The position numbers were made by a program, and so were the translations under genes. 64,000 nucleotides of DNA from Mycobacteriales bacterium. Its GTDB lineage: Bacteria; Actinomycetota; Actinomycetes; Mycobacteriales; QHCA01. The stretch spans positions 87,454 through 151,453 of the forward strand of contig JBBPZR010000002.1 in the NCBI GenBank assembly GCA_038276285.1, in the 5' to 3' direction. This document shows positions 1 to 64,000 of this stretch, one piece after another (the stretch's first letter is position 1; each line of letters starts with the position of its first letter). The notes under the pieces were generated by a model. That model had not been told where the DNA came from, did no database searches, and saw only the letters and a program-made list of their open reading frames with translations.

Positions 1-853
1 TGACCGCCTTGATCTGCGGATTGTCCTTGAAGGTTGCCTCGGCTGCCTTCAGATAGGTCACCCGCGCCTGGGACCTGCGATCGCGCGGCACGCCGAACTC
101 CCCGATCATGATCGGCTTGGGATGCTGGTTGGCCCAGGCTAGGAAGGGCGCGAGAACGTCAGTCATCGACGTCCACTGGGGGCCGGGATAGGCGTCAACG
201 CAGGTCCAGTCGACCCACTTGTCGCCCGGGTAGTAGGCGGCCGCTCGGCCGGCGGCAAAGCCCTCAGCAGTTGGGCACCACACCCACCCCGCGTTGGTTA
301 CCTGCTCCTTGTTGAAGATCGCCTTGATGTGGCGCCAGGCCGCGACGAACTCCGGCGCCGTCCCCATGACCTGCAGGTTGGGGCGGTCCATCTCCCAGCG
401 CCATTCCATGAACACCGGCCTGCCGATCGCCTTGACCGCGCGCGCTCGGGTCCGGATCAGATCGTCATAGCGCCCGGAGGTGACGCTCTTCCAGCCGGTA
501 CTCGGGTCGGCCCAGGACAGCTGCATGAGGTAGCCACGCTTGATGAAGTCGAGGTCACTGGAGGTGGGGAAGTCCTCGTTCCAGAGCCGATACGTGTGCA
601 CGATGTCGAGCTTGCGGTGCATGCCGGTCTCCAGGTCGGAGATCGCTTGCCGGCGGCCCTCGTCGGTGAAACGCGTCGGCTTGCTCCAGGCGCCGACGTA
701 CGCCCCGCTGGCGGGAACGGCGGGCCCGGGGACCCGGTCCAGCGGCGGGGCGGGGTGGCGGTGGTGCTGGGTGACGGCGCTCTGATGGGCCCTCAACTGC
801 CAGTACGCGACACCCGCACCGGCGATAAGGGCGAGCACCGCCACGATGCTCAT
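1..853 (-). CDS. Membrane-anchored glycoside hydrolase, GH26/mannanase-like; 3' end runs off the left edge
   Basis: Not in the ORF track because it is truncated. My manual minus-strand translation starts at the ATG at 853: MSIVAVLALIAGAGVAYWQL (N-terminal TM anchor), then ...FMEWRWEMDRPN... and ...KPIMIGEFGV..., which resemble the acid/base and nucleophile Glu motifs of clan GH-A. ORF 329..883 (+) is its antisense shadow. Confidence 0.55.
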   Translation of the reverse strand, partial: MSIVAVLALIAGAGVAYWQLRAHQSAVTQHHRHPAPPLDRVPGPAVPASGAYVGAWSKPTRFTDEGRRQAISDLETGMHRKLDIVHTYRLWNEDFPTSSDLDFIKRGYLMQLSWADPSTGWKSVTSGRYDDLIRTRARAVKAIGRPVFMEWRWEMDRPNLQVMGTAPEFVAAWRHIKAIFNKEQVTNAGWVWCPTAEGFAAGRAAAYYPGDKWVDWTCVDAYPGPQWTSMTDVLAPFLAWANQHPKPIMIGEFGVPRDRRSQARVTYLKAAEATFKDNPQIKAV

Positions 854-978
854 GCCGATGATAAGCGGGTGGCGATTCGGTGAAGGGCTGGAGTGCGGCC
901 AGCCGCGCGGTGTGGTGTCGCCGGCGGTCCAGACCACGTCGTCTCTCTCGGGCTTGCTGACGGGCTTACCGGGGAAGC

Positions 979-2253
979 TCATCGGGCCTCGATCACCATG
1001 CCCGCGCCGACGGTTCGGTTCGTGCCCTCGTCGACGAGGATGAAGCCACCGGTGCTCCGGTTGCGCCGGTATTCGTCGCAGAACAGCGGCTGGGTCGCCC
1101 GCAGGCTGATCCGACCGATCTCGTTGAGGCCCAGCTCGTCGGCGTGGTCGTCGCGGTGCAGGGTATTGACGTCGAGGCGGTACTGCAGGCTGCGGACATG
1201 GGCCCGGGCCGTACGGGTGGTGTGCTTGATAATGTAGATGCTGCCCGGCTTCAGCGGCTGATCGGTCATCCAGCACACCGTGGCCTCCAGGTCCTGGGCG
1301 GCCATCGGGCTGTTGTGCGGGCGGCAGATCATGTCGCCGCGCGAAATGTCGAGATCGTCGGCCAGCCGAAGGGTGACCGACATCGGTGGGAAGGCCTCCT
1401 TGACCGGTCGTCCGGCCACTTCGATACAGGTCACCGTGGTGGTCAGCCCGGAGGCCAGCACCATGACCTCGTCGCCGAGCTTGATCACCCCGCCGGCCAC
1501 CTGGCCGGCGTACCCGCGATAGTCGCGGTGCACCTTGGACTGCGGGCGAATCACGTACTGGACCGGGAACCGCACGTCGACCAGGTTGCGGTCGGAGGCG
1601 ACGTGGACGTTCTCCAAATGGTGCAGCAGGGACGTGCCGTCGTACCACGGCATGTTCTCCGAGCGGGTGACGATGTTGTCACCCTGCAGCGCGGAGACCG
1701 GAATCACCGAGAGGTCCGGGACCTCCAGCTTGGTGGCGAAGGCGGAGAACTCGGCCCGGACCTGCTCGAACACGGCCCGGTCGTAGTCGACCAGATCCAT
1801 CTTGTTGACGCACAACACGAGGTGCGGGACGCGCAGCAGGGATACGAGGAAGGCGTGCCGCCGGCTCTGCTCGAGGAGTCCCTTGCGGGCATCGACCAAG
1901 ACCAGCGCGAGGTCGGCGGTCGAGGCCCCGGTCACCATGTTGCGGGTGTACTGGATGTGACCCGGGGTGTCGGCGATCACGAACTTGCGCCGCGGGGTCG
2001 CGAAGTAGCGGTAGGCGACGTCGATCGTGATGCCCTGCTCGCGCTCGGCGCGCAACCCGTCGGTGAGCAGGGCCAGGTCGGTGTAGTCGTCGCCACGGTC
2101 ACGGCTGGTGCGCTCCACCGACTCGAGCTGGTCTTCGAAGATCGACTTGGTGTCGTAGAGCAGGCGCCCGATCAGCGTGCTCTTGCCGTCGTCCACCGAC
2201 CCCGCAGTGGCAAATCTCAGCATGTCCATCGCTAGCAGATTCGTGGCTGGCAT
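979..2253 (-). CDS. cysN: Sulfate adenylyltransferase subunit 1 (GTPase), with no fused APS kinase domain
   Basis: 424 aa. It has the GTPase motifs GSVDDGKSTLIGRLL, DTPGH and NKMD. Length and C-terminus show no CysC domain. Confidence 0.93.
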   Translation of the reverse strand: MPATNLLAMDMLRFATAGSVDDGKSTLIGRLLYDTKSIFEDQLESVERTSRDRGDDYTDLALLTDGLRAEREQGITIDVAYRYFATPRRKFVIADTPGHIQYTRNMVTGASTADLALVLVDARKGLLEQSRRHAFLVSLLRVPHLVLCVNKMDLVDYDRAVFEQVRAEFSAFATKLEVPDLSVIPVSALQGDNIVTRSENMPWYDGTSLLHHLENVHVASDRNLVDVRFPVQYVIRPQSKVHRDYRGYAGQVAGGVIKLGDEVMVLASGLTTTVTCIEVAGRPVKEAFPPMSVTLRLADDLDISRGDMICRPHNSPMAAQDLEATVCWMTDQPLKPGSIYIIKHTTRTARAHVRSLQYRLDVNTLHRDDHADELGLNEIGRISLRATQPLFCDEYRRNRSTGGFILVDEGTNRTVGAGMVIEAR

Positions 2254-2255
2254 GG

Positions 2256-3176
2256 TCAGAAGTACCCCTCGCGCTTGCGATCCTCCATCGCTGCCTCACT
2301 GGCCCGGTCGTCGGCACGCGTGGCGCCGCGCTCGGTGATCCGCGAGCCGGCCACCTCAGCGATGATCTCGTCGAGAGTGCTGGCAGCCGACGCGACCGCA
2401 CCGGTGCAGGACATGTCGCCGACAGTGCGGTAGCGCACGGTCTCCTCGAAAACCGGCTCGTCGTCGCCGCGGTTGGCGTACTCACTGTCCGCGAGGAGCA
2501 TGCCGTCTCGCTCGAACACTGCACGCTTGTGCGCGAAGTAGATCGAGGGGATCTCCAGCTGCTCGGCTGCGATGTAATGCCAGACGTCGAGCTCGGTCCA
2601 GTTGGACACGGGGAACACCCTGATGCTTTCGCCGTGGTGCACGCGCGTGTTGTAGAGGCTCCATAGCTCGGGCCGCTGGTTCTTAGGGTCCCACTGGCCG
2701 AACTCGTCACGGAAGGAGAACACCCGCTCCTTGGCCCGGGCCTTCTCCTCGTCGCGTCGGGCGCCGCCGAACAGCGCCTCGAAGCCGTGCTTCTCGACGG
2801 CGTCGAGCAGGGTACGGGTCTGCAGCCGGTTGCGGCTGGCGCGGCGACCGCGCTCCTCGACCGAACGGCCCTGGTCGATGCTGGCCTGCACCGAGGCGAC
2901 GATGAGCTTCACCCCGAGCTCATCGACCCGGCGATCTCGGAACTGGAGCGCCTCGGGGAAGTTGTGGCCGGTGTCGATATGCATGACCGGGAAAGGGATC
3001 CGAGCCGGCGCGAAGGCCTTCTCGGCCAGCCGCAGCATGACGATCGAGTCCTTGCCGCCGGAGAAGAGCAGGGCCGGCCGCCGGCACTCCGCCGCCACCT
3101 CGCGGAAGATGTGGATCGACTCCGCCTCGAGCGCGTCCAGCTGGCTGAGCCGGTAGTCGACGAAAGCGGTGTTCAC
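2256..3176 (-). CDS. cysD: Sulfate adenylyltransferase subunit 2
   Basis: 306 aa with a PAPS-reductase-like fold (LFSGGKDSIVMLRLA). It ends 3 nt before the cysN start. Confidence 0.93.
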   Translation of the reverse strand: MNTAFVDYRLSQLDALEAESIHIFREVAAECRRPALLFSGGKDSIVMLRLAEKAFAPARIPFPVMHIDTGHNFPEALQFRDRRVDELGVKLIVASVQASIDQGRSVEERGRRASRNRLQTRTLLDAVEKHGFEALFGGARRDEEKARAKERVFSFRDEFGQWDPKNQRPELWSLYNTRVHHGESIRVFPVSNWTELDVWHYIAAEQLEIPSIYFAHKRAVFERDGMLLADSEYANRGDDEPVFEETVRYRTVGDMSCTGAVASAASTLDEIIAEVAGSRITERGATRADDRASEAAMEDRKREGYF

Positions 3177-3970
3177 AACTGCTCCCCGGGTACGGCCGTC
3201 AACGCGGCGGTTACTTCAAGAATGCGACCCGCCAGGTGCGCCGCACAGACCAGCAGGTCAGGAAGGTACGCGTTGTCCTGGTTGTAGGCCAGCGGCGAAC
3301 CGTCCAGTCGTGACACGTGCAGGCCGGCCGCTTGTGCCACCGCCACCGGGGCCGCGGAGTCCCACTCGTATTGCCCACCGGCGTGCACATAGGCGTCGAC
3401 CTCACCCAGGATGACCGCCGCGCACTTGGCACCGGACGAGCCCATCGGCACCAGATCGGCACCCAGGTGGGCAGCGACCTCGGTGGCGATCGCCGGCGCC
3501 CGGGTACGGCTGACCGCCACCCGGAGGGCGCCGGCGGCGCGCAGGGTGGGCCTGGCCATGTCTGCCGTGCTCAGGGTCAGCCCGCGAGCCGGCAGGGCGA
3601 TGGCTCCAGCAACGAGGTTTCCGCGCTCCCAGAGAGCCACGTGCACCGCCCAGTCGGTGCGGTCCGCCTCGGCGTACTCGCTGGTGCCGTCCAGCGGATC
3701 GATGATCCACACCCGGCTGGCCTGTCGCCGCGTCAGATCGTCCGGCGCCTCCTCGGAGAGCACCGCATCGGCCGGGCGCTCCCCGGCCAACCGGGCGGCC
3801 AGCAGCTGCTGGGCACACCGGTCACCGGCGTTGCGCAGGGCGGCTGGGTCGGCGAAGCCCAGCTGGACGCGAAGTGCGAGCAGAACCTCCCCGGCGCTCG
3901 CCGCGAGGTCGGCGGCAAAGGTGTGGTCGTCGCGGGCAGCTGAGTCGTCGAGGAACACCGACCTGGTCAT
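3173..3970 (-). CDS. cysQ: 3'(2'),5'-bisphosphate nucleotidase (inositol monophosphatase family)
   Basis: 265 aa with the WIIDPLDGT motif. It overlaps cysD by 4 nt and the upstream glycosyltransferase by 4 nt. Confidence 0.85.
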   Translation of the reverse strand: MTRSVFLDDSAARDDHTFAADLAASAGEVLLALRVQLGFADPAALRNAGDRCAQQLLAARLAGERPADAVLSEEAPDDLTRRQASRVWIIDPLDGTSEYAEADRTDWAVHVALWERGNLVAGAIALPARGLTLSTADMARPTLRAAGALRVAVSRTRAPAIATEVAAHLGADLVPMGSSGAKCAAVILGEVDAYVHAGGQYEWDSAAPVAVAQAAGLHVSRLDGSPLAYNQDNAYLPDLLVCAAHLAGRILEVTAALTAVPGEQL

Positions 3971-4800
3971 GCGCCCGCTCGCCGACGCGTCGGCAGCGCT
4001 GACCGCATCAGCAGGAGGAGCGCGAAGGGCAAATCGTCCACGATGTAGCGCCGGAACAGTCGGCGCGGCTCAAGGGCCAGCCGGTGCACCCACTCCAGAC
4101 CGCTGCGTTGCATCCATCGCGGAGCTCGCGGCACCCGGCCCGCGGCGAAGGAAAGCGCGCCACCGCAGCCAATGAACCACGCCGAGGGCAGGACCGCTCG
4201 CAGATCCTGGGCGAGCCGCTCCTGCTTGGGGAAGCCGAGCCCGCAGAAGACGATGTCCGGCTTGGCCGCCTGAACCTCCGAGCGGAGCGCGGCCAGCTCG
4301 GCCGGGTCCTGCTCGAAGCCCATTGGCGGGCACGACGAGCCGGCGACGACCAGGCCCGGGAAGCGCTTCTGCAGGGCGCGGCCAGCCTGGGCCGCGACGC
4401 CTGGAGAGCCGCCGAGGAGAAAGATCGAGGCGTCGCGCCGCGCCGCTACCGCGCTTACCGAGAAGATCAGATTCGAGCCGGCCACCTGCCCGGCCAACGG
4501 CTGGGAGCGCAGCCGGGCGGCCCACAGCAGCGGCATGCCGTCAGCGACCACCAACGACGTTTGGGAGACCAGCCGCTTCAGATCGGCGCTGCGGCTGACT
4601 GCTCGCAAGATGTCGATGTTCGGGGTCACCACCGAGCCGCCCGCACCGGCACCGATGTCAGCGAAAATCCGCTCGATGACCACAGCCTCGGTGAGATTGT
4701 CGAACGACACTCCGGCCAGCTCGACGCGCTCCGGCACCGGTTCGCCGCCAATCTCGCCGCGGGGCCGCGGCACCGCACAGCGATCCAGAGACACGCTCAT
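3967..4800 (-). CDS. WecB/TagA/CpsF family glycosyltransferase
   Basis: 277 aa. The stretch TPNIDILRAV...VVADGMPLLWAARL...FCGLGFPKQE is typical of TagA/WecG. Confidence 0.85.
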   Translation of the reverse strand: MSVSLDRCAVPRPRGEIGGEPVPERVELAGVSFDNLTEAVVIERIFADIGAGAGGSVVTPNIDILRAVSRSADLKRLVSQTSLVVADGMPLLWAARLRSQPLAGQVAGSNLIFSVSAVAARRDASIFLLGGSPGVAAQAGRALQKRFPGLVVAGSSCPPMGFEQDPAELAALRSEVQAAKPDIVFCGLGFPKQERLAQDLRAVLPSAWFIGCGGALSFAAGRVPRAPRWMQRSGLEWVHRLALEPRRLFRRYIVDDLPFALLLLMRSALPTRRRAGA

Positions 4801-4888
4801 CGCTCCCCCTTGTCGAAGCCCAAAAGATACCGCGTCGCGCGAAAACCCGGAGTCAGCGAGTCCGGAAGTCGCGGCGAGCCGGCGTCGG

Positions 4889-6277
4889 TCAGTACGGCAA
4901 GAAGCAGATGCCCATGTGGTTGTGCTGGCCGGCGCACGAGTCGGTGTTCTGCGCGTTGTCGCTGGCGATCCACAGACCGGCCGGAGTCAGCACCATGTCG
5001 TCGGCGCCCAAGCCGCGCCCACGGGTGGGGTTGAAGGTGAGCGCTCCGTTGATGGGGCTGAGCCCCGCCATGCCGGGCGCCACGATGCCGCCCAGGCCCA
5101 GCCGGTCACAGCCGTTGGGATTGCTCGACCAGCGCTCGTGGCCGCCGATGTAGACGGTGCTGGCATCCGCGGCGGTGGAAAACAGCGAGTCACAGCCTGC
5201 GTAGTTGACCCACGAGTGAGCGACGTTGGTCAGACCCGGGGTAGACGGGAAGGCCGCTGCGGCGTCGCACAGTTCGGTCCGCGGGTTGGTGGTGACATAA
5301 CCGGTCCCGGTGGCCGGCTTGTAGCCCGTGGTGGCGATATAGACCTTTGAGCCGTCCGGTGCCCAGGAGGCGTCCTGCAGCCAGAAGGGCTCCACGGTGG
5401 CACAGTTCTTGTCGAATTCGGTGGAGTACCACGGGTCGACGCTAGCGCTCGTCGCGCCCAGGTCGAGCATGAACATCTGGCGTCGGCCGACGCCCCCGAC
5501 CGAGGTGAAGTCGCCCATCACGAGCAGGCGGTTGGTGCCGTCGCGGCTCAACGAGTAGTTGTAGACCCGGGTCGCGTTGGGCTTCGCGGTACGGCCCCCG
5601 AGGTCGGTGTAGACGTAGTTACCCGAGATGTTGAGGTTGACGTAGCCGTCGTCGGAGCCGGTTGAGGTGTTGAGGCTGGCCATGTACTTGTGGGCCGACA
5701 GGTTACCGTTCACCGCGGTGAAGTAGCCGCCGGTCAGCAGGTGGGGGCCGTAGACCAACAGGGCCTCGACCTGGCCGCTAGCGGCGTGCCGAAACGTTGT
5801 GATCAGCGCACCGGTCGAGGTGTTGACGGCAGCGAGGTTGGTCGCCGACTGGCCGCCCACAGTGCTGAACTTGCCGCCGAGGTAGGCCGTCGCGCAGTCC
5901 GCGGACACGCCGACGGTGTTGACCGTGCCGTTGACGTTGGGATCCCAGGCGGACACCACGCCGGTGGTGGCATCGAAGGAGAACGCGTTGTTGCGGGTGT
6001 AGGTCGTGGTGACGTTGCTCGCCGTGCGCTTGATCGAGGTGAACGTGCCCACCGCGTACATCTGGCTGCCGCACGGCACCAGCTGCCGGACCTGCTCCAC
6101 TGTTCCGTCGGTGCCGCTGGTGGCCAGCTGTGGCATGACGTTGGACGGTGTCGCGGAAACCGGGCCGCCCACGACGGCGCTGGCACTCGGAGCCAGACTT
6201 AGGCCAAGGACCATGACCGCCCCGGCCGCGACAGGCGCCAGCCACAGCTTGTTATTATGCACTTCTATGCCCCCCAC
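4889..6277 (-). CDS. Secreted protein with repeated beta-propeller-like blades; function unknown
   Basis: 462 aa with an N-terminal signal-like segment (LWLAPVAAGAVMVLGLSLAPSASA). The G-G-x-F-T-x-V-G/N blade motif recurs (GTFTSIKR, GGKFSTVGG, GGYFTAVNG, GDFTSVGG). Confidence 0.7.
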   Translation of the reverse strand: MGGIEVHNNKLWLAPVAAGAVMVLGLSLAPSASAVVGGPVSATPSNVMPQLATSGTDGTVEQVRQLVPCGSQMYAVGTFTSIKRTASNVTTTYTRNNAFSFDATTGVVSAWDPNVNGTVNTVGVSADCATAYLGGKFSTVGGQSATNLAAVNTSTGALITTFRHAASGQVEALLVYGPHLLTGGYFTAVNGNLSAHKYMASLNTSTGSDDGYVNLNISGNYVYTDLGGRTAKPNATRVYNYSLSRDGTNRLLVMGDFTSVGGVGRRQMFMLDLGATSASVDPWYSTEFDKNCATVEPFWLQDASWAPDGSKVYIATTGYKPATGTGYVTTNPRTELCDAAAAFPSTPGLTNVAHSWVNYAGCDSLFSTAADASTVYIGGHERWSSNPNGCDRLGLGGIVAPGMAGLSPINGALTFNPTRGRGLGADDMVLTPAGLWIASDNAQNTDSCAGQHNHMGICFLPY

Positions 6278-6368
6278 GATGGTCGTTTCAGGTCTGTTGT
6301 ATGAGCGAGTTTCGCTGTTCCGGCTCCCCGCCGCAACCCGAACCGCGTAACCGGCGCGTGCTTCACTG

Positions 6369-7910
6369 TCAGTAGGCGCCCGATGACCGGATCACCGCCG
6401 CCAAGGTCCTCGCCAGGATCACCACATCCAGCGCCAGTGACCAGTTCTCGACATATCGCAGGTCGAGCCGGACCGCCTCTTCCCACCGCAGGTCGGAGCG
6501 CCCGCTAACCTGCCACAAACCGGTCAGACCCGGCTTCACGACCAGCCGGCGTCGCACGTGGTCGGCGTAACGTGCGACCTCGTCCGGCAAAGGGGGCCGA
6601 GGTCCAACCAGGGACATCTCTCCCCGAAGGACATTGAACAACTGTGGTAACTCATCGAGGGAGTACCGCCGCAACCACCGGCCGAGCGGCGTGACCCGCG
6701 GGTCGTTTCTGACCTTGAACAGCACCCCGTCGTGATCGTTGAGAGGACGCACCTCGGCCAGCTGGTCCTCTGCGCCCACGTACATCGTGCGGAACTTGTA
6801 CAGCGAGAAAGTCTTACCGTCAAGACCGACCCGCGTCTGCTTGAACAAGGCCGGGCCAGGATTGGTTCGCCGGATCGCGACCGTTACGGCGAGGAAGACC
6901 GGGGAGAGCACCAGCAGCACGATGCCGCCCACGACCAGGTCGAACATGCTCTTGACTACCCGGCGCGCGCCTGCCAACTCTGGGTGCTCGACGTGCAGCA
7001 GCGGCAGCCCGTCGACCGGGCGAATGGTCGTACGCGGGCCGGCCACGTCAATCAGAGCGGGGGCCACGAAGAGCTCGGTGCGGGTCTTCTCCAGCTTCCA
7101 CGCCAGGCCGCGCAACACCTCGGCGTCTAACTCCGGGCAGGCCAGCACGGCGACCGCGTCAGCCTCCTGCATCTCGACGGCACGGACCACGTCGTCGAAC
7201 GTTCCGAGCACGTCGACGCCGACGTCGTCAAGGCGATCAGGCCGCGGGCGGTGCGGCGGCAGGCAGGCTCCGACGACCTGTACCCCGTGATAACGCTCCC
7301 GGAAGAGCTGGCGGCACATGTTCGCCACGGCTCGCTCGTACCCCACGAGAACGACCCGCTTCATGAACCGGCCTTCGGTGGCCCGGCGCCGGTGCAGCCA
7401 TTTGCGCAGCGCGTGCCGGCCGACGACGTCGGTCAGCGCGAGGACGGGCAGCGCGATCGCCACGTAGCCGCGCGCGAGGTTGAGGTGGACCGCGTAGGAC
7501 ACGAAGGCCACGACGGCGGTGAGCCAGGCAACGGCCATGAGGACCCGGCGGTACTCGTCCGGGCCCACGAACAGGTAGCGCGGCTCGTAGGCCTGACTGA
7601 GCGCGACCATCGCCACCCAAGCGATCGGCAACGTGGCGCTCAACGCGAAATAGAGGCCGTGGTAGCCCCCGATGAAGACGAACCGCACCAGATACGCCAA
7701 AGCACCTGCCAGCAGGGCCGCCCCGAGATCGATCGCCACGACCAGCCGGAGGTACTCCCGCTCCCACCGCTCGCTGTTTTTCCACGCGACGTCGGGTGTC
7801 TGGTGCTCATCGGAGGACCGCTTGGGGACGGCCTCGTGCTCATGACCAAGGCCAGCGGCCATGGCTGGCACAGTTCCCATGGCTTCCATCCAGTCCCCCT
7901 CCAACCGCAC
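6369..7910 (-). CDS. Exopolysaccharide priming polyprenyl glycosylphosphotransferase (WbaP/EpsB-like sugar transferase)
   Basis: 513 aa with N-terminal TM helices. The C-terminal bacterial sugar transferase domain reads LFKQTRVG..GKTFSLYKFRTM...DELPQLFNVLRGEMSLVGPRP. Confidence 0.9.
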   Translation of the reverse strand: MRLEGDWMEAMGTVPAMAAGLGHEHEAVPKRSSDEHQTPDVAWKNSERWEREYLRLVVAIDLGAALLAGALAYLVRFVFIGGYHGLYFALSATLPIAWVAMVALSQAYEPRYLFVGPDEYRRVLMAVAWLTAVVAFVSYAVHLNLARGYVAIALPVLALTDVVGRHALRKWLHRRRATEGRFMKRVVLVGYERAVANMCRQLFRERYHGVQVVGACLPPHRPRPDRLDDVGVDVLGTFDDVVRAVEMQEADAVAVLACPELDAEVLRGLAWKLEKTRTELFVAPALIDVAGPRTTIRPVDGLPLLHVEHPELAGARRVVKSMFDLVVGGIVLLVLSPVFLAVTVAIRRTNPGPALFKQTRVGLDGKTFSLYKFRTMYVGAEDQLAEVRPLNDHDGVLFKVRNDPRVTPLGRWLRRYSLDELPQLFNVLRGEMSLVGPRPPLPDEVARYADHVRRRLVVKPGLTGLWQVSGRSDLRWEEAVRLDLRYVENWSLALDVVILARTLAAVIRSSGAY

Positions 7911-8101
7911 CGACCGAGCCAGGCCGGAACAACCCAGCGTCCCCCGGAAACTCTCGGCTCAGCGGCACGGGCCACACACGAACCCCGACGAGCTACAGAA
8001 AGATAACCGTGAATGACACGCCAGGCCACCCGAACCACCAGATGTGATCTGACGGACACAAGCGGTGAACAGCAGGCGGAGCGTAGCGGCGCGGGCCGGG
8101 T

Positions 8102-8707
8102 TCAGTCGTTGAAGGAGTTCTGCGCCCCCGCCAGCCCCTGTGTGACCAGCGCTTCTACGGCGTCGGCCGCCCGCTCGACGTGGACCGGCAGGTCCTTGCG
8201 TTGCGCCGTCGAAAAATCCCGCAGGACATACTGCGCGGGGTCCTGTCGGCCCGGTGGCCGGCCGATCCCGAACCTGACCCGGCAGAACTCCCCCGTGCTG
8301 AGCGACGACCGAAGGGACCGGAGTCCGTTATGGCCGTTGTCGCCCCCACCCAGCTTGAGCCGAAGCACGCCGTAGGGCAGGTCGAGCTCGTCGTGCACGA
8401 CCACGATTCTCTCCGGTGGCACCTTGTAGTAGTCGCGGAGCGACGCAACCGGGCCACCGGAGAGGTTCATGTACGACTTGGGCTTGGCCAGCAGGACGCG
8501 CTGGCCTGAGATCCGCGCCTCGACGACGTCGGCGCGGCCCTTGTGAGCCTTGAACCGGCTACCCACCCGGGCCGCCAGCACGTTGGCCACCATGAAGCCG
8601 ACGTTGTGGCGCTGGCCCGCATGCTCCGGGCCGGGGTTGCCCAGACCGATGACGAGATGCAGCTCGCCGGTGATGGCGTCAGACCCGCGGCGGAGCAGCG
8701 CGATCAG
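8102..8707 (-). CDS. pth: Peptidyl-tRNA hydrolase (start uncertain)
   Basis: The track ORF starts at an internal Met (8593). The same frame continues upstream as [25 protein letters not shown], the conserved Pth N-terminus. I found no ATG/GTG/TTG upstream in this frame, so the start may be non-canonical, for example the CTG near 8707. Confidence 0.85.
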
Positions 8708-9417
8708 GACTCGGCCGGCGAGGCGGCCTTGTCGGCGTCGCCCTGCTCGGCCGTATCGGCCTCTGCCGCCGCGACGGCTGCCTGCTCCTCGTCGGTGGCC
8801 TCGCGCTCGATCCCGACCTCGGCCTCGGCCTCGGCCAGCTCGGCGTCGAGCTGCTCCGCCGTCGGTGCGGCCAGGCCCTGCACCACGACGTAGGCCGAAT
8901 CGGTCACCAAAGTGGTGCCCTCCGGCAGCGTGACGTCGCCAGCGGTCACGTGCTGGCCGACGGCAAGCCCCGCGATGCTGACGGTCAGCCCGCCGGGAAT
9001 GTGGGTGGCCTCGGCCTCGACGGACAGGGTCATCATCTGCTGGTCCACGAGGGTGTCCGGAGTCGCGTCACCGGTCAGGGCGATCGGAACCTCGACCGTC
9101 ACCTTCTCGCCGAGCCGCACGAGCACCAGGTCGACGTGCTCAAGGATGCCCTTGATCGGATCACGCTGGACCGCCTTGGGGAGGACCAGCTCGCTCTTGC
9201 CTTCGAGGTCGAGGCTGAGCAAGACGTTGGGCGTCTTCAGCGCGAGCATGAGGTCGTGTCCGGGCAGCGAGATGTGCACCGGGTTGCGGCCGTGGCCATA
9301 GACCACGGCGGGCACCTTGCCGGCCCGGCGGGTGCGACGGGCCCCGCCCTTGCCGAACTCAGTGCGGGGCTCGGCGACGATGCTGACCTGGGGCACGGTG
9401 CTCCTCGTACTCTTCAA
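8704..9417 (-). CDS. rplY: 50S ribosomal protein L25 / general stress protein Ctc, with an acidic C-terminal tail
   Basis: 237 aa. It has an L25/Ctc N-domain ([14 protein letters not shown]) and sits in the position expected from the pth-rplY-prs-glmU order. Confidence 0.92.
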
Positions 9418-9531
9418 CGGCTGGGGATCTTGGCGGTTGCGGACGGCATCGACTGCCGGGCAGGAATCCCAGTCTAGCCCGCTGGCCGTACGCGGTAGAA
9501 AACCGGCCGGTCGCGGAGGATCAGCTGGCGA

Positions 9532-10512
9532 TCAGCTGGCGCCGTCGAACATCGACGTCACCGAACCGTCGTCGAATACCTCGCGGATCGCCCGCGCGAT
9601 CATCGGCGCGATCGACAGCACCGTCAGCTTGTCGAAGCGCTGGTCGTCGGAGATCGGCAGCGTGTTGGTGAGTACGACCTCGCTGATCCGGCTGTTTTTC
9701 AGTTGGTCGACCGCCGGGCCGGAGAGCACCCCGTGCGTCGCCGCCGCGATGACCTCGGTGGCGCCCCCGGCGAATAGCGCCTCGGCGGCCTTCACGGTGG
9801 TGCCGCCGGTGTCGATCATGTCGTCGACGATGATGCAGACCCGCCCCTCGACGTCACCGACGACACGGTTGGCCCTGGCTTCGTTCGGGACGAAGGGGTC
9901 GCGGGTCTTGTGGATGAAGGCCAGCGGGCAGCCGCCGAGACGGTCGGTCCAGCGCTCGGCGACCCGCACCCGCCCCGAATCCGGTGCGACCACGGTCACC
10001 TGGGTCACATCGAGCTTGTCGTGCAGGTAGTCGGCCAGCAGGGGCAGGGCGAACAGATGGTCCACCGGGCCGTCGAAGAAGCCCTGGATCTGGGCCGTGT
10101 GCAGGTCGACGGTGAGGATGCGGTCGGCACCCGCCGCCTCGAACAGGTCGGCCACCAGCCGGGCCGAGATGGGCTCGCGGCCCCGGTGCTTCTTGTCTTG
10201 CCGGGCGTACGGATAGAACGGCGCGACAACAGTGATGCGCTTCGCCGACCCGCGCTTGAGCGCGTCGACCATGAGCAACTGCTCCATCAACCACTGGTTG
10301 ATGGGGGAGGTGTGGCTCTGCAGCACGAACGCGTCGCTGCCGCGAACGGAGTCCTCGAATCGGACGTACATCTCGCCGTTCGCGAAGTCGTAGGCCGTCG
10401 TCTGCGTCAGCTCCACGCCGAGTTGCTCGCCGATCTCGTGGGCCAACTCGGGATATCCGCGGCCGGAGAAGAGCATCAGGGTCTTGGAATTGGGCTTCTC
10501 GAGGCCGCTCAC
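9532..10512 (-). CDS. prs: Ribose-phosphate pyrophosphokinase
   Basis: 326 aa with [11 protein letters not shown] and the PRPP-binding loop [11 protein letters not shown]. Confidence 0.95.
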
Positions 10513-12008
10513 ACCGTCGACTCCTCCTGCTGGTCCGGCTCGGATTCGGGAAGATCCGCAATCGGTGGGACGGCGTCGTCGGCCTCGCGGCGCGCCCGGG
10601 TGGCCGCCTCAGCGGCCGGGGTGCCCGGCCGTCGGCGTTCGACCCAGCCGTCGATGTTGCGCTGCTCGCCGCGCGAGACGGCCATCGCACCGGGCGGCAC
10701 GTCGTTGATGATCACCGTGCCGGCCGCTGTGTAGGCGCCGTCGCCGACGCTGACCGGTGCCACGAACATATTGTCCGCCCCGGTGCGGGCATGTGCGCCG
10801 ATGACACTTCGATGTTTGGCAACTCCGTCGTAATTGACGAAGACGCTGGACGCCCCGATGTTGGTGCCCTCGCCGATGGAGGCATCGCCGACGTAGGTCA
10901 GGTGCGGCACCTTGGCGTCCTCACCGAGGTCGGCGTTCTTCACCTCGACGAAGGTGCCGACCTTGGCACGCGGCCCGATGCGGGCGCCGGGCCGCAGGTA
11001 GGCGTACGGACCGACGGTGGCGTACGCAGCGATCTCGGCGCCCTCGCAGTGCGCCCGAACCACCCGCGCGCCCTCGCCGACGGTGGTGTGCAGGAGGGTG
11101 CAGTCGGGGCCGATCTCTGCGCCGCCGGCCACCCGGGTGCGGCCCAACAGCTGGGTGGAGGGATGAATGACGGCGTCGCGCTCGACGTGGACGCCGACGT
11201 CGGCCCACGTGGTCTCGGGGTCGACGATCGTGACACCGTCGCGCATCCACCGCAGCAGCAGGCGATCTCGCAGCCGGCGTCGCGCCGCGGCCAGTTGCAC
11301 CCGATCGTTGACGCCCTCGGTCTCGCCGGCATCCGGTGCCGTGAACGCCCCGACCGCGTAGCCCTCGCCCACCAGCACACCGATGACGTCGGGCAGATAC
11401 TCCTCGCCCTGCACGTTGTTGGTGCCGATCCGGTCGAGTGCCGTCCGCAGCAACGCGGCTTCGAACGCATAGACGCTGGTGCCGACCTCGGTGACATCGA
11501 GTTCTGCCGGAATGGCGTCACGATGCTCCACCACCCGGGTGACCGCACCGCTGCTGTCTCTGATCACTCGGCCGTAGCCCTCCGGATTGGTCGGCACCGC
11601 GGTCAGTAGCGTGGCGGCATCCTCCTCGCCGACATGGTGCTCGACGAGTGCGGCCAGCAACTCCGTGGTGAGCAGGGGCGCGTCACCCGGCAGGACCAAG
11701 ATGGTGCCGTCGGCGTCCGGAAGTGCTTGCAGGGCAAGGCGTACGGCATGGCCGGTGCCATTCTGCTCGGCCTGCACCACGGCCAACGCGTCCGGTGCTT
11801 CGGTGCGGAGTACGTCGATGACCCGCTCACGGCCGAAGCCGACGACGACGACCGTGCGAGCCGCTTTGAGGGGCTCCGCAGCGGCGAGCACATGCCCGAG
11901 CAGGGTGCGTCCGCAGATCTCGTGGAGGACCTTGGGAGTGCTCGAGCGCATCCGGATGCCCTCGCCAGCGGCGAGGACGACGACCGCTGCGGGGCGGGCG
12001 TCCGACAA
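10509..12008 (-). CDS. glmU: Bifunctional UDP-N-acetylglucosamine pyrophosphorylase / glucosamine-1-phosphate N-acetyltransferase
   Basis: 499 aa with [13 protein letters not shown] (the LAAGxGTRM-type motif) and C-terminal hexapeptide repeats. It overlaps prs by 4 nt. Confidence 0.95.
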
Positions 12009-12122
12009 GGAAGCTCCCCTCAGGCGCGGCGTGCTCTGTCACGACAATAGCGGTGGGGACACCCGCCGCTACCCGAGACGCCGCAATCCAGACCGTCGGA
12101 GGAGTCGAACCGTGCTCTTGAG

Positions 12123-12193
12123 CTCCCAGGGGAGGACTCGGACCCCCACCTCTGACACCAAAAGCCAGCGTGCTGCCGTTACACCACCCGGGA
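12123..12193 (-). tRNA. tRNA-Gln (anticodon UUG) with an unusual T-loop
   Basis: I folded the cloverleaf by hand. The acceptor is TCCCGGG/CCTGGGA (U1-A72, one G-U pair). The D arm is GTGT-AACGGCA-GCAC. The anticodon arm is CTGGC-TTTTGGT-GTCAG. The T arm is GGGGG-TCCGAGT-CCTCC. The T-loop has C where U55 is nearly invariant. No CCA is encoded. Confidence 0.7.
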
Positions 12194-12227
12194 CCACAGT
12201 CATTGGGCCGACTGTGACTTGAGGAGT

Positions 12228-12641
12228 CTAGACCGGACGCCTGAGCCGGGCACCGCGCACAACGCCCTGCCACGCACCCGCCGTGCGTTGATACAGCATC
12301 CGCGATTGCAGGACCCTCACGGTGAGGCATCCGTGATAGTCGTCCGACATCCACTGCCGGTTGGTCCGAGGATTGTGGCGCTTGATCGTCGTCTTCATGA
12401 AGGTGCCCTGGTGCCCAACGACACCGTGCCAGAACGCTTCGGCGTCAGCCACGTCAGCAGTCTCGTGGATCGCGACGTGGAATCGCAGGGAGCCGCGAGG
12501 CACCCGCAGTCCCTCGAGCCATCGGAGGTAATCCGTGATCTCGGTGGGGTCGCTGTTGGCGAAGGTGAGCTTCTCGGCCCGGCGATAGGGCTTGTCCTTG
12601 GTGCCCTCGGCCCAATACAGCGCGGCGCCGATCAGGGAGAA
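12228..12641 (-). pseudogene. Possible 5'-truncated LAGLIDADG-like endonuclease-family ORF
   Basis: The frame is open from just after a TAG at 12642-12644 and reads LWFSLIGAALYWAEGTKDKPYRRAEKLTFANSDPTEITDYLRWLEGL... The track calls only the last 91 aa, from a GTG at 12503. The YWAEGTK motif resembles LAGLIDADG-type motifs. No Met precedes it, and the inverted-repeat element abuts the 5' side. Confidence 0.35.
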
Positions 12642-12652
12642 CCATAACTATC

Positions 12653-12730
12653 GCCGACGATCAAGGAGTTGACGTCGACACAATCGGACAAACGGGTACG
12701 AAATTCGACGCAAACTCCTTGATCGTCGGC
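12653..12730. repeat. Inverted-repeat element, copy A (18-bp perfect arms, 42-nt spacer)
   Basis: The arms are GCCGACGATCAAGGAGTT (12653-12670) and AACTCCTTGATCGTCGGC (12713-12730). The arms and parts of the spacer match copy B at 31344-31409. Confidence 0.8.
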
Positions 12731-12784
12731 AATAGGAGGGTCTGGGCACGGACGTCGCGCACGTCACGGCCCTTTCGCCTGGCT

Positions 12785-12817
12785 GGTTACGGTTGCGTAG
12801 GTTACGCTTGCGTAACC
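12785..12817. promoter_or_regulatory. Operator-like repeat and palindrome upstream of the desaturase gene
   Basis: GGTTACGGTTGCGTA is followed by GGTTACGCTTGCGTAACC. The second unit is an 8+8 palindrome (GGTTACGC TT GCGTAACC). It lies about 55 bp upstream of the desaturase start, and a TetR gene is co-oriented downstream. Confidence 0.45.
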
Positions 12818-12823
12818 AGGCAT

Positions 12824-12857
12824 CACGACCGCCAGAGATCCACGACCGCCAGAGATC
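12824..12857. repeat. Perfect 17-bp tandem duplication in the desaturase 5' leader
   Basis: CACGACCGCCAGAGATC occurs twice back to back (12824-12840 and 12841-12857). The second copy ends 12 nt before the ATG at 12870. Confidence 0.85.
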
Positions 12858-12869
12858 GAGGACGAATCC

Positions 12870-13841
12870 ATGACCGCACCCGCGAACACCGCGCTGCTGG
12901 ACTCACCGCCGCCGGCCAAGGTCGGCAAGAAGCCGCTCACCGATGAGGTCAAGTCGGGCTGGGAGCAGATCGCGCTGTACGCCTTCGTGATCATCCCGTT
13001 CCTGGCCGTCCTCGCCGCCGCGCCGGTGGCCTGGGGATGGGGGCTCGGCTGGCACGACGTCGTGATCACCCTCGCGTTCTATATCGTCTCGGGCCTGGGT
13101 ATCACCGTCGGCTTCCACCGCTACTTCACGCACGGCTCCTTCAAGGCCAAGCGCGGACTGCGCATCGCCCTGGCGCTGGCCGGCACGATGGCCATCGAGG
13201 GGCCGGTGATCCGCTGGGTGGCCGACCACCGAAGGCACCACGCCTTCAGTGACAAGGAGGGCGACCCGCACTCGCCCTGGCGCTACGGCACCAGCATCCG
13301 CGCGCTGGCCAAGGGCTTCTGCTACGCCCACCTCGGCTGGCTCTTCGACATCGAGCAGACCAACCAGGAGCGCTTCGCGCCGGACCTGCTCGCCGACAAG
13401 GACCTCCAGAAGATCGACCGGGCGTTCCCGTGGATCGTGGCGTTCAGCCTGCTCGGACCGGCCGTCGTCGGAGGCGTGTGGTCGATGTCGTGGACAGGTG
13501 CCCTCACCGCGTACTTCTGGGCCAGCCTCGTGCGGATCGCGGTTCTGCACCACGTCACCTGGTCGATCAATTCTGTCTGCCACACCATCGGCGAGCGGCC
13601 CTTCGTAGCCAGGGATCAGTCGCGTAACTTCTGGCCGCTGGCGATCATCAGCTTCGGTGAGTCCTGGCACAATCTGCACCATGCCGACCCCACGTCCGCA
13701 CGCCACGGCGTCCTGCCCGGACAACTCGACCCCTCGGCGCGGGTGATCCGATGGTTCGAGCAGGCCGGCTGGGCATCAGAAGCACGCTGGCCGTCGCGCG
13801 AGCGGATCGAGAGCAAGCTTGTGGCCAGCGACAGTCGGTGA
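12870..13841 (+). CDS. Membrane acyl-CoA/acyl-lipid fatty acid desaturase (DesA3-like)
   Basis: 323 aa with three His boxes (HRYFTH, HRRHH, HNLHH) and TM segments. Confidence 0.92.
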   Translation: MTAPANTALLDSPPPAKVGKKPLTDEVKSGWEQIALYAFVIIPFLAVLAAAPVAWGWGLGWHDVVITLAFYIVSGLGITVGFHRYFTHGSFKAKRGLRIALALAGTMAIEGPVIRWVADHRRHHAFSDKEGDPHSPWRYGTSIRALAKGFCYAHLGWLFDIEQTNQERFAPDLLADKDLQKIDRAFPWIVAFSLLGPAVVGGVWSMSWTGALTAYFWASLVRIAVLHHVTWSINSVCHTIGERPFVARDQSRNFWPLAIISFGESWHNLHHADPTSARHGVLPGQLDPSARVIRWFEQAGWASEARWPSRERIESKLVASDSR

Positions 13842-13893
13842 CCTCATCGCCGGGGTAGCCGAGCCCCAACGCAACATCTCAGCGCGCGTGCGG

Positions 13894-14496
13894 ATGACCG
13901 GCAAGGAGCGCCGCGAGCAGTTGCTCGACGTCGGCCGCACCCTCTTTGCCGAGCGCGGCTTCGAGGCCACCTCCATCGAGGAGGTCGCCACCCGCGCCAG
14001 TGTGTCCAAGCCCGTTGTGTACGAGCATTTCGGTGGCAAAGAGGGTCTCTACGCGGTGGTCGTCGACCGCGAGATGCGGACCCTGCTCGAGCGGGTCACC
14101 GGCGCGCTGACCGGCGGTCATCCCCGCGAGCTGCTCGAGCAGGCGGCGCTCGCCCTGCTGACGTACGTCGAAGAGCAGACCGACGGGTTCCGCATCCTGG
14201 TCCGCGACTCTCCGGTCGCCAGCGCCGGTGGCAACTTCTCCAGCCTGATCAACGACATCGCCAGCCAGGTGGAGTACGTGCTCGCGGGCGAGTTCAAGGC
14301 GCGGGGGTTCGAGACCAAGCTCGCCGGCCTGTACTCGCAAGCGCTGGTCGGCATGGTCGCGCTGACCGGTCAGTGGTGGCTCGAGGCCCGCAAGCCCAAG
14401 CGTGACGAAGTAGCCGCCCATCTGGTGAATCTGGCCTGGAACGGCCTGTCGCACCTCGATCCCAAGCCCAGGCTCGGCGTCACTCATCAGCGCTGA
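13894..14496 (+). CDS. TetR family transcriptional regulator
   Basis: I trimmed the ORF to the MTGKERREQLLDVGRTLFAERGFEATSIEEVATRASVSKPVVYEHF HTH. The longer track start at 13819 overlaps the desaturase 3' end. Confidence 0.88.
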   Translation: MTGKERREQLLDVGRTLFAERGFEATSIEEVATRASVSKPVVYEHFGGKEGLYAVVVDREMRTLLERVTGALTGGHPRELLEQAALALLTYVEEQTDGFRILVRDSPVASAGGNFSSLINDIASQVEYVLAGEFKARGFETKLAGLYSQALVGMVALTGQWWLEARKPKRDEVAAHLVNLAWNGLSHLDPKPRLGVTHQR

Positions 14497-14516
14497 GCTG
14501 GCCGGGCGCGGTGGGG

Positions 14517-14993
14517 TCAGTCGCGGCTACCCAGCGGCCGGTCAGTAGGGCGGCCAGGGGTGGAGCGCGCACCGCGGGGGTCGCCGCCGGTCACCCGCCC
14601 GTAGAGCCCGCAGCTCAGCAGCACCAGACCGACCGCGAAACTGAAGATGATGTTGCTCATCTGAAACGCCAGGAAGTTCGCGTCGCTCCGGATCAGCGCA
14701 AGATTCAGCAGGCCGGATACCAGCAGTACGCAACCGACCGCGGTGTTGAGAGAGGCCGCGACGTTGCCGCCGAGCACGGCGCCGCCGAGCAGCACCAGCC
14801 CGAAGATGACCGAGATGAGGCTGAGCATGCCATTGGTGTGCAGGCCAAGGACCACGTGCCCCTGCGTACTGAAGAACTTGCCGCCGCTCAGGAAGCCCAG
14901 AACTCCGAACACAAGAAGGAAGATGCCCGAGATGGCGCCGCCGACGCGGTAGACGACACCGATCGGGCTGTCCAGCGGCAGGTGCTCTTCCAT
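14517..14993 (-). CDS. Small polytopic membrane protein (DUF4383-like)
   Basis: 158 aa with four hydrophobic helices rich in G/L/V. The family name is from memory. Confidence 0.7.
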   Translation of the reverse strand: MEEHLPLDSPIGVVYRVGGAISGIFLLVFGVLGFLSGGKFFSTQGHVVLGLHTNGMLSLISVIFGLVLLGGAVLGGNVAASLNTAVGCVLLVSGLLNLALIRSDANFLAFQMSNIIFSFAVGLVLLSCGLYGRVTGGDPRGARSTPGRPTDRPLGSRD

Positions 14994-15026
14994 CCGGCGA
15001 AACTACCGGATGCGCGGTGTGCAAGG

Positions 15027-16757
15027 TCAGTCGGCCGCGTCTAGCCACGCCTCCTCGGCCGCCAGCCGTTCGGCAGCAAGCCGCCGTAACTCCTCGTCCA
15101 GGCTCGACACCGCCGCGAAGTCGGCCGCCAGCTGCGCCATCTTCTCGTGCAGCGCCGCCTCCCGGGCGCTCAGCCGGGTGACCAGGCGTTCGAGCCTGGC
15201 CAGCTCCTTGCGGTCGGAGCGGGAGTCGCCCTTGCGCTCCCGCGCCGGTGCCCGCTGGCTGGCCGGCGCCGCGGCTCGGCGCTCGAGATACTCCTCCACC
15301 CCGCCGGGCAGCTCCGACACCTGACCGTCGCCCAGCAGGGCGACCACGGTGTCGCAGACGCGCTCCACGAGGTAGCGGTCGTGACTCACCACGATCACCG
15401 TGCCCGGCCACGAGTCGAGCAGGTCCTCGAGTGCGGTCAACGTGTCGATGTCGAGGTCGTTGGTGGGCTCGTCGAGCAGGAGGACGTTGGGCTCGGCCAT
15501 GAGCAGTCGCAATAGCTGGAGCCGGCGGCGCTCACCGCCCGACAGGTCGGCCACCGGTGTCCACTGCCGGGTCGAGCCGAAGCCGAACTGCTCCAGCAAC
15601 TGTGAGGCCGACAGCTGCGTGCCACCAACTGTCGCGTAGCGGGCCACCTCCTCGACCGCTTCGAGCACGCGCAACCCGGCCGCAAGCTCGGCCACCAACT
15701 GCGAGAGATACGCCGGTCGTACCGTCCGGCCGGTCTTCACGACGCCGGTCTCGGGCGCCAACTCACCCAGCAACAGCCGGAGCAGTGTGGTCTTGCCCGA
15801 GCCGTTGACCCCCACGACGCCGACCCGCTCCCCGGGGCCGACCCGCCAGGTCGCCCGCCGGAGCAGGGCCCGATCACCGACGTGGAAGGTCACGTCCTCG
15901 ACGTCGTAGACACTCTTGCCGAGCCGCGAAGTCGCCAGCGCCCGCAGCGACACGGCATCGCGGGGCGCCGGCTCGCCGTCGATGAGCGCCATGGCGGCGT
16001 CGATACGGAAGCGCGGCTTCGAGGTGCGCGCCGGCGGGCCGCGACGCAGCCAGGCCAGCTCCTTGCGCAGCAGATTCGCGCGGCGGGCCTCGGTCGCCTC
16101 CGCCACCCGGACCCGCTCAGCCCGGGCCAGGACGTACGCGGAGTAGCCGCCGTCGTAGGCATGCACCCCCCCGTCAGCGACCTCCCAGGTGCTGGTGGAT
16201 ACGGCGTCGAGGACCCAACGGTCGTGGGTGACCAGGACCAGGCCACCGCTGCGTGCGGCCAGATGACCGGCCAGCCATCCGACGCCGTCGATGTCGAGAT
16301 GGTTGGTCGGCTCGTCCAGGATCAGCAGGTCGGTCCCGCGTACCAGCAACGCCGCCAGCGCCACCCGCCGGCGCTCGCCTCCGGACAGTCGCCCGACCGC
16401 GGCGTCGAGCCCGACCTCGTGCAGGCCGAGCCCGTCGAGAACCTCCCGCACGCCCGAATCCGAAGCCCACTCGTGCTCGGCATCGAAGCTCGGCCCCAGT
16501 ACGACGCTGCGCACGGTGCCCTCGGGCAGGTGCCCGTGCTGGCCGAGGAACCCGACCCGCAGCCCCGTGTTGGAGGTGACGCGACCGGTGTCGGGGTCGC
16601 GGCGCCCGGCCAGGATCTCCAGGAGGGTGGTCTTGCCGGCGCCGTTGGCCCCGACGACCCCGATCCGATCGGTGTCCGCGACGCCGAGTGAGACCTGGTC
16701 GAGCAGTACGACACCGGCGTAGGCCCTGGCGACCCGGGAGAGGTTGACGAGATTCAT
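15027..16757 (-). CDS. ABC-F family ATPase (two ABC domains, no TM domain)
   Basis: I trimmed the start to MNLVNLSRVARAY. There are two Walker A motifs (GANGAGKTT, GVNGSGKTT) and two LSGGE signatures. A C-terminal coiled-coil tail is present. The 70 codons upstream in the track ORF overlap the ispE end. Confidence 0.9.
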   Translation of the reverse strand: MNLVNLSRVARAYAGVVLLDQVSLGVADTDRIGVVGANGAGKTTLLEILAGRRDPDTGRVTSNTGLRVGFLGQHGHLPEGTVRSVVLGPSFDAEHEWASDSGVREVLDGLGLHEVGLDAAVGRLSGGERRRVALAALLVRGTDLLILDEPTNHLDIDGVGWLAGHLAARSGGLVLVTHDRWVLDAVSTSTWEVADGGVHAYDGGYSAYVLARAERVRVAEATEARRANLLRKELAWLRRGPPARTSKPRFRIDAAMALIDGEPAPRDAVSLRALATSRLGKSVYDVEDVTFHVGDRALLRRATWRVGPGERVGVVGVNGSGKTTLLRLLLGELAPETGVVKTGRTVRPAYLSQLVAELAAGLRVLEAVEEVARYATVGGTQLSASQLLEQFGFGSTRQWTPVADLSGGERRRLQLLRLLMAEPNVLLLDEPTNDLDIDTLTALEDLLDSWPGTVIVVSHDRYLVERVCDTVVALLGDGQVSELPGGVEEYLERRAAAPASQRAPARERKGDSRSDRKELARLERLVTRLSAREAALHEKMAQLAADFAAVSSLDEELRRLAAERLAAEEAWLDAAD

Positions 16758-16767
16758 CGGCGGCCGG

Positions 16768-17769
16768 TCAGTGCGGCTCGGTCGCTTCGATGAGGCGCGC
16801 ACCGGTAGCGGGTCCGAATACGGTGCGTACGGTGCGGCATACCCCGGCGCCGGCCAGCGCCGCCGCCAGCCGTACGGCATCGTCGGCCGACCCGGCCAGG
16901 AACGCGCAGGTGGGGCCCGAGCCGCTGACGACCGCACCGACCGCGCCAAGCTCGGTCCCGGCGGCAAGCGTGCGCGCGAGTTCGGGCCGCAGCAAGAGCG
17001 CCGCCTCCTGCAGGTCGTTACCGAGGGCCGGGCCGAGCCGGTCGGGTTGGCCGGAGCGCAGGGCGTTTATCACCGGGTCGGCCGGCCCGGTCGCCAGGAC
17101 GACATCGCGCTCGCGGCGGCGGTCGAGCGCCCGATAGACGTCGCCGGCGCGCAGGCCACCCTCGGCAAGGGCGAGCACCCAGTGCCACTGGCCGCCGGCC
17201 AGCACCGGCGAGAGCCGTTCGCCGCGGCCGGTCCCGAGCGCGGTGCCACCGGTGAGCGCGAACGGCACGTCGCTGCCGAGCCCCGCGGCGAGGTCGAACA
17301 GAGCGGCGCGATCCATCCGGGTCTGCCACAGGGCGTCGCATGCCACAAGTGCCGCCGCTGCGTCGGCGCTGCCACCGGCCAGCCCTCCCGCGACCGGGAT
17401 GGCCTTGCGGATATCCAGGTGCACCAAGGGCTGGAGGCCGGCCGCCTCGGCCAGGACAAGGGCGGCCTGTACGGCGAGGTTCGTGTCGTCGAGTGGCACC
17501 TCCGCGGCACCTTCGCCGCGTACGACCACGGACAGGGACTCGCCCGGGGATGCCGTCACCTCGTCGTAGAGCGAGACGGCGTGGAACACCGTGGTGAGGT
17601 CGTGATAGCCGTCGGCGCGGCGGAGGCTGACGGCCAGATGCAGGTTGAGCTTGCCCGGCGCGCGGGCTCGGACCGGTCCGCTGGCGCCCGCCAGCTCTCG
17701 GCGCGGCGCCGGACGGCTCAGAACCTCACCCCGGTCGACTCCCTCGTGCGCGGTTTCTTGGTGCCCCAT
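16768..17769 (-). CDS. ispE: 4-diphosphocytidyl-2-C-methyl-D-erythritol kinase
   Basis: 333 aa of the GHMP kinase family with APGKLNLHLAV and the IPVAGGLAGGSADAAA motif. The exact start is uncertain. Confidence 0.9.
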   Translation of the reverse strand: MGHQETAHEGVDRGEVLSRPAPRRELAGASGPVRARAPGKLNLHLAVSLRRADGYHDLTTVFHAVSLYDEVTASPGESLSVVVRGEGAAEVPLDDTNLAVQAALVLAEAAGLQPLVHLDIRKAIPVAGGLAGGSADAAAALVACDALWQTRMDRAALFDLAAGLGSDVPFALTGGTALGTGRGERLSPVLAGGQWHWVLALAEGGLRAGDVYRALDRRRERDVVLATGPADPVINALRSGQPDRLGPALGNDLQEAALLLRPELARTLAAGTELGAVGAVVSGSGPTCAFLAGSADDAVRLAAALAGAGVCRTVRTVFGPATGARLIEATEPH

Positions 17770-17772
17770 AGG

Positions 17773-18222
17773 CTAGAGCCGCTTGGTGAAGTACCTGCAC
17801 GGCATCCCGCCCAGCTTGCCGCGACCGGTTTCGGTGTAGCCCTCGCCTCGGTACAACTCGATCGCGGCAGCTTGGCGCTCAGTCGTGTCGAGGGTCAGCT
17901 CCAGGAAGCCAAGAGCACGAGCCCGATCCTCAAGAGCGTGTAGGAGCCGGCGGCCGAAGCCCCGGCGCTGCGCGGCCGGGTGAACGCGCATCCGGGTGAT
18001 CGCGGCGATGCGCTCGTCGCGTCGGCGGAGTCCTCCCATCGCGACGATATGGTTGTCGAGCACGCCGACGAGGAACTCGCCGCCATCGGCTAGGTAGACG
18101 GCTGGAATCTCAAGCAGGTCCTCATCCCACGGACCGTTGCCACCGTGTGCGCCGATGTGGTGCAGGGCGAGGTTGGGCAGCTCCCACACGGTCCCGCGAT
18201 CGCCGAGCTCGTAGCGGCGCAT
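17773..18222 (-). CDS. GNAT family N-acetyltransferase
   Basis: I trimmed the start to MRRYELGD. The acetyl-CoA motif is RMRVHPAAQRRGFGRRLL. The upstream part of the track ORF is Pro/Thr/Ser-rich junk that overlaps the repeat region. Confidence 0.85.
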   Translation of the reverse strand: MRRYELGDRGTVWELPNLALHHIGAHGGNGPWDEDLLEIPAVYLADGGEFLVGVLDNHIVAMGGLRRRDERIAAITRMRVHPAAQRRGFGRRLLHALEDRARALGFLELTLDTTERQAAAIELYRGEGYTETGRGKLGGMPCRYFTKRL

Positions 18223-18298
18223 TTGCACGCCGCTCACAGTAGAGGGCCGACCCTCACCCGCCGGGTGCGGCCGGGCCGGAGAGCTCGAAGTCGAGCTG

Positions 18299-18475
18299 GC
18301 GCGGGTTGTAACGGTGGTGGCGTTGGGGTTGACCGGCCGGGTGTATCCAGGCCGGAGGGTAGAAGGTGGATGGGCCCTCGGCTTCGATGCTGACGGTCCA
18401 GCCGTGGCGGTGTATGCCGACGTCGTGGCGCACGCAGCGCGGGACCTGGTGGTGCAGGGCGGTCGGCCCACCGTC
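18299..18475 (-). pseudogene. C-terminal remnant of a DUF222/13E12-type HNH endonuclease
   Basis: The minus frame reads GGPTALHHQVPRCVRHDVGIHRHGWTVSIEAEGPSTFYPPAWIHPAGQPQRHHRYNP. This matches the conserved tail pattern HHxxxHxxGWxV...F.PPxWxD...P..N of actinobacterial HNH endonucleases. The HNH core and N-terminus are absent or frameshifted. Confidence 0.55.
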
Positions 18476-18604
18476 GGACCCAGTGCCGCCAACAGCGGAT
18501 GCGCCGGCCCACGTTCGTGACCTGAAACCAGCCTGCGGGTATGACACAACCAACCGCCCAGGACCCTGGTGGACAAAGAACTTTCATCGATTCCGACCCA
18601 CCAA

Positions 18605-18764
18605 GATCCAGGGAAGATTTGGCCGGTTCCAGCCGGACTAACTCTCCATGGATCATGGAAGGGCGGCAGGCTGGGTTCGCGACCCCCGTCCGGCTGGCAC
18701 CCTCCTTTGATGATCCAGGGAACGCTGGGCCGGTTCCAGCCGGACCAACTCTCCCTGGATCATG
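18605..18764. repeat. Two copies of a 53-bp hairpin-forming repeat
   Basis: Copy 1 (18605-18657) is GATCCAGGGAAGATTTGGCCGGTTCCAGCCGGACTAACTCTCCATGGATCATG. Copy 2 (18712-18764) is GATCCAGGGAACGCTGGGCCGGTTCCAGCCGGACCAACTCTCCCTGGATCATG. Each ends in inverted termini GATCCAGGGA / TCCCTGGATC. Confidence 0.8.
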
Positions 18765-18810
18765 CTTCGCCGCAGACTTCAGGTGCCAGCCGCACGACAC
18801 CGAGCCGGCA

Positions 18811-19674
18811 TCAGCCGGGTGCCGCTGTCTGCGCAGCCAACGCGGCGGCGATGCGTACGAACGCTTGCACATCGAGGACCTCTCCCCGCGCACCAGGAAG
18901 GACACCCGCCGCACCTAGCACCTGCTCGGCGCGAGCCGGGGAACCGGCCAGGCCGGCGAGGGCCGATCGGAGTGTCTTGCGGCGCTGCGAGAACGCGGCG
19001 TCCACCGCCGCGAACACCGCCTCGCGCGGCGCGCCGACCGGCGCCGGCCGCCGCGTCAGCAACACCAGCCCCGATTCCACATTGGGCTCGGGCCAGAACA
19101 CCTTGCGGCTGACGGTCCCGGCCCGGCTCACTTCCGCGTACCAGGCGGCCTTCACCGACGGCACTCCGTAGACCCGCGACCCCGGTGGTGCCGCGAGCCG
19201 CTCGGCGACCTCGGCTTGCACCATGACAAGGACGCGCCGCAGGGTCGGCAAGAGCTCCAGCAGATGCAGCAACACCGGCACCGCGACGTTGTAGGGGAGG
19301 TTGGCGACCAGCACGGTGGGCGGCGGCCCGGGAAGAGAGGTCAGCCGCAGCGCGTCGCCGATGACAACGCGCAGCCGGTCGCCGTACGCCGGCAGGCGAC
19401 TCTCTACTGTGGACGGCAACTGGGCCGCGAGCACCGGATCGATCTCGACCGCCACGACCTCGCGGCAGGCGGACAGCAGTCCGAGCGTCAGCGAACCGAG
19501 GCCCGGCCCCACCTCCACGACCACGTCGTCTGATGACAACGCGGCCAGGCGGACGATCCGGCGGATGGTGTTGGCATCGTGCAGGAAGTTCTGGCCGAGT
19601 GCCTTGGTCGGCTTCAGGGCCAGCTTGGCGGCAAGCGCACGCAGGTCAGCGGGCCCGAGCAGCCCATCGGTCAC
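18811..19674 (-). CDS. rsmA: 16S rRNA (adenine1518/1519-N6)-dimethyltransferase
   Basis: I trimmed the start to the GTG at 19674 ([31 protein letters not shown]), which overlaps the rpfB stop as GTGA. The SAM motif is [12 protein letters not shown]. Confidence 0.92.
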
Positions 19675-20765
19675 GTGAAGAGGTTGCGACCGCAGACCGG
19701 CCACTGACCGGCCCCGGAACGCCTGTACAACAGTTGGGCCCGGTAGGTCTGTTCGGCCGGTGCCGCATCGGTGGGCAGCCCGACCCCACCCACTCCGCGC
19801 CACGTGCTGGCGCTGAACTGGTAGAGCCCGTAATAGGGCCCCGCGGCGTTGTAGGCCTTCGGGTTGCCGCCCGACTCACACCTCGCCAGCGCCGCCCAGT
19901 TGAGCCCGTCGGGTGACGGGTTGTGGGCCGGCGCCGGCCGCGTGCCGAAGGCCAGGATCCTGGGCCGCGGATGGCTCCGGATGACCGACGACAGCAACCG
20001 CTTGGCGGTCACCTTTCCGTCCGTGATCGTGTACGCAAATGTCTGTACGACAACCCCCGGCGCGCCCGGATCGAGCACCTTCGTCTGGCCCACCGTCATG
20101 CTCGCGTCAGGCTTGCGGATCACCGGTTGGGGCACCGCGACGCTCACCACGCCGACGGTCCCGCGGATCCGGGTCACCGCGACCACCAGGCCGTCGGTCA
20201 CAGATTGGTCGTACGGAACCGTCATCTTGTCCGTCGGGCCGAGCGTGACGTGGGCGAGCTCGAGCAGTTGGCGCACAGTGGGTGCCGTGGTGGTGAGCAC
20301 CGTGGCCCGGCGGTCGGCAACCACGGTCGCCTCCTTCGGCACCCGCATCCGCAGGGCGAGCCCGCCGAGCGGGATCGGCCGTGACCGCGAGGCCGACAGC
20401 CAGACGCCGGCGTCGCGCAGCCCGACCTGCTCGAGCAGCTCGCCGACCGAGCGCGCGGTGACCCACAGGTGCCTGGGCTGCCCGTCGACGTAGATGGTGA
20501 CGGGCCGGGCCCGGCGAAGCACGACGTACGACCCGTTCTGCACGGAGACGTCGCGATCCGGGGCCAGCAGATCGTGCCGGCCCACGGCGAGGCCGGCCGA
20601 GGCCAACACTCCCTCAACGGTGCGCGCGTGGGTGCTGACCGGCACCGACGCGCCGTCGAGCAGGACGATCACCCGCTTGTCGGAGGACGCCCAGACGGCG
20701 GCGGCGCCAACCAGCGAAGCCAGCAGGAGGGTCTTCAGGACGATCGCGGTAAGGCGATGGCGCAC
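19671..20765 (-). CDS. rpfB: Resuscitation-promoting factor RpfB-like (DUF348 repeats, G5 domain, Rpf transglycosylase domain)
   Basis: I trimmed the start to the GTG at 20765, which is preceded by GGGAG ([24 protein letters not shown] signal/anchor). The C-terminus reads [18 protein letters not shown]...[11 protein letters not shown]. The upstream 315 codons of the 679-aa track ORF are antisense to the ABC ATPase gene. Confidence 0.9.
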
Positions 20766-20891
20766 GTTGCTCCCGTGCTCGGCGGTCCGGGCTGCCCCCT
20801 GGCCCCGGCGATCGGTAATTCCGAGACGATAACGGTGTGGCATCGCCGGAGCCAACCCCTGACGCCATCCGGGTCGGCTAACTTCAGTGAT

Positions 20892-21791
20892 GTGAGCGCG
20901 GTGATCGTCGACGGCCTGCGGAAGTCCTACGGGTCGGTCGAGGCGGTACGCGGGGTGAGCTTCGCCGTGGAGCCCGGCGAGGTCTTCGCGCTGCTCGGTC
21001 CCAACGGCGCGGGCAAGACGACGACACTCGGCGTGCTCGAGGGATACCGCGACCGCGACGAGGGCCGGGTCGAGGTGCTCGGCACCGATCCCGCCGTGGG
21101 CGGCCGGGCGCTGCGGGAGCGGGTGGGCATCGTGCTGCAGGACATCGCGGTGCAGCCCTACCTCACCGTCCGGGAGTCCCTGCGGCGTACGTCCGGCTAC
21201 TACCCGCGACCCCGCGCCGTCGACGAGGTGATCGACCTGGTCGGCCTGGGCGAGCAGGCAGCCACCCGGGTGCGCCGGCTGTCCGGCGGCCAGCAGCGCC
21301 GGCTCGACCTCGCGCTGGCGGTCATCGGACGGCCCGACCTGCTCTTCCTCGACGAGCCGACCACCGGCTTCGACGCGGCGGCCCGGCGCGAGGCCTGGGC
21401 GCTGGTACGCGACCTGCGCGACCTGGGTACGACGATCCTGCTCACCACGCATTACATGGACGAAGCGCAGGCGCTGGCCGACCGGATCGCGGTGATCGAC
21501 CACGGCCGGCTGGTGGCCGAGGGCACTCCGGAGACGGTCGGCGGGCGGGACACCGCCGAGAGCGTGGTGCGGTTCACGCTGCCTGACCACGACGATGCGA
21601 CCGGCGTGCCGATGCCCGACGGTGCGACGGCGGCCGGCGGCGTGGTCACGGTTCGTACCACGGAACCGCTGAGTTACCTCTACACGCTGAGTTCGTGGGC
21701 CATGCGCCATGACGTTCGGGTGGAGGGCCTGAGCGTGGGCCGGCCGTCCCTCGAGGACGTCTATCTCCAGCTGACCAGGGACCCCTTGTGA
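20892..21791 (+). CDS. ABC transporter ATP-binding protein (DrrA-like exporter)
   Basis: I trimmed the start to a GTG (VSAVIVDGLRKSYGSVEAVRGVSF). It has Walker A GPNGAGKTT, the signature LSGGQQRR and Walker B LLFLDEPT. The start is uncertain by a few codons. Confidence 0.88.
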   Translation: MSAVIVDGLRKSYGSVEAVRGVSFAVEPGEVFALLGPNGAGKTTTLGVLEGYRDRDEGRVEVLGTDPAVGGRALRERVGIVLQDIAVQPYLTVRESLRRTSGYYPRPRAVDEVIDLVGLGEQAATRVRRLSGGQQRRLDLALAVIGRPDLLFLDEPTTGFDAAARREAWALVRDLRDLGTTILLTTHYMDEAQALADRIAVIDHGRLVAEGTPETVGGRDTAESVVRFTLPDHDDATGVPMPDGATAAGGVVTVRTTEPLSYLYTLSSWAMRHDVRVEGLSVGRPSLEDVYLQLTRDPL

Positions 21792-22561
21792 GCCGCCGCG
21801 GCGACATCACGATGGTGCTGCGGGAGGCCCGCTGGGAACAGCTGGCCTTCTGGCGCAATCCGGCCGCGGCGGTATTCACCGGGGCCTTTCCGGTGATGTT
21901 CCTGGTGATCTTCGGCACCATCAACCAGGGCTCGCGGATAGCGTTCTACGGCGGCATCCGCTTCGCGCAGTACTACGTACCCGCCATCATCTCGTTTTCG
22001 ATGATGGGCGCCTGCTACACCGCGCTGGCCATGCAACTCGTCAACCGCCGGGAGTCCGGCATCCTCAAGCGAACCCGGGCCACTCCCCTGCCGGCGTGGG
22101 CGGTCATCGCCAGCCAGATCCTCAGCTCGCTGGTGGTCGGACTCCTGGTGAGCCTGCTCGTGGGCATCATCGGGGTGGCCGCATACGGAGTGCACGTCTA
22201 CTGGTCGCGGCTGCCGGTGTTCATCGTGGTGATGCTGCTCGGTGGGCTCTCGCTCGCGGCGCTCGGCCTGCTGGTGGGCTCGCTGGTGCCGAACATGGAC
22301 GCCGCGCCGGGGATCGTCAACTTCATCTTCTTCCCGATCGTCTTCCTCTCCGGCACGTTCTACCCGATCAAGGCCACGTCCTTGGTGTCGCAGATCATGC
22401 AGTGGCTCCCGCTTCGTCCCTTCACCCTGTCCATGTTCAGGGTCTTCGACCCGCGCGGCGGGCCGCTGATTGACTTCCGCGACCTCCTCGTCCTGGCCGC
22501 CTGGGGCGTCGGCTCGGCCGTGCTGGCGGCCCGGGTGTTCCGCTGGGAGCCCAAGCACTGA
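21788..22561 (+). CDS. ABC-2 type transporter permease
   Basis: 257 aa with six hydrophobic helices. It overlaps the ATPase gene by 4 nt. Confidence 0.85.
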   Translation: MSRRGDITMVLREARWEQLAFWRNPAAAVFTGAFPVMFLVIFGTINQGSRIAFYGGIRFAQYYVPAIISFSMMGACYTALAMQLVNRRESGILKRTRATPLPAWAVIASQILSSLVVGLLVSLLVGIIGVAAYGVHVYWSRLPVFIVVMLLGGLSLAALGLLVGSLVPNMDAAPGIVNFIFFPIVFLSGTFYPIKATSLVSQIMQWLPLRPFTLSMFRVFDPRGGPLIDFRDLLVLAAWGVGSAVLAARVFRWEPKH

Positions 22562-22707
22562 AATCAGGCCTCGCAGCCTCTTGCCGCTGTCCACCTCGAC
22601 CGGATGCACCAGCGGGCTCGCTCCGACCAGATGCCTCAGCTGTGGAGACTTGGGCTCGCCATAGCGTGCAAAAGTTTCCACACCCCGCTCGTGGGGCGGA
22701 GCGGGCG

Positions 22708-23445
22708 TCAGGCGGGGTCGGGGGCGGGCAGGCCCATGGCTCGGGCCGCCAGCCGTACCTCGGCTATGAACAGCTCGTCACGGGCCTCGTCGGAGAAGGC
22801 ATGCAGGTGGCCGTATGCCTCGAGACAGGCGAAGCCGTGCAGCATGGCCCAGCAGTGCAGCATCGCCTGGTAGGTGGGATGCGGTATCGCGCGGGCGGCG
22901 CCCACAGGTGGGTTCGACGCGCACTCGGCGGCCAGCGCCGGGCCGATGTCGCTCACGAGCGGCGCCTGCGCCTCCCCTCGCGACATTGCCAGCAGTACCA
23001 GTGCCTCCAGATTGCCCATCGCTCGCTTGGCGGCCTCATGCGTCGGGCCCTCAGACGGGGCTGCGTACCCGGGGACGGGCAGGCCGAAGATGAGCGCGAA
23101 GCGCTGCTGGTCCTGGCTGGCCCACTGGCGGTACGCCTCCGCCGTGGCCATGAGCAGCGCGCCCAGATCGTCGCCCCCGACCGCGGCCGCGGCGTCGGCA
23201 AGCGCGTCGCTGAGATCGTCGTACCCGTCCACGATCATCGCCGTCAGCAACTCGTCGCGATCGGCGAAGTAGCGGTAGAGAGCGGGGGCGGTCAGGCCCA
23301 TGGCCCGGGCGATGTCGGCGAAGCGCACGTCCGTCGTCGCGCGCTCGCGCATGAGCGCGAGGGCGGTCTGCTTGATCTCGTCCACCGTCGCGGCGCGGGC
23401 GCGCTCGCGGCGGGTGGGCGCGGTGACAACCGCTTCGCCGGCCAA
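22708..23445 (-). CDS. TetR family transcriptional regulator
   Basis: 245 aa with the N-terminal HTH VDEIKQTALALMRERATTDVRFADIARAMGLTAPALYRYF. It is divergent from the MMPL gene. Confidence 0.88.
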   Translation of the reverse strand: MAGEAVVTAPTRRERARAATVDEIKQTALALMRERATTDVRFADIARAMGLTAPALYRYFADRDELLTAMIVDGYDDLSDALADAAAAVGGDDLGALLMATAEAYRQWASQDQQRFALIFGLPVPGYAAPSEGPTHEAAKRAMGNLEALVLLAMSRGEAQAPLVSDIGPALAAECASNPPVGAARAIPHPTYQAMLHCWAMLHGFACLEAYGHLHAFSDEARDELFIAEVRLAARAMGLPAPDPA

Positions 23446-23477
23446 CGAGCGCCTCCCTCCGTCGGGTCCAGTGAATA

Positions 23478-23497
23478 GTCTTCACCCTAGTGAAGAC
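23478..23497. promoter_or_regulatory. Palindromic operator candidate in the TetR/MMPL divergent region
   Basis: GTCTTCAC-CCTA-GTGAAGAC is a perfect 8-bp inverted repeat between the divergent TetR and MMPL genes. Confidence 0.5.
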
Positions 23498-23582
23498 GCT
23501 TGACAAGCAACGGGTCAATCGTGTTTTGTTACAGGGCATCACTGAGATGACGCTACGTCACAGGCCGCTTTCGGGAGATCAG

Positions 23583-25844
23583 ATGACCCAGGACACCCTT
23601 ACCAAGGCCCAGCCGCCGGCCGCGAGCGGTACGCCACGGCCTGGTCCGCTGGGCCGACTGGCGGGTGTCGCCTACCGTCGCCGCGGCCTGGTCGTGGTCC
23701 TATGGGCCGCCGGGCTGGCCGTGGCGTTCGGCCTCTCCGCGAGCATCCACGGCGCATTCAAGGCCGACTACAGTGCCCCCGGTTCTGACTCGCGGGCCGC
23801 GCAGACGTTCGTCGCAGCGCGCTTCCCCGCACGGTCCGGCGAGTCGATCGCCGTTGTGGTGCACTCGACCGCGCCGGTGACTGACCCGGCAGTGCGCTCC
23901 GAGGTCGGCAAGGTCCTCGGAAAGCTGGGATCCGGGCCACACGTTGTCGCGGCCGATGACCCGTACTCCACGCCAGGTGCGGTCTCGCGAGACGGGCACA
24001 CCCTGCTGGCCAGTCTGCGGCTGGATGTGAACACCCCTGACGACATGCCCGTACCGGATACCCAGAAGCTGGTCGCGCTCGCCGATGCCGCGCGACACGG
24101 CGGTCTGGAGGTGGCCCTCGGCGGCCAGGCCGTCGAACACGCGGAGCAGGGTGCCATCGGCTCAGAGGGGCTTGGTCTGGCCGCGGCCGCGATCCTCCTG
24201 TTGCTCATGTTCGGCTCGGTGGTTGCGGCCGGCCTGCCGATCATCGTCGCGGTCGCCGGCTTGGGCCTGAGCAGCCTGCTGACCGGCGTCATCGCGGCCG
24301 GGATGCCGGTGCCGGACTGGTCGACCTCGCTCGCCGCGATGATGGGCATCGGGATCGGGATCGACTACGCCCTGCTCATGGTGACCCGCTTCCGCGAGTG
24401 GCGGGCGGCCGGCCTGGAGCCGGAGGCGGCCACCATCGCCACCCTGGACACCGCCGGCCGCTCTGTCCTGCTGGCCGGCAGTACGGTCGTCGTCAGCATG
24501 TTCGGCCTGTTCGCCATGGGCCTTTCGTTCATGCGCGGCGCCGCCATGATGACCATCGTCGGAGTGTTCATCGTGATGGCCGCTGCCATCACGCTGTTCC
24601 CGGCCATGCTGGGCTACGCCGGCGCCCGGATCGACCGGCTGCGCATCCCGCTGCCCCGCCGACGCGGTGCCGCCGCTCGCGCCCAGAGCACCGAGCCTGG
24701 ACGGGGATGGCTGCGCTGGAGCCGCCTGCTCGAGCGACACCGGATCATCGGCGTACTGGCCGGGCTGGCCATCCTGGGTGCGCTCGCCACGCCGTTCCTG
24801 AGCGTGCGCTTCGGCTTCCCCGATGCCGGCAACAACCCGGCCACCAGTTCGACTCACCGTGCGTACGATGGCACCGCCCGGGCCTTCGGGATCGGCGCAA
24901 ACGGTCCCCTGGTGCTCGTCGCCGAGTTGCCGTCGAGTGGCGGCGCCGAGGTGCTCGCCGGGCTGCGGCAGGATCTGCGGGCGACCAAGGGGGTGGCCGC
25001 CGTCACCGCACCGCACGTCAACCCAGCGGGCGACTCCGCCGTACTGACGGTGCAGCCGACCACCGGGCCGCAGGCCGCGGCCACCAACGCCTTGATCCGT
25101 GCCCTGCGCGATGACGTCATCCCGGCTCGCACCCAGGGGAGCGGCGTCAGGGTGCACGTCGGCGGTGTCACGGCGCAGTCCATCGACTCCACCGCCAACA
25201 TCGTCTCGCGGCTGCCTCTGCTAGTCGGCGGTGTCGTGGCGCTGTCGATGCTGCTCCTGCTGGTGTCCTTCCGCAGCGTGGCGGTGGCGATCAAGGCCGC
25301 GGTGATGAACCTGCTCTCGGTCGCGGCGGCCTACGGCGTCGTCGCCTTGGTCCTGCAGGGCGGCACGCTCGGGCACCTCTTCGGCATCCACAATCGCACC
25401 CCGCTACCCGCCTTCATCCCCGTGCTCATGTTCGCCGTCCTCTTCGGGCTGTCGATGGACTACGAGGTCTTCCTCGTCGCCCGGATGCGCGAGGCCTGGC
25501 TGCGCACGCGCGACAACAGTTCGGCGATCGTCAGCGGCCTGGCCGGCACGGCCAGGGTGATCACGGCCGCGGCGGCCATCATGGTGGCGGTGTTCGCCGC
25601 CTTCATCCCCAGCTCGCAGCTGTCCCTGAAGGTGATCGGGGTCGGGATGGCGGCGGCCATCTTCATCGACGCGACGGTGGTGCGCATCCTGCTGGTACCG
25701 GCGGTCATGCACCTGCTCGGCCGCGCCAACTGGTGGATGCCGAGCCGACTGTCCCGCATCGTGCCCGAGCTGCATGTGGAGGGCCGGCCGGACCGGCATC
25801 TGGCAAGGCGCCCCGCGGCGCAGCCCGCACCGCAGCCGGCATGA
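23583..25844 (+). CDS. MMPL family RND-type membrane transporter
   Basis: It has two 6-TM bundles with intervening periplasmic domains and MMPL-type motifs (GIGIDYALLMVTRFRE, GLSMDYEVFLVARMRE). The start could be 23490, 23547 or 23583. I chose MTQDTLTK at 23583. Confidence 0.88.
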   Translation: MTQDTLTKAQPPAASGTPRPGPLGRLAGVAYRRRGLVVVLWAAGLAVAFGLSASIHGAFKADYSAPGSDSRAAQTFVAARFPARSGESIAVVVHSTAPVTDPAVRSEVGKVLGKLGSGPHVVAADDPYSTPGAVSRDGHTLLASLRLDVNTPDDMPVPDTQKLVALADAARHGGLEVALGGQAVEHAEQGAIGSEGLGLAAAAILLLLMFGSVVAAGLPIIVAVAGLGLSSLLTGVIAAGMPVPDWSTSLAAMMGIGIGIDYALLMVTRFREWRAAGLEPEAATIATLDTAGRSVLLAGSTVVVSMFGLFAMGLSFMRGAAMMTIVGVFIVMAAAITLFPAMLGYAGARIDRLRIPLPRRRGAAARAQSTEPGRGWLRWSRLLERHRIIGVLAGLAILGALATPFLSVRFGFPDAGNNPATSSTHRAYDGTARAFGIGANGPLVLVAELPSSGGAEVLAGLRQDLRATKGVAAVTAPHVNPAGDSAVLTVQPTTGPQAAATNALIRALRDDVIPARTQGSGVRVHVGGVTAQSIDSTANIVSRLPLLVGGVVALSMLLLLVSFRSVAVAIKAAVMNLLSVAAAYGVVALVLQGGTLGHLFGIHNRTPLPAFIPVLMFAVLFGLSMDYEVFLVARMREAWLRTRDNSSAIVSGLAGTARVITAAAAIMVAVFAAFIPSSQLSLKVIGVGMAAAIFIDATVVRILLVPAVMHLLGRANWWMPSRLSRIVPELHVEGRPDRHLARRPAAQPAPQPA

Positions 25845-25850
25845 GGGGCC

Positions 25851-28406
25851 TCAGGCGACGACGCGCGCCTTGACTGCCAGCCGTTGGCGGGCCCGCCGCT
25901 CGCGGTTCCTGAGCCAACCGAGTAGCTCATCGGCGGGCATCGGGCGGCCGATGTAGTAGCCCTGACCGGTGGCGGCGCCCAGCGCTGAGAGCCGTTCCCA
26001 GGCGGTGCGACTCTCGATCCCCTCCGCGATGACGTCCAGCCGCAGGTTGGATCCCAGGTCGACGATGGCCCTGACGATGGCGGCATCGTCGGCGCGACTG
26101 ACCATCCCGCTCACGAACGACTTGTCGATCTTTATCTCGCGCACCGGCAGCATCCGCAAATAGGTCAGCGACGACTGGCCGGTGCCGAAGTCGTCGATCG
26201 AGAGCCGCACACCCATGGCGGCCAGCCGGTGCAGTACCTCCATGGAACGGCCTGTCTCGGTCACGACGATGCCCTCGGTGATCTCGAGGGTGAGCGCCGA
26301 CGCGGGCACGCCGTGCTTGTCGAGCAACTCGGCCACCTGATCGACGAACTCCGGGTAGGCGAGACTGCGCGCCGAGAGGTTCACGCTCACGCCGATGGCC
26401 ACACCCGCGTCCCGCCAGGCAGCGTTGACCTCGAGCGACTTGTCCAGCACCAGGCTGGTGAGCTGCTCCATCAGGCCACTGCGCTCCGCCAGCGAGATGA
26501 ACTCGTCGGGACGCAGAAGGCCCTCATCCGGGTGCTGCCAGCGCACCAAGGCCTCGACGCCAACTACCTCACCGGTGGCCAGGTCGGCCTGCGGCTGGAC
26601 GTACACGGTCAGCTGCTCCGCCGCGATAGCCGACCGCAACTCACCGCTGAGAGCGAGCCGGCGGCGCACCTCCTCCTGCAAGGTCGGCTCATAGCGCTGG
26701 ACCCCACGGCCGTGGACCTTGGCGGCGTACATGGCGATGTCGGCCCGCTTGAGCAGAGCAGCGGCGTCCGCACCGTCCTCGGGGGCAAGCGCGATGCCAA
26801 TGGACGCGCGTACTTCGACGCGGATTCCGTCGAGCGTGCACGGCGGCTGGAGGGCTGCGAGCAGACCGCGCGCCTGCTGCTCGGCCGACCCGTAATCGGC
26901 GACGTCCCGCAAGAGGATGGCGAACTCGTCACCGCCGAGCCGGGCCAGGTTTGCCGAGCGAGGAGCGGCGGCCCGCATCCGAGCCGCGACTTCCTGAAGC
27001 AGCAGGTCACCCTGGTGGTGGCCGAGGGTGTCGTTGATCTCCTTGAAACCGTCAAGATCCATGAGCAGTACGGCGATGCCCTCGCCGACACGGCCGGCCG
27101 AGACACCGAAGAGAGCCTGCTGGAGGTCGTGACGCAGAGCGGTCCGATTGGGCAGACCGGTCAAGGCGTCGTGACTGGCCTCGTGTCGCAACTGGTCGAC
27201 CAGCCGCCCCCTGGACAGGGCGACGCTCGCATGGTTGGCGATGGTCTCGAGAAGTCGAACGTCCGATCCGTCGAACGTGCGCACCTGGCCCACCCGATCG
27301 GCCACGCGCAGAGCTCCGAGCACCTGCGACTCGCCACCGAGCGGCACGACGACGGCCTCCCTGAGGCTGCGCTCGTCGAGATGGCGGCGCAGCCTCTGGT
27401 TCTTGGTCTTGCGCGGCAGCAACACCGGCTTGCCACCGCGGACCACTTCCTGGGTCAGCTCGTCGAGGACCCGCGCGCCCGCGATGTCGCACCGCTGGGG
27501 GAAGCCGGTCGGACCGAGACTCAGCACGCGCCCAACCGCTTCCGGCCCGTCCGGGAAGAACGTGATCTCGGCGCGCTCGGCACGGAGCAACTCGCTGGCC
27601 TGTCGCAACACGGACAGCAGGGCGCCATCGCTATCGGCAGCGCTGCCGACCACCTGGCTGAAGCGGTAGAGCCGTTCCAGGCTCAGGTGGCGTTCCCGCA
27701 AAGATGCGTACCCCCGGTAGCCGATCACCAGCAACGCGGCGCAGCCCAGCAATGCCCACGCGCTGCGCGGGTCCGCCGCAAGGGCATAGGCCGCGGCCAC
27801 GGCGACCGTCCCGACGGCTGCCGACACCGGGGCCGCCGCGAGCACCTGGGCTCGCAGATCGCGTAGCCGCACCGAGTCCTCGTAAAACGAGATCACGAGG
27901 GTCGTCGCCAGGGCGTCAAGGGCGCCCGCGGCGGCGAGAGCGAGGTAAACCGCCAGCCACGATCGCACCCCGAACACAGGGCTGTCGCCGAGCACGGCAT
28001 AGAAGACCACCAAGGCCAGCGCGGTGTCGGCCAAGGTAAGGGCGGTGTTGTAGGTGACCTTCAGCGAGCGCTGTCGCCGATAGAAGATGAAGACGAGTAC
28101 GACGCCGGCCAGCCGACCGCTGAGCAACGTTGCGGGTGAGGCGCACAACAGACCCAGCGCGAGCGGGATCTCGCTGAGCGAGACCGTCTGGGCCTCGCGC
28201 CGGATCGGCAGGTGCAGGACGTACATCTCCGTTACCGCGAAGAGCGCCGACAGCATCCACCAGGGGATGTACACCGTGCTGGCGAGCGGCGGCGTCGATC
28301 CGTAGGTGAGCTGGTAGCCGATCACCCCTAGCACACAGAGCACGCCGGTGACGCTCAGAACCCGCGAGCCCGGCCCCACCGAGCGGCGGGCGATCGACGG
28401 CATCAT
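25851..28406 (-). CDS. Membrane-anchored GAF-GGDEF-EAL c-di-GMP turnover protein
   Basis: I trimmed the start to MMPSIARR at 28406 (ATGATG overlapping the S8 stop). It has N-terminal TM helices, a GAF-like region, GGDEF (RLGGDEFAILL) and an EAL domain (GVEALVRW, EITEG, DDFGTG). Confidence 0.9.
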   Translation of the reverse strand: MMPSIARRSVGPGSRVLSVTGVLCVLGVIGYQLTYGSTPPLASTVYIPWWMLSALFAVTEMYVLHLPIRREAQTVSLSEIPLALGLLCASPATLLSGRLAGVVLVFIFYRRQRSLKVTYNTALTLADTALALVVFYAVLGDSPVFGVRSWLAVYLALAAAGALDALATTLVISFYEDSVRLRDLRAQVLAAAPVSAAVGTVAVAAAYALAADPRSAWALLGCAALLVIGYRGYASLRERHLSLERLYRFSQVVGSAADSDGALLSVLRQASELLRAERAEITFFPDGPEAVGRVLSLGPTGFPQRCDIAGARVLDELTQEVVRGGKPVLLPRKTKNQRLRRHLDERSLREAVVVPLGGESQVLGALRVADRVGQVRTFDGSDVRLLETIANHASVALSRGRLVDQLRHEASHDALTGLPNRTALRHDLQQALFGVSAGRVGEGIAVLLMDLDGFKEINDTLGHHQGDLLLQEVAARMRAAAPRSANLARLGGDEFAILLRDVADYGSAEQQARGLLAALQPPCTLDGIRVEVRASIGIALAPEDGADAAALLKRADIAMYAAKVHGRGVQRYEPTLQEEVRRRLALSGELRSAIAAEQLTVYVQPQADLATGEVVGVEALVRWQHPDEGLLRPDEFISLAERSGLMEQLTSLVLDKSLEVNAAWRDAGVAIGVSVNLSARSLAYPEFVDQVAELLDKHGVPASALTLEITEGIVVTETGRSMEVLHRLAAMGVRLSIDDFGTGQSSLTYLRMLPVREIKIDKSFVSGMVSRADDAAIVRAIVDLGSNLRLDVIAEGIESRTAWERLSALGAATGQGYYIGRPMPADELLGWLRNRERRARQRLAVKARVVA

Positions 28407-30217
28407 TGCCAGTCCGACCCGGCCAGGCCGGTGCCCGCCCAGGTGCGCCCGGTCCACCCGAAGCCCGACCACGAGCTGCTCGACCAGTTGGTGTCGGCCC
28501 AGGTGCGACCGTCCCAGTAGCCGGTGGCCCAGGTCCGGCCGGTCCACGGGCCGCCGGCCCAGGTACGGCCGGTCCACGGCGCGGTTGGCACGCTGTACCC
28601 GCTCCAGCCCGCGCCGGTCCAGACCGAGCCGTTCCAGGTGCCGCCGCTCCAGCTGGTCCGGCTGAGCTCCAGCGCGGCCATCGACGACGAGTTGAAGGCG
28701 TGGCCGAACAGATCCTGCTCGCCGGTGAGGCTGATCCCGTCCAGGATGAGGTGGTTGGTGCCACGGGACTGCTCGATCGAGCCGGTGCCGACTGCTGGCG
28801 TGGCCAGTTGCAAGCCGATCGGGACTAGCCCGAGCAGGGATGAGGTGCCGAGGTTGATCAGGCCGCTGCCCTGCGCCCGCGGGTCAGCGATCAGCAGGTG
28901 CAGCACCAGGGACTTGACGACGTACTTCGCCTGGTCGGGGGTCAGCCATGGCCGTTGTTGCAGCAGCAGCGCCACCGCCCCCGAGACGATGGCCGTTGCC
29001 TGCGAGGTGCCGCTGCCCCGGAAGAAGCGATCGTTGATCTGTCCGGTGCCGCCGTAGGTCTGGTCAATGTAGGAGGCCGGCACCCGCAGGCTCTGCACAT
29101 GCACACCCGGCGCGACGACGTCCGGGCTGCGCAGCAGGGTGCCACGGCTGGAGAAGCTAGGGATCGTGTCGTCGAGGGTGAGCGACGTGCCGTGGGTGTC
29201 GTCGGCACCGACGGCGAGCACGAACGGGTCCAGCGCCGGGTCGGCCAGCCGCCCGTCGGCGAAACCGCTGTTTCCGGCCGCCGCGACGACGACGATGCCC
29301 TTGCGCCAGGCGACCTCGGCGGCGTAGGCGAGCGGGTCGTAGAGGTAGCCCTGGGGTGAGTTGGTGCCGAACGACAGGTTCAGTACGCGGATGTTGAGGC
29401 CCGGGTCGTGCGCATGCTGCACCGCCCAGTCGATCCCGGCGATGACTTGCGAGACGTCGGTCGCGCCGTGCGCGTCGGCCACCTTGATGCTGACGATCCG
29501 CGCGCCGGGGGCCACGCCGAGGAACGGCGCGCTGTTGTTGATCGATGCGGCCGCATTGACACCGGGGTCGCGGCCCGCGATGAGGCCCGCCATGTGGGTG
29601 CCGTGACCGAAGGTGTCGAGATACCGGGTAGCGCTGTTCTGTGACTCGGGGGTCAGGTCGGGCCCGTTGAGGATCTTTCCCGCGTCGGAGAGCCCGGTGA
29701 CCGGAGCGACCCCGGAGTCGAGCAGGGCGACGTCGATGCCCAGACCGGTATACCCGCTGCCCCACATGGAGGGGACACCGATGAGGCGCTCGAGGTTGTA
29801 CAGCGAGTTCGGGTCGGCCGCCGGGTCGTACGTCACCGGCACAGCGCTGGCCGCCGTGCTCAGCAGCGTCAGACGCGAGTCGGCGGTGACACCGGTGACC
29901 CGGGGGTCGCGGCGCAATGCCGACGCGGCCGCCGCCGGCAACCGGCACACGACGGCATTGATCAGACGTAGGTGCCCGGTCGTCCGGCCACCCAGCCGGG
30001 TGAGCCGGGCCGCGACCGCGGGCATCTCGCCCGGCGCCGCCCGCACGATGTAGCTGCGCTGCGTCGTCGGCCCGGCCACCACGCGGTCAGCCCGCGCGCC
30101 GGCGGCCGCGGGTGTCGAGCCGATGGCCAGGCTGAGCAGGGCCGCCGCAACAGCTAAGGTCCCCGCGAGGAGCCGAGGCCCGGGTCGTGGCCCGGTAGCC
30201 CTGGTCAAGCGCGACAC
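28403..30217 (-). CDS. Secreted S8 (subtilisin-like) serine peptidase with a Trp-rich C-terminal repeat region
   Basis: The catalytic motifs are VALLDSGV, HGTHMAGLIAG and GSGTSQATAIVSG. The signal-like segment is LLAGTLAVAAALLSLAIGSTPAAAGA. The likely GTG start is near 30217, so the upstream part of the track ORF is doubtful. The last roughly 90 aa are WxG/TGRTWA repeats. Confidence 0.88.
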   Translation of the reverse strand: MSRLTRATGPRPGPRLLAGTLAVAAALLSLAIGSTPAAAGARADRVVAGPTTQRSYIVRAAPGEMPAVAARLTRLGGRTTGHLRLINAVVCRLPAAAASALRRDPRVTGVTADSRLTLLSTAASAVPVTYDPAADPNSLYNLERLIGVPSMWGSGYTGLGIDVALLDSGVAPVTGLSDAGKILNGPDLTPESQNSATRYLDTFGHGTHMAGLIAGRDPGVNAAASINNSAPFLGVAPGARIVSIKVADAHGATDVSQVIAGIDWAVQHAHDPGLNIRVLNLSFGTNSPQGYLYDPLAYAAEVAWRKGIVVVAAAGNSGFADGRLADPALDPFVLAVGADDTHGTSLTLDDTIPSFSSRGTLLRSPDVVAPGVHVQSLRVPASYIDQTYGGTGQINDRFFRGSGTSQATAIVSGAVALLLQQRPWLTPDQAKYVVKSLVLHLLIADPRAQGSGLINLGTSSLLGLVPIGLQLATPAVGTGSIEQSRGTNHLILDGISLTGEQDLFGHAFNSSSMAALELSRTSWSGGTWNGSVWTGAGWSGYSVPTAPWTGRTWAGGPWTGRTWATGYWDGRTWADTNWSSSSWSGFGWTGRTWAGTGLAGSDWQ

Positions 30218-30472
30218 GCCAGCATGATCCAGGTCCGTCCGTGCTGGGTGCCAGCCGAAATGCTCACCAAGCGCTCCGGTCGAGGTTGCGGCTGATGATT
30301 TCCTCCCGACCCGAACGGCACCCGAGACCCCTTCGAGGCGACGGTATGACCTACCTTGCGGCACAGAGAGTGTGGACCGCTCGGGCTCTGAGGTGGCGGA
30401 AACCCCGAAAAATGAGCCGTTCCACCTAGGGCTGTTGGACGTTGACCCCGTGATGTAGTCCTTATGGGCTAG

Positions 30473-31297
30473 TCAAGCTGGGCCGAAGACCCGCTCGGCG
30501 GTCGCCGTCACCGCTCGGCACAGGTCGTCGACCGCGACCTCTTTGAGCGCGGCCAGATACCGCAGCGTGATTGGCACCAGGTGGGGGGCGTTGGGCCGCC
30601 CCCGGTAGGGCATCGGCGTCAGGAACGGCGCATCGGTCTCCACGAGCAGGAGCTCGATCGGCGCCACCTGCGCCGCCTCCTGCAGCGCGGTCGCGTTCTT
30701 GAAGGTCACGTTGCCCGCGAAGCTCACGACATAGCCGTGCTCGGCACAGGCGCGCGCCATGCCGGCGTCACCGGAGAAGCAGTGGAAGACCACGTGCTCC
30801 GGTGCGCCCTCCTCGGCCAGGATCCGGAGCACGTCGTCGTGCGCCTCCCGGTCGTGGATCATCAACGCGCGGCCGGTGCGCTTGGCGATGTCGATGTGCG
30901 CGCGGAACGACGCCTGCTGCGCGGGCTGGTCGTCGGGCCCGGTGCGGTAGTAGTCCAGACCGGTCTCCCCCACCGCTCGCACCTGGGGCAGTTGGGCCAG
31001 CCGCTCGATCTCGGCAAGCGCCGCCTCGTCGGCGTGATGAGGCGCTTCGTTGGGATGGATGGCCACACCGGCCTGGATTTCGTCGTACTCCGCGGCGACG
31101 TCGGCACACCATCGCGACGTGGCGACGTCGACGCCGATGGTGAGCATGCGCGTGATGCCCACGGCGCGGGCCTGCGCGATGGCCTCCTCGATCGGAGTGT
31201 CCATCAGGTCGAGATGGCAGTGCGAGTCGAGGGCGGGTACGGCGAGTGGCTCGGGAAGCGGCGGCGGGCGTGGTGGGCGTGGTGGCTCGCGGCTCAT
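30473..31297 (-). CDS. tatD: TatD family metal-dependent hydrolase
   Basis: 274 aa with the DSHCHLD metal-binding motif, and positioned downstream of metG as expected. Confidence 0.9.
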   Translation of the reverse strand: MSREPPRPPRPPPLPEPLAVPALDSHCHLDLMDTPIEEAIAQARAVGITRMLTIGVDVATSRWCADVAAEYDEIQAGVAIHPNEAPHHADEAALAEIERLAQLPQVRAVGETGLDYYRTGPDDQPAQQASFRAHIDIAKRTGRALMIHDREAHDDVLRILAEEGAPEHVVFHCFSGDAGMARACAEHGYVVSFAGNVTFKNATALQEAAQVAPIELLLVETDAPFLTPMPYRGRPNAPHLVPITLRYLAALKEVAVDDLCRAVTATAERVFGPA

Positions 31298-31343
31298 GCT
31301 GTCACGCGAGCCCGGACGCTCACCGCACGCCCCCCATCGCGGT

Positions 31344-31409
31344 GATCAAGGACTTCACGGCTGACAAAACGGACTTTTCGGGGCCGAAATCGACGTGAAG
31401 TCCTTGATC
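31344..31409. repeat. Inverted-repeat element, copy B (16-bp perfect arms, 34-nt spacer)
   Basis: The arms are GATCAAGGACTTCACG (31344-31359) and CGTGAAGTCCTTGATC (31394-31409). The core GATCAAGGAsTT...AAsTCCTTGATCGTCG and spacer blocks (GACAAAACGG, GAAATCGACG) are shared with copy A. Confidence 0.8.
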
Positions 31410-31503
31410 GTCGCGGAAGGGGTCGCGGAAGGGGTCGCGGAAGGGGTCGCGGAAGGGGTCGCGGAAGGGGTCGCGGAAGGGGTCGCGGAAGGGTCGCGGA
31501 AGG
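31410..31503. repeat. 12-bp tandem array (about 8 units of GTCGCGGAAGGG)
   Basis: The array lies directly in the metG-tatD intergenic region. It starts at the right flank of IR copy B and ends 6 nt from the metG stop codon. One unit has a 1-nt deletion. Confidence 0.9.
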
Positions 31504-31509
31504 CGCGGG

Positions 31510-33312
31510 TCACGCAGACCCCTCCAGGCGGGCCAACTCTTCGTCGACGATCGAGGGATCGAGCTTGGTGAACACCGGCGTGGGTGCCGCCAACGGTGTA
31601 CCGGCCTTGATCGGCACGGACTCCCAGCGGGCGCCCGTGTCGTACTCCCCGGTGAGTACGGAGTACCCCGGCGAGCCGACCGCCGTCTCCTCGGGCACCT
31701 CGACGAGCTCCGGCAACGCCGCCCAGATGCCAGCGCCGCCCAGCGCCTCGTGCACCTGCTGCGCGGAGTGCGGCAGGAACGGCGTGAGCAGGGTCTTGCA
31801 GTCATCGACGGCCTGCAGGGCCACGTGCAGCACGGTGTTCATCCGGGCCGGGTCGTCGTTCTTGAGCTTCCACGGCGCCTGGTCGGAGAGGTACTTGTTG
31901 GCCTCGGCGACCGTCTTCATGGCCTCGGCGATCCCCGCCTTCTGCCGCGATCGGCCCAACAGCTCTCCGACGGTGCCAAAGGCGGCCTGGGTGGTGGCGA
32001 GGAGTTCGTGGTCGGCCGGCGCGAGCTCCCCGGGATCGGGGATCGCGCCGACGTTCTTGGCGGCCATCGACACGGTCCGGTTGACCAGGTTGCCCCAGCC
32101 GGCGACCAACTCGTCGTTGTTGCGGCGGAGGAACTCCTCCCAGGTGAAGTTGACGTCCGAGGTCTCCGGCCCCGCCGCCGCCAGGTAGTAGCGCAGCGCG
32201 TCGGGGTCGTACCGGCTCAGGAAGTCCCGGACCAGCACGCCGATGCCCCGGGACGAGGAGAACTTGCGCGCCTCGACGGTGAGGTACTCGCTCGACACCA
32301 CCTCGTTGGGCAACTGGAGAGCCCCGAGCGAGCCGGCCCGCCCGCCGCGATCGCCGCCGCCGGAGTAGCCGAGCAGCAGCGCCGGCCAGATCTCGGCGTG
32401 GAAGACGATGTTGTCCTTGCCCATGAAGTAGTAGGACTCGCAGTCCTCGCCCTGCCACCACGCGCGCCAGGCCTCCGGGTCGCCGCTGCGCCGGGCCCAC
32501 TCCACCGACGCCGAGAGGTAGCCGATCACCGCGTCGAACCACACGTAGAGCCGTTTGTCGGACCGGTCCCGCCAGCCGTCGAGCGGCACCGGCACGCCCC
32601 AGTCGAGGTCGCGGGTGATCGCCCGAGGCTTGAGGTCGCCGAGCAGGTTCATCGAGAACCGCAGGACGTTGGGCCGCCAGTTCTGCCGGGTCTGCAGCCA
32701 GGCGCCCAGCGTCTCGGTGAAGGCCGGCAGGTCGAGGAAGTAGTGCTCGGTCTCGATGAACTTGGGGGCCTCGCCGTTGATCCGCGACCGCGGCTTGATC
32801 AGGTCGGTGGGATCGAGTTGGTTGCCGCAGTTGTCGCACTGATCACCACGGGCGCCGTCGTAGCCGCAGATCGGGCAGGTGCCCTCGATGTAGCGGTCGG
32901 GCAGCGTACGCCCGGTCGACGGCGAGATCGCGCCCATGGTGGTCTTGGGGAAGACGTACCCGTTGCCCAGCAGGCCCAGGAAGAGGTCCTGCACGACGGC
33001 GTAGTGGTTGCCGGTGGTCGTGCGGGTGAAGAGGTCGTAGGACAGGCCCAGCGCGCGCAGGTCTTCGGCGATCACCCGGTTGTAGCGGTCGGCGAGCTCC
33101 CGGGGGCTGGCGCCTTCCTGGTCGGCGGCGACCAGGATCGGGGTGCCGTGCTCGTCGGTACCGCTGACCATGAGTACGCGGTTGCCGGCCAGCCGCTGGT
33201 AGCGGCTGAAGACATCTGACGGCACGCCGAACCCCGCGACGTGGCCAATGTGCCGCGGGCCGCTGGCATAGGGCCAGGCGACGGCGGTGAGCACGTGTCG
33301 AGGGGCGGGCAT
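31510..33312 (-). CDS. metG: Methionine--tRNA ligase
   Basis: I trimmed the start to the ATG at 33312 ([27 protein letters not shown], the HIGH motif). It also has the zinc knuckle [18 protein letters not shown] and a KFSSS (KMSKS-type) motif. The upstream 116 codons of the track ORF are non-coding. Confidence 0.95.
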
Positions 33313-33625
33313 GCCGCCAAGCCTAGTGATCGGGACCCGCCGGATTTTCAGTCCGCAGCCACCCGTGGCCGTCGCGCGGTTCGCTTCCGCTCCCCGCCGC
33401 GATCCATGCGGATCAGTCCCGCCCCGGTCGATGGGTGTGGGCCATCCCCTCACGGCGCGTGTCGATTTGTTCCGTACGGGGAGCAAAGTCGGCATAGTCA
33501 TGTCACGGTCCACGCCCCTGCAGTCCGCGTCCACCGGCCTCGATCGACGTCGCTCCGGCCACGCAGCAAGGCGACATCCGCCGAGGGGGGATCCGCAGGG
33601 CGGCCGGCAACTCCGCAATCGAGCC

Positions 33626-34801
33626 CTAGCCGCGCCAGTCGAGGCACACCGCGGTGGCATCGTCGGCGAGCTGACCCGCGCGGTGGTCGATGACCGCGTC
33701 AGTCAGCAGCCGGACTACCTCGTTCGGGGGCTGCGTCGCGGTCTCCAGCAGGCGCCGGGCCAGTTGGCGATCGCCGAACGCCTCACCCCCGACCGGGCAC
33801 GCCTCCGTCACGCCGTCGCTGAAGAGCAGCAGCCGGTCGCCGGACCGCAACCGCAACGCGGCCGGCCGGTAGGCCGTGCCGGCGAACATGCCCATCGGCG
33901 GGTCGGGGTCGACCGGGATCAGCCGGACCTCACCGTCGCGCACCAGCATCGGCAGCGGATGTCCGGCGTTGATCACCACTCCCGCGCCACTGGCAATGTC
34001 GATTCGCAGGACCACGCCCGTGACATATTGCTCACCACCGAACTGCTCGTTGAGCCGCTGGGATGCGCCATCGACCTGCTGCTCGACGCCGTCGCCGCGG
34101 CGCCGCCGGTTGCGCATCGCGGTCACCGCGAGGCTGCCGAGCATGGCCGCGCGCAGGCCGTGCCCCATGGCGTCGGTGACCGTCACGGTGAGGGTTTCGG
34201 CGGCGACCGCGTAGTCGAAGGTGTCGCCGCCAATCTCGTACGCCGGTTCGAGCCTGCCGGCGATGGAGAACGACGGCGCGTCGTAGGCCAGGATCGGCAG
34301 CAGCTCCCACTGGATCTCGGCCGCCAGATCCAGGTCGCGGCGGCGCCGGATGCGCTCGAACCGGTCGGTGTAGCGCCGGGCCGCCACCAGCGCGTATCCG
34401 AGGAAGCGCGCGATGTCGGCCAGTGCCAGGCGCAGCGCCGGATCGTCGCCCGGCAGGTCGACCTCGAGCACACCGAGGCGTTCCGCCCGCATGGTCACCG
34501 GGAAGTAGCCGACGAACCCCGCTCCCACCGGGACGACGGTGGCCTCCTGCGCGAGATACGCCGCACCGGCGACGCTGCCTTCAAGCCGCTGCTCGCCGGT
34601 GGTCGAGGACTCGCCGGCACCCGGCACCGGCTCCAGGGTGCGTTCCTCGTAGTCGGACAGCAGAAGCGTGCAGGCATGGGCGCCGGCGACCTGGCGCAGG
34701 TGGCGAAGCAGGATCTCGGCGAAGTCATAAGGCGGTGCGTCGTCGAGCGCCCGAGCGAGGTCACCCAGGTAGGACCGGACGCCTTCGCGATACGGCTTCA
34801 C
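33626..34801 (-). CDS. GAF domain-containing PP2C/SpoIIE family serine phosphatase
   Basis: 391 aa with an N-terminal GAF-like region. The SpoIIE-type C-terminus reads GGDTFDYAV...VTDAMGHG...[10 protein letters not shown]. Confidence 0.85.
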
Positions 34802-34811
34802 CGGGCCGACC

Positions 34812-35660
34812 CTAACCCGGGCGATTGGCCAGCACGGCGTCGTAGACGACCCGCTTGGCCACGCCGGCGTCGCGGGCCACGTCGGCGATCGCCTCCTTGC
34901 GCGGCTCGCCGGTGGCCTCCCGCCGGGTCACCTCGGCGGCCAGCTGATCCGGCGCGCTGTCCACGGTTGTCCGCGCGGCCCCTGACAGCACGATCGTCAC
35001 CTCGCCGCGGACCCCGTGCGTCGCCCAGACCGCCAGCTCGCCGAGCGGGCCACGCCGTACCTCTTCGTGCGTCTTGGTCAGCTCACGGCAGACGGCGGCG
35101 AGCCGCTCGCCTCCGAAGACGATGGCCAGGTCCGCCAGGGATTCGGCCAGCCGGTGCGGCGCCTCGAAGAACACCATCGTGCGGCGCTCGCCGATCAGCG
35201 CCTGGTACGCGGTCCGCCGGGCCGCCGACCGCCGCGGCGGGAAGCCCTCGAAGCAGAACCGGTCGCACGGCAGGCCCGACAGGGCCAGCGCGGTGGTCAC
35301 GGCGCTCGGGCCGGGAATCGCCGTCACCGGCACGCCGGCCGCGGCCGCCGCCACCACGAGGCGGTAGCCCGGGTCGGACACCGTCGGCATGCCGGCGTCG
35401 GTCACCAGCAGCACGTCGTCACCGGCCAGCAATGCGTAGAGCAGCTCGGGCGTACGGGCCGTCTCGTTGGCGTCGAAGTACGACACCACCCGGCCGGTGA
35501 CGGTGACGCCGAGGTCGCGGGCGAGCCGCTTGAGGCGCCGGGTGTCCTCGGCCGCGACGACGCTGCTGGTCGCCAGGGCCGCGCGGAGCCGCTCGGAGGC
35601 GTCGCCCGGCCGCCCGATGGGCACCCCGGCCAGCGTCAAGGTGCCCGGCTCGGCCTTCAT
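34812..35660 (-). CDS. rsmI: 16S rRNA (cytidine1402-2'-O)-methyltransferase
   Basis: 282 aa with a tetrapyrrole-methylase-like fold (VAAEDTRRLKRLARDLG, TDAGMPTVSDPG). Confidence 0.9.
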   Translation of the reverse strand: MKAEPGTLTLAGVPIGRPGDASERLRAALATSSVVAAEDTRRLKRLARDLGVTVTGRVVSYFDANETARTPELLYALLAGDDVLLVTDAGMPTVSDPGYRLVVAAAAAGVPVTAIPGPSAVTTALALSGLPCDRFCFEGFPPRRSAARRTAYQALIGERRTMVFFEAPHRLAESLADLAIVFGGERLAAVCRELTKTHEEVRRGPLGELAVWATHGVRGEVTIVLSGAARTTVDSAPDQLAAEVTRREATGEPRKEAIADVARDAGVAKRVVYDAVLANRPG

Positions 35661-35959
35661 CGCGCCGTGGCCCGGACCTCCCGGGTCACGCTGCGTTCCA
35701 CGATGAAGGCCAGGAACGGCACCGTGCCCGCGAGCAGCACGAGCGCCGTACGCGGGAGGGCCCAGCGCCGCCGCAGGGCCAGGTCGAGCCCGGCCAGCAG
35801 GTAGACGATGTAGAGGAAGCCGTGCGCCGGCCCAACGACCTGCACCACTCCGGGCCGGTGGGCGAAGTACTTCAGCGGCATGCCGACCAGCACCAGGATC
35901 AGCAGTCCCACGCCGACGACATAGGCCATCACGCGGTAGCGCGTGAGCGCGGCATTCAC
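35657..35959 (-). CDS. DUF3817-like small integral membrane protein
   Basis: I trimmed the start to the GTG at 35959 (VNAALTRYRVMAYVVGVGLLILV...), which overlaps the upstream stop as GTGA. It is 100 aa with three helices. Confidence 0.7.
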   Translation of the reverse strand: MNAALTRYRVMAYVVGVGLLILVLVGMPLKYFAHRPGVVQVVGPAHGFLYIVYLLAGLDLALRRRWALPRTALVLLAGTVPFLAFIVERSVTREVRATAR

Positions 35960-36312
35960 CGGGTGGGCCGCTGATCCTGCTCGTGCAGCCAGGCCAGATA
36001 GCGGTTGTAGGTGTCCAGCTCCTCGTCGGGCTCTTCCTCGGCAGGGTGCTGGTCGACCCACGGCCGGCCGGTCACCGGCGCCTCGGCGGGTCGCTGGGAC
36101 TCCGGGTGCCGCTCCATGTGCAGGGTCCGCCCCCACCAGAAGATGGCGAAGGCCGCGAACAGCGGCCACTCGAAGGCGTAACCGAAGCTGCGCCCGTTGC
36201 CGGCGTCGGCCCGGCTCCACTGCCACCGGCCGAGGGCCAGGAAGGCGCCGATGGCAAGCAGCAGCAGGACATGGCGCAGCAGCCACCGCCGGGACAGCAA
36301 GAGCCGGAGCAC
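35956..36312 (-). CDS. Hypothetical membrane protein
   Basis: The likely GTG start gives VLRLLLSRRWLLRHVLLLLAIGAFLALGRWQW. It has two TM helices followed by an acidic tail. The start is uncertain. Confidence 0.6.
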   Translation of the reverse strand: MLRLLLSRRWLLRHVLLLLAIGAFLALGRWQWSRADAGNGRSFGYAFEWPLFAAFAIFWWGRTLHMERHPESQRPAEAPVTGRPWVDQHPAEEEPDEELDTYNRYLAWLHEQDQRPTR

Positions 36313-36368
36313 GCCCTTGAGGTTACCGTCGCGAGGCAACGGGCGAGCCCCCCGCCTACGATCACCGG

Positions 36369-37817
36369 GTGGCTGCCACGTCGCTCGCAAAGCCGGTCGG
36401 CGGTGGTGTGGTTGCCGCACCGACGAGCCCGGGTGCGCTGAGCGTTCCGATGCCGGCCGATCGGCTCAGCTCGTGGCTGTGGGCGCTCGCGGTCACCGCA
36501 GTTGCCGGGGGGCTGCGATTCAGCGGCCTGGGATCACCCGGCGAGAAGATCTTCGACGAGATCTATTACGCCAAGGACGCCCGCAGCTTGCTGAAGCACG
36601 GCGTCGAGCTCAACAGCGACGGCACCGGCCCCGGATTCGTCGTACATCCGCCACTGGGCAAGTGGTTGATCGCCATCGGTGAGCACGTGTACGGCTACAA
36701 CGCCTTGGGCTGGCGGGTTGCGGCCGCCGTGGCAGGCACGTTGTCGGTGCTGGTCCTGGTGCGGGTGGCCCGGCGGATGACCCGCTCGACGCTGCTCGGC
36801 TGCGTCGCCGGGCTGCTCATCTCACTTGACGGCCTGCACTTCGTACAGAGCCGGGTCGCGATGCTGGACATCTTCCTGATGTTATGGATCCTGCTGGCCT
36901 TCGCCTGCCTGGTCGCCGACCGCGACGCGCTCCGCGGGCGCTTGGCGGGGGGTCTGTCGGCCGGTCTGCGGCCCTGGCGGCTGGCCGCCGTCCTGTGCCT
37001 CGGGCTGGCCCTGGCGACGAAGTGGAGCGCGATCTGGTACGTCGTCGGGTTCGCCGTGCTGGCCTTCGCGTGGGACTGCGGCGCTCACCGTTCGGCGGGC
37101 GCGGACCACCCGGTGCTCAAGGCGTTCACCGACGGCCTCGCTTGGGCCGTGCCATACGCGACGATCCTGGTCGCCGTCTACACGGCCTCGTGGACCGGAT
37201 GGTTCCTCACCCAGAACGGCTACGACCGGCACTACGGCGGCAGTGCTCTGGCCGGGCTGATCAAGTACCACCGCGAGATATTGCATTTTCACACCGGGCT
37301 GACGACCTACCACCGCTACGCCTCGCAGCCGTGGTCATGGCTGCTGCTCGGCCGGCCCGTGGCCTACTTCTACAGCGCGCCAACCGACTGCGGGGCGCCC
37401 AGCTGCTCGCGCGAGGTCATCGCGCTGGGCAACCCGGCGCTGTGGTGGCCCTTCGCCGGCGCTCTCGTCGGCGTGACCTGGCGTTGGTTGGCCCACCGCG
37501 ACTGGCGGGGCGCCGCGGTGCTGGTCGGAGTGGGCGCCGGCTTCCTGCCCTGGCTGCCGTATCCGCACCGCACCATGTTCCTGTTCTACGCCCTGCCGGC
37601 CCTGCCCTTCCTCGTCCTGGCCACGACGATCTGCCTGGGCATGGTGCTCGGCGGGCCGAGAGCAAGCCCGCAGCGGCGCCTCATCGGCGCGCTGCTCGTC
37701 GCGGGCTACGTGGTGCTCGTCGCGGGGACCTTCGCCTTCTTCCACCCGATCCTGGCCGGCAGCGGCCTCACGTACGAGCAATGGCACAACCGGATGTGGT
37801 TCAACACCTGGATCTAG
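36369..37817 (+). CDS. pmt: Polyprenol-phosphate-mannose--protein mannosyltransferase (PMT family)
   Basis: 482 aa, polytopic, with the PMT N-terminal loop motif EKIFDEIYYAKDA. It is divergent from rsmI, as I recall for mycobacteria. The start is uncertain. Confidence 0.88.
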   Translation: MAATSLAKPVGGGVVAAPTSPGALSVPMPADRLSSWLWALAVTAVAGGLRFSGLGSPGEKIFDEIYYAKDARSLLKHGVELNSDGTGPGFVVHPPLGKWLIAIGEHVYGYNALGWRVAAAVAGTLSVLVLVRVARRMTRSTLLGCVAGLLISLDGLHFVQSRVAMLDIFLMLWILLAFACLVADRDALRGRLAGGLSAGLRPWRLAAVLCLGLALATKWSAIWYVVGFAVLAFAWDCGAHRSAGADHPVLKAFTDGLAWAVPYATILVAVYTASWTGWFLTQNGYDRHYGGSALAGLIKYHREILHFHTGLTTYHRYASQPWSWLLLGRPVAYFYSAPTDCGAPSCSREVIALGNPALWWPFAGALVGVTWRWLAHRDWRGAAVLVGVGAGFLPWLPYPHRTMFLFYALPALPFLVLATTICLGMVLGGPRASPQRRLIGALLVAGYVVLVAGTFAFFHPILAGSGLTYEQWHNRMWFNTWI

Positions 37818-37871
37818 CCCAGATCCAGCCCGGCAGCCGACGTATGGCACCATAGCTGGTACCCTATGTAG

Positions 37872-38093
37872 GTGAACAAAACCACGGTCTACCTGACTGA
37901 CGACCTGAAAGCGCTGCTAGCCCGCATGGCCGCTGCGACGGGCCAGTCGGAGGCGGCCTTGATCCGGCAGGCGATTGCGGGAATGGCCCGCAGCGCAGTA
38001 CGTCCCCGGCCCACGGGCGCCCTCTTCGCCAGCGGGGACGCATCTCTCTCTGAGCACGCCGACGAGGCACTCGCCGGCTTCGGCGACCGCTGA
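37872..38093 (+). CDS. vapB: Ribbon-helix-helix (CopG-like) antitoxin, VapB-type
   Basis: 73 aa (MNKTTVYLTDDLKALLARMAAATGQSEAALIRQAI). It ends 2 nt before the PIN gene. Confidence 0.8.
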   Translation: MNKTTVYLTDDLKALLARMAAATGQSEAALIRQAIAGMARSAVRPRPTGALFASGDASLSEHADEALAGFGDR

Positions 38094-38095
38094 GC

Positions 38096-38512
38096 ATGCT
38101 CATCTGCGACACCAGCGGCCTGATCGCCTACTTCGACGCAAGCGACGCGCATCACCGGCCGGTGAGCGCGGCCATCGACGCCGACCCCGGGCCGTTCATC
38201 GTCTCGCCCTACGTCATGGCCGAGGTCGATTATCTCGCTACCCGCCGCGGCGTACCGGCAGAGCTAGCGGCTCTGAGCCAACTCCACAGTGGCGCCTGGG
38301 AACTTCCCTGCTGCGGCAGCGCCGACATCCGCGGCGCGTCCGACATCATCGACCGCTACGCCGACCACAACATCGGTTTGACCGACGCCTCACTCGTGGT
38401 TCTCGCCGGCCGCTACCGAACGAACCGGCTGTTGACCCTTGACCATCGACACTTCCGCGTCGTCCGCACTATGACTGGCGGGCCGTTCAGGCTCGTACCG
38501 GCACAGCTCTGA
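38096..38512 (+). CDS. vapC: PIN-domain ribonuclease toxin, VapC-type
   Basis: 138 aa with MLICDTSGLIAYFD (the first acidic PIN residue) and later conserved acidic residues (E..D, DASLV). Confidence 0.85.
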   Translation: MLICDTSGLIAYFDASDAHHRPVSAAIDADPGPFIVSPYVMAEVDYLATRRGVPAELAALSQLHSGAWELPCCGSADIRGASDIIDRYADHNIGLTDASLVVLAGRYRTNRLLTLDHRHFRVVRTMTGGPFRLVPAQL

Positions 38513-38523
38513 GCGGGCACAAC

Positions 38524-39156
38524 ATGGTCGCTGGGGACGGGGAGTTCGCCGCGGTCGTCTTCGATCTTGGTGGAGTCCTGATCGAGTGGGACCCGCGCCA
38601 TCTTTACCGCCACCTGCTGCCAGACGCCCAGGCCATTGAGGACTACCTCATCACGGTCGGTTTCATGGCATGGAACTCCCGCCAGGACGCCGGCCGACCC
38701 TGGGCTGAGGCGGTAGCCGACCTCTCAGCCGAGCACCCGCAGTACGCCGAACTCATCGCCGCCTATCCGGACCGCTTCGAAGAGTCCCTTGTCGGGCCGT
38801 TGGATGAGGCCGTTGGAGTGTTGAACGACCTCTACCGCACCGGTGTGCGCCTGCTGGCCCTGACGAACTGGTCCGCCGAGACATTCGTTCACGCGCGAAA
38901 GCGCTTCGGGTTTCTCGAGCTGTTCGAAGCCATCGTCGTATCCGGGGAAGAGCGGCTGTCGAAGCCCGATCCGGCCGTCTTCGGTGTTCTGATCGACCGC
39001 TACGGGCTGCTCCCGTCGCGCACCGTGTACATCGACGACGCGGAGGCCAACGTCGAGGTGGCCCGGGGGCTCGGGATGCATGCCATCCGGTTCACTTCAG
39101 GCCCGAGGCTCCGCGAGCAGCTCAGAGCGGTCGGCCTGCTCGTTGGCCGGCCCTAG
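38524..39156 (+). CDS. HAD-superfamily hydrolase (subfamily IA-like)
   Basis: 210 aa with motif I VVFDLGGVLI, motif II LTNWS, and the C-terminal YIDD acidic motif. Confidence 0.85.
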   Translation: MVAGDGEFAAVVFDLGGVLIEWDPRHLYRHLLPDAQAIEDYLITVGFMAWNSRQDAGRPWAEAVADLSAEHPQYAELIAAYPDRFEESLVGPLDEAVGVLNDLYRTGVRLLALTNWSAETFVHARKRFGFLELFEAIVVSGEERLSKPDPAVFGVLIDRYGLLPSRTVYIDDAEANVEVARGLGMHAIRFTSGPRLREQLRAVGLLVGRP

Positions 39157-39171
39157 CCCGTCCGCAAATGA

Positions 39172-40545
39172 TCACCCGATGATCTTGCCGGCCTTGAGGA
39201 CTACCCAGGTGAGCTCGGGATGGACGATGTCGCTGTGTGCCCCGCTCGGTGGACCTCCTGCGCTCACGATCGCCGAAGAATCGATGTTGAGGACCTTATG
39301 GTCCTCGAATCGGTAGACCGCGTCAGGCCCGGCCGACTGTAGGGAGTCGAGCTTGGCGGACACGGCCTGGGCGCCGTCGTGCCCCATCCCACCCCAGCGG
39401 TAGAAACGGTCCTGCGCCGCCGCCGAGTCGTCCCGGGCCGCGATGGAGGCCAGCGGGTAGAACCGGCCCACGGCGTAGTCGTGTTCGGAGAAGCACACCG
39501 TGAGCGGCCCTTCGATCCGCGCGAGCAGGCCGGCCAACCCGCCCTTGCGTCCGGCGTCGAACGGCAGGCTCTCAGCGAAGGCGAAGTGCGAGAAGGCACC
39601 CTGCAGTAGGGTCAACGACCGCACCGGCGATGGCTTCGCCGCGGGCAACCCGGCCAGGGTGTACGAGACCAGGCGCGCCCCGAAGCTGTGACCGACGAGG
39701 TGCACTCCGAGTTGCGGATTGGCTTCGGCCAGGCGGCCGACGAAGGGGCCGAGACCGGCCCGACCCACGACGCCGGCTCGGTTTTTCATCTGCCAGTACG
39801 TCAGCTGGCGCAGGGCCTCCTTCGCACCCTGCCAGAGCCCCCTGAGCCGGTCGCCCAAACCGGCCTCACCGCCATCAGTGTCGGGAAGCACGCCGCTGTC
39901 GCGGAGCTGGCTGGCGTACCGGTCGAACAGGTCCCTCGGATCGTCGTCGAGCATTCGCGGTGTCCCGGCCGCAACGCCCTTCTGCGCCGATTCGCCGTCG
40001 TCCTCGTCGACAGCGGTCGCCTTCGCGAAGGCGTCCATCTCCTTCTTGAACGCGGCGAGGGCTGCCGTCGAGGGTTCCGCAGCCAACAGTTCGGCCATCC
40101 GGTCGAGGTTCCCCGCACCGTTCGGGAACATCTCACGCAGCCCCGCGAGGGTTTCCTTGTCGATCTCCGGGCTCCCCGCGGTCGCCGTTTGCCGGCTAGT
40201 CACCGCGGCCGCGTCACCGCCGGCAGTCGGTCGAGCAGCGGCCTGAAAGTCCGGGATGGGTTCGTCCGACCAGCGTTGAGACGGCCAGAAAACCCCGACC
40301 AGACCCACCTGTACCGGTCGATCGGTCCGGGCCGCGTCGAGTTGGCCGGCCAAGGTGGTGAACCAAGCGTCGTAGAGCGTGCGCGCAGTCTCTTGGCTGT
40401 TGTTCCAGCCGTGCGAGAAGACCACGAGGTCGGTCACGTCGCGCTGTTGGATTTCGTCGATGACAGCCTGGGCCCGCGCCGCGTCGGCGTCGCCCTCGGC
40501 ATCGAAGGTCAGCTGCCAGAATGGCAGTCCGGCGAGATCGGTCAT
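39172..40545 (-). CDS. Cytoplasmic alpha/beta-hydrolase (lipase/esterase-like) with a large acidic insert
   Basis: 457 aa with FSHGWNN near the N-terminus and the nucleophile elbow LVGHSFGARL. I saw no signal peptide. It is the last gene of the EACC1-caspase operon. Confidence 0.75.
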   Translation of the reverse strand: MTDLAGLPFWQLTFDAEGDADAARAQAVIDEIQQRDVTDLVVFSHGWNNSQETARTLYDAWFTTLAGQLDAARTDRPVQVGLVGVFWPSQRWSDEPIPDFQAAARPTAGGDAAAVTSRQTATAGSPEIDKETLAGLREMFPNGAGNLDRMAELLAAEPSTAALAAFKKEMDAFAKATAVDEDDGESAQKGVAAGTPRMLDDDPRDLFDRYASQLRDSGVLPDTDGGEAGLGDRLRGLWQGAKEALRQLTYWQMKNRAGVVGRAGLGPFVGRLAEANPQLGVHLVGHSFGARLVSYTLAGLPAAKPSPVRSLTLLQGAFSHFAFAESLPFDAGRKGGLAGLLARIEGPLTVCFSEHDYAVGRFYPLASIAARDDSAAAQDRFYRWGGMGHDGAQAVSAKLDSLQSAGPDAVYRFEDHKVLNIDSSAIVSAGGPPSGAHSDIVHPELTWVVLKAGKIIG

Positions 40546-40569
40546 GTCATGCCCCTTGGGGTCGTTTGC

Positions 40570-42405
40570 TCAGATGGACTGCAGCGCGCGCATCAGGTCG
40601 ACGAGGCCACCTCCCTCGAAGTTCGGGTCGCGACCGAGCGTGGTCGCCGAGTCGGTGAAGATGCGCTTGACCAGGTCGGGCCGGCCGATGAACTCGCGCC
40701 GCACGGACAGAAAGGCCGCCACCACGCCGGACACGTGCGGAGCGGCCATACTCGTGCCGCTGTCCTGAACGTAGACGGCAGCGTCCTCCTGGCCGGCCGG
40801 GAGCGAGACGGCCGCGCGCATCCGGCCGGCCGCCGCCGAGGTGATCTGTTCGCCCGGCGCGACCAGGTCCGGCTTGCGTCGGCCGTCGCCGGTGGGTCCC
40901 TTGGAGGAAAAGTACGAGACGCCGTACACGTGCGGCGAATCTCGGTGTGTCGAGCCGACGGTGATGGCTCGTTCGGCGTTCCCAGGATCGTTGATCGTCA
41001 TCGCGAGCCCAAACTGCGAGACCGTGCTCAGCTTGGGGTTCAGCGTGCCGTAACCGGAGTTGCCCGCTGCGACGACGACCACGACCCCGGTGCGCACGAG
41101 CTTGTCCACCTCCTGGCACAGGGGACTCTGGCCGCAGGCGAACCACGTCGGGTCGAAGTCGTAGCCGACGCTGAGGTTCACACCGTGGATGCGCGGGAGT
41201 TTGTCGCTCTCCGCGTTCAACTCGCGCACGTACGCCAAGGCCTCGATGACGCGGCTCACCCGGCTCTCCAGCGTTCCTCCGGCGCCGAGGACCTTGAGAC
41301 TCACCAGCTTGGCCCGGGGAGCCATCCCGTTTAGTCGCTCTTTCGGATCCGTCAGCGGCCGCGGCTGGCGCAGTGGCTCGTCGGGGTTATCGACGTTGAA
41401 GCGGTTCTCGGTGACGACTACCGCGCTCTTGTTCCACTGCCTCAGGCCGCCAGCGATGATGGCGGCGACGTGGGTGCCGTGACCGTCGGCGTCCTCGAGG
41501 GGGTCGTCCGCTTTCCCGTTCTCCGGCGGCAGAAAGCTGTGGTGCAGCTTTGCCACGGACGGGTCCGTGAGCGTGGCGTATCCCTGGAAGTGGGGATGCT
41601 TGGCGTCGATACCGGAATCGACCACCGCCCACACGACGTCGTCACCGAAGGAGTTGAACGACCGGTGAGCGGCGTCCGCCTTCACGGTGACCACCGAGGC
41701 ATCGATGAGCTTGTGCATCCGGAAGTCGGGCCAGATGCGATAGATGCTGCGCCTGGACCACACGATCGGTGCGGCGTCGGCTGCAACTAGACGCTTCATC
41801 TCTCCCAACGTCAGCACCCCGGTGGCGTACTCCTCCGCGAGCGGTTCGGGTCCCGGCCGGCCGGTTACCCGCCGCCACAGCCGGCGCAGCTCGTTCATCG
41901 CCGCTCGTGGGCCGCGCGCGTGGCGAAGGTTCAACTCGATCATCACGGGCATCGCGTCCGGGTCGTCGACACCGGCGCGCAACCGGCCATGCGCGGTACG
42001 CAGCGGCGGGGCGATCACGCCGCTGACCAGGCTCGACATGGCGGGGCGGACATCCGTCTCGCCGTCGTTGGCCAGGTCGCGCGAAGCATCCGTGCGTTCG
42101 GCCGGCTCGGCCAGCAGCCGCTGCGCCGCCTCCGCGGCTACGGCGGTGCCGTGGCTCGTCAGGCGTTTCCGGCCCCGTGGGGCAGTCTCGACCACGCCCT
42201 GGTCAACGAGTGTCGTGAAGGCGGCCAGGACGGCCGAGTGCCAGGTGGGCCGATCACCGTCGTACGTCCGATCCGTCGGCTCGAACTGGTCGGCGAACTG
42301 GACCGCGACCTCCTGGACTACCGCGTCGCCGGTGGCGGCCTTCGCTAGGTGGCTCATGGCGGAAAGGGTGCGGTCGAGCCACAGTTGCGACGGGTCGGGG
42401 GCCAT
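40570..42405 (-). CDS. Intracellular S8 (subtilisin-like) serine peptidase with an N-terminal winged-helix-like domain
   Basis: I trimmed the start to MAPDPSQLW (42405), which is preceded by a GAGAGG RBS. The triad motifs are AVVDSGIDAKHPHF, HGTHVAAIIAG and SGTSMAAPHVSG. There is no signal peptide. The N-terminal roughly 100 aa (..WHSAVLAAFTTLVDQGVVETAPRGRKRLTSHG) look like an Mrr_N-type wHTH. Confidence 0.85.
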   Translation of the reverse strand: MAPDPSQLWLDRTLSAMSHLAKAATGDAVVQEVAVQFADQFEPTDRTYDGDRPTWHSAVLAAFTTLVDQGVVETAPRGRKRLTSHGTAVAAEAAQRLLAEPAERTDASRDLANDGETDVRPAMSSLVSGVIAPPLRTAHGRLRAGVDDPDAMPVMIELNLRHARGPRAAMNELRRLWRRVTGRPGPEPLAEEYATGVLTLGEMKRLVAADAAPIVWSRRSIYRIWPDFRMHKLIDASVVTVKADAAHRSFNSFGDDVVWAVVDSGIDAKHPHFQGYATLTDPSVAKLHHSFLPPENGKADDPLEDADGHGTHVAAIIAGGLRQWNKSAVVVTENRFNVDNPDEPLRQPRPLTDPKERLNGMAPRAKLVSLKVLGAGGTLESRVSRVIEALAYVRELNAESDKLPRIHGVNLSVGYDFDPTWFACGQSPLCQEVDKLVRTGVVVVVAAGNSGYGTLNPKLSTVSQFGLAMTINDPGNAERAITVGSTHRDSPHVYGVSYFSSKGPTGDGRRKPDLVAPGEQITSAAAGRMRAAVSLPAGQEDAAVYVQDSGTSMAAPHVSGVVAAFLSVRREFIGRPDLVKRIFTDSATTLGRDPNFEGGGLVDLMRALQSI

Positions 42406-42439
42406 CGCGCTCACCTCTCGTGATCGATGGGATCGATGC

Positions 42440-44530
42440 CTACGAGCTGGGCGGGTCCGGGTTGGGCCCGCGCTGGACGGACTCTGATGAGGCAAGGCCG
42501 CGTCTTGCGCTGCGCTGCCTGAAGCCGACCAGGATGAGGGTCGCCCCGAAGATGATCAGCCAGTCTTTGACGAGGTTGTCGAGCGAACCGCGGACCAGGT
42601 ACACGATGCCGGCCGACAGGCCGACCACCGCGAGCACGGCGGAGACGATCTCCAGTCCACGTGTCGGCCGGGAGCCGCCCCTGATTGCGCCAACGATCTG
42701 GACGGGGCCATCGACCAACCAGAACATCACGACAATCGTCACCATCGTGTTCTCGGTGTCGTCATTCAGCGCGTTTGCCACGACGAGCCCCCCAGCGAGC
42801 AGCGACACCGTGGCGAGGATTTCCAACAATTGCCGCCGGCCCGCCCTGGCCTCGTCGGCGTCGAAAGACTGGATGACGCGGAGCGCGCCGTAAACGATCA
42901 ATACGAGGCCGAGCATCACGTGGCCGGCCCGGTACGGCACGTGCAAGGCCACGGCTGCCACCACGACGACGCCGCCGGCGACTATCGACGCAACGGGGGT
43001 TCGATTTGACCGGACGTGCGACCCGCCGGACGGCGTGGCTCCGAGCGGCGTCGGTGCCAGGCTGGGTATCCCCGCGGGTGTCGGGGAGTGGGCGGCCGGC
43101 TCCCGGACCGGGGCGGGTGGGTACGACGGTTCGCCCGCCGGGTGCGACGGGGAGGCTGAGGTGCGCTCGATGGCGGGCTGCGGTGCTTGCCGGGCCTCGG
43201 CGATGGGCCGGGGCGCCGGGATTGGGATCGACTCCGCCGTAACGATCGGCGTTGGATCGTGCGCCGCCGGCTCCTCCGGGCTTGGCGTCACTTCGACGTC
43301 GACAGGAATCAGGGCCTTGCCGGTGGGACCCTTGATGGCGATATTGCCGCGAAACTCGCCCGCTTGGGAGGTGTCGACCGATACGTCGAGGCCATCGGTC
43401 GTCTCCTCGATCCGGATCCAGCCCTGCGAGGGCTGGAACGTGCAGGCGCGGGCGATCGGGGGACCTAGCAGATGGATCTCACGGTGGACCGGCCTCGAAT
43501 CCTTGGCCACCTGCCCGAAGTGCAGGTCGCGCTCCCTCGTTTGGACGGCGCCCTCGCGGAGCGCCACTGCCGCGGCCTCGGCGACGTATTGGATGTCGGT
43601 GCGGGCGGTATCCTCCAGTGCGTTGTAGGCGCCTGCTGCGGCTGACAGGTCGTCGCTCGTCAGCCGTGCCCGCAGCTCGGTCACCGCACCGATGCGGGTG
43701 AACATGTTCGAGTCGGTTCGGGCGTCCTCCAGGTTCGGTGGGATGGGCAGTGGCCGGATGCGTCGCCGCCGGCTGCGGGCGAGGTACAGCTCCCCCTGCA
43801 TTTCGACGTCGCGGCTCGGCGTCTGATGCGGGTTCTGTTCGCGAACCCGGTCGAATAGGTAGTCGTACAACTCGTCTAGCGACACCCAGCCGTCCTCGTC
43901 GCGGTCGGCTTCGCCGGTGGCGAGTCCCTCCACCAGAGCGGTGGTGAACACCGATGGCTGGGGGTCGTGATCGTCGGCGAGCTGGTCGCCCTCGAAGGCG
44001 TACTCCATTGAGTTGGATGCGGTTATGACAGCCCGGCCGCGCCCACCGCCGAGCTTTCCGCCGGGAAAGCTGTCCAGAACGTTGACGTCCCCGGAACCGC
44101 GAACGGTTACACCCTGGCCGAATGCGCCCCCGTAGCAGCAATCCAGCAACAAAACGATGCTGCGCGACCGGCTCGTCCGCATGCACTGCTGGACGAAGTT
44201 CGCTGAGATCGCGGTGGAGCCAAGCCTGTTCGGGCGCGTGTTGCGGGCGGCGAAGTACAGCTCCCCGGACTCACTCTTCAGCCCGTGACAGGAGAAGTGA
44301 ACCAGGAGAACGTCGTCGGCCCGGCTCTCCGAGAACAGATCCTCGATCTGCGCCTGGACAACGTGCGCCGGCTCGTTGCGCGCCACCCGCACATCGAAGT
44401 CGCCGATCTCACGGTCGCCGAGGACACCTGCCAGCGCCTTCGCGTCCGCCGCCGGGGAGAGCAGGTGCCGCAGGCCCTCGTGTTCATAGTCGTCGCAGGC
44501 GACGATCAGTGCCTTCCGCCGGCCGTTCAC
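42440..44530 (-). CDS. Caspase-family (C14) peptidase with a C-terminal multi-TM module, EACC1-associated type
   Basis: I trimmed the start to the GTG at 44530 (VNGRRKALIVACDDY), which overlaps the EACC1 stop as GTGA. The catalytic His is in HFSCHG (codon at 44285-44287) and the Cys in LLLDCCYGG (44135-44140). After a long linker with a Pro-rich stretch, several hydrophobic helices occupy the last roughly 190 aa. Confidence 0.85.
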   Translation of the reverse strand: MNGRRKALIVACDDYEHEGLRHLLSPAADAKALAGVLGDREIGDFDVRVARNEPAHVVQAQIEDLFSESRADDVLLVHFSCHGLKSESGELYFAARNTRPNRLGSTAISANFVQQCMRTSRSRSIVLLLDCCYGGAFGQGVTVRGSGDVNVLDSFPGGKLGGGRGRAVITASNSMEYAFEGDQLADDHDPQPSVFTTALVEGLATGEADRDEDGWVSLDELYDYLFDRVREQNPHQTPSRDVEMQGELYLARSRRRRIRPLPIPPNLEDARTDSNMFTRIGAVTELRARLTSDDLSAAAGAYNALEDTARTDIQYVAEAAAVALREGAVQTRERDLHFGQVAKDSRPVHREIHLLGPPIARACTFQPSQGWIRIEETTDGLDVSVDTSQAGEFRGNIAIKGPTGKALIPVDVEVTPSPEEPAAHDPTPIVTAESIPIPAPRPIAEARQAPQPAIERTSASPSHPAGEPSYPPAPVREPAAHSPTPAGIPSLAPTPLGATPSGGSHVRSNRTPVASIVAGGVVVVAAVALHVPYRAGHVMLGLVLIVYGALRVIQSFDADEARAGRRQLLEILATVSLLAGGLVVANALNDDTENTMVTIVVMFWLVDGPVQIVGAIRGGSRPTRGLEIVSAVLAVVGLSAGIVYLVRGSLDNLVKDWLIIFGATLILVGFRQRSARRGLASSESVQRGPNPDPPSS

Positions 44531-44919
44531 TGGTCGCTCGCCCCGGCGGCGTGCCGGCCAACGAATAGCCCGATGAGCCGCTCCTGGTCGGCTGCCGACG
44601 CCTCGGAGAGTTCCAGCACGTCGCCCTCGATCTCCAGGCGGACCGTGCGACGGGTTCCTTCGCCGCGCGCGAGCCACTTCCTAATCGCGGAGACGACCGC
44701 CCGTAGGCTCTGGGCAGACCGGCCGAGCGTGATCAACAGCCCACCGGCCGCGACCACGTCGAACACCCTGGCGCCCGGCGGCGGCTCACCGGCCGGCAGC
44801 GCGGACGCTCTCTCCACGTCCAACTGGAGGAGTTCTTCGCGAAGGTATCCGATCAGGCTGTCGAGCCGCTCGGCATCCGCACCGTCTTCTCCCAGCTGAA
44901 GGCGCAATTCACCGCCCAT
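44527..44919 (-). CDS. Effector-associated constant component EACC1-like small protein
   Basis: I trimmed the start to MGGELRLQLGEDGADAERLDSLIGYLREELLQLD...VVAAGGLLITLG...RTVRLEIEGDVLELSEASAADQERLIGLF (130 aa), preceded by a G-rich RBS. The pattern matches my memory of the EACC1 family that pairs with caspase effectors. I have not verified this with an HMM. Confidence 0.6.
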   Translation of the reverse strand: MGGELRLQLGEDGADAERLDSLIGYLREELLQLDVERASALPAGEPPPGARVFDVVAAGGLLITLGRSAQSLRAVVSAIRKWLARGEGTRRTVRLEIEGDVLELSEASAADQERLIGLFVGRHAAGASDQ

Positions 44920-45084
44920 TGGCCCCCCTTCGCGCGGGTGAGGCCTTGCAGACAACACCAACACCCATGCTACCGACTGGGCCGGGCGGACAGTACGACA
45001 AACCTCGGTCGGCAACGAGACCCTTCACCGTCAAGCGTCCGGAACCGCGGCGCCAAGATAGACCTGTTTCGCGCAATGCTCCCG

Positions 45085-45876
45085 TCATCCGGCGTCCGGA
45101 CCTTCCGGTGAAACCTGCTTCGCGAATGCCCGCTTCGCGATCGGTTGCTCCGCGTCGAGTACCAACGGCTGGTCCGTTCGTGCGGCCGCCTGCTTGGCGC
45201 TGGCCAGCTCGCTGCCCGGCGTGGCGTAGATGACCTTCACGGCGCCGTTGCCGGATCCCCGGCGGTCGACCGGCGTTACCGCGGCGGGTTGGCCGTGCCC
45301 GTCGTCCACCCACAACTCGAAGTCGTCGTACTTGAAGAACGAGATCTCGGTGATCGGCCCCGGATAGTGGTGCACCCCACCGCCCTTCGGCAGCAAGCCC
45401 GTGTGCGCGTCCGCGGGCAGCGGCACGCTCGCGTTGCAGATGCTGTCGGTCCATCGCGCGACCCCGTCGGCATCGGTGATGGGGGTGTCGAGAAGACTGC
45501 GGATGCCGAGCTCCTCGACGGCCGCCGGGAACAGGGCGTAAAGCCGCCTCGCGTTCAGTCGCAGCATGTCGACCTTGGCCGGGTCCGCGCAAAACTGCGA
45601 CGACCACTCCATTCCGGCCAGGTTGCGCACGAGGAACCAGCCGTCGTCGTCCTTGAGCCACAAGCCGCCGCCGTGATGGTCCTGGTAGGGCGCCCTACCG
45701 TAGAGCAGACCGGCGACAGCCTCGGCCATCGCGACCATCCGTTTGCGGGACTTGACGTACGTCGCCGAGTCGGTGCGTCGCGGATGGCCGGGGATGTTGA
45801 TGCCCCACGGATGGTCCTCGCGTTCAATGTGCGGCTGACCCACCCCGGATGCGGAGGCACTCGGGTCACCTGTCAT
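45085..45876 (-). CDS. Hypothetical protein; no family recognised
   Basis: 263 aa. The start overlaps the stop of the catalase-related gene as ATGA, which suggests translational coupling. Third-position GC looks coding by eye. Confidence 0.7.
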   Translation of the reverse strand: MTGDPSASASGVGQPHIEREDHPWGINIPGHPRRTDSATYVKSRKRMVAMAEAVAGLLYGRAPYQDHHGGGLWLKDDDGWFLVRNLAGMEWSSQFCADPAKVDMLRLNARRLYALFPAAVEELGIRSLLDTPITDADGVARWTDSICNASVPLPADAHTGLLPKGGGVHHYPGPITEISFFKYDDFELWVDDGHGQPAAVTPVDRRGSGNGAVKVIYATPGSELASAKQAAARTDQPLVLDAEQPIAKRAFAKQVSPEGPDAG

Positions 45877-47072
45877 GTCTCAAAGTCCTCCTCACCGGTC
45901 GGCTCCAAATGATGGACCTGGTTCATGCTCTGGCGCAGCTCGGCCAGCTCCCAATACATCTGCCGCCGCGCACGGTTGGAGTTTCCGAGAGGCTTGTGCT
46001 GCGGCAAGCTGTGCCATGGGTTGAACCGCAGCACGTCGGCGAACCTGAGCTGCGCGTCGGAGTCGAAACGCTGGGCCGCGAGGTGCAGCCGAGCCACCGG
46101 GATGTACGGCGACAGACGCTCGGGCCATTTGACCGTGGCGTCTTCGAGAGGCATCCGGCGCGCGTCTGTCTGCACCTGCACCATGAAGTCGAAGTTCCAC
46201 TCGCCCTCGCAAAGTGTTCGGACCATGGCTTCGCGAAGGTAGTTTTCCGCCGGACGGGCCGGAATTTTGCTCCTCCCCCGCGACACTGGCTTCAACGAGT
46301 ACTGAACCGCCTGACCTTCGCCGAGCAGGAACGGAACGTTGCTGTAGTACTGCACCTCGAGCGGACTGGCGTGCATGGGTGAGTAGAGCAGCTGCATGAA
46401 CAAGTGCAGCAGGTGGAAATGGAACGGGTTCAACAGATATCCTAGCGGCGCTTTCGCGCGGACCCACCGCTGCATCTTCGCGTTCTCGCGGATGTCCGGT
46501 GTCACGAAACTCGCCGGAGACACGAGGATGAGATCCTGTGTCGCCACCTCGTCCGCCATGAGTTTCGGTCCGGCCACACCCATGATTTTGATGCCGACGG
46601 AGCACTGTCCGAGGTCTTCCAGGTCCGGCGGAGCGTACGGTCCCGGCCCGGAGAAGCGGACCCAGGCGGGGTAGCTGCCCGGCTCGGCAAACAGGCCCTG
46701 ACGCAGATGTGTCGGCAGCCCGGCCACGACCGAGAACTCGCCGCGCACGATGCCGAAGGTCTTCGTGTTGCCGAAGCGCTGGACAGACCCCGGCAGCCAG
46801 TTCTCCCGAGTGAACTTCGTGAGCTCGGCGATGATCTCCCGGGTGTAGCGCTCCTCGCCGGGCAGCAACCGCTCCTCCGCCAGACCGAGGTGCTCCTTGC
46901 GCCGCAACAGGTTTTGCAATGCCTGAGCAGCAGCGAACAGCGAGGGGCGCAGCCACCTGTCGAACTGCGGCCGGTACAGGAACTCCACCCGGCGCTCGAG
47001 ACGCCACAGCCACAGCACGAAGTCGCTCAGCGGGCGCAGGACGAGGAAGGTGAACAGTCCTTCGGGGTTCAT
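45873..47072 (-). CDS. Catalase-related hemoprotein (allene-oxide-synthase / hydroperoxide-lyase-like clade)
   Basis: 399 aa. QRFGNTKTFGIVRGEF aligns to catalase ERVVHAKGAGAFGYF. PAWVRFS aligns to catalase VRFS. NSNRARRQMYWE carries the R-x-x-x-Y proximal Tyr pattern (Tyr codon at 45954-45956). The distal His position is Asn (46767-46769). Confidence 0.7.
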   Translation of the reverse strand: MNPEGLFTFLVLRPLSDFVLWLWRLERRVEFLYRPQFDRWLRPSLFAAAQALQNLLRRKEHLGLAEERLLPGEERYTREIIAELTKFTRENWLPGSVQRFGNTKTFGIVRGEFSVVAGLPTHLRQGLFAEPGSYPAWVRFSGPGPYAPPDLEDLGQCSVGIKIMGVAGPKLMADEVATQDLILVSPASFVTPDIRENAKMQRWVRAKAPLGYLLNPFHFHLLHLFMQLLYSPMHASPLEVQYYSNVPFLLGEGQAVQYSLKPVSRGRSKIPARPAENYLREAMVRTLCEGEWNFDFMVQVQTDARRMPLEDATVKWPERLSPYIPVARLHLAAQRFDSDAQLRFADVLRFNPWHSLPQHKPLGNSNRARRQMYWELAELRQSMNQVHHLEPTGEEDFET

Positions 47073-47096
47073 GCGATCCCCTCGTCGTTGCAGCGA

Positions 47097-47465
47097 TCAG
47101 CGCCGGGCGGCGGTCACCGCGAGCGCGGTGTTGCCCGCGGAGATCAGCGTCGTGAGCGCGGCCACCCGTGGGGGGAGCTCTCGGCGCAGCCCGGCGGTGA
47201 GCGCCGAGAGCGTGTCGGTGGCGTGGATGAGTACGGCGACACGGACCGCCCGCTCGCGCTGCTCACCGCGGAGGAGCAGCAGGTCGAAGCCGATCACCAC
47301 GGTGCGGACTCCGAACATCCGCAGCGGGTAGACGGCCGTCGGCTCACGCCTCACATCGGTGCCCAACCGGCCCAGGATGAACGCGGGCGCGACCAAGGCA
47401 ATAGTGCCGTTGACGATGCGAATGGCAGCCAGAGCGGTCCGGGCACGGTCCTGCGACAACAACAT
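47097..47465 (-). CDS. Small hydrophobic protein; first gene of the minus-strand heme operon
   Basis: I trimmed the start to MLLSQDRARTALAAIRIVNGTIALVAPAFILG (122 aa). The upstream part of the 312-aa track ORF is antisense to the plus-strand membrane protein. Confidence 0.55.
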   Translation of the reverse strand: MLLSQDRARTALAAIRIVNGTIALVAPAFILGRLGTDVRREPTAVYPLRMFGVRTVVIGFDLLLLRGEQRERAVRVAVLIHATDTLSALTAGLRRELPPRVAALTTLISAGNTALAVTAARR

Positions 47466-47505
47466 GTAAGGCAATCTGGCACCGTCGTGGCGGACCGTCA
47501 ACCGG

Positions 47506-47523
47506 CTGTCAAGTATTTGACAG
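47506..47523. promoter_or_regulatory. Palindrome in the divergent promoter region of the heme-enzyme locus
   Basis: CTGTCAA-GTAT-TTGACAG is a perfect 7-bp inverted repeat that contains TTGACA. It lies between the divergent starts at 47465 (-) and 47595 (+). Confidence 0.4.
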
Positions 47524-47594
47524 TCGTAGCCCCTTAACAAGTCAGCGTTCCCGGGCCATGCTGAAGTCAATAGTGGCGATTGGCAGGCGGACAC

Positions 47595-49115
47595 ATGGAA
47601 TCCACGAACCCGGCCCAGCAGGTTTGGCGCATGGTCATGTCCGCGCTGATCTTCGCCGTCATCCTCACGGTGCTCGCCTTCGCCACACTTCCCGGGTTCT
47701 CGTGGCAGATTCTGGCGCTGAAGGCCTTCCTGGTTTTCGTCCTCGGGCTGTTCCCGGGGTGGCTCTATCTCCAATTCATCGGTTTCAGGGCGTGGACCTT
47801 GTACGACGAATACGTCCTGAACCTGCATAGGCTGCGCATTGACGACCCACGCAACCTGCCTAAACCGCCGCCAGGTACCCCATTCTATGCGAGCTGGCGC
47901 GAGTCGCTGCCGGCCGGGATTCGGCTCGATCAGAACATCTATCTCAAGAAGTTCGAGGCCGCCTACGGCGCGTCCGCGGTTCCGCCGTCCCGGCGCGGGA
48001 ACGACGACGAGGACGCCGCTGCGATTCGCCGTCAACGGCTCACCACACAGATCAAGCAGGAACGTTTTGGACCCGTTCTATTGGCGACGGCTGTGTTCAC
48101 CGTGGGCTGGGCCACTGTGTTGCAGCCTGAGATATACCACGGCTCGTTTCTGCACCTCTTCGGCGATTTTCGACTCTCCGGACTGCCCCGGCTGCCACTT
48201 GACGCGCTCCGGATGGGCTACATCGGTTCGTACGCCTTTGTCGTGCAGTCGCTCGTCCGCCGATATTTTCAGCAGGACCTCAAGTCTCGTGCGTACGTCG
48301 GCTTCGTCGCACGCATCATCTTCGTCTCGGCCGTTGTAGTCGCGCTCCATCCGGTCTGGACTTCGCTGAAGTCAGGCGCCTCGGTCGAGGTTTCCGCGGC
48401 GTTCGTCTTGGGTTTCTACCCGGAGCTAGGACTTCGCCTGCTCAAGCAACGGGTGATGTCGTCGTTCAAGCGAGCGGCAAATGACGATGAGGAGCAGTAC
48501 CCCCTCCGAGACCTCGACGGCTGCAATCTCTGGTGCCAGGCGCGGTTGCTCGAGGAAGGCGTCGAGGACATGCAGAACCTCGTGACCGCTAACCTCGTGG
48601 ACCTGATGGTCAACACCCGGATGCCGGTGTACCGCATGCTCGACTGGATGGACCAGGCGTATCTCTACCTGCTGCTCGAGACTCCCAAAGGGACGGATTC
48701 GGCCGGGCGACGGGACCGCAGGGTGCTGCGCGGTTACGGCGTGCGGACCGCCAGCCAGCTGTGTGAGCTGGTCGAGGCGGGCGGGCCCCCGAAGTTGGTG
48801 GCCGGCCTTTCCAGGCTGCTCAACGTCGACAAGCTGGACAAGGACGACGGACTCCCCAGCCGAATCCGGGCGATGCACCGGACGCTCGGCGGCGAGGTGA
48901 ACCTCTGGCACATCCGCGCGTGGAAGCGCCGCGACTGGCTCGCCGAATCAAGACGTCCGACGACTGTCGACCTGACACCCGCCGGCCTTGTCGTTCCCAA
49001 GCCCAGACCGCAAGGAGGCGACCATGACCACCCAGCACAGGATCGGGGACCGGCAACTGCTGAGCCTCGACGGAACAGAGCTGGACAGGCTCTTCAGGAC
49101 CAGCCCGGCCGGTGA
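47595..49115 (+). CDS. Polytopic membrane protein with a C-terminal soluble helical region; family unknown
   Basis: The start is at MESTNPAQQVW. There are at least 6 hydrophobic helices in two clusters separated by a charged loop. The C-terminal part reads (..CNLWCQARLLEEGVEDMQNLVTANLVDLMVNTRM..LRGYGVRTASQLCELV) and looks like paired helix-hairpin-helix motifs. The 3' end overlaps the next gene by 92 nt. Confidence 0.65.
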   Translation: MESTNPAQQVWRMVMSALIFAVILTVLAFATLPGFSWQILALKAFLVFVLGLFPGWLYLQFIGFRAWTLYDEYVLNLHRLRIDDPRNLPKPPPGTPFYASWRESLPAGIRLDQNIYLKKFEAAYGASAVPPSRRGNDDEDAAAIRRQRLTTQIKQERFGPVLLATAVFTVGWATVLQPEIYHGSFLHLFGDFRLSGLPRLPLDALRMGYIGSYAFVVQSLVRRYFQQDLKSRAYVGFVARIIFVSAVVVALHPVWTSLKSGASVEVSAAFVLGFYPELGLRLLKQRVMSSFKRAANDDEEQYPLRDLDGCNLWCQARLLEEGVEDMQNLVTANLVDLMVNTRMPVYRMLDWMDQAYLYLLLETPKGTDSAGRRDRRVLRGYGVRTASQLCELVEAGGPPKLVAGLSRLLNVDKLDKDDGLPSRIRAMHRTLGGEVNLWHIRAWKRRDWLAESRRPTTVDLTPAGLVVPKPRPQGGDHDHPAQDRGPATAEPRRNRAGQALQDQPGR

Positions 49116-49485
49116 CTTGCCGACCGGCGACGCCGACGGGACGGTGCTGCTGTGGTCGGGCACCTGGCTAGGCCTTGCTGCAGCGCGGGTCGCGCGAGCC
49201 GTCGGCTGGCAGGGCAAGGCGTTCGATGCCGACGGACGCGGGCTCCGCAACAAGATCACGCCGTTCGGCGTGCGTGCGATCCGGGCGCAGGTCTACCCAG
49301 GGCAAAGCTGGGTTGACGGCGGCGACTGCATCGTTCTGGACTACTCGAAGAAGTCCCTGGTCGCACGCTGGGTCCGCGACGAGATTCGGCTGGTCGGGCC
49401 GGATCACTTCCTCGGTGTCGTGTGGTTGCGGCACCGGCGCGTCGCGGCATTTTCGCTGCGATTCGCTCGCGCCCTCGACGGCTGA
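49024..49485 (+). CDS. GXWXG / DUF4334-type small protein
   Basis: I trimmed the start to MTTQHRIGDR, which is preceded by CAAGGAGG. It has a GTWLG (GXWXG) motif, followed by ..NKITPFG..A.VYPG..DGG.CIVLDYS....RDEIRLVG.....GV. The family name is from memory. Confidence 0.65.
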   Translation: MTTQHRIGDRQLLSLDGTELDRLFRTSPAGDLPTGDADGTVLLWSGTWLGLAAARVARAVGWQGKAFDADGRGLRNKITPFGVRAIRAQVYPGQSWVDGGDCIVLDYSKKSLVARWVRDEIRLVGPDHFLGVVWLRHRRVAAFSLRFARALDG

Positions 49486-49492
49486 GTCCGCC

Positions 49493-50767
49493 GTGCCGCA
49501 CCAACTCGCCGTGACTGTGCGCGCACCAATCGCACCGGGGCGCAAAGCAGACGTCGTGCAATTGCTCTCCGACATCAACCGCAAGGGCGCGGCGAGCGGG
49601 CCGCTGCCCTTCGCCGAAATGGAAGGCGTGCACTTCGCGCGCTTGTTCGTGATCGACGACGCAACCGACCTCGAAGGTAGGTCGCTACCGGCCAGCCTGG
49701 TGTACATGGCCGACATCGACGCACCGCTGGGCCGTCACTGGGGTGAGCTCGCCGCCAAGGCGGGGCCTGGTCTCGACGAGGTATTCGGGCGCTGCGCCGA
49801 CTACCCCACCGAGCCGGTGACCCCGGGCGCCCGAACGGCCTGGCTCCGCGGCCACAGCGTCGCCAGCGGCGCCGTCTACGTCAACACCGTCGGCCGGGGG
49901 CTGCAGCAGATCCGGGGCGAGGCGTGGCTGCGGGAGGCGATCGAGGACTTCCTCGACGACCCCAGCGTGAGCCGGGCTCGGGCTTCCGCCACTGAAGTCC
50001 GAGCCGCCGTGCGCGAGTTCGTCGCGTCGCGCCCGGACCTGGCCTGGGCGCTGCGTCCCCCTTCTCCGCCGTCACTGGGCTTCCGACTGCGGGAAGCGGC
50101 CCACAAGGTCTGCGTCCCCCTCGTGGCGCTCCTCTTGTCACCCTTGCTGCTGCTTGCGCTGCCGGTCTGGGGGGTCTTGCTTCGCACGCATGAGCGGCGC
50201 GATGCGGCCAACCGCGAGCGTCCCAGTCTCGAACACGTGCGGATGCTCGACCGGTACGAGGATCACGCCACGCAGAACCCTTTCACCGCCGTGGGTCTGG
50301 TCAAGGGCGGGTGGTTCCGGCAACTGACGATCCGCGCGGTGCTCTACGCCACGAACTACGGCACCCGACACCTTTTCGCGAGGGGGAACCTCGCGGGCGT
50401 CAAGACGATCCATTTCGCCCGGTGGGTCAGCATCGACGACCGCCGTCGCGTCATCTTCGTGAGCAACTACGACGGCAGCCTGGAGAGCTACATGGACGAC
50501 TTCATCGACAAGGTCGCCTGGGGCCTCAACGCCGTCTTCAGCAACGGCTCCGGCTACCCGGCGACTCGCTGGCTCGTGCTCGACGGCGCGAAGGACGAGC
50601 AGGCCTTCAAGAACTACCTGCGCCGCGGGCAACTGCCGACCCAGGTGTGGTACTCGGCCTACGACACGCTCACCGCGCACAACGTCGCGACGAACGCCAG
50701 CCTGCGCGCCGGCCTATGGGCCGACCTGACGCCCGACCAGACTCGCGACTGGTTGACTCTGCTATGA
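49493..50767 (+). CDS. Hypothetical protein with two HFAR-motif halves (internal duplication)
   Basis: I trimmed the start to the GTG at 49493 (VPHQLAVTVRAPIAPG). The two related blocks are GVHFARLFVIDD (49631-49642 for HFAR) and TIHFARWVSIDD (50411-50422). The stop overlaps the DyP start as ATGA. Confidence 0.7.
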   Translation: MPHQLAVTVRAPIAPGRKADVVQLLSDINRKGAASGPLPFAEMEGVHFARLFVIDDATDLEGRSLPASLVYMADIDAPLGRHWGELAAKAGPGLDEVFGRCADYPTEPVTPGARTAWLRGHSVASGAVYVNTVGRGLQQIRGEAWLREAIEDFLDDPSVSRARASATEVRAAVREFVASRPDLAWALRPPSPPSLGFRLREAAHKVCVPLVALLLSPLLLLALPVWGVLLRTHERRDAANRERPSLEHVRMLDRYEDHATQNPFTAVGLVKGGWFRQLTIRAVLYATNYGTRHLFARGNLAGVKTIHFARWVSIDDRRRVIFVSNYDGSLESYMDDFIDKVAWGLNAVFSNGSGYPATRWLVLDGAKDEQAFKNYLRRGQLPTQVWYSAYDTLTAHNVATNASLRAGLWADLTPDQTRDWLTLL

Positions 50768-52140
50768 CGATTGAGCTGGACCTCCCCGATATCCAAGGCC
50801 TCGTCGCGCGGGGGTACGGCCAACTGCCCCATTCCCGCTTCCTGATGCTGTCGGTCACCGACCGCGCCGGCGCCCGTGAGGCGCTGAGCCGGCTACTGCC
50901 ACAGGTGACGACGGCTGACGAGCGCCCAGATGCGACGGCTCTCAATGTCGCGGTGACGGCGCACGGCCTGGCTGCGCTCGGTGTTCCGGATCGGGTCGCC
51001 GACGGTTTCCCCCGGGAGTTCCTCGCCGGCATGAGCGACCCGCACACGAGTCGTCTGTTGGGTGATCTCGACGGGTCCGCGCCGGAGCACTGGGCCTGGG
51101 GAGGGCCTGCGACGCCTCCGGTCGATGCCGCGCTGTTGACCTACGCGGCCGACGCGGCAGCGCTCGACCGGCAGTGCGACGCACTCGAACAGGATGTCCG
51201 GAGCAGCGGCTGGCGCGTCGCCGCGCGACTGGACACCCTGCCGCTGCAGCCAGACGAGCCGTTCGGCTTCCACGACGGCATCTCCCAGCCGCTGCTGGAG
51301 GGACTGCCCAGGGCGGCAGGGCGCGACGCGACCGTCCGCGCGGGTGAGTTCGTGCTCGGCTACCCCAACGAGTACGGCAAGCTCACCGACCGACCGCTCG
51401 TGGATGCCGGAGACGATCCTGCGGGCGTGTTGGCGCACAACGGCGGCCGCGACAACCGCAACGACCTCGGCCACAACGGCAGCTACCTCGTGGCGCGCAC
51501 GCTCCGCCAGGACGTCGACGGCTTCTGGCGATGGGCAAGGGAGGCGACTCGCGGCTCGGACGGCACTTCGGACGAGGCGCGCGCCGTTGCCCTCGCCGCC
51601 AAGGTGGTCGGGCGCTGGCCGAGCGGCGCATCGCTGGTCAAGACGCCCGAGGGCGACGATCCGGCTCTCGCCGACGACAACGACTTCGGCTACCACCATT
51701 CCGACCCGCATGGGTTCGCCTGCCCGATTGGCTCGCACGTACGCCGTGCCAACCCGCGCGATGCACTGGACCCCGACCCGGGTTCACCGGAGTCGATCGC
51801 CGTCAGCAACCGCCACCGGCTGTTGCGGCGCGGCCGCGTGTACCGCAATGACGACGGCGAGACCGGGCTGCATTTCCTGTGCATCGGCGCGAACCTCTCC
51901 CGCCAGTTCGAATTCGTCCAGCACACCTGGCTCGCCAACCCGAACTTCGCCGGGCTCTACGACGACGCCGACCCGCTGGTCGGCCCACGCGCTGCGCGGG
52001 GGGCGACGTTCACGGCACCCGGCCAACCCGTCCGCCAGCGCTACCGTGACCTGCCGCGGTTCGTCACCGTCCGCGGCGGCGCCTACCTGTTCCTCCCCGG
52101 TCTGCGGGCGTTGTCCTGGATCGCCGGGGACCATCCGTGA
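50764..52140 (+). CDS. Dye-decolorizing (DyP-type) heme peroxidase
   Basis: I trimmed the start to MTIELDLPDIQGLV. It has the GXXDG motif FGFHDGISQP (Asp at 51274-51276), the proximal His in GSHVRRANPRD (51736-51738) and the distal Arg context LLRRGRVY. Confidence 0.88.
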   Translation: MTIELDLPDIQGLVARGYGQLPHSRFLMLSVTDRAGAREALSRLLPQVTTADERPDATALNVAVTAHGLAALGVPDRVADGFPREFLAGMSDPHTSRLLGDLDGSAPEHWAWGGPATPPVDAALLTYAADAAALDRQCDALEQDVRSSGWRVAARLDTLPLQPDEPFGFHDGISQPLLEGLPRAAGRDATVRAGEFVLGYPNEYGKLTDRPLVDAGDDPAGVLAHNGGRDNRNDLGHNGSYLVARTLRQDVDGFWRWAREATRGSDGTSDEARAVALAAKVVGRWPSGASLVKTPEGDDPALADDNDFGYHHSDPHGFACPIGSHVRRANPRDALDPDPGSPESIAVSNRHRLLRRGRVYRNDDGETGLHFLCIGANLSRQFEFVQHTWLANPNFAGLYDDADPLVGPRAARGATFTAPGQPVRQRYRDLPRFVTVRGGAYLFLPGLRALSWIAGDHP

Positions 52141-52164
52141 GCGAATCGAGAAGAGAGGACCATC

Positions 52165-53997
52165 ATGCGCGAGGCTGACGGTCACGGTTCTGCCGGCCGG
52201 TTCCACGACACTCCCTTCTGGCGGACCTACGACCGGCTGGCCAAATGGGCCGACCGCCGGTGGGGGTGGGACCGGCTGCCCAAGCCACTTGGCTTGGCCG
52301 TGCTGATCGGCGTACGGGACCTGCTGCGCCGCGAAAACCTGTTCGACACGAGCCACGAGCCGGCCACCGACCTGCCGCCCGTCGCCGCACCGGACCCACG
52401 CCACTCGACGGCGCGCGGCATCGACGGCAGCTACAACGATCTCGCCGCACCTCGGATGGGCATGGCGGGATCGCGCTTCGGCCGCAACATTCCCCCGGAC
52501 CTCACCGCCCAGCCGGCGGTCGAGACGATCCTCTCTTCACCGAGCCCGCGCGAGGTCAGCCGGTCACTTCTGACCCGGACGACGTTCGTGCCAGCAGAGT
52601 CCGTCAACGCCCTCGTCGCCGCCTGGCTGCAGTTCATGATCCACGACTGGTTCAGCCACGGTAAGAGCCCCAAGGACGACCCGTGGGAGGTGCGCCTGCT
52701 CGACGACGACCCGTGGCCCGACCGTCCAATGAGGATCATGCGCTCGCGACCGGACCCGACCAGACCTCCCGGCGCCCGCGGACCCGCGACCTACGCCAAC
52801 TCGGAGACGCATTGGTGGGACGCCTCGCAGATCTATGGAAGCAACCGCGAGTGGCACGACTTCGTCCGCACCGGCCAGGACGGCAAGCTCAAGGTGAACC
52901 CTGACGGGACGCTGCCCAGGCCCACCCACCCTGACCACGATCCCTCCCGCGCCCCTGGCTTCTGGGTGGGCCTGTCGATGATGCAGACCCTGTTCACCCT
53001 GGAGCACAACGCGATCTGCGACCGGCTCCGGGCCGACTACCCGAATTGGGCGGACGACGACCTGTTCCAGCGCGCCCGCCTGGTCAACGCGGCCCTCATC
53101 GCGAAGATCCACACCGTGGAGTGGACGCCCGCGGTGATCAGCCACCCCACAGCGGTGACCGGCCTGCGGGCGAACTGGTGGGGCATCGCCGGCGAGCGGG
53201 TCAGCCGCCTGTTCGGCCGGCTCAGCTCCAGCGAGGTGATCAGCGGCATCCCAGGATCACGCACCGAGCACTACGGCGTTCCGTACGCCCTCACCGAGGA
53301 GTTCGTCGCCGTGTACCGAATGCACCCCCTCGTGCCCGATGACTACCGGCTGCGATCAACCGCTGACGACACCGTCTTGCGGGAATGCACCTTCCGTGAC
53401 CTCGCCGGTCCGAACGCCCTGGAGGTCGTGGACAAGATCGGCCTCTGCGACCTCTTCTATTCCTTCGGTACACAGAATCCCGGCCTTGTCTGCCTGCACA
53501 ACTTCCCGCGCTTCATGCAGGAGTTCGAGCGGCCCGACGGCATCCTGCAGGACCTGGGCGCCACCGATATCCTCCGCTCACGGGAGCTCGGCGTGCCGCG
53601 GTACAACGAGTTCCGCCGCCTACTGCACCTGCGACCCGCCAACGACTTCAACGACCTGACCGACAACCCGACGTGGGCCCGCGAGATCGAGCGCGTCTAC
53701 CACGGCGACATCGAGCAGGTCGACGTGACGGTCGGCATGTACGCGGAGAAACGGCCGAAGGGGTTCGCGTTCAGCGACACCGCGTTCAGGATCTTTGCGC
53801 TGATGGCCTCTAGACGGCTCAACAGCGACCGGTTCTTCACCACCGACTACACGCCCGCGGTCTACACGCGCACGGGTCTGGACTGGATCGCGGACAACAC
53901 GATGGCGACGGTTCTGTTGAGGCACTACCCCGGCCTTCGCCCCGCGATGCGCCAGGTCGACAACGCCTTCGCCCCATGGAAGCAAGCGTCTGGATGA
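52165..53997 (+). CDS. Heme peroxidase-cyclooxygenase superfamily fatty-acid dioxygenase (alpha-dioxygenase/COX-like)
   Basis: 610 aa. AAWLQFMIHDWFSHG carries the distal His (52642-52644). HYGVPYALTEEFVAVYRMHPLVPD carries the Y-x-x-H arrangement (Tyr 53314-53316, His 53323-53325) seen in COX and plant alpha-DOX. RSRELGVPRYNEFRRLL is also typical. Confidence 0.85.
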   Translation: MREADGHGSAGRFHDTPFWRTYDRLAKWADRRWGWDRLPKPLGLAVLIGVRDLLRRENLFDTSHEPATDLPPVAAPDPRHSTARGIDGSYNDLAAPRMGMAGSRFGRNIPPDLTAQPAVETILSSPSPREVSRSLLTRTTFVPAESVNALVAAWLQFMIHDWFSHGKSPKDDPWEVRLLDDDPWPDRPMRIMRSRPDPTRPPGARGPATYANSETHWWDASQIYGSNREWHDFVRTGQDGKLKVNPDGTLPRPTHPDHDPSRAPGFWVGLSMMQTLFTLEHNAICDRLRADYPNWADDDLFQRARLVNAALIAKIHTVEWTPAVISHPTAVTGLRANWWGIAGERVSRLFGRLSSSEVISGIPGSRTEHYGVPYALTEEFVAVYRMHPLVPDDYRLRSTADDTVLRECTFRDLAGPNALEVVDKIGLCDLFYSFGTQNPGLVCLHNFPRFMQEFERPDGILQDLGATDILRSRELGVPRYNEFRRLLHLRPANDFNDLTDNPTWAREIERVYHGDIEQVDVTVGMYAEKRPKGFAFSDTAFRIFALMASRRLNSDRFFTTDYTPAVYTRTGLDWIADNTMATVLLRHYPGLRPAMRQVDNAFAPWKQASG

Positions 53998-54500
53998 GTG
54001 CCGTCGCAAGTTCGACAAGTGGCAAGGAGACCCGGCTCGGTGCGAAGGCCGCACTCGGCCGACGCGGAGGCGCCGCGATCTATCCCGGCGTCAGATTCCG
54101 GGCGTACATTGACCGGATGGGACCGTCGCGGGTCCGTTGTCGACCACCGTCGATGCCTGGCCTCCGCGGCGAACGTCGGTGCTCAAGTGGTCGCCCTTGA
54201 AGCCGGTCTGCGACCCAGTCCGCGATTCGTTGCCCAAATCGGCCCCGATGTCGCCCCGCGGGATCGAGGTGGGTCACGACTCGCGCCTGACAGCTGGTGT
54301 CCCCCCGCGCATGGTGAAGTGGCGAGACACCAGGTCGTTGTCGTGGGCAGCGCCACACCGGCGTGGGCCCGTAGGGGGTCTCATGATCGTTCGTTTCCGG
54401 CGACGGGTGCTGGTTTCGGGCGGAACGGGCGCGCGGTCTCCACCGGGTTCGGGCCTCATCCGTGACCAAGCCGCAAGCCGAGGCAATGGGAGATTCACGC

Positions 54501-54710
54501 ATGATCACACCCAGGTGTTTCTTTGTCCCACCTCACATCACCGCCCACATCGCCAGGACCACCCCGCGGGAGAACGCCGACCCCACGGCCGCAAGTCGCA
54601 CGGCCGTAGTCGACAACCTCCTGCGTCAGCAGCGCAAGAGCGTGGCCTACGCGAACCTGCAGACGCTCACGCCGCCCCGCCCGGGCAAGGGTGACCGCCA
54701 GATTTTCCAC
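54501..54710 (+). pseudogene. Possible N-terminal fragment of a protealysin-like M4 metallopeptidase (propeptide region only)
   Basis: MITPRCFFVPPHITAHIARTTPRENADPTAASRTAVVDNLLRQQRK resembles the C-x-x-x-PP-x-x-L N-terminus of protealysin-type M4 peptidases. No catalytic domain (HEXXH) follows in any frame. Confidence 0.3.
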
Positions 54711-54829
54711 GGCCTGCTCGAACTCGCCGGCGTACTCCGACACGGCCACCAACCCGAAGCCGGGCAAGCCCGTCAACACCAGCATCGCCGTCGCCGCAGT
54801 AACGTCAACACGCACCTGGGACCTCCACA

Positions 54830-54860
54830 GATCAAGGACTTCGACACCCCTGATCGTGAG
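54830..54860. repeat. Possible collapsed third copy of the GATCAAGGA inverted-repeat element
   Basis: GATCAAGGACTTCGACACCCCTGATCGTGAG shares the left arm (GATCAAGGACTTC) and the right end (CTGATCGT) with copy B but lacks the spacer. Confidence 0.3.
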
Positions 54861-55057
54861 GTCCCAGGCCAATTTCCGGGCTCAGGCTGGAAGTCGTGTC
54901 GCGGCCCGGTCACCACGCTTCGCTGAGAAGAGCCAATCATGCCGACGTCGGCACAATAGGGCTTATGCCGACTCGGCGCGGATCAGCTGCGGGGTAAAGG
55001 GGTATCCCGCCCGCCGAAGTCGAGCAAGTCTAGTACTGTCAGAACTGCAGCCTATGG

Positions 55058-55078
55058 AGGCTGGTCTCTCACCAGCCT
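55058..55078 (-). terminator. Stem-loop downstream of the TPR gene (possible terminator)
   Basis: AGGCTGGT-CTCTC-ACCAGCCT is an 8-bp perfect stem about 45 nt past the stop at 55121. There is no U-tract. Confidence 0.3.
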
Positions 55079-55120
55079 GGGTCTGCGGATTCACTCACCC
55101 GGGTCGATTTCAGCGTCCGC

Positions 55121-57361
55121 TCACAATCTCGGCGGGGTCGGAATACTCCTATACCGGACCTTGAATATTTCGGGGGGCCGGTCTGGCGGTCGCAGTATCG
55201 GCGGTTGCGGCAACAGTCCCCGTCGATCACCGCGTTCCAAAAGCTCTACCTCGAGCACGCCGATCTTCAGTCGGCTAGAATTAGGGAGCAGATATGCCGC
55301 GAGGGGAAGCAAGAGCAATACAGCAATGATCGCCGCGAACCCGGCCGAACTCAAGCGATGCTCCCAAAGTAGCCACGTGATTAGGCCTAGCAGCACGATG
55401 GCCAGGCCAGTCACGACTGGCGCGAATCTGCGAGGCAGGGGACGCGGGCCGCTGGCCAGAGACCGTATGTACTTATCGGCGGTAATGAGTTCCACGCTGC
55501 CAGCACCGGCAATCTGAGCCGCGCGCCGCCATGCCGCGCGTGCGTCACGGAGATGACGTAGTAGTAGTTGCGCCTCCCCCTCAAGGAGGAAGAGTCTTGC
55601 TTGGTCGCGGCGCTCGTGCGGCGGCAGCGTTTCGCTTGCCTCCCACAGGGACTTAGCCTTGCCGATGTCGTCCAGGGCGGCCCGCGCCTCCTCGCGGTCG
55701 CTGTCTCGATCGGCTAGCGTGAACCGGATTCCAGCCCTCACTCCGTAGAGCCGCCACGTTGTCTGCCAGTTCGCATCGACGCTAAGCCGGATCGCCTGGT
55801 CTATCCCAGCTTCCGCTTCGTAAGGCAGATCCAGCCGGTTGAGGACGTCGGCGAGCGTTGCGAAAGCTGTCGGCGAAGCATCGCCGAGGCTAATCGACTC
55901 CTGACAGGCCTGGCGGGCCTCAGAAAGATCGTCACCAATTTGCAATAGGACGTATCCAATTCCCTCATATGCCTGCGACAAGGTATCGGTGGAGCCGCTG
56001 TTCCGCGCCAAATCGCGGGCCTTCTCATATGCGAGCAACGCCTCCAGATGCCTCCCAAGGGCGCAATAAGCTCCTCCGCGCCCAACCTGCAGCCTCCCAT
56101 CTGCTGGGTATCTGAGGCGCTCGGCTTCGCGATAGTCATCTAGTGCCTCAGCCTCCATGCCAAGTCGGCAGCGAACTCCAGCTCTCAAAAAGTAGGCGGG
56201 CGCATTACCAGGATCTTGCTCAATGACCTGGTCTATGACGCGCTTTGCCTCAGCTGGCCGCCCCGCGATGTTTAGTACGGCAGCCCGCGTACGCTGCAGG
56301 TTCGGATATCGATCGTTGATGCTGGCGGCTTTATCGTAGGCCTTTAGCGCCTCGTCGTACTGGCGATGCAACGCCCTACTGGAACCGAGGCTCATCCATG
56401 AACCAACGTCGGTATCCGCGCGCCTGACCAGTCGCTCATACATGGCGGCGGCGGACGCGAAGCGATCTAGCTCGTAGAGAATTGCTGCCAGCCACTCATC
56501 CAGATCAAGACTCCGCTCGAGAGTATCGGAGTAGCCATGTTTACGCGCCTTATTGAAAGCGGAGAGTGCCCGCGCAAACAGCCGCCGAGATTCTCGATGT
56601 TCCACTCCATCTGCTCCGCCGAGTTGGTACAGGCAGGCACCACGCCAGACGTGGAGGTTGGCGACGTCCGCAAAGCCGCGTTCGAGAGCATCATCAAAAA
56701 GGCTGAGAGCAGCCCCGTAATCTCGGGCGACGGTGTACGCCCGGAACCCAGAGCCGAACTCCGCTTCGCCCGGGGCCGCAGCTGGCTCTTCGGACGGTTG
56801 CTCCTCGAATTGTGGGGTGAAGTCCTTAGTCAGCGTCCGCATGCGGTCCGCCTCAGCCGCATCAAAGAGAATGCCTTGAACCGAGCCGCCAGGTCGACTG
56901 AAGTCAGTCATCACCTGTACTGCGAAGTCGAGGGGGCCATTACTCGAAAAAGGACGGGCGTTGGGGATTCGATCGTAGGCATCGAACAGGAACGTCTCCG
57001 GCACGCCGACGTATACGGGGGCAGACGCTCGCAGTTTGGCGAGCCGGCCGGGAAGCTCATCAGCATGCTCGATGAGCAGCACGGCCTCGGAACCCTTGGG
57101 AACGTCATGGGTCCATGGCGCGACGTCATTTGCTTCAAGGTAGGGAACGCCCCGCACAGCCGGAGCTACGAAGGTGGCCATTGCACGGGCAGACTCGGTG
57201 ACTAGGTCTTCCAGCAGCCGGGCGAGCCCTTGAGCGTCGTCTTCATCACGCAGCAGCACGAGGAAGGCGTACCGCTGGTCCGACCGGTCGGCTTCCAATG
57301 CGTCCATGTTGGACAATCTTGCCTTAGTTGCGCGCAGGCCTGCAGCGTTCCTCCCTCCCAT
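55121..57361 (-). CDS. TPR-repeat protein with an unknown N-terminal domain and C-terminal TM helices; lower GC than its surroundings
   Basis: 746 aa. The central roughly 400 aa are TPR-like repeats with a recurring A..Y/F....A...P pattern. The C-terminus has two hydrophobic helices (VVTGLAIVLLGLITWLLW, FAAIIAVLLLLPLAAYLL). The start is Met at 57361 or 57307. Codon usage is visibly more A/T-rich than in the neighbours. Confidence 0.75.
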   Translation of the reverse strand: MGGRNAAGLRATKARLSNMDALEADRSDQRYAFLVLLRDEDDAQGLARLLEDLVTESARAMATFVAPAVRGVPYLEANDVAPWTHDVPKGSEAVLLIEHADELPGRLAKLRASAPVYVGVPETFLFDAYDRIPNARPFSSNGPLDFAVQVMTDFSRPGGSVQGILFDAAEADRMRTLTKDFTPQFEEQPSEEPAAAPGEAEFGSGFRAYTVARDYGAALSLFDDALERGFADVANLHVWRGACLYQLGGADGVEHRESRRLFARALSAFNKARKHGYSDTLERSLDLDEWLAAILYELDRFASAAAMYERLVRRADTDVGSWMSLGSSRALHRQYDEALKAYDKAASINDRYPNLQRTRAAVLNIAGRPAEAKRVIDQVIEQDPGNAPAYFLRAGVRCRLGMEAEALDDYREAERLRYPADGRLQVGRGGAYCALGRHLEALLAYEKARDLARNSGSTDTLSQAYEGIGYVLLQIGDDLSEARQACQESISLGDASPTAFATLADVLNRLDLPYEAEAGIDQAIRLSVDANWQTTWRLYGVRAGIRFTLADRDSDREEARAALDDIGKAKSLWEASETLPPHERRDQARLFLLEGEAQLLLRHLRDARAAWRRAAQIAGAGSVELITADKYIRSLASGPRPLPRRFAPVVTGLAIVLLGLITWLLWEHRLSSAGFAAIIAVLLLLPLAAYLLPNSSRLKIGVLEVELLERGDRRGLLPQPPILRPPDRPPEIFKVRYRSIPTPPRL

Positions 57362-57485
57362 CGGGCGGCGTGACCGGAGCTGCGAGGAAGATCCCGGAGA
57401 ACAGCTAGGGCCAGCCCGACAACAACACGGTAGTCACCGGGCCATGTTCGTATGCCCTCTTGACACCCCCTCATGGGTGCCGCCG

Positions 57486-57563
<78 letters not shown>

Positions 57564-57596
57564 CAGTACGGCGCCAAGGCTAGCAGCCAGCGACCG

Positions 57597-58427
57597 TCAG
57601 TCGTTCACGGCGAGGCGCCGCTCCATCTCGTCGAGGTCGTGGTCCAGGTGCTCCTCGGCGGTCAATGGGCGGTCGGCCGCAAGGCCGGCCGAGGCTGCGG
57701 GAGCGGAGGGTGCGGCCGGCAGCGGCGGGGCCGGCGGGGCGGTCACGTACGTCGGCAGCGGCACGGGCACCGGGTGCCAGGAGCCGTCCTCCTGGCGCTC
57801 GATGATCACGGCGTTGGACGGCGTGACAATGGGCGGGGCGTCGGCCCGGGCCGTCGCCGCTGCGTGGGCGGCGGCCATCTGCTCCGCCGCGCGACGCGCG
57901 CGCTGGGCGGCGCGGGCCCGGCGGGCCCGCATCCGGGCGGTCTCGCGGCGGACATGGACGACGAAGGCGGCCAGCAACAGGTCGATGAGCACCTGCCCGG
58001 CCCACAGCACCGGCGCGACCGTGAGCGCGAGCGGCAGCAGGAGCACCGCCACCGCGGCCAGCCCGATCACGAGCCGTCGGCGCCGGGCGATGACCCCGCG
58101 TCTGGCCAGTTCTGGATCGCGGCCGGCTCGTACTTCGGCAGACTCCGTCCGGCGCTCCTCGTCGTCGGCCACCCGGCGGCGGGCCTCGGCGGCTTCCGTG
58201 GCCCACTGGCTGGTCCCGTTGACCACAACGCTGGGTGAGCTGTCGGGCCGGCGCGGCACGACGACATAGCGCCGATCGCCGGCCGGGCGGCGGGCCAGCA
58301 CGCGCATGGCGGTGGCGAACCGGTCGACCGAACGCGCCTCGCTCGCCGCGTCGTGGCGGTTCAGGAGCATCGGAACCAGGACCACTGCCCACGCTGCGAC
58401 GATCACCAACAAGATGAGCGAGCTCAC
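57597..58427 (-). CDS. Conserved actinobacterial membrane protein (Rv0996-like by position)
   Basis: 276 aa with an N-terminal TM helix (LILLVIVAAWAVVLVPMLL), a second TM pair and an Ala/Arg-rich region. It lies downstream of rimJ, as I recall for mycobacteria. Confidence 0.75.
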   Translation of the reverse strand: MSSLILLVIVAAWAVVLVPMLLNRHDAASEARSVDRFATAMRVLARRPAGDRRYVVVPRRPDSSPSVVVNGTSQWATEAAEARRRVADDEERRTESAEVRAGRDPELARRGVIARRRRLVIGLAAVAVLLLPLALTVAPVLWAGQVLIDLLLAAFVVHVRRETARMRARRARAAQRARRAAEQMAAAHAAATARADAPPIVTPSNAVIIERQEDGSWHPVPVPLPTYVTAPPAPPLPAAPSAPAASAGLAADRPLTAEEHLDHDLDEMERRLAVND

Positions 58428-58469
58428 GAGTTCACACGCTATGGCGGGTACGGCCGACGGGCCGGGACG

Positions 58470-59081
58470 TCAGCCGGTGTGTCGAGCGGAAAGCCACCGC
58501 GTCAGCAGCCCACGCGGCACATCCTCCTTGGTCACGGCGTAGCCGACGTGATCACGCCAGGCACCGTCGATGAAGAGCAGCCGCTCGTGCAGGCCCTCCT
58601 CGCGGAACCCCAGTTTCTCCACGACCCGCCTGCTGGCGGTGTTCTCCGGCCGGATGTTGACCTCGATTCGGTGCAGGGCGGCCGGGCCGAGACAGTGATC
58701 GACCGTCAGTGCCAGGGCGGTCGGCATGATCCCGCGACCGGCCACCCGCCCGTCCACCCAGTAGCCGGCGTACCCCGACTGGAAGGAGCCGCGCACGATG
58801 TTGCCGATGGTCACCTGCCCGACCAGGCGGCCTTCGTAGGTGATGGCGAACGGCAGGGTCTGACCGGCGCGGGCCTGGCGGCGCAAGGCGCGCGCCATCG
58901 CCCGGAAGACCGGCCGGGTGTGGCGCTCGGACCACGGCAGGGGTGCCGATGGCTCCCACGGCAGCAGCCAGCGTTCGTTGGCCAGCCGTACGGCGCACCA
59001 CTCGGCCGCGTCCCGCTGGCGCAGCGACCGGATCCCCACCGGGCCGTGGGAAGCGCTGCCTGGCCAGCCGGGAGTGCTCAT
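58470..59081 (-). CDS. rimJ: GNAT family ribosomal-protein N-acetyltransferase (RimJ-like)
   Basis: 203 aa. GYWVDGRVAGRGIMPTAL and the NTASRRVVEKLGFREEG tail are typical of RimJ/RimL. Confidence 0.85.
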   Translation of the reverse strand: MSTPGWPGSASHGPVGIRSLRQRDAAEWCAVRLANERWLLPWEPSAPLPWSERHTRPVFRAMARALRRQARAGQTLPFAITYEGRLVGQVTIGNIVRGSFQSGYAGYWVDGRVAGRGIMPTALALTVDHCLGPAALHRIEVNIRPENTASRRVVEKLGFREEGLHERLLFIDGAWRDHVGYAVTKEDVPRGLLTRWLSARHTG

Positions 59082-59094
59082 GCGCGAGGCCGCG

Positions 59095-60318
59095 CTACCG
59101 GTCGGCGCGGCCGAGCACGAGCACGTCGACCTCGCTGCCGACGGGTACCTCGGTGGTGTCGTCGTCGATGACGATCAGCGCGTTGGCTCCCGCGAGCCCG
59201 GCCAGCAGGTGCGATCCGGTGCCCCCGTGCGGGCTGACGACGTACTCCTCGCCCTGCACCGTCAGCTGGGCCCTGCGGTACTGCCGCTTGCCAGGGGGCG
59301 TGGTCACGGCCTCGAGCAGGCGGGCGCGGACCATCCGCCGGTGCAGCTTGTGGAAGCCCGCCATCCGCCGGATCGCCGGGCGTACGAACACCTCGAACGC
59401 GACGAGCGCACTCACCGGGTTGCCGGGCAGGCAGAAAATCGGGGTGGCATCCGGGCCGATGGTGCCGAATCCCTGGGGCATCCCGGGCTGCATGGCGACC
59501 CGCTCGAAGCGCACGGTGCCCAGCTTGCTGAGCGCCTTCTTGACCACATCGCGCTCGCCGACGCTCACCCCGCCGCTGGTGATCACCAGATCGGCGCGGA
59601 TCAGGTGGTCGTCGAGGATCGCCACCAGCCGATCGGCATCGTCGCCGACGATTCCCGCGCGATAGCCGTCGCCGCCGGCCTCGGTCACCGACGCGGTCAG
59701 GGCGTAACTGTTGGAGTCGTAGATCTGGCCGGGCCGCGGCGGCTCGCCGGGCTCCACGACCTCGTCGCCGGTCGACAGCACGACGGCTCGGGGCTTGGGA
59801 TGCACTAGCGCGTGGTCGCGGCCGACGGCGGCGAGCAACGCAAGCTGCGCCGCGTGTATGACACCCCCACGCGGCGCCACGAGTTCGCCGCCCCGCACGT
59901 CCTCGCCCACCCGGCGTACGTGCTGGCCCTCCTGCGGTGCGCGGCTGATCAGCACCGAGGCGAGCCCGCCGTCGGTCCACTCGACGGGCACCACCGAGTC
60001 GGCGCCGGCCGGCATCGTGGCGCCGGTCATGATCCGCAAGCACGACCCGGCGCTGACGGCAAGTGCCTTCCACGAGCCGGCCATGACGTCCCCGATGACG
60101 GCCAGCCGGACCGGATCGTCGTCACTCGCACCCGCGACGTCGGCGGTTCGCACGGCATAACCGTCCATCGCGGAGTTGTCGAAGGCCGGGAGTGGGGCGG
60201 GGGCGTGGACCTCCTCGGCCAGCACGCACCCGTGTGTTTCCGCGAGTTGCAGGTCGATCGGGCTCAGGGGGTGTACGGCAGCGAGCACGTCGGCCAGGTG
60301 CTTGTCGACGCTTTTCAC
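59095..60318 (-). CDS. moeA: Molybdopterin molybdenumtransferase
   Basis: 407 aa with the MoeA N, MoCF-binding (TSGGVSVGERD) and C-terminal domains. Confidence 0.92.
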   Translation of the reverse strand: MKSVDKHLADVLAAVHPLSPIDLQLAETHGCVLAEEVHAPAPLPAFDNSAMDGYAVRTADVAGASDDDPVRLAVIGDVMAGSWKALAVSAGSCLRIMTGATMPAGADSVVPVEWTDGGLASVLISRAPQEGQHVRRVGEDVRGGELVAPRGGVIHAAQLALLAAVGRDHALVHPKPRAVVLSTGDEVVEPGEPPRPGQIYDSNSYALTASVTEAGGDGYRAGIVGDDADRLVAILDDHLIRADLVITSGGVSVGERDVVKKALSKLGTVRFERVAMQPGMPQGFGTIGPDATPIFCLPGNPVSALVAFEVFVRPAIRRMAGFHKLHRRMVRARLLEAVTTPPGKRQYRRAQLTVQGEEYVVSPHGGTGSHLLAGLAGANALIVIDDDTTEVPVGSEVDVLVLGRADR

Positions 60319-60342
60319 GGCAGGACCTTCACGGCAGGACCT

Positions 60343-61248
60343 TCACGGGAGTGTCCGGACGTACTCCTTGAGCCAGCCGCGGAAGGCCGGGCCGACGTCC
60401 TCACGTTCGCAGGCCACCTCGACGACCGCCTTCAGGTAGTCGCCGCAGTCCCCGGTGTCGTAGCGCCGCCCGGTGAAGACCACTCCGTGCACCGGCGTAC
60501 CGCGGCGCAGCAGGGTGGCCATGGCGTCGGTGAGCTGGATCTCGCCGCCGGCGCCCGGGACGGTGTCGCGCAGCACCTCGAAGATCTCGGCCGGCAGCAC
60601 ATAACGGCCGATCACCGCAAGCGTGCTCGGTGCCTCCGCCGGATCGGGCTTCTCGACCAGGCCGGTGATGCGTACGACGTCGTCGTCGTCCGTCGGCTGC
60701 ACCGATGCGATGCCGTAGCGACTGACAAGATCCGCCGGCACGTCGATCAGGCCCAGCACGATCCCGCCCCGCTCGGCCTGCAGGTCGAGCATGCGCGGCA
60801 GCAGCGGGGTCCGCCCGTCGATGATGTCGTCGCCGAGCAGCACGGCGAACGGATGGCGACCGACGTGCGCCGCGGCACAGAGCACGGCGTGCCCGAGGCC
60901 ACGGGCGACGTCCTGACGTGAGGTGGAGATGTCGGCGAGCTCACTGGAGTGCCGGACAGCGGCCAGCCGCTCCTTGTCACCCTTGAGTTCGAGTGCGCTC
61001 TCCAGGCCGGGCGCTCGATCGAAGTGGTCGGCGATCGCGTCCTTGCCCCGGCTGATGACCAGGTGGACGTCGGTGAGCCCGGCGGTGGCCGCCTCCTCGA
61101 CGATGTACTCGATGGCCGGCGTGTCGACGATCGGCAGGAGTTCCTTGGGCACCGACTTGGTCGCCGGCACGAAGCGGGTGCCCAGCCCGGCAGCCGGGAT
61201 GACCGCCTTGACCGCGCGGCCAACCCGGTTTGTCTCGGCATGCAGCAT
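60343..61248 (-). CDS. galU: UTP--glucose-1-phosphate uridylyltransferase
   Basis: 301 aa with the AVIPAAGLGTRFVPATKSVPKELLPIVD motif. Confidence 0.95.
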   Translation of the reverse strand: MLHAETNRVGRAVKAVIPAAGLGTRFVPATKSVPKELLPIVDTPAIEYIVEEAATAGLTDVHLVISRGKDAIADHFDRAPGLESALELKGDKERLAAVRHSSELADISTSRQDVARGLGHAVLCAAAHVGRHPFAVLLGDDIIDGRTPLLPRMLDLQAERGGIVLGLIDVPADLVSRYGIASVQPTDDDDVVRITGLVEKPDPAEAPSTLAVIGRYVLPAEIFEVLRDTVPGAGGEIQLTDAMATLLRRGTPVHGVVFTGRRYDTGDCGDYLKAVVEVACEREDVGPAFRGWLKEYVRTLP

Positions 61249-61304
61249 TGTTAGAGCGTAGATGCCGCCGCGCGGCGGTGTGCGCTGACCGACAGGATGA
61301 GGCG

Positions 61305-61964
61305 GTGTACGAGGACAAGGCCGCGCTCCGCCAGGAGGTGCTGGCCCGCCGGCGGGCAGTGGGCGAGGTCACCCTCCGCGCAGCGGCGGCGGCGCTGCTC
61401 GACCACGTCATGGCGGCCGTGCGGCAGGCCGGATTCCGCCGGGTCTGCGCCTACGTCCCGTTCGGTACCGAGCCGGGTTCCCTCGCGCTGCTCGACGCGC
61501 TGGTTGCCGGTGGGGTTGACGTGCTGCTGCCCGTGCTGCGCGCCGACCAGGATCTCGACTGGGCCGTGTACGGTGGTCGGCACTCGTTGGTCGCGGCCGG
61601 GCCGAGTGGGCCGACTGGGCCGAGTGGGCCGAGCGAGCCGAGCGAGCCGAGCGGACCGAGCGAGCCGAGCGGACCGAGCGAGCCGAGCGAGCCGAGCGAG
61701 CCGGTCGGGCCGCGGCTGGGCGTGGCGGCGGTGCGGACCGTCGATGTGCTGCTCGTGCCGGCGCTCGCCGTCGATCCGGCCGGCCATCGTCTCGGCCGGG
61801 GGGGCGGGTCCTATGACCGGGTGCTTGCCCGGGTTGCGGGCGAGCACCCTGTCGTGGCGCTCCTGCACGACGGTGAGCGGGTGGCCGCCGTGCCGGTCGA
61901 GTCGCACGACTGGCCGGTGAGCCACACGGTCACACCGACCGAGGGCTGGCAGCCGGTCGGCTAA
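61305..61964 (+). CDS. 5-formyltetrahydrofolate cyclo-ligase with an in-frame Pro/Ser/Glu/Gly repeat insert
   Basis: The start is probably the GTG at 61305 (VYEDKAALRQEVLARRRAV). The family C-terminal motif is GHRLGRGGGSYDR. A 34-aa PSGPTGPSGPSEPSEPSGPSEP... insert lies between conserved blocks. Confidence 0.85.
   Translation: MYEDKAALRQEVLARRRAVGEVTLRAAAAALLDHVMAAVRQAGFRRVCAYVPFGTEPGSLALLDALVAGGVDVLLPVLRADQDLDWAVYGGRHSLVAAGPSGPTGPSGPSEPSEPSGPSEPSGPSEPSEPSEPVGPRLGVAAVRTVDVLLVPALAVDPAGHRLGRGGGSYDRVLARVAGEHPVVALLHDGERVAAVPVESHDWPVSHTVTPTEGWQPVG
61598..61703 (+). repeat. In-frame short tandem repeat (units of 9 nt, GAGCCGAGC/GGGCCGAGT-like) inside the MTHFS gene
   Basis: The DNA reads gggccgagtgggccgactgggccgagtgggccgagcgagccgagcgagccgagcggaccgagcgagccgagcggaccgagcgagccgagcgagccgagcgagccg. 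It translates as a P-S/T-G/E repeat. Confidence 0.85.
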
Positions 61965-62101
61965 CCGTGACGAGCTTGCCTCTCGCCGTTTCGGATGGGC
62001 GAGTCGACGCCCACCGCCCTGCGACCGTCTGTCATCAAGTGAGCTATGACGCACGTTTCGACAGACGAACCGGGATCCCGGCCCCTTGCCATGACACACT
62101 G

Positions 62102-62128
62102 TTGGCACTCCCCTTAAGAGAGTGCCAG
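62102..62128. promoter_or_regulatory. CIRCE-like HrcA operator
   Basis: TTGGCACTC-N9(CCCTTAAGA)-GAGTGCCAG compares well with the CIRCE consensus TTAGCACTC-N9-GAGTGCTAA. It lies 32 nt upstream of the GTG of the zinc-ribbon gene. Confidence 0.75.
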
Positions 62129-62159
62129 TCTTGAGAATGGCAAGGCCAGGAGGTCTCGG

Positions 62160-62570
62160 GTGCCGACGTACGAGTACGCATGCAGGCAATGCGACCATCG
62201 CCTCGAGGCGGTTCAGTCCTTCATCGACGACCCACTCACGAACTGCCCCCAGTGCAGCGGTGCACTTCGCAAGGTGTTCTCGGCGGTGGGAGTTGTGTTC
62301 AAGGGGTCCGGTTTTTATCGCAACGACAGCCGCCCGAAATCGGATAAGTCCTCGAGCAGCGACGGTGCCGGCACGTCGGAGAGCAAGTCCGACTCGAAAT
62401 CCGACTCGAAATCCGACTCGAAGTCCGAGTCGAAGTCCGAGTCGAAGTCCGGCAGCAGCGCGTCAGGCAGTACCTCCGGCGGCGGGTCCGACGGCTCGTC
62501 GGGCGGCACGAAGTCGAAGAGCAAGCCGGCCGCCAAGAACGACTCGTCCACAGCGGCCAAGTCGGCCTGA
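62160..62570 (+). CDS. ruc: FmdB-family zinc-ribbon protein with a disordered Ser/Lys/Asp tail (Rv0991c/Ruc-like)
   Basis: 136 aa with a GTG start after CCAGGAGG. The N-terminus reads MPTYEYACRQCDHRLEAVQSFIDDPLTNCPQCSG (CxxC...CxxC), followed by a low-complexity tail SKSDSKSDSKSDSKSESKSESKS. Confidence 0.8.
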   Translation: MPTYEYACRQCDHRLEAVQSFIDDPLTNCPQCSGALRKVFSAVGVVFKGSGFYRNDSRPKSDKSSSSDGAGTSESKSDSKSDSKSDSKSESKSESKSGSSASGSTSGGGSDGSSGGTKSKSKPAAKNDSSTAAKSA

Positions 62571-62655
62571 TTCCTCCACAGTCGGTGCTCGGCCGACGGC
62601 TGCCGGTGCCTCGATCTGGTTAGGGTCGTCTCCTGGTTCAGCGACAGGAGGACAC

Positions 62656-63477
62656 GTGCCCGAGGAGCCCGCTGGGAAGCCCCGCGCCGAGATCGCGGTG
62701 ATCGGCGGGTCAGGTTTCTACTCCTTCCTCGACGACGTCCGCAGGGTCGAGGTCGATACTCCGTACGGGCCACCGAGCGCGGCCGTGTCTGTCGGGCAGA
62801 TGGGTGGCCGCAGGGTCGCCTTCCTGCCGCGGCACGGCGCCGATCATCGGTTCCCGCCGCACCGCCTGCCCTACCGCGCCAACGCCTGGGCCCTTCGCGC
62901 GCTCGGCGTCACCCAGATCCTCGCGCCTTGCGCCGTGGGGTCGCTGCAGGCCACGCTGGGACCGGGTGATGTCGTGGTGCCCGATCAGCTGGTCGACCGC
63001 ACCTCCGGCCGGCCGCAGACGTTCCACGACAGCGGAGCCGTGCACGTCGCCTTCGCCGATCCCTACTGTCCCGCCGGTCGCCAGGCGGTGCTCGAAGCAT
63101 CTCAGGCCACCGGCCGACCCGCGGTCGATGGCGGCACCGTGGTCGTGGTCGAGGGACCACGCTTTTCCACGCGGGCCGAGTCGCGGTGGTACGCCCGGCA
63201 GGGCTGGGCACTGGTCAACATGACCGGGCACCCCGAGGCTGTCCTCGCCCGTGAGCTGGCCATGTGCTACACCGCCATCGGCCTCGTCACTGATCTCGAC
63301 GCGGGCCTGGCCTCCGGCGACGAGGTCTCCCAGGCGGAGGTGTTCGGGGTCTTCGCCGCCAACGTCGAGCGGCTGCGCGCGCTGTTGGTCGACGTCATCG
63401 CAGCGCTGCCGGCCGACCGCGACTGCCCCTGCGCACGCGCCCTCGATGGAATCGAGCTCGGCTTCGAGCTCCCGTGA
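62656..63477 (+). CDS. mtnP: S-methyl-5'-thioadenosine phosphorylase
   Basis: I trimmed the start to the GTG at 62656, which follows GACAGGAGGAC. Motifs include IAVIGGSGFY, FLPRHGADHRFPPHRLPYRANAWAL and MTGHPEAVLARE. The 178 upstream codons of the track ORF overlap the ruc frame. Confidence 0.9.
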   Translation: MPEEPAGKPRAEIAVIGGSGFYSFLDDVRRVEVDTPYGPPSAAVSVGQMGGRRVAFLPRHGADHRFPPHRLPYRANAWALRALGVTQILAPCAVGSLQATLGPGDVVVPDQLVDRTSGRPQTFHDSGAVHVAFADPYCPAGRQAVLEASQATGRPAVDGGTVVVVEGPRFSTRAESRWYARQGWALVNMTGHPEAVLARELAMCYTAIGLVTDLDAGLASGDEVSQAEVFGVFAANVERLRALLVDVIAALPADRDCPCARALDGIELGFELP

Positions 63478-64000
63478 CGCGCCGCCGGGCGCGTCCCGAC
63501 GAGCGGCTGCACCGGCCGCCGTTCCGGTTGCCGCGGCCGGCCGGCGGGATAGCCGGAGCGGTCCGCTGGCTGGTGGCCACCGGGCTGCTCGGGCTGGCCG
63601 CATTGCTGCTCGCCGCGGGCCCGCCGCCGGTCGTGGCCGGGCCGTCATCAGCGGTGCTCACCGCCGCACGCGATCTGCCCGGCGGCGTGGCACTCACCAC
63701 CGCTGACCTGCGCCTCGTGCGTCTCCCCCGCCCCCTGGTGCCGCGCGGCGCTCTCAGCCGGCCATCGGCGGCGCTCGGTCGGATCCCCGCCGGTCCGGTG
63801 CGGGCGGGTGAGGCGCTCACCGACGTACGCCTGCTCGGGCCGGCCCTGGTACGCGCGACGGGTGGCGACGGTGCGGTGGCCGCACCCGTCCGGATCGCGG
63901 ACCCGGCAGTGGTGGCGCTGCTCCGGCCGGGCGATCGGGTCGACGTGGTCGCCGCCGGCGGAGAAACGCCCGGCGCTGCGTCAGCTGCGCGGGTGGTGGC
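63474..64000 (+). CDS. SAF-domain / CpaB-like membrane-anchored protein; 3' end runs off the right edge
   Basis: Not in the ORF track because it is truncated. My manual translation from the GTG at 63474 (overlapping the mtnP stop as GTGA) reads VTRRRARPDERLHRPPFRLPRPAGGIAGAVRWLVATGLLGLAALLLAAG...VLTAARDLPGGVALTTADLRLVRLP...GRIPAGPVRAGEALTDVRLLG. This is a TM anchor followed by a SAF-like pattern. Confidence 0.6.
   Translation, partial: MTRRRARPDERLHRPPFRLPRPAGGIAGAVRWLVATGLLGLAALLLAAGPPPVVAGPSSAVLTAARDLPGGVALTTADLRLVRLPRPLVPRGALSRPSAALGRIPAGPVRAGEALTDVRLLGPALVRATGGDGAVAAPVRIADPAVVALLRPGDRVDVVAAGGETPGAASAARVV

Follow-up and report, generated by a model that had tools for sequence, protein, structure and literature searches.

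For the most part, high-GC actinobacteria do without canonical U-tract terminators, and the way in which their transcripts end remains a matter of debate. The closest described analogue of the repeats considered here is TRIT ("Tuberculosis Rho-independent terminator") of Mycobacterium, which is present in 147 copies in M. tuberculosis and for which a double-strand-binding factor is suspected (Gardner et al. 2011, PMC3152330). TRITs are reported to be restricted to Mycobacterium and to be centered at approximately -8 relative to the stop codon, overlapping the coding end (PMC3152330). Term-seq revealed little overlap between TRITs and mapped 3' ends (bioRxiv 10.1101/2022.06.01.494293), and hairpins without a U-tract failed to terminate mycobacterial RNA polymerase in vitro (PMC3993855). 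A REP measures 20-40 bp, with a stem of 5-13 bp and, at its head, an unpaired GTAG or CGTC (Di Nocera et al. 2013, PMC3733652); a survey of tagged REPs did not report any from Actinobacteria (PMC3733652).

We analyzed a 64-kb stretch of DNA (the window) that carries two copies of a palindromic repeat. The reading we favor, and judge probable but well short of certain, is a GATC-bounded, palindromic, non-autonomous repeat of REP/MITE-like character, functioning as a two-way hairpin at transcript ends. An earlier note on this DNA had proposed a MITE/REP-like mobile or recombinogenic element, a proposal strengthened by the number of copies and genomes, the subfamilies, differences in presence and absence, a MITE in the MAG JBJMIH01, and a truncation breakpoint. 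Like TRITs, these repeats are actinobacterial, multi-copy, conserved palindromic hairpins that are bidirectional, lie at gene 3' ends, and lack a canonical U-tract. The two differ in placement: the narrow TRIT position near -8 is not observed here, the hairpin lying at a median of 38 nt downstream of the stop codon (interquartile range 19-70). This comparison is by description, the TRIT consensus being published as a figure; TRIT was not among the Rfam matches.

Two hairpins in a 64-kb window

Copies A and B (Table 1) are look-alike hairpins that lie at the places where the earlier note had put them, both in intergenic DNA as it had stated. Their arms follow the consensus GATCAAGGA[G/C]TT / AA[C/G]TCCTTGATC and form near-perfect hairpins, far above chance expectation. 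The perfect terminal arms and the spacer lengths that had been described were recovered upon measurement, with perfect arms of 16 nt in each copy and spacers of 42 nt in copy A and 34 nt in copy B. The full palindrome of copy A, a member of the long-loop subfamily, has 31-nt arms (12648-12678 and 12705-12735) with 90% complementarity, an outer pairing of CTATCGCCGAC with GTCGGCAATAG, and the termini CTA...TAG; the outer pairing of copy B is weaker and reaches 31328-31425. Spacer blocks said to be shared between the copies are indeed present, as the two loops align in the same orientation and have GACA.AA.CGGAC and GAAAT(T)CGACG in common.

Table 1. Coordinates of the hairpins and adjoining features in the window
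Feature	Position	Strand	Description
Copy A	12648..12735		Extended palindrome; conserved arms GATCAAGGAGTT (12659-12670) and AACTCCTTGATC (12713-12724)
Copy A, perfect 16-nt arms	12655-12670 and 12713-12728		CGACGATCAAGGAGTT and AACTCCTTGATCGTCG; spacer 42 nt
Copy B	31335..31421 (approximate)		Arms GATCAAGGACTTCACG (31344-31359) and CGTGAAGTCCTTGATC (31394-31409); spacer 34 nt
Tandem array	31410..31503		7.9 copies of the 12-nt unit GTCGCGGAAGGG; abuts copy B
HTH-domain gene remnant	12228..12647	minus	5'-truncated; aligns to residues 106-239 of 240-aa homologs; GC3 coding signal
Partial hairpin	54815..54868		Perfect 11-bp outer stem CCTGGGACCTC / GAGGTCCCAGG enclosing GATCAAGGACTTCGACACCCCTGATC
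Distant candidate hairpin	18707..18766		GATC-bounded GATCCAGGGAA...TCCCTGGATC; R1 13.2 bits, E = 0.12

As RNA, copy A folds at -50.8 / -56.3 kcal/mol (z -10 / -12) and the copy B hairpin at approximately -40 kcal/mol (z -6.2 / -7.6); on either strand, the fold z of the hairpins relative to shuffled sequence ranges from -6.2 to -12.2. A covariance model built from the family alignment (R1) assigned 60.1 bits to copy A (E = 1.6e-15) and 49.8 bits to copy B (E = 1.9e-12), and its scan of the 64-kb window returned nothing significant beyond these two. With up to one mismatch, the core 12-mer GATCAAGGASTT occurs seven times in the window versus 0.16 expected, a count reached in 0 of 100 shuffles. 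These values bear on the simplest alternative, that the hairpins are chance palindromes or ordinary, unrelated terminator hairpins. The abundance of hairpins in GC-rich genomes is all that speaks for this reading; it is refuted, and retains virtually no probability, given the excess of core matches, model E-values of 1e-12 to 1e-15, and at least 116 further loci elsewhere. Copy A is also not an assembly artifact, since window positions 11975-13135, which include this copy, are matched at 100% identity by a 1.16-kb contig that was assembled independently (Logan).

Two weaker candidates were retrieved from the window. The earlier note had suspected a collapsed third copy at 54830-54860, and part of this suggestion stands: the exact arm GATCAAGGACTT (12-mer) is present at 54830-54855, and the GATCAAGGACTTCGACACCCCTGATC enclosed by the surrounding hairpin amounts to one intact family arm plus the terminal GATC. 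The fold is stable (z approximately -6), but R1 gives just 8.6 bits, and with E = 2.9 membership in the family is not demonstrated. At best, this hairpin is a decayed or internally deleted half-copy or remnant. The second candidate, 44 nt past the stop of a minus-strand gene called at 18810-19875, is a possible distant member of the superfamily; the match is marginal and could be due to chance.

The spacer occupied by copy B runs from the metG stop at 31510 to the tatD start at 31297, both genes being on the minus strand. A transcript running from metG to tatD would therefore contain, in order, the metG stop, (CCCTTCCGCGAC)x8, the copy B hairpin, 47 nt, and the tatD ATG. The tandem array that had been reported to flank copy B begins directly at its right end and fills the gap from the metG stop to the hairpin; on the transcribed minus strand it reads (CCCTTCCGCGAC)n, with 58% C and 17% G. 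Short tandem arrays lie near half of the 126 copies, which makes the one at copy B characteristic of the family and not peculiar to this locus. The DNA of the window derives from an uncultured lineage of actinobacteria. Its TatD has one 100% match (P0001) and otherwise at most 80% identity to anything on record, and the nearest matches that carry a name are MAGs labeled Actinomycetota, Pseudonocardiales, and Mycobacteriales. The database protein P0001 begins 31 codons after the annotated tatD start, which leaves the true start and the spacer length uncertain. A further short tandem repeat, GGGCGTGGT x2.2 at 31266-31285, lies at the annotated start and encodes a peptide repeat of the PPRPP type.

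Copy A sits in a divergent, promoter-side context that is atypical for the family, with a minus-strand gene remnant next to a tRNA-Gln gene on one side and the promoter side of a desaturase/TetR gene pair on the other. The adjoining ORF had been thought to be 5'-truncated, and comparison with its 240-aa homologs confirms this: approximately 100 N-terminal residues are missing. Homology of the remnant sets in at a distance of 12 nt from copy A's outer edge; the edge of the repeat thus coincides with the breakpoint of a deletion or rearrangement. Two side observations concern the same region. Positions 12122-12647 contain the tRNA-Gln gene (minus) followed by the HTH_23-type remnant, whose full-length homologs are approximately 235 aa and mostly from Streptomyces; its site beside the tRNA gene and its truncation point to an integrated element that has decayed. 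Immediately ahead of the desaturase gene (12870-13841), whose downstream neighbor is the TetR-family gene, lie a 20-nt inverted repeat (TGGCTGGTTACGGTTGCGTA / TACGCTTGCGTAACCAGGCA, 12780-12822) and two exact tandem copies of CACGACCGCCAGAGATC (12824-12857). These repeats are probably the operator region of the desaturase/TetR pair, unrelated to the hairpin family.

A GATC-bounded family in Micromonospora and related lineages

Representative bacterial genomes were scanned with the pattern GATCAAGGASTT-N25-55-AASTCCTTGATC, in which perfect arms were required. The earlier note had let its proposal hinge on whether more than two copies exist, with conservation elsewhere; the scan retrieved at least 116 loci in other genomes, mostly in Micromonospora, with at least 6-14 loci per genome among the matches listed. 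Other matches listed were to Micromonosporaceae MAGs, the "Mycobacteriales" MAG JBJMIH01, the "Actinomycetota" MAG CAVVPI01, and one Frankiaceae MAG. The superfamily is one of Micromonospora, other Micromonosporaceae, and related uncultured Actinomycetota, including the lineage of the window. One locus (L054) is on a 2.9-kb contig, JBPYFQ010000224.1, labeled as a Solirubrobacteraceae MAG. The flanks of its hairpin are approximately 78-79% identical in DNA to those of the Micromonospora locus L015, so this contig is, from its sequence, probably mis-binned, and an occurrence of the family in Thermoleophilia is doubtful.

The family, which the earlier note had not recognized as a described one, is apparently undescribed: it had no match in Rfam, and searches of open-access text by sequence and by keyword returned no description of the motif. 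Its kind, that of dispersed intergenic palindromic repeats, is already known. Against Rfam 15, two tRNAs alone passed the gathering threshold in the window; the best sub-threshold matches for the element were unrelated miRNA precursors, at 26-28 bits versus thresholds of 74-99.

Elements are 55-90 bp in length, end in GATC, and have stems of 18-24 bp or longer, with 25-55 nt between the arms. The trinucleotide outside the arms is paired (GTC/GAC, GTT/AAC, GGT/ACC, or CAC/GTG), and inside the arms the stem continues for another 6-8 bp whose sequence differs by copy while complementarity is kept. The loop is variable, although GATC or TCGATCTCC is frequent within it. The folding and covariation analyses that had been suggested returned stable hairpins on both strands and stem changes that are compensated across copies. 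In an alignment of 82 copies, 89.8% of stem cells were paired, versus 79% in shuffled controls and 29-43% when the partner column was slid, and 223 stem cells had changed on both sides. The identity of the 12-nt arms themselves documents recurrence and not independent conservation, because the search pattern fixed 11 of the 12 positions; all Micromonospora loci were chosen for perfect arms, which biases statements on arm conservation. Outside this selection, the orthologous hairpins L065:5217 and L013:7226 have three arm differences, each mirrored on the opposite arm.

When applied to the fetched loci, R1 recovered sister subfamilies with other arms and the same GATC ends (GATCATGAGGTTG, GATCATGAAGTTGGCGGC, GATCTTGGAGTTGTGG, GATCTTGCACTTTGTGCCC, and others), and one spacer often holds two to four hairpins. 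Three further observations were made in these loci. Another palindrome family, with 32-nt arms GATCTTGGTACGAAACGGCCCC...GGGGCCGTTTCGTACCAAGATC, occurs in spacers that also contain GATCAAGGAGTT hairpins (L085:2070-2137 and approximately L009:300-360). The loop motif CGATCTCCCC of L060:5605-5659 is replaced by its reverse complement, GGGGAGATCG, in the orthologous L110:3618-3672, a difference that points to flipping of the loop, or of the element as a whole, between symmetric arms. The tetranucleotide CTAG is strongly under-represented, with observed/expected ratios of 0.65 in the window and 0.39 in the Micromonospora-rich loci L001-L116.

The subfamilies are informative as to whether the repeats are host protein-binding sites. 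In that case a conserved factor that binds DNA or dsRNA as a dimer, such as a nucleoid protein or a factor for termination or processing, would recognize each inverted 12-bp arm as a half-site, and selection, not mobility, would account for the maintenance of the repeats. TRIT provides a precedent (PMC3152330), and across Micromonospora species the hairpins are kept at orthologous positions while loops and flanks diverge. The presence of the same 12-nt arm in all pattern-selected copies, from several genera and MAGs, also agrees with a binding site, but this invariance is in part ascertainment, given that the arms were required by a pattern that fixed 11 of 12 positions, and the L065/L013 pair does show arm changes. 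Moreover, at equivalent or even orthologous sites one finds sister subfamilies whose arms differ considerably (ATGAGGTTG, TTGCACTTTG, ATGGAAGTTTG, and others), no single recognition sequence is conserved beyond GATC, and arm spacing varies over 25-55 nt. On balance, we regard a binding site as an unlikely explanation of the family.

Position, flanking composition, and transcript ends

Gene context was assigned with a simple, crude GC3-based gene filter. Of the copies, 98 could be classified: convergent genes flank 54 of them, tandem (co-directional) genes 37, and divergent genes 7, versus 93, 240, and 111, respectively, for the remaining gene pairs of the same loci. This corresponds to an enrichment of copies in convergent spacers (odds ratio 4.6, p = 7e-11) and a depletion from divergent ones (odds ratio 0.23, p = 4e-5). 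Base composition around the hairpins is likewise ordered, with approximately 50-60% C on the left and 50-55% G on the right over at least 30 nt. Short tandem arrays occur within 100 bp of 63 of the 126 family copies and, where inspected, are C-rich on the left-hand side and G-rich on the right-hand side. In several MAGs, 19-20-nt units comprising arm and flank are tandemly repeated on both sides of the hairpin and thereby produce nested hairpins. Outside JBJMIH01, similarity between copies ends approximately 3-12 nt from the arms.

Judged from such sequence features, the hairpins probably mark transcript ends. No terminator-like site of the canonical intrinsic type (GC-rich hairpin plus U-tract) was found at copy A or copy B, and right flanks in the family are G-rich. 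A strong hairpin preceded by a C-rich, G-poor tract is what one would expect of a Rho-dependent terminator and also of a barrier to 3' exonucleases. Rho-dependent terminators, in which a C>G rut tract is followed by a pause hairpin (as in RhoTermPredict), have the same order of parts as the repeats, here from either direction; they differ in being a functional architecture and not a sequence family, and the likeness in our case is one of sequence layout.

Whether the palindrome is maintained as RNA or as DNA bears on the alternative offered by the earlier note, structured small RNAs. In a broader form, the repeats would be small RNAs or cis-regulatory hairpins under selection at the RNA level, for instance sequestering the AAGGAG of the arm, which we take to be Shine-Dalgarno-like. 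Very stable predicted RNA hairpins and stem covariation are what such a model would produce. Mismatches, however, point elsewhere: in copies oriented with transcription in co-directional contexts, 28 are G-U and 29 are A-C, and because the two are equally common, palindromy is a property of the DNA and not one selected in RNA. Covariance-model scores are equal on both strands, without strand bias, and no promoter-like site was found at copy A or copy B, so the proposal of small RNAs is not supported. In addition, most copies lie past stop codons between convergent genes rather than in 5' leaders, sister subfamilies lack AAGGAG, and no Rfam family reached its threshold, the matches being generic miRNA-hairpin noise alone. 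We consider selection at the RNA level very improbable. Instead, we infer that arm symmetry is kept by recent copying or by arm-to-arm correction at the DNA level. DNA-level palindromy is compatible with a function of the transcribed hairpin, because both strands are transcribed between convergent genes.

The repeats encode nothing, form genome-specific subfamilies, and in the course of evolution have been acquired by intergenic spacers, lost from them, or exchanged for one another. Transcription from either side would yield an mRNA in which the stop codon is followed by a C-rich, G-poor tract and then by a very stable hairpin, and the resulting layout, a rut site plus a pause hairpin, would serve as a Rho-dependent terminator or a 3'-exonuclease barrier. 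Position and composition thus suggest a portable two-way transcript-end module. At copy B, the hairpin and its (CCCTTCCGCGAC)x8 tract may cause metG transcripts to be attenuated or terminated before tatD; copy A, atypically placed upstream of the desaturase gene, would mark a deletion breakpoint.

Turnover, mobility, and significance

Orthologous metG-tatD spacers from other genomes illustrate turnover at a single site. In L117, the spacer is 34 bp and contains no family repeat, just a small CCCCTTC...GAAGGGG hairpin, and in L121, L122, and L125 there is overlap, or almost no gap, between the two genes, with no hairpin in L121. Hairpins of the GATCATGACGTT type are present in L119 and L120, and one of the GATCTTGCACAAATGC type, with C-rich and (GTGGCG)n flanks, in L123. 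The spacer of L126 carries a GATCATGGAAGTTTGCGGG-type hairpin followed by approximately eight units of a G-rich array of approximately 16 nt, which reproduces the layout of copy B. Because its immediate flanks (cgcggt before the first GATC and accgcg after the last) are common to the window and L126, one site can be said to host different subfamilies or none. Additional hairpins are found in L052 and not in L032, and in L085 and not in L020. Within Micromonospora, many copies are shared at orthologous sites by species that are 82-96% identical in the flanking genes, a pattern that fits long-term vertical inheritance or even host function as well as it fits mobility.

For stand-alone hairpins, the spacers compared are too diverged for clean boundaries and yielded no empty site with a target-site duplication; the flanks of these copies are inverted, not direct, repeats. 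In the MAG JBJMIH01, the hairpin is instead the center of a repeat of approximately 190 bp with 16-nt inverted ends, GGCCGTGTCTCRAAGT; similarity extends approximately 60-70 nt on each side of the hairpin and stops at CTAG, CTAA, or TTAG. We take inverted ends together with TA-type flanks to be the signature of an IS630- or IS5-type MITE. The repeat is found in L019, L034, L040, L057, L066, L093, L097, L100, L106, and L107. Within it, the hairpin is flanked on either side by an internal repeat, GGTCCGAAATCCGCCA, which is in inverted orientation in L106 and L107.

This composite invites the view that the hairpin itself is immobile, either a passenger or internal module of IS630-/IS5-type MITEs with decayed ends or the product of local, palindrome-generating errors of replication or repair. 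The extent of similarity in JBJMIH01, out to GGCCGTGTCTCRAAGT ends with CTAG/YTAR flanks, the CTA...TAG termini of copy A, and the arm-plus-flank units that are duplicated in tandem to the left and right of many copies are all in keeping with it. Yet a search for GGCCGTGTCTCRAAGT found it in the JBJMIH01 loci only and in neither the window nor the other fetched loci, similarity in other genomes ends within approximately 3-12 nt of the arms, and local generation does not explain identical 12-nt arms at more than 100 unlinked sites. An immobile hairpin accordingly seems to us quite unlikely.

Nested copies and the GATC found in loops prompted us to consider insertion into GATC with duplication of this tetranucleotide. 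We found nothing to support this idea. No stand-alone mini-elements were seen, the palindromes GTCGATCGAC and GTTGATCAAC, which would resemble empty sites, were not among common GATC-centered decamers, and GATC occurs at expectation, neither avoided nor enriched (observed/expected 0.99-1.03 in the window and L001-L116). Tandem duplication of arm-plus-flank units explains the nesting more simply.

Bertels and Rainey (2011) reportedly linked REP and REPIN elements to RAYT transposases. No RAYT was seen near any copy among the ORFs of the 116 loci, and no gene family or transposase recurred among the 619 ORFs called there. Lone arms proved rare when a larger parent element with these arms at its ends was looked for, a scan of viral contigs returned no copy, and plasmid BLAST with copy A gave no match. 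The family otherwise resembles REPs and REPINs as intergenic palindromes of genome-specific types, with several units per spacer, located downstream of genes in convergent or co-directional spacers and persisting vertically over long periods. It departs from the REP format of 20-40 bp with an unpaired GTAG/CGTC head, being 55-90 bp in length with stems of at least 18 bp and GATC ends; in most copies, the (C)GTC ahead of the GATC is paired, its partner being GAC(G).

Likeness to MITEs is similarly partial. Correia/NEMIS-type and other IS630-/IS5-derived MITEs, as well as ERIC/IRU, share with the family non-coding lengths of 60-200 bp, inverted-repeat ends, long hairpins, intergenic location, and effects on transcript ends (inferred for the present repeats), and in JBJMIH01 the hairpin is enclosed by terminal inverted repeats that have TA/CTAG flanks, an arrangement shared with such MITEs. 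Terminal inverted repeats with a direct target-site duplication, which define MITEs, were seen just for the composite of approximately 190 bp, the CTA...TAG of copy A being weak in this respect. In contrast, stand-alone copies have no target-site duplication or recognizable parent IS, their flanks are inverted C-rich and G-rich sequence, and subfamily arms co-vary, which is not required of ordinary terminal inverted repeats.

As non-autonomous repeats, the hairpins would be spread by an enzyme acting in trans. As a tentative extension, which we put forward with more doubt than conviction, the family may constitute a self-maintaining module in which arm-to-arm correction at the DNA level preserves perfect complementarity, C-rich and G-rich microsatellite arrays are seeded at the base of the element, and the resulting portable two-way Rho-type terminators are swapped between subfamilies at a given site. 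On this view, given that no RAYT, target-site duplication, or parent IS was found, mobilization would be by an enzyme class new to repeats of this kind.

On the practical side, these repeats break assemblies and should be masked or annotated in actinobacterial genomes, and their VNTR-like arrays could serve for strain typing. The family is useful for studying the local formation of tandem repeats and deletions, exemplified by the truncated gene beside copy A. It also represents a REP-like system outside Proteobacteria, in which the spread and persistence of palindromes can be followed without an obvious transposase. Finally, the hairpins of cultivable, antibiotic-producing Micromonospora offer test cases for Rho-dependent or factor-assisted termination and for the protection of mRNA 3' ends.

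What the first reader, a model, noticed from the sequence alone, without database searches (positions are those of the whole stretch)
39172..53997. Possible functional linkage between the death-type protease module and the lipid-oxidising heme locus
Seen in the sequence: seven consecutive minus-strand genes run from the small hydrophobic protein (47465) through the catalase-related protein and a hypothetical protein, then EACC1, caspase, S8 and the alpha/beta hydrolase (39172). The only sizeable gap in this run is 165 bp. The DyP/dioxygenase arm diverges from the same promoter region. Inference only: a lipase-like hydrolase could release fatty acids, a dioxygenase could peroxidise them, and hydroperoxide-transforming enzymes could act next to a membrane-anchored caspase. 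Together these would have the ingredients of a lipid-peroxidation-linked cell-death or signalling system. I know of no such system described in bacteria. The adjacency could equally be coincidental packing within one island.
Basis: inference. Interest (0 to 1): 0.7.

Follow-up and report, generated by a model that had tools for sequence, protein, structure and literature searches.

The report
Lipid-oxidising heme cassette with gated lipase
A widespread six-gene cluster of heme enzymes that probably oxidises fatty acids keeps a fat-splitting enzyme next to it; in this genome that enzyme is a hydrolase paired with a protease, and the caspase 'death' genes between them look like a later, unrelated insertion.

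Summary
The gene order is as described: seven co-directional minus-strand genes with one 165-bp gap, and a diverging DyP/dioxygenase arm.

The proposed linkage is only half right. The heme locus is a conserved six-gene cassette: small membrane protein, catalase-related protein, 153-aa protein, 424-aa protein, DyP and alpha-dioxygenase. I found it in more than 60 other soil-actinobacterial loci, in several gene orders.

The position next to the cassette holds a lipid hydrolase in 34 of the 39 loci where it can be judged:
- 25 have a membrane patatin-like phospholipase.
- 4 have the same S8 protease + alpha/beta-hydrolase pair as this window.
- The rest have other lipases.

The closest relative (hydrolase 75% identical) runs catalase-related, S8, hydrolase with a 28-bp gap. 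So the hydrolase and its protease are genuinely and repeatedly linked to the cassette, most likely as a protease-gated lipase that feeds the dioxygenase.

EACC1-caspase is absent from all 82 other cassette loci. It occurs elsewhere as a self-contained two-gene module, and here it appears inserted, together with DUF6424, between the catalase-related gene and S8.

Elsewhere the hydrolase family is partnered with S8 or with CHAT-STAND proteases, which is the published protease-activated effector logic. All biochemistry is inferred.

The parts
39172..40545 (-). Alpha/beta hydrolase (457 aa). It is the protease-partnered effector-type hydrolase that occupies the cassette's 'lipase slot'.
   Evidence: Weak Pfam hits to DUF900 and Abhydrolase_1. 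Ser287/Asp356/His437 and the HG oxyanion motif are invariant in 21 homologues and kept in distant cassette-linked copies. The AF2 model (pLDDT 77, pTM 0.83) has an a/b core plus a helical insert at roughly residues 96-275. Top Foldseek hits are lipases, LCAT and cutinases, but none is significant (E >= 0.02).
40570..42405 (-). Intracellular-type S8 subtilase (611 aa) with a roughly 250-aa N-terminal domain of unknown family. It is the constant upstream partner of the hydrolase.
   Evidence: Peptidase_S8 1e-41. The D/H/S motifs (VVDSG, HGTHVA, SGTSMA) are read directly in the translation. S8 lies directly upstream and co-directional in about 20 hydrolase loci.
42440..44530 (-). Caspase (C14) with a middle domain and a C-terminal multi-TM region. 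It is the EACC1-associated type.
   Evidence: NCBIfam NF047832 at 160 bits against a cutoff of 140. Peptidase_C14 7e-16 and a DUF308-like TM region. The HFSCHG and DCCYGG dyad motifs are in the translation. It is absent from all other cassette loci.
44527..44919 (-). EACC1 small protein (130 aa). Its stop overlaps the caspase start by 4 nt.
   Evidence: Pfam EACC1 match over nearly the full profile length, but only 14.5 bits, below threshold. There is a 41%-identical homologue upstream of the homologous caspase in Nonomuraea. The hydrophobic VVAAGGLLITLG patch is read in the translation.
44920..45084 (-). 165-bp intergenic gap between DUF6424 and EACC1. It is a possible internal promoter and one edge of the lineage-specific insertion.
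   Evidence: Sequence read. The consensus promoter/terminator scan found nothing in the gap and is not informative for this GC content.
45085..45876 (-). DUF6424 protein (263 aa), translationally coupled to the catalase-related gene. It is not a regular cassette member.
   Evidence: PF19988 5e-69. In 80 genome loci anchored on DUF6424, none has any cassette gene. It has no conserved neighbour.
45873..47072 (-). Catalase-related hemoprotein (399 aa), the anchor of the cassette.
   Evidence: More than 5,300 homologues at about 80% identity, named 'catalase family protein' by NCBI. A diverse profile hits MAP_2744c 3e4w at 3e-14, catalases, and coral allene oxide synthase. All top-50 Foldseek hits have the catalase fold, though the model has pLDDT 52. 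Proximal Tyr373 and Arg369 are kept. Asn102 replaces the distal His of the wider family.
47097..47465 (-). Small hydrophobic protein (122 aa, DUF4267-like). Cassette member.
   Evidence: Weak DUF4267 hit. Homologues are present in the cassette in more than 30 loci.
47595..49115 (+). 506-aa membrane protein. It is not a regular cassette member.
   Evidence: No family hit. The only homologue in 160+ loci lies next to DUF6424 in L051.
49024..49485 (+). 153-aa protein. A conserved cassette member, usually just upstream of the catalase-related gene.
   Evidence: GC3 frame shift and an AAGGAGG ribosome-binding site. Homologues at 41-51% identity are found in most cassette loci. No Pfam hit.
49493..50767 (+). 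424-aa protein of unknown family. Cassette member, always just upstream of DyP.
   Evidence: Conserved at 48-59% identity in the cassette loci. No Pfam, PDB or DyP-profile relationship.
50764..52140 (+). DyP-type heme peroxidase (458 aa).
   Evidence: PDB 8re3 5e-60. The FGFHDGISQP motif and the His of GSHVRRANP are invariant. DyP fused to the catalase-related domain exists in the wider family.
52165..53997 (+). Fatty-acid alpha-dioxygenase-like heme protein (610 aa).
   Evidence: An_peroxidase 2e-109. Arabidopsis and rice alpha-DOX structures hit at 6e-115 and 1e-111. The FMIHDW, VYRMH and RRL..DRFFT motifs align with alpha-DOX.

Best explanation
The region combines three units with different histories.

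(A) A conserved six-gene heme cassette: small TM protein, catalase-related protein, 153-aa protein, 424-aa protein, DyP and alpha-dioxygenase-like protein. It most likely converts free fatty acids into oxidised products. The alpha-dioxygenase would make 2-hydroperoxides, and the catalase-related and DyP hemoproteins would transform or reduce them.

(B) The S8 protease + alpha/beta hydrolase pair. It fills the cassette's 'lipase slot', which in most genomes holds a membrane patatin-like phospholipase. I infer that the hydrolase is a latent lipase or esterase whose helical insert is removed by S8, so that fatty-acid supply to the cassette is gated by proteolysis.

(C) The EACC1-caspase pair, a self-contained two-gene conflict module in which the caspase cleaves EACC1 to make a membrane pore (published for a homologue). 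In this lineage it has been inserted, next to DUF6424, between the catalase-related gene and S8.

Shown here: the gene content, the conservation of the cassette, the recurrent adjacency of lipolytic enzymes including S8-hydrolase, and the absence of EACC1-caspase elsewhere.

Inferred: all enzymatic activities, the proteolytic gating, and the direction of the insertion event.
For: Cassette:
- Catalase-related homologues in 82 other loci are flanked by the same five genes in at least three orders.
- The alpha-DOX catalytic motifs are kept, as are the DyP motifs.
- The catalase fold and the proximal Tyr are supported.
- DyP fused to the catalase-related domain exists.

Lipase slot:
- Of the 39 loci where it can be judged, 25 have the patatin-like protein, 4 S8-hydrolase, 2 Abhydrolase_3, 1 a PF04185 phosphoesterase, 1 patatin+DUF3376, and 1 a patatin nearby. 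Only 5 have none.
- The 1.39-Mb control set, anchored on DUF6424, holds no homologue of that patatin or of the hydrolase.

S8-hydrolase:
- It sits next to the cassette in four different configurations, involving two divergent hydrolase subclades (36-44% and 75% identity).
- In L164 the gap from the catalase-related gene to S8 is 28 bp.
- The triad is invariant, and the model shows an a/b core plus a helical insert.
- The family is partnered with S8 in about 20 loci and with CHAT-STAND proteases in cyanobacteria. This matches the published protease-activated alpha/beta-hydrolase zymogen logic.

EACC1-caspase:
- Found in 0 of 82 cassette loci and in none of the S8-hydrolase loci.
- It stands alone in Nonomuraea. 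A Streptomyces plasmid carries a related caspase, preceded by an overlapping 130-aa gene and flanked by transposases, with no cassette nearby.
- It is described as a two-gene system, and caspase cleavage has been shown to activate pore formation by EACC1.
Against: - In most sampled contexts (about 12 of 19) the S8-hydrolase pair stands without the cassette, so it is not dedicated to it.
- Lipase activity is unproven. Structural matches to lipases are not significant (E >= 0.02), and the published relative's substrate is unknown.
- Metagenome contigs are short: 43 of 82 loci could not be judged, and several loci are near-duplicates of one lineage.
- A tblastn search with one 130-aa EACC1 has limited reach. 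The caspase domain would have been found.
- Some observations hint at a wider tie between the cassette and conflict systems, which this explanation treats as incidental: CHAT-TPR genes near the cassette (L118, L145), SLATT/TIR/patatin beside it (L082), and an An_peroxidase-family gene beside a hydrolase-C25-CHAT-STAND system in Nostoc.
Confidence: 0.6

Rival explanations
1. All twelve genes form one integrated system in which the membrane-anchored caspase and EACC1 act together with lipid release and peroxidation to kill the cell or to signal.
For: All seven minus-strand genes are co-directional with short gaps, and EACC1-caspase sits inside the run rather than beside it. The hydrolase family is partnered with caspase-like proteases elsewhere: CHAT in Planktothrix and Nostoc, and a caspase in the published Lysobacter example. 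A CHAT-TPR gene abuts the hydrolase-S8 pair in L118.
Against: EACC1-caspase is in none of the 82 other cassette loci and none of about 20 S8-hydrolase loci. The closest relative lacks it, with only 28 bp between the catalase-related gene and S8. The caspase is of the EACC1-associated type, whose partner is EACC1. The pair occurs alone elsewhere.
Confidence: 0.1
2. Pure coincidence. The cassette lies in a variable region where unrelated accessory genes accumulate, including S8-hydrolase, EACC1-caspase, DUF6424 and a toxin-antitoxin pair.
For: Flanks of the cassette differ widely between loci. A PIN/RHH pair, a tRNA-Ala and a low-GC segment lie nearby. S8-hydrolase is usually found without the cassette.
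Against: There are five further adjacent S8-hydrolase occurrences in four configurations, against none in 1.39 Mb of control DNA. The same slot holds four other lipolytic families, mostly on the same strand with gaps under 210 bp. That functional theme is not expected from random packing.
Confidence: 0.15
3. S8-hydrolase is purely a conflict (abortive-infection type) effector pair, and the cassette is a stress or detoxification locus. They are neighbours because both respond to membrane damage, not because one feeds the other.
For: Protease + alpha/beta-hydrolase pairs are published as protease-activated death effectors. Cyanobacterial homologues sit in CHAT-STAND systems. The S8 matches PADLOC's generic subtilase model.
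Against: In the actinobacterial loci the S8 has no recognisable sensor domain, and the loci examined show no other recognised defence genes nearby. This model does not explain why patatin, PLC-type and Abhydrolase_3 enzymes take the same position.
Confidence: 0.15

Closest known systems
[quoted passage not shown] 2014, as cited in PMC13049297). Coral allene oxide synthase-lipoxygenase is a related case (PDB 1u5u, 3dy5).
   Same: A cyclooxygenase-superfamily heme dioxygenase is encoded next to a small catalase-related hemoprotein that acts on its fatty-acid hydroperoxide. The catalase fold and the proximal Tyr are kept here.
   Different: Here the dioxygenase is alpha-DOX-like (6e-115 to plant alpha-DOX). 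The catalase-related subfamily has Asn in place of the distal His. The cassette also carries a DyP, three proteins of unknown family, and an adjacent lipolytic enzyme. No product has been determined.
Protease-activated alpha/beta-hydrolase zymogen modules (Evans et al., bioRxiv 10.1101/2025.11.14.688446)
   Same: A cytoplasmic alpha/beta hydrolase is encoded next to a dedicated protease. It has a lipase-like fold and an internal segment that could be excised. Homologues of the family are partnered with CHAT-STAND proteases.
   Different: The partner here is an S8 subtilase without a recognisable sensor, not a caspase-like protease. The hydrolase is 457 aa, against roughly 295 aa estimated from the fragment sizes reported. 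Sequence homology to the characterised Lysobacter protein could not be tested. Adjacency to a fatty-acid-oxidising cassette is not described there.
EACC1-caspase two-gene membrane-associated conflict system (Kaur et al. 2020, eLife, 'System 4'; mechanism in Evans et al. 2025)
   Same: A 5' EACC1 gene overlaps a 3' gene with an N-terminal caspase and a variable C-terminus carrying TM helices. The host is an actinobacterium.
   Different: Nothing in the pair itself is unusual. Only its position, inside an operon-like run between a catalase-related gene and S8, is new, and that was seen in this genome alone.
Plant fatty-acid alpha-dioxygenases (PDB 4hhr, 4kvj)
   Same: Full-length alignment with the distal His, catalytic Tyr, proximal His and Arg-Arg motifs conserved.
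   Different: This protein is bacterial, sits in a multi-heme-enzyme cassette, and its activity is untested.

Membership tests
EACC1-caspase two-gene system | The 3' gene has an N-terminal caspase of the EACC1-associated type with a His/Cys dyad. | tested here: met
   NF047832 at 160 bits, cutoff 140. HFSCHG and DCCYGG are in the translation.
EACC1-caspase two-gene system | The 5' gene encodes an EACC1 domain. | tested here: inconclusive
   PF19953 matches profile positions 4-99 of 107, but at 14.5 bits against a threshold of 23.6. Supporting evidence: a 41%-identical homologue lies in the same position in Nonomuraea, and the two genes overlap by 4 nt.
EACC1-caspase two-gene system | The caspase cleaves EACC1, which then forms membrane pores. 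| not testable with these tools
   Shown only for the Ktedonobacter homologue in the literature.
Protease-activated alpha/beta-hydrolase zymogen | The hydrolase is encoded next to a dedicated protease, and the pairing is conserved. | tested here: met
   S8 lies directly upstream in about 20 loci. CHAT-STAND lies downstream in two cyanobacterial loci.
Protease-activated alpha/beta-hydrolase zymogen | Sequence homology to the characterised Lysobacter capsici hydrolase. | not tested
   The main text gives neither the sequence nor an accession; the supplementary files were not examined.
Protease-activated alpha/beta-hydrolase zymogen | Double cleavage at conserved sites removes an inhibitory middle fragment, and the fragments are toxic. 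| not testable with these tools
   Only suggestive here: the model shows a disordered stretch at 96-122 and a helical insert up to about residue 275, between the N-terminal strands and the nucleophile strand.
Fatty-acid alpha-dioxygenase | An_peroxidase fold with distal His, catalytic Tyr and proximal His (YRMH), and an Arg-Arg carboxylate site. | tested here: met
   2e-109 to PF03098. The alignment to 4hhr shows FMIHDW, VYRMH and SRRL..DRFFT.
Catalase-related hydroperoxide-transforming hemoproteins (cAOS, MAP_2744c type) | Catalase core fold with a proximal Tyr ligand. | tested here: met
   Profile A4 hits 3e4w at 3e-14 and catalases down to 4e-8. All top-50 fold hits have the catalase fold, from a low-confidence model. 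Tyr373 and Arg369 are near-invariant.
Catalase-related hydroperoxide-transforming hemoproteins (cAOS, MAP_2744c type) | Distal His next to the heme. | tested here: not met
   The wider family has RxxHxKxHG. This subfamily has RFGNTKTFG, with Asn102 at the His position.
DyP-type peroxidase | GXXDG motif with the catalytic Asp, and a proximal His. | tested here: met
   8re3 at 5e-60. FHDGISQP and GSHVRRANP are invariant in four cassette DyPs. Pfam scores alone are below threshold.
Patatin-like phospholipase (the usual occupant of the slot, in other loci) | Patatin domain with GGGxR, GxSxG and DGG motifs. | tested here: inconclusive
   PF01734 at 26.0 bits against a 27.7 cutoff, E 1e-5. The three motifs are read in the translation.

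The most novel reading that the evidence does not exclude
The heme cassette together with its adjacent lipase is a regulated effector that oxidises the cell's own membrane lipids. It would be a bacterial counterpart of oxylipin alarm signalling or ferroptosis-like death. In the S8-hydrolase variants it would be triggered by proteolysis. Conflict-system proteases (EACC1-caspase here, CHAT-TPR in L118 and L145, CHAT-STAND with an An_peroxidase gene in Nostoc) would then gather around it because they feed into the same lipid-damage pathway.
Probability: 0.15. Interest if true: 0.85.

Novelty: new variant of a known kind. Interest (0 to 1): 0.6.

Why it matters
- It defines a very common, highly conserved soil-actinobacterial gene cassette. 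The catalase-related member alone has more than 5,300 protein clusters at about 80% identity. Three heme enzymes sit next to a lipase, which makes a bacterial oxylipin or alpha-oxidation pathway directly testable. In the searchable literature I found no description of it.
- It offers a concrete substrate hypothesis, acyl lipids, for the protease-partnered alpha/beta-hydrolase effectors whose target the 2025 study left open.
- It shows that the eye-catching caspase/EACC1 adjacency is probably an insertion. That saves effort on a caspase-lipid-peroxidation model supported by this one genome.

Tried and rejected
- DUF6424 as cassette anchor. None of the 80 loci had any cassette gene, so DUF6424 is not part of the cassette. 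The set then served as a control.
- Direct sequence and 16-sequence-profile searches of the catalase-related protein against PDB found nothing. A more diverse profile was needed.
- The AF2 model of the catalase-related protein is poor (pLDDT 52). I use it only for the unanimous catalase-fold ranking.
- The 424-aa protein has no Pfam, NCBIfam or PDB relative, and hhalign against the DyP profile gave probability 0.2. My guess that it is DyP-like is rejected.
- The consensus promoter/terminator scan of 38.9-48 kb found fewer sites than in shuffled sequence and none in the gap, so it is uninformative.
- No direct repeat of the tRNA-Ala 3' end marks an island border.
- PADLOC gave only generic subtilase and caspase hits.
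- Brash et al. 2014 could not be read.
- The organism name could not be recovered. All four proteins looked up (catalase-related, hydrolase, caspase, EACC1) are singleton clusters without names.


Full report
**Observation.** On the minus strand:
- small hydrophobic protein, 47097-47465
- catalase-related protein, 45873-47072
- DUF6424 protein, 45085-45876
- EACC1, 44527-44919
- caspase with a C-terminal membrane region, 42440-44530
- S8 subtilase, 40570-42405
- alpha/beta hydrolase, 39172-40545

Gaps and overlaps along the run are 24 bp, a 4-nt overlap, 165 bp, a 4-nt overlap, 34 bp and 24 bp. An independent gene call on a public contig of the same sequence agrees (L081).

The plus arm starts 129 bp from the small hydrophobic gene. 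It holds a 506-aa membrane protein, a 153-aa gene (49024-49485), a 424-aa gene, DyP (50764-52140) and an An_peroxidase protein (52165-53997). The finding's text does not mention the 153-aa gene.

**Family assignments.**
- S8: Pfam 1e-41.
- Caspase: NCBIfam 'caspase, EACC1-associated type', 160 bits against a cutoff of 140.
- EACC1: a match over nearly the full profile length, but below threshold.
- DyP: PDB 8re3, 5e-60.
- An_peroxidase protein: a close relative of plant fatty-acid alpha-dioxygenases (6e-115). The distal His, the YRMH Tyr/His motif and the Arg-Arg motif all align.
- 'Catalase-related' needed work. There was no Pfam hit and no PDB hit with the single sequence or with a shallow profile. 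A profile of diverse relatives, taken from an exhaustive search, hits the Mycobacterium avium catalase-related protein 3e4w at 3e-14, true catalases at 1e-8 to 1e-5, and coral allene oxide synthase at 7e-6. A low-confidence AF2 model retrieved only catalase-fold structures, with allene oxide synthase first.
- The subfamily keeps the proximal Tyr/Arg but has Asn where the wider family has the distal His.

**The heme locus is a conserved cassette.** The catalase-related protein has more than 5,300 relatives, most about 80% identical. I collected 80 metagenome loci anchored on it, plus two contexts from long contigs. In these loci:
- The same five partners recur: small TM protein, 153-aa protein, 424-aa protein, DyP and alpha-DOX.
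- They appear in at least three gene orders.
- DUF6424 and the 506-aa membrane protein are not part of the cassette. Eighty genome loci anchored on DUF6424 contain no cassette gene, and DUF6424 has no conserved neighbour.
- DyP fused to the catalase-related domain in single polypeptides exists elsewhere in the family, which supports functional coupling of these two enzymes.

**A 'lipase slot'.** I clustered the flanking ORFs. In 25 loci an 830-980-aa membrane protein lies immediately downstream of the catalase-related gene or immediately upstream of the small TM gene. It is on the same strand, at distances from an 87-bp overlap to a 208-bp gap. It carries the GGGxR, GxSxG and DGG motifs and a just-sub-threshold Patatin match.

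Other occupants of the same position:
- a 1,153-aa patatin+DUF3376 protein (L104)
- a PF04185 phosphoesterase of the phospholipase-C/acid-phosphatase family (L089)
- an Abhydrolase_3 esterase/lipase (L152, L163)
- homologues of this window's S8 + hydrolase pair in four loci (L087, L118, L119, L125)

Of the 39 loci where the flanks allow a judgement, 34 have such an enzyme and 5 do not. In 1.39 Mb of control DNA (the DUF6424 loci, largely the same phyla), that patatin and the hydrolase have no homologue.

**S8-hydrolase and the cassette.** The four metagenome cases show three arrangements:
- upstream on the same strand
- upstream and divergent
- downstream and convergent

Their hydrolases are only 36-44% identical to the window's. 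They share its whole architecture and its catalytic Ser/Asp/His.

Anchoring on the hydrolase instead gave a 75%-identical relative on a 13.9-kb contig, L164. There the 153-aa, 424-aa, DyP, alpha-DOX, catalase-related, S8 and hydrolase genes form one tight plus-strand run. Only 28 bp separate the catalase-related gene from S8, and there is no DUF6424, EACC1 or caspase. In Modestobacter italicus the pair lies 6.4 kb from part of the cassette.

In about a dozen other contexts, S8-hydrolase stands alone. These include Rhodococcus, Rhizobium and Burkholderia plasmids. The link is therefore recurrent but not obligatory.

**What the hydrolase is.**
- It has no signal peptide.
- The HG oxyanion motif, the GHSFG nucleophile, Asp356 and His437 are invariant.
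- The AF2 model (pLDDT 77, pTM 0.83) shows an a/b core interrupted by a disordered stretch (96-122) and a long helical insert up to about residue 275.
- The best structural matches are lipases, LCAT, cutinases and acyl-peptidases, but none is significant.
- S8 is always directly upstream. In two cyanobacterial plasmids, homologues are instead followed by CHAT-nSTAND1 proteases, in Nostoc together with a C25 peptidase.

A swappable protease next to a latent a/b hydrolase is the logic Evans et al. (2025) showed for a Lysobacter caspase/hydrolase pair. There, double cleavage removes a middle fragment and the product kills cells. [quoted passage not shown] Direct homology to that protein could not be tested.

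**EACC1-caspase.**
- Neither gene has a homologue in any of the 82 other cassette loci or in the S8-hydrolase loci.
- The nearest caspase relative available (53% identity, Nonomuraea gerenzanensis) has an EACC1 homologue directly upstream and no cassette, S8 or hydrolase within 12 kb. On a Streptomyces plasmid, a related caspase is preceded by an overlapping 130-aa gene and sits among transposases.
- Kaur et al. (2020) describe EACC1 + caspase as a self-contained, membrane-associated two-gene system of actinobacteria, with variable C-termini that often carry TM helices.
- Evans et al. show that caspase cleavage releases a pore-forming EACC1 fragment.

The simplest reading is that EACC1-caspase, alongside DUF6424, was inserted into an L164-like catalase-related-S8-hydrolase run.

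**Mechanism proposed (inferred).** A lipolytic enzyme releases fatty acids from acyl lipids. The alpha-DOX converts them to 2-hydroperoxides. The catalase-related protein and DyP transform or reduce these. The roles of the three small or unknown proteins are open. In the S8-hydrolase variant, the supply step is held latent until S8 removes the insert. EACC1-caspase acts on its own.

**Residual hints of a broader connection.** These keep a more novel reading alive at about 15%:
- CHAT-TPR genes near the cassette in L118 and L145
- SLATT/TIR/patatin genes beside it in L082
- an An_peroxidase-family gene 0.9 kb upstream of the hydrolase in the Nostoc CHAT-STAND locus

**Limits.**
- No expression data were available.
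- The promoter scan was uninformative.
- Contigs are short and partly redundant.
- All enzymology is inferred.
- I found no paper describing this cassette in the searchable library. The nearest precedent is the Nostoc 10S-dioxygenase with a catalase-related lyase.

Noticed in passing
window 49024-49485 (+): A 153-aa gene with a strong ribosome-binding site overlaps the 3' end of the 506-aa membrane-protein ORF by about 90 nt. It is a conserved cassette member, usually just upstream of the catalase-related gene. It has a GTWLG motif but no Pfam hit. The public gene call on L081 starts it later, giving 122 aa.
   Followed up: partly
window 47595-49115 (+) and 45085-45876 (-); L051 8780-10736: The two genes that are extra to the cassette in this window, the 506-aa membrane protein and DUF6424, are direct co-directional neighbours in one other locus (L051; 37% and 69% identity). 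They may have been a pair before rearrangement.
   Followed up: partly
window 45873-47072 (-): This very abundant catalase-related subfamily has Asn102 (RFGNTKTFG) where the wider family has the distal His (RxxHxKxHG). That suggests chemistry different from catalases and from coral allene oxide synthase.
   Followed up: partly
proteins P0366, P0375, P0433, P0480; P0428, P0432, P0437: Relatives of the catalase-related protein occur fused to DyP domains. Others are fused to RoxA-like cytochrome c domains.
   Followed up: partly
L082 11210-16526: In one MAG, the catalase-related gene is followed by SLATT, DUF4231/SLATT, TIR_2 and a 526-aa patatin. That set looks like a conflict system using a phospholipase.
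   Followed up: no
L118 2-1048; L145 344-3031: Homologous CHAT-TPR (caspase-like) proteins lie next to the cassette in two loci. One abuts the hydrolase-S8 pair.
   Followed up: partly
L181 (Nostoc sp. MS1 plasmid) 2177-11185: An An_peroxidase-family gene lies 0.9 kb upstream of a hydrolase homologue. That homologue is followed by a C25 peptidase and a CHAT-nSTAND1-WD40 protein, and a transposase flanks the peroxidase gene.
   Followed up: partly
L169 (Modestobacter italicus) 7178-20539: Here the S8 partner is fused to a Peptidase_M8 domain (930 aa). A glutamyl-tRNA reductase (heme synthesis) gene lies between the S8-hydrolase pair and the partial cassette.
   Followed up: no
window 53998-57562: About 1.1 kb after the alpha-DOX gene has no convincing coding frame. 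It is followed by a TPR + C-terminal TM protein (55121-57361, GC3 only 0.65) and a tRNA-Ala (57486-57562, minus strand). The segment has 64% G+C against about 69% for the window. No tRNA-derived direct repeat was found.
   Followed up: partly
window 31398-31505: There is a perfect 12-nt tandem repeat (GTCGCGGAAGGG, about 7-8 copies) between the methionyl-tRNA synthetase gene and the next minus-strand gene. On the minus strand it would read PFRD repeats if translated.
   Followed up: no
window 37872-38512 (+): A PIN-domain toxin (38096-38512) lies just left of the hydrolase end of the run. An RHH_1 antitoxin-like gene is called upstream of it on L081, and a 73-aa ORF at 37872-38093 fits that call.
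   Followed up: no

Follow-up and report, generated by a model that had tools for sequence, protein, structure and literature searches.

Nostoc punctiforme encodes a linoleate 10S-dioxygenase and a catalase-related 10S-hydroperoxide lyase (Brash et al. 2014, as cited in PMC13049297), while the coral allene oxide synthase (cAOS), a catalase-fold enzyme, requires the distal residues Thr66-His67 and Asn137 (PMC5617202). Cyanobacterial relatives of the plant fatty-acid alpha-dioxygenases (alpha-DOXs) are proven alpha-DOXs, and actinobacterial sequences group with them in phylogeny (PMC8720084). Another described catalase-fold protein is MAP-2744c, a 33-kDa actinobacterial mini-catalase from Mycobacterium avium subsp. 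paratuberculosis (3E4W/3E4Y). We take it to retain the distal His and to act as an organic-hydroperoxide peroxidase. The 2-hydroperoxy fatty acids formed by plant alpha-DOX decay spontaneously, and DyP-type peroxidases (DyPs) accept a broad range of substrates, their physiological substrates being mostly unknown. We know of no characterised actinobacterial alpha-DOX, nor of gene-cluster partners described for any alpha-DOX.

Judged by sequence comparison, the uncultured soil actinobacterium studied here carries a widely conserved six-gene set that unites an alpha-DOX homologue, a DyP, a catalase-like hemoprotein and three proteins of unknown family. We found no published description of this set in the literature. 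The set lies in a stretch of 64,000 nucleotides (the window).

Layout of the divergent locus

The locus comprises eight coding ORFs in two divergent arms, with each frame backed by codon-position GC:

45085..45876, minus strand: DUF6424 protein, 263 aa; specific to the window, outside the conserved set
45873..47072, minus strand: catalase-fold hemoprotein, 399 aa; conserved member
47097..47465, minus strand: small hydrophobic protein, 122 aa, about four helices, unannotated family; conserved member
47466..47594, no strand: divergent intergenic region, 129 bp; candidate operator or back-to-back -35 boxes
47595..49115, plus strand: polytopic membrane protein, 506 aa, first gene of the plus arm; specific to the window
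49024..49485, plus strand: P153, small soluble protein, unannotated family; conserved member
49493..50767, plus strand: HFAR protein, 424 aa, no Pfam family; conserved member
50764..52140, plus strand: DyP-type heme peroxidase, C/D-like class, 458 aa; conserved member
52165..53997, plus strand: fatty-acid alpha-dioxygenase homologue, peroxidase-cyclooxygenase superfamily, 610 aa; conserved member

The initial annotation had described two arms around a palindrome-bearing spacer, with ATGA couplings from the catalase-like gene to a hypothetical gene and from HFAR to DyP, and both the layout and the stop/start overlaps were borne out. Within the spacer, positions 47503-47526 form an inverted repeat, CGGCTGTCAA-gtat-TTGACAGTCG, with 10-nt arms that are 90% complementary; the window has a single copy, whereas 0.08 matches would be expected by chance (≤2 mismatches), and the repeat is a candidate operator or pair of back-to-back -35 boxes. 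The 129-bp spacer contains no sigma-70 consensus promoter, the palindrome is absent from every other locus fetched, and the cluster includes no regulator gene.

Two of the eight genes are add-ons found only in the window. The 263-aa protein matches DUF6424 (Pfam, E 5e-69), a family for which we found no mention in the literature, and its gene is absent from every other locus examined, including the closest contexts of the catalase-like gene (L162 and L163). The 506-aa membrane protein is coding by codon-position GC, has a gene call in the public record and contains four to five hydrophobic segments; it has no match in Pfam, NCBIfam, PDB or PADLOC and is missing from all other loci save for one weak 28% match (L063). 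Its ORF end shares 92 nt with P153, whose start at ATG 49024 follows an AAGGAGG ribosome-binding site and is the correct, longer one because the N-terminal 30 residues are conserved family-wide.

A recurrent six-gene set

The remaining six genes recur as a set with constant membership and shuffled order. Of the metagenome loci anchored on HFAR and flanked by >5 kb at each end (n = 15), 12 contain all six. The set is present in Streptomyces, other Actinomycetota, Thermoleophilia MAGs and a Thermomicrobiales MAG, on dozens of unrelated contigs from at least two phyla, and forms tight six-gene operons in L162, where the gaps measure 11-88 nt, and in a Streptomyces locus (L164). The proposal that all eight genes form a conserved unit across actinobacterial genomes thus stands for these six and fails for DUF6424 and the 506-aa protein. 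DyP follows HFAR (median gap 18 nt, 70 loci), and two gene pairs are fused into single polypeptides: P153::HFAR in frame in several Streptomyces (proteins of 576-599 aa, including L164), and DyP::catalase-like in three proteins (P0245, P0248 and P0253). The small hydrophobic protein is the most constant neighbour of alpha-DOX (47/66 well-flanked genome loci) and is found in 13/15 well-flanked module loci; DUF4267 falls below threshold on the window copy (E 3e-4) and matches 0/7 homologues.

These patterns bear on whether the locus could be a chance juxtaposition of unrelated genes in a variable region close to a tRNA gene. Its G+C of 0.64-0.67 lies below the surrounding ~0.70, it sits between defence-like genes and tRNA-Ala, and 2/8 genes are not conserved partners, all of which would suit such an origin. 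However, the recurrence of six genes on unrelated contigs in shuffled order and the two fusions refute it for the conserved set, leaving it only for DUF6424 and the 506-aa protein, and we consider it extremely improbable as an account of the locus. The three unrelated heme-enzyme families recognised initially are indeed encoded together, with a linkage far above chance.

The six-gene unit appears self-contained because its flanking genes are heterogeneous. An ~800-aa patatin/cPLA2-like protein adjoins it in 8 loci, with Lipase_3 or patatin genes in others, neighbours that could provide free fatty acids. Variable genomic contexts and the prevalence of the cluster in Streptomyces and other producers could instead point to a tailoring cassette for a non-fatty-acid specialised metabolite (e.g., a polyketide or aromatic acid) that the alpha-DOX homologue decarboxylates or oxygenates, and polyketide ABM/SchA-like proteins come closest to HFAR in fold. 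Yet across 113 proteins flanking 42 clusters, the 25 commonest families include no core biosynthetic family such as PKS, NRPS or terpene; lipases are what recurs next to the cluster, which also extends to the Thermoleophilia and Thermomicrobiales MAGs, and we hold a tailoring role to be quite improbable.

Active sites and folds of the conserved proteins

The 610-aa dioxygenase falls, by sequence, in the alpha-DOX clade. A profile search places it in the peroxidase-cyclooxygenase superfamily, as had been predicted (An_peroxidase, Pfam, E 2e-109), and among PDB matches Arabidopsis 4HHR (6e-115) and rice 4KVJ (1e-111) far precede COX and lactoperoxidase (1e-18 to 1e-20). Homology to the plant and cyanobacterial enzymes (4HHR, 4KVJ, CalDOX/LepDOX) is full-length (E 1e-111 to 6e-115), and the window protein shares their distal His, catalytic Tyr, proximal His and Arg-Arg/His carboxylate site. 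QFMIHDW and VYRMHPLVPD align with the distal His and Tyr-x-x-His of 4HHR, in line with the initial motif assignment, and Tyr384, His387, His316 and Arg550/551 do not vary across 96 orthologues, the Tyr/His/His set and the carboxylate-binding Arg-Arg being retained. In contrast to the known enzymes, the distal position (His160 in the window protein) is Arg or Lys in most orthologues.

The 399-aa protein has no match in Pfam, NCBIfam or a single-sequence PDB search, so its earlier assignment to the catalase-related family found no support there; a family profile and an AlphaFold model (pLDDT 94.7) did confirm a catalase fold, beside MAP-2744c and cAOS. The profile matches MAP-2744c 3E4W (1.7e-17, the best match, spanning positions 78-281 only, with the proximal Tyr and distal motif outside), catalases and cAOS 1U5U (1.5e-8), while Foldseek returns 3E4Y first (4e-13, TM 0.76 on target), 1U5U third (1e-12) and catalases at ~1e-10. 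Relative to MAP-2744c, the window protein has an additional N-terminal helical region of ~60 residues, seen as a pair of long helices. Some homologues are named "catalase family protein" by NCBI.

The proximal R-x-x-x-Y is retained (Arg369, Tyr373), whereas Asn102 occupies the distal His position, as initially noted from RFGNTKTFG. This string aligns with the wider-family motif R-x-x-H-x-K-x-H-G. R99-x-G-N-T-K-T-x-G is invariant in 37/37 cluster-linked homologues, with Asn throughout, while 63/80 wider relatives have His at this position. True catalase chemistry is therefore unlikely, in agreement with the initial argument.

The coral enzymes (cAOS, 1U5U/3DY5, and cHPL) share the catalase core fold and a Tyr-ligated heme with supporting Arg at ~15% sequence identity, and in both systems the protein is physically coupled to an oxygenating enzyme, although the fusion partner is DyP in the window family and lipoxygenase in coral. 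Gly101-Asn102 and, roughly, Val184-Ser185 align with cAOS Thr66-His67 and Asn137, so of the three distal residues that define coral AOS/HPL, the window protein lacks one and possibly a second. The suggested AOS or HPL parallel thus survives as analogy and not as membership. Known catalase-related AOS/HPL enzymes rely on the distal His, and with the His67 counterpart missing, such chemistry is not simply transferable.

As far as the Nostoc tandem is described in the citing source, it likewise encodes a bacterial heme dioxygenase from the peroxidase-cyclooxygenase superfamily together with a catalase-fold hemoprotein that is small and lacks catalase function, and the logic of making and then transforming a fatty-acid hydroperoxide would be shared, on the window side as read from genes alone. 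The window dioxygenase belongs, however, to the alpha-DOX clade (C2 oxygenation expected) rather than to 10S-DOX, Asn replaces the distal His, and DyP, HFAR, P153 and the small transmembrane protein have no Nostoc counterpart in that account.

The DyP assignment is upheld by PDB matches to 8RE3 (E 5e-60), an ancestral D-type DyP (2e-29), fungal DyPs and DyP2; TIGR01413 scores 93 bits, under its 100.5 cut-off. All 50 orthologues compared keep Asp171 (GxxDG), proximal His325 and Arg355/356, so the active site is predicted to be intact. Similarity to C/D-type DyPs (8RE3, Amycolatopsis DyP2 4G2C, fungal DyPs) is full-length and includes the GxxDG Asp, proximal His and distal Arg, but the window DyP differs in being operon-linked to a catalase-fold hemoprotein, and fused to it in some lineages, an architecture for which we found no precedent in the searchable literature.

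HFAR belongs to a family of >4,200 members, every one named "hypothetical", with no Pfam or NCBIfam match and no profile similarity to DyP. In its AlphaFold model (pLDDT 85, pTM 0.87), a hydrophobic helical hairpin (~residues 195-236; hydrophobic segment 206-224) bridges two alpha+beta domains of ferredoxin-like (ABM-like) type, and an H-F-A-R motif is present in both. The duplication noticed initially is evident in hhalign (probability 97.5%, E 6e-12), and Foldseek ranks two tandem-ABM proteins, WhiE-ORFI (9LMN) and Abx(+)O (9LTX), highest, with E 1e-5 but low TM scores. For P153, the proposed GXWXG/DUF4334 identity was rejected: Pfam gives nothing at E≤10 for the window protein or at E≤1 for 14 family members, none of the 120 homologues listed out of 4,483 carries a Pfam domain, and conservation across the family does not extend to the "GTWLG" string.

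A putative lipid-oxidation unit

The sequences show the gene layout, the assigned families and folds, the conserved active sites, the synteny and the fusions; from these we infer the chemical steps, their order and a membrane location. Most likely, the six-gene set makes and then consumes a lipid peroxide at the membrane. In our estimate there is an even chance that this genome has, at this locus, its copy of a conserved six-gene unit for lipid oxidation that is associated with the membrane and built from two modules. Module A (the small transmembrane protein and alpha-DOX) would, by homology, convert free fatty acid and O2 to a 2-hydroperoxy fatty acid, which module B (P153, HFAR, DyP and the Asn-type catalase-like protein) would take up. 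There, a Tyr-ligated heme lacking the distal His would act on the organic O-O bond by cleavage or rearrangement instead of dismutating H2O2, and DyP would reduce the peroxide or oxidise the product; the two are probably a physical pair because they form one polypeptide in some bacteria. HFAR and P153 are fused in Streptomyces and HFAR has a predicted membrane hairpin; the two probably form a carrier or accessory enzyme on the membrane surface. In this window the unit is split into two divergent transcription units and has gained the lineage-specific DUF6424 and 506-aa proteins.

Several observations stand against this reading. The window has no lipase gene, the distal His substitutions in most alpha-DOX orthologues do not favour it, and the spontaneous decay of 2-hydroperoxy fatty acids makes the need for a dedicated transforming enzyme not obvious. 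Moreover, most Streptomyces alpha-DOX homologues lack module B and belong to another triad (small transmembrane protein, GMC oxidoreductase and alpha-DOX).

Three peroxide-reactive hemoproteins encoded together, membrane-association signals and, for the catalase-like protein, a nearest solved relative that is itself catalase-related (MAP-2744c) could also reflect detoxification under oxidative stress, with the peroxidases reducing membrane lipid hydroperoxides and the alpha-DOX homologue serving mainly as peroxidase or sensor. However, a hydroperoxide-making enzyme would be odd in such an operon, its invariant dioxygenase-specific Tyr384 and carboxylate-binding Arg-Arg would be superfluous, and the flanks hold no recurring redox regulator, thiol peroxidase or reductant-supplying gene; we judge detoxification improbable.

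Replacement of alpha-DOX gives more weight to another possibility, unlikely though it is in our view: alpha-DOX, or a GMC oxidase elsewhere, would generate peroxide in situ, with which DyP, the catalase-like protein, HFAR and P153 oxidise a second substrate (a lipid, quinone or aromatic compound). A cholesterol-oxidase-like GMC flavoprotein takes the place of alpha-DOX beside the four-gene core in L132 and L135/L138, so the oxidase slot is interchangeable; GMC oxidoreductases are the commonest alpha-DOX partner (36/80 loci); and both the broad substrate range of DyPs and the similarity of HFAR to cofactor-independent ABM-type tailoring enzymes would fit. Yet the replacement is seen in two lineages only, the GMC proteins at these loci are only putative H2O2-forming oxidases, no candidate substrate or biosynthetic genes recur in the flanks, alpha-DOX has a full fatty-acid-binding residue set, and a lipid hydroperoxide is a costly oxidant.

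Returning to the two-module lipid-oxidation unit, the swap of alpha-DOX for a flavoprotein suggests that module B may need peroxide as such, rather than a fatty-acid hydroperoxide. The core is therefore best read, on present comparisons, as a putative four-gene peroxide-handling module joined to an exchangeable lipid oxidase.

Gene layout and recurrence of the cluster

The locus at 45085-53997 consists of two divergent arms, three genes on the minus strand and five on the plus strand, set in DNA of ~65-70% G+C and separated by a spacer of 129 bp. Codon-position GC favors a single reading frame for each gene.

Features of the locus (window coordinates, strand, description)
45085-45876, minus: DUF6424 protein, 263 aa; its start codon shares an ATGA with the stop of the catalase-like gene
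45873-47072, minus: catalase-like protein, 399 aa (ORF and codon-position GC)
47097-47465, minus: small hydrophobic transmembrane (TM) protein, 122 aa (ORF and codon-position GC)
47503-47526, spacer between the arms: inverted repeat CGGCTGTCAA-gtat-TTGACAGTCG
47595-49115, plus: membrane protein, 506 aa (ORF and codon-position GC)
49024-49485, plus: P153, 153 aa; ATG at 49024 behind an AAGGAGG site, overlapping the 506-aa ORF by 92 nt
49493-50767, plus: HFAR, 424 aa, with a duplicated H-F-A-R motif; ATGA junction with the DyP gene
50764-52140, plus: DyP peroxidase (DyP), 458 aa
52165-53997, plus: alpha-dioxygenase-like protein (alpha-DOX), 610 aa

This anatomy agrees with the initial annotation, whose divergent arms, ATGA overlaps and repeat-bearing spacer were all recovered. 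The spacer palindrome was not found in the other 166 loci, and no sigma-70-like promoter was detected in the spacer. Where P153 and the 506-aa membrane protein overlap (49024-49115) they use different frames, and codon-position GC shifts to the P153 frame at ~48950, so that the C-terminal ~50 residues encoded by the 506-aa ORF may be read-through without function. The 263-aa protein scores 233 bits with DUF6424 (PF19988; cut-off 25), over profile positions 28-282 of 292; we found no publication on this family in a searchable literature that is incomplete, and PADLOC and PDB searches with it and with the 506-aa protein gave no match.

The initial annotation treated all eight genes as one unit, and comparison with other genomes narrows this to six. 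The DUF6424 and 506-aa membrane protein genes occur in no other locus examined, while the small TM protein, P153, HFAR, DyP, alpha-DOX and the catalase-like protein recur together, including in Streptomyces. Among metagenome contigs anchored on HFAR, all six genes are present in 12/15 well-flanked loci (>5 kb on both sides), and alpha-DOX is clustered with the catalase-like gene in 13 of these 15. In 70 loci the gene after HFAR is DyP, and the median distance between the two is 18 nt. Gene order varies, for example TM-HFAR-DyP-DOX-P153-CAT at one locus (L083; CAT, catalase-like gene) and P153-HFAR-DyP-TM-DOX-CAT at another (L088), and the set occurs both as a tight six-gene operon adjoining riboflavin genes (L162) and in a divergent version (L163). 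Chance juxtaposition of the six genes is excluded. No seventh gene or regulator is common to the flanks of 42 clusters, which are heterogeneous.

Anchoring the survey on alpha-DOX gives a second picture. Across 80 species genomes with 66 well-flanked loci, the full six-gene set is found in only 4/66, and the small TM protein lies beside alpha-DOX in 47/66. The commonest actinobacterial context of alpha-DOX is a triad of small TM protein, 620-650-aa GMC oxidoreductase and alpha-DOX, with the GMC gene between the other two in 36/80 species genomes (L025 7666-11836 and 35 others, in the range L003-L074). This triad, which appears to be undescribed, may be a complete alpha-oxidation unit.

Four minus-strand genes, among them a 130-aa ORF, lie immediately downstream of DUF6424 at 39172-45015, and a 1.1-kb stretch follows alpha-DOX.

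Neighboring features (window coordinates, strand where assigned, description)
42440-44677, minus: caspase-like Peptidase_C14 protein
40570-42495, minus: subtilase
within 39172-45015, minus: 457-aa protein with a weak DUF900 match
55121-57361: 746-aa TPR protein
57486-57562: tRNA-Ala

The caspase-like protein and the subtilase match the PADLOC candidate defense models PDLC02987 and PDLC03014, and the stretch may represent a defense-type protease cassette. Beside it, a PIN-domain gene adjoins an RHH_1 gene (38096-38512 and ~37.9 kb; L001 12007-12650), both assigned by Pfam, as a toxin-antitoxin pair. No convincing ORF or Rfam match was found at 53998-55120, and Rfam detected two tRNAs only in the whole window. 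In the 44-48 kb and 54-58 kb intervals G+C drops to 0.64-0.67, versus about 0.70 elsewhere, and the whole 38-57.5 kb block may be a variable island beside the tRNA gene. Around it are housekeeping-like genes whose N-termini, compared by eye, resemble GlmU, PRPP synthetase, ribosomal protein L25, MoeA and GalU.

Three heme-enzyme families

The 610-aa protein belongs to the peroxidase-cyclooxygenase superfamily, as initially proposed. Pfam An_peroxidase (PF03098) covers residues 84-592 at E 2.1e-109, and the PDB list is headed by nearly full-length matches to plant alpha-DOX structures (Arabidopsis 4HHR, 6e-115; rice 4KVJ, 1e-111), with lactoperoxidase (3e-20) and COX-1/2 (about 1e-17) scoring lower. 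By these sequence scores, it is nearer to alpha-DOX than to COX or lactoperoxidase. The Tyr-x-x-His pair and distal His named in the initial annotation are both present in alignment with 4HHR: catalytic Tyr384 and proximal His387 (VYRMHPL) align with VYRMHSLLPD, and the distal residue is His160 (QFMIHDW, codon at 52642-52644). Tyr384, His387, His316 and Arg550/551 are invariant among 96 orthologues. His316 and Arg550/551 align with the carboxylate-site residues of plant alpha-DOX; in the rice structures the Arg-Arg pair and the His bind the carboxylate. Most actinobacterial orthologues carry Arg (QFM[IV]RDW) or Lys in place of the distal His, with the Tyr, proximal His and Arg-Arg pair unchanged, in agreement with the description of this His as “partially conserved” (PMC8720084). 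Actinobacterial homologues have so far been mentioned only in a phylogeny (PMC8720084). The product expected of the family, and predicted for this protein, is a 2(R)-hydroperoxy fatty acid.

Assignment of the DyP peroxidase is likewise borne out, by a full-length structural match and invariant active-site residues. PDB 8RE3 is the best match (5e-60, residues 3-454), followed by C/D-type and fungal DyPs. TIGR01413 falls just short of its cut-off (E 2e-26; 93 bits, threshold 100.5), and both Pfam models, DyP_N and Dyp_perox_C, also score sub-threshold. Asp171 (of GxxDG), the proximal His325 and the distal Arg355/356 are invariant across 50 orthologues.

The catalase-like protein required less direct evidence. 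Its proposed membership in a catalase-related family failed to the letter: neither Catalase and Catalase-rel nor any other Pfam family matched at E≤10, no NCBIfam model at E≤1 and no PDB entry in a single-sequence search. The family profile and a structure model resolve what these direct searches missed. In the PDB, a profile of 80 diverse homologues matches MAP-2744c at 1.7e-17 and coral allene oxide synthase (AOS) at 1.5e-8, as well as many catalases, and the AlphaFold model (pLDDT 94.7) matches 3E4Y (4e-13), 1U5U (1e-12) and >150 catalase chains at E≤1e-3 in Foldseek. Pfam also gives weak Catalase matches in two distant fused relatives. On profile and predicted structure, the 399-aa protein thus has the catalase core fold.

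The proximal R-x-x-x-Y and distal Asn reported initially prove to be invariant features of a subfamily. Arg369 and Tyr373 are conserved in 37/37 cluster-linked sequences (48-100% identical) and present in 77/80 wider relatives, whereas the distal His position is Asn102 in all 37 and His in 63/80 of the wider relatives. The family motif R-x-x-H-x-K-x-H-G becomes R-F-G-N-T-K-T-F-G in the window, and R99-x-G101-N102-T-K-T-x-G107 is invariant in the cluster-linked set. At the distal-Asn position of catalases (Asn147/148) and coral AOS (Asn137), a profile alignment sets “lishPvFF” opposite “nnntPvFF” of a fungal catalase, and the corresponding window residues by profile alignment, L-V-S-P-A-S-F, include no Asn. 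Coral AOS and hydroperoxide lyase (HPL) require Thr66, His67 and Asn137 (PMC5617202); the window protein has the fold and proximal side in common with them but lacks the distal His and apparently the rest of their distal machinery. It resembles AOS/HPL by context, a likeness that does not establish membership in that functional group. The invariant His-to-Asn replacement sets a subfamily apart, with a predicted heme chemistry that must differ from those of catalase, coral AOS and MAP-2744c. Our literature search returned nothing on MAP-2744c, within an incomplete searchable literature.

Other architectures occur in the family. Three proteins 36-40% identical to the catalase-like protein (P0308, P0314 and P0318) carry C-terminal RoxA-like cytochrome c domains, by sequence a further multi-heme architecture. 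Asn-type proteins of ~555-566 aa (P0038, P0050, P0080-P0082 and others) have an N-terminal DUF948 (PF06103), possibly a membrane or coiled-coil anchor. In the Streptomyces decoyicus chromosome (L166 12735-13308) the interval separating DyP from the small TM gene shows no more than a fragment of the catalase-like gene, and a near-identical Logan contig (L167 3873-4838) has a 321-aa gene at the same place, a difference that could reflect gene decay or assembly.

Partner proteins, fusions and a putative exchangeable oxidase

HFAR matched no annotated family in Pfam or NCBIfam. It has >4,200 homologues, and among the best 120 all named ones are “hypothetical.” Its internal duplication, noted initially from the repeated motif, is confirmed by the homology of the two halves (hhalign 97.5%). 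The AlphaFold model (pLDDT 85) predicts two ferredoxin-like alpha+beta domains joined by a hydrophobic helical hairpin, and its nearest structures, at modest scores, are tandem ABM/SchA-like proteins. Origin as a diverged DyP paralogue was rejected (hhalign probability below 1%).

The GXWXG/DUF4334 label first given to P153 is withdrawn: PF14231 and PF14232 are unmatched both by the window protein (E≤10) and by 14 family members (E≤1). The window's GTWLG falls where the family sequence varies; what is invariant is the motif W63-x-G65-K66. None of 120 listed P153 homologues carries a Pfam domain, and the family profile has no PDB match. The small TM protein also belongs to an unannotated family; DUF4267 was considered and rejected, its match being sub-threshold in the window copy and absent in seven homologues.

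Gene fusions suggest which of these proteins work together. Full DyP (40-50% identical to that of the window) and a catalase-like domain of the Asn type form one polypeptide in P0245, P0248 and P0253, with pairwise BLASTP E-values to the window DyP of 1e-85 (P0245) and 5e-91 (P0248) and with HFAR directly upstream in all three contigs. P153 and HFAR form a single protein of 576-599 aa in several Streptomyces. These fusions argue for two putative working pairs, one of DyP and the catalase-like protein and one of P153 and HFAR. The fusions seen here for the catalase-like protein are to DyP, with alpha-DOX as its cluster neighbor.

Some loci carry the four-gene core of P153, HFAR, DyP and the Asn-type catalase-like protein without alpha-DOX. 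A cholesterol-oxidase-like GMC flavoprotein lies between DyP and the catalase-like gene in L132 (PDB 1COY, 3.6e-33) and adjoins P153 in L135 and L138 (4REK, 5.5e-30). This replacement, and the fact that GMC and alpha-DOX genes are often paired, suggest a design in which a peroxide-handling core is combined with an exchangeable, putatively lipid-directed, O2-using and peroxide-yielding enzyme. Should the GMC proteins act as oxidases, as their cholesterol-oxidase relatives do, the peroxide supplied would be H2O2. In the main rival explanation, which we regard as unlikely, the oxidase would only supply peroxide for oxidation of another substrate.

A protein of ~780-960 aa recurs beside alpha-DOX or the four-gene module in eight loci (L106 2532-5096, L108 5202-7706, L020 3862-6210, L170 4827-7718, L101, L065, L017 and L070). 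Its N-terminal part carries a motif of patatin/cPLA2 type (CSGGGIRS...GVSGGS), with Pfam Patatin sub-threshold at E 3e-5. Three large upstream proteins in the flank survey are patatin-like, and other lipase genes occur in L164, L166 and L171. Such neighbors would be consistent with the provision of free fatty acids; neither a patatin-like nor a lipase gene is present in the window.

A candidate lipid-peroxide pathway

We propose that alpha-DOX, with its small TM partner, would form a 2-hydroperoxy fatty acid at the membrane, that the DyP and catalase-like pair would consume it, and that HFAR and P153 would act on a product or keep the complex at the membrane. This scheme is the likeliest of those considered, and we hold it to be about evenly balanced between right and wrong. 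The cluster could instead serve detoxification, which seems quite improbable, or the cluster could tailor a metabolite, which we think less probable still.

Tandem action of a dioxygenase and a catalase-related enzyme is already known, from Nostoc (as cited in PMC13049297) and from corals (PMC5617202). No report of the six-gene set, of DyP-alpha-DOX linkage or of an Asn-distal catalase-related subfamily was found, which is weak evidence of novelty given that the searchable literature is incomplete. More broadly, the cluster might represent an unrecognized, widespread bacterial lipid-peroxide pathway, in which alpha-DOX or a flavoprotein oxidase feeds DyP, the Asn-distal catalase-fold partner and a new membrane-anchored tandem ferredoxin-like enzyme; we advance this tentatively and consider it rather doubtful. 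If true, DyP peroxidases would gain a physiological substrate, the catalase-related proteins would acquire a further catalytic class, and the products made by Streptomyces and by Actinomycetota of soil would be new oxylipins, aldehydes or 2-hydroxy lipids.

The roles of bacterial COX/alpha-DOX homologues can be tested in the conserved and well-defined gene neighborhood that this cluster supplies. It also gives a first functional context to HFAR, P153 and the small TM protein, three families that each number thousands of members in metagenomes. Its presence in culturable Streptomyces makes genetics and lipidomics feasible. For DyP peroxidases, whose natural substrates are a long-standing question, operon linkage to, and natural fusion with, a catalase-fold partner next to a dioxygenase that would form hydroperoxides suggest a specific candidate substrate class that can be tested.
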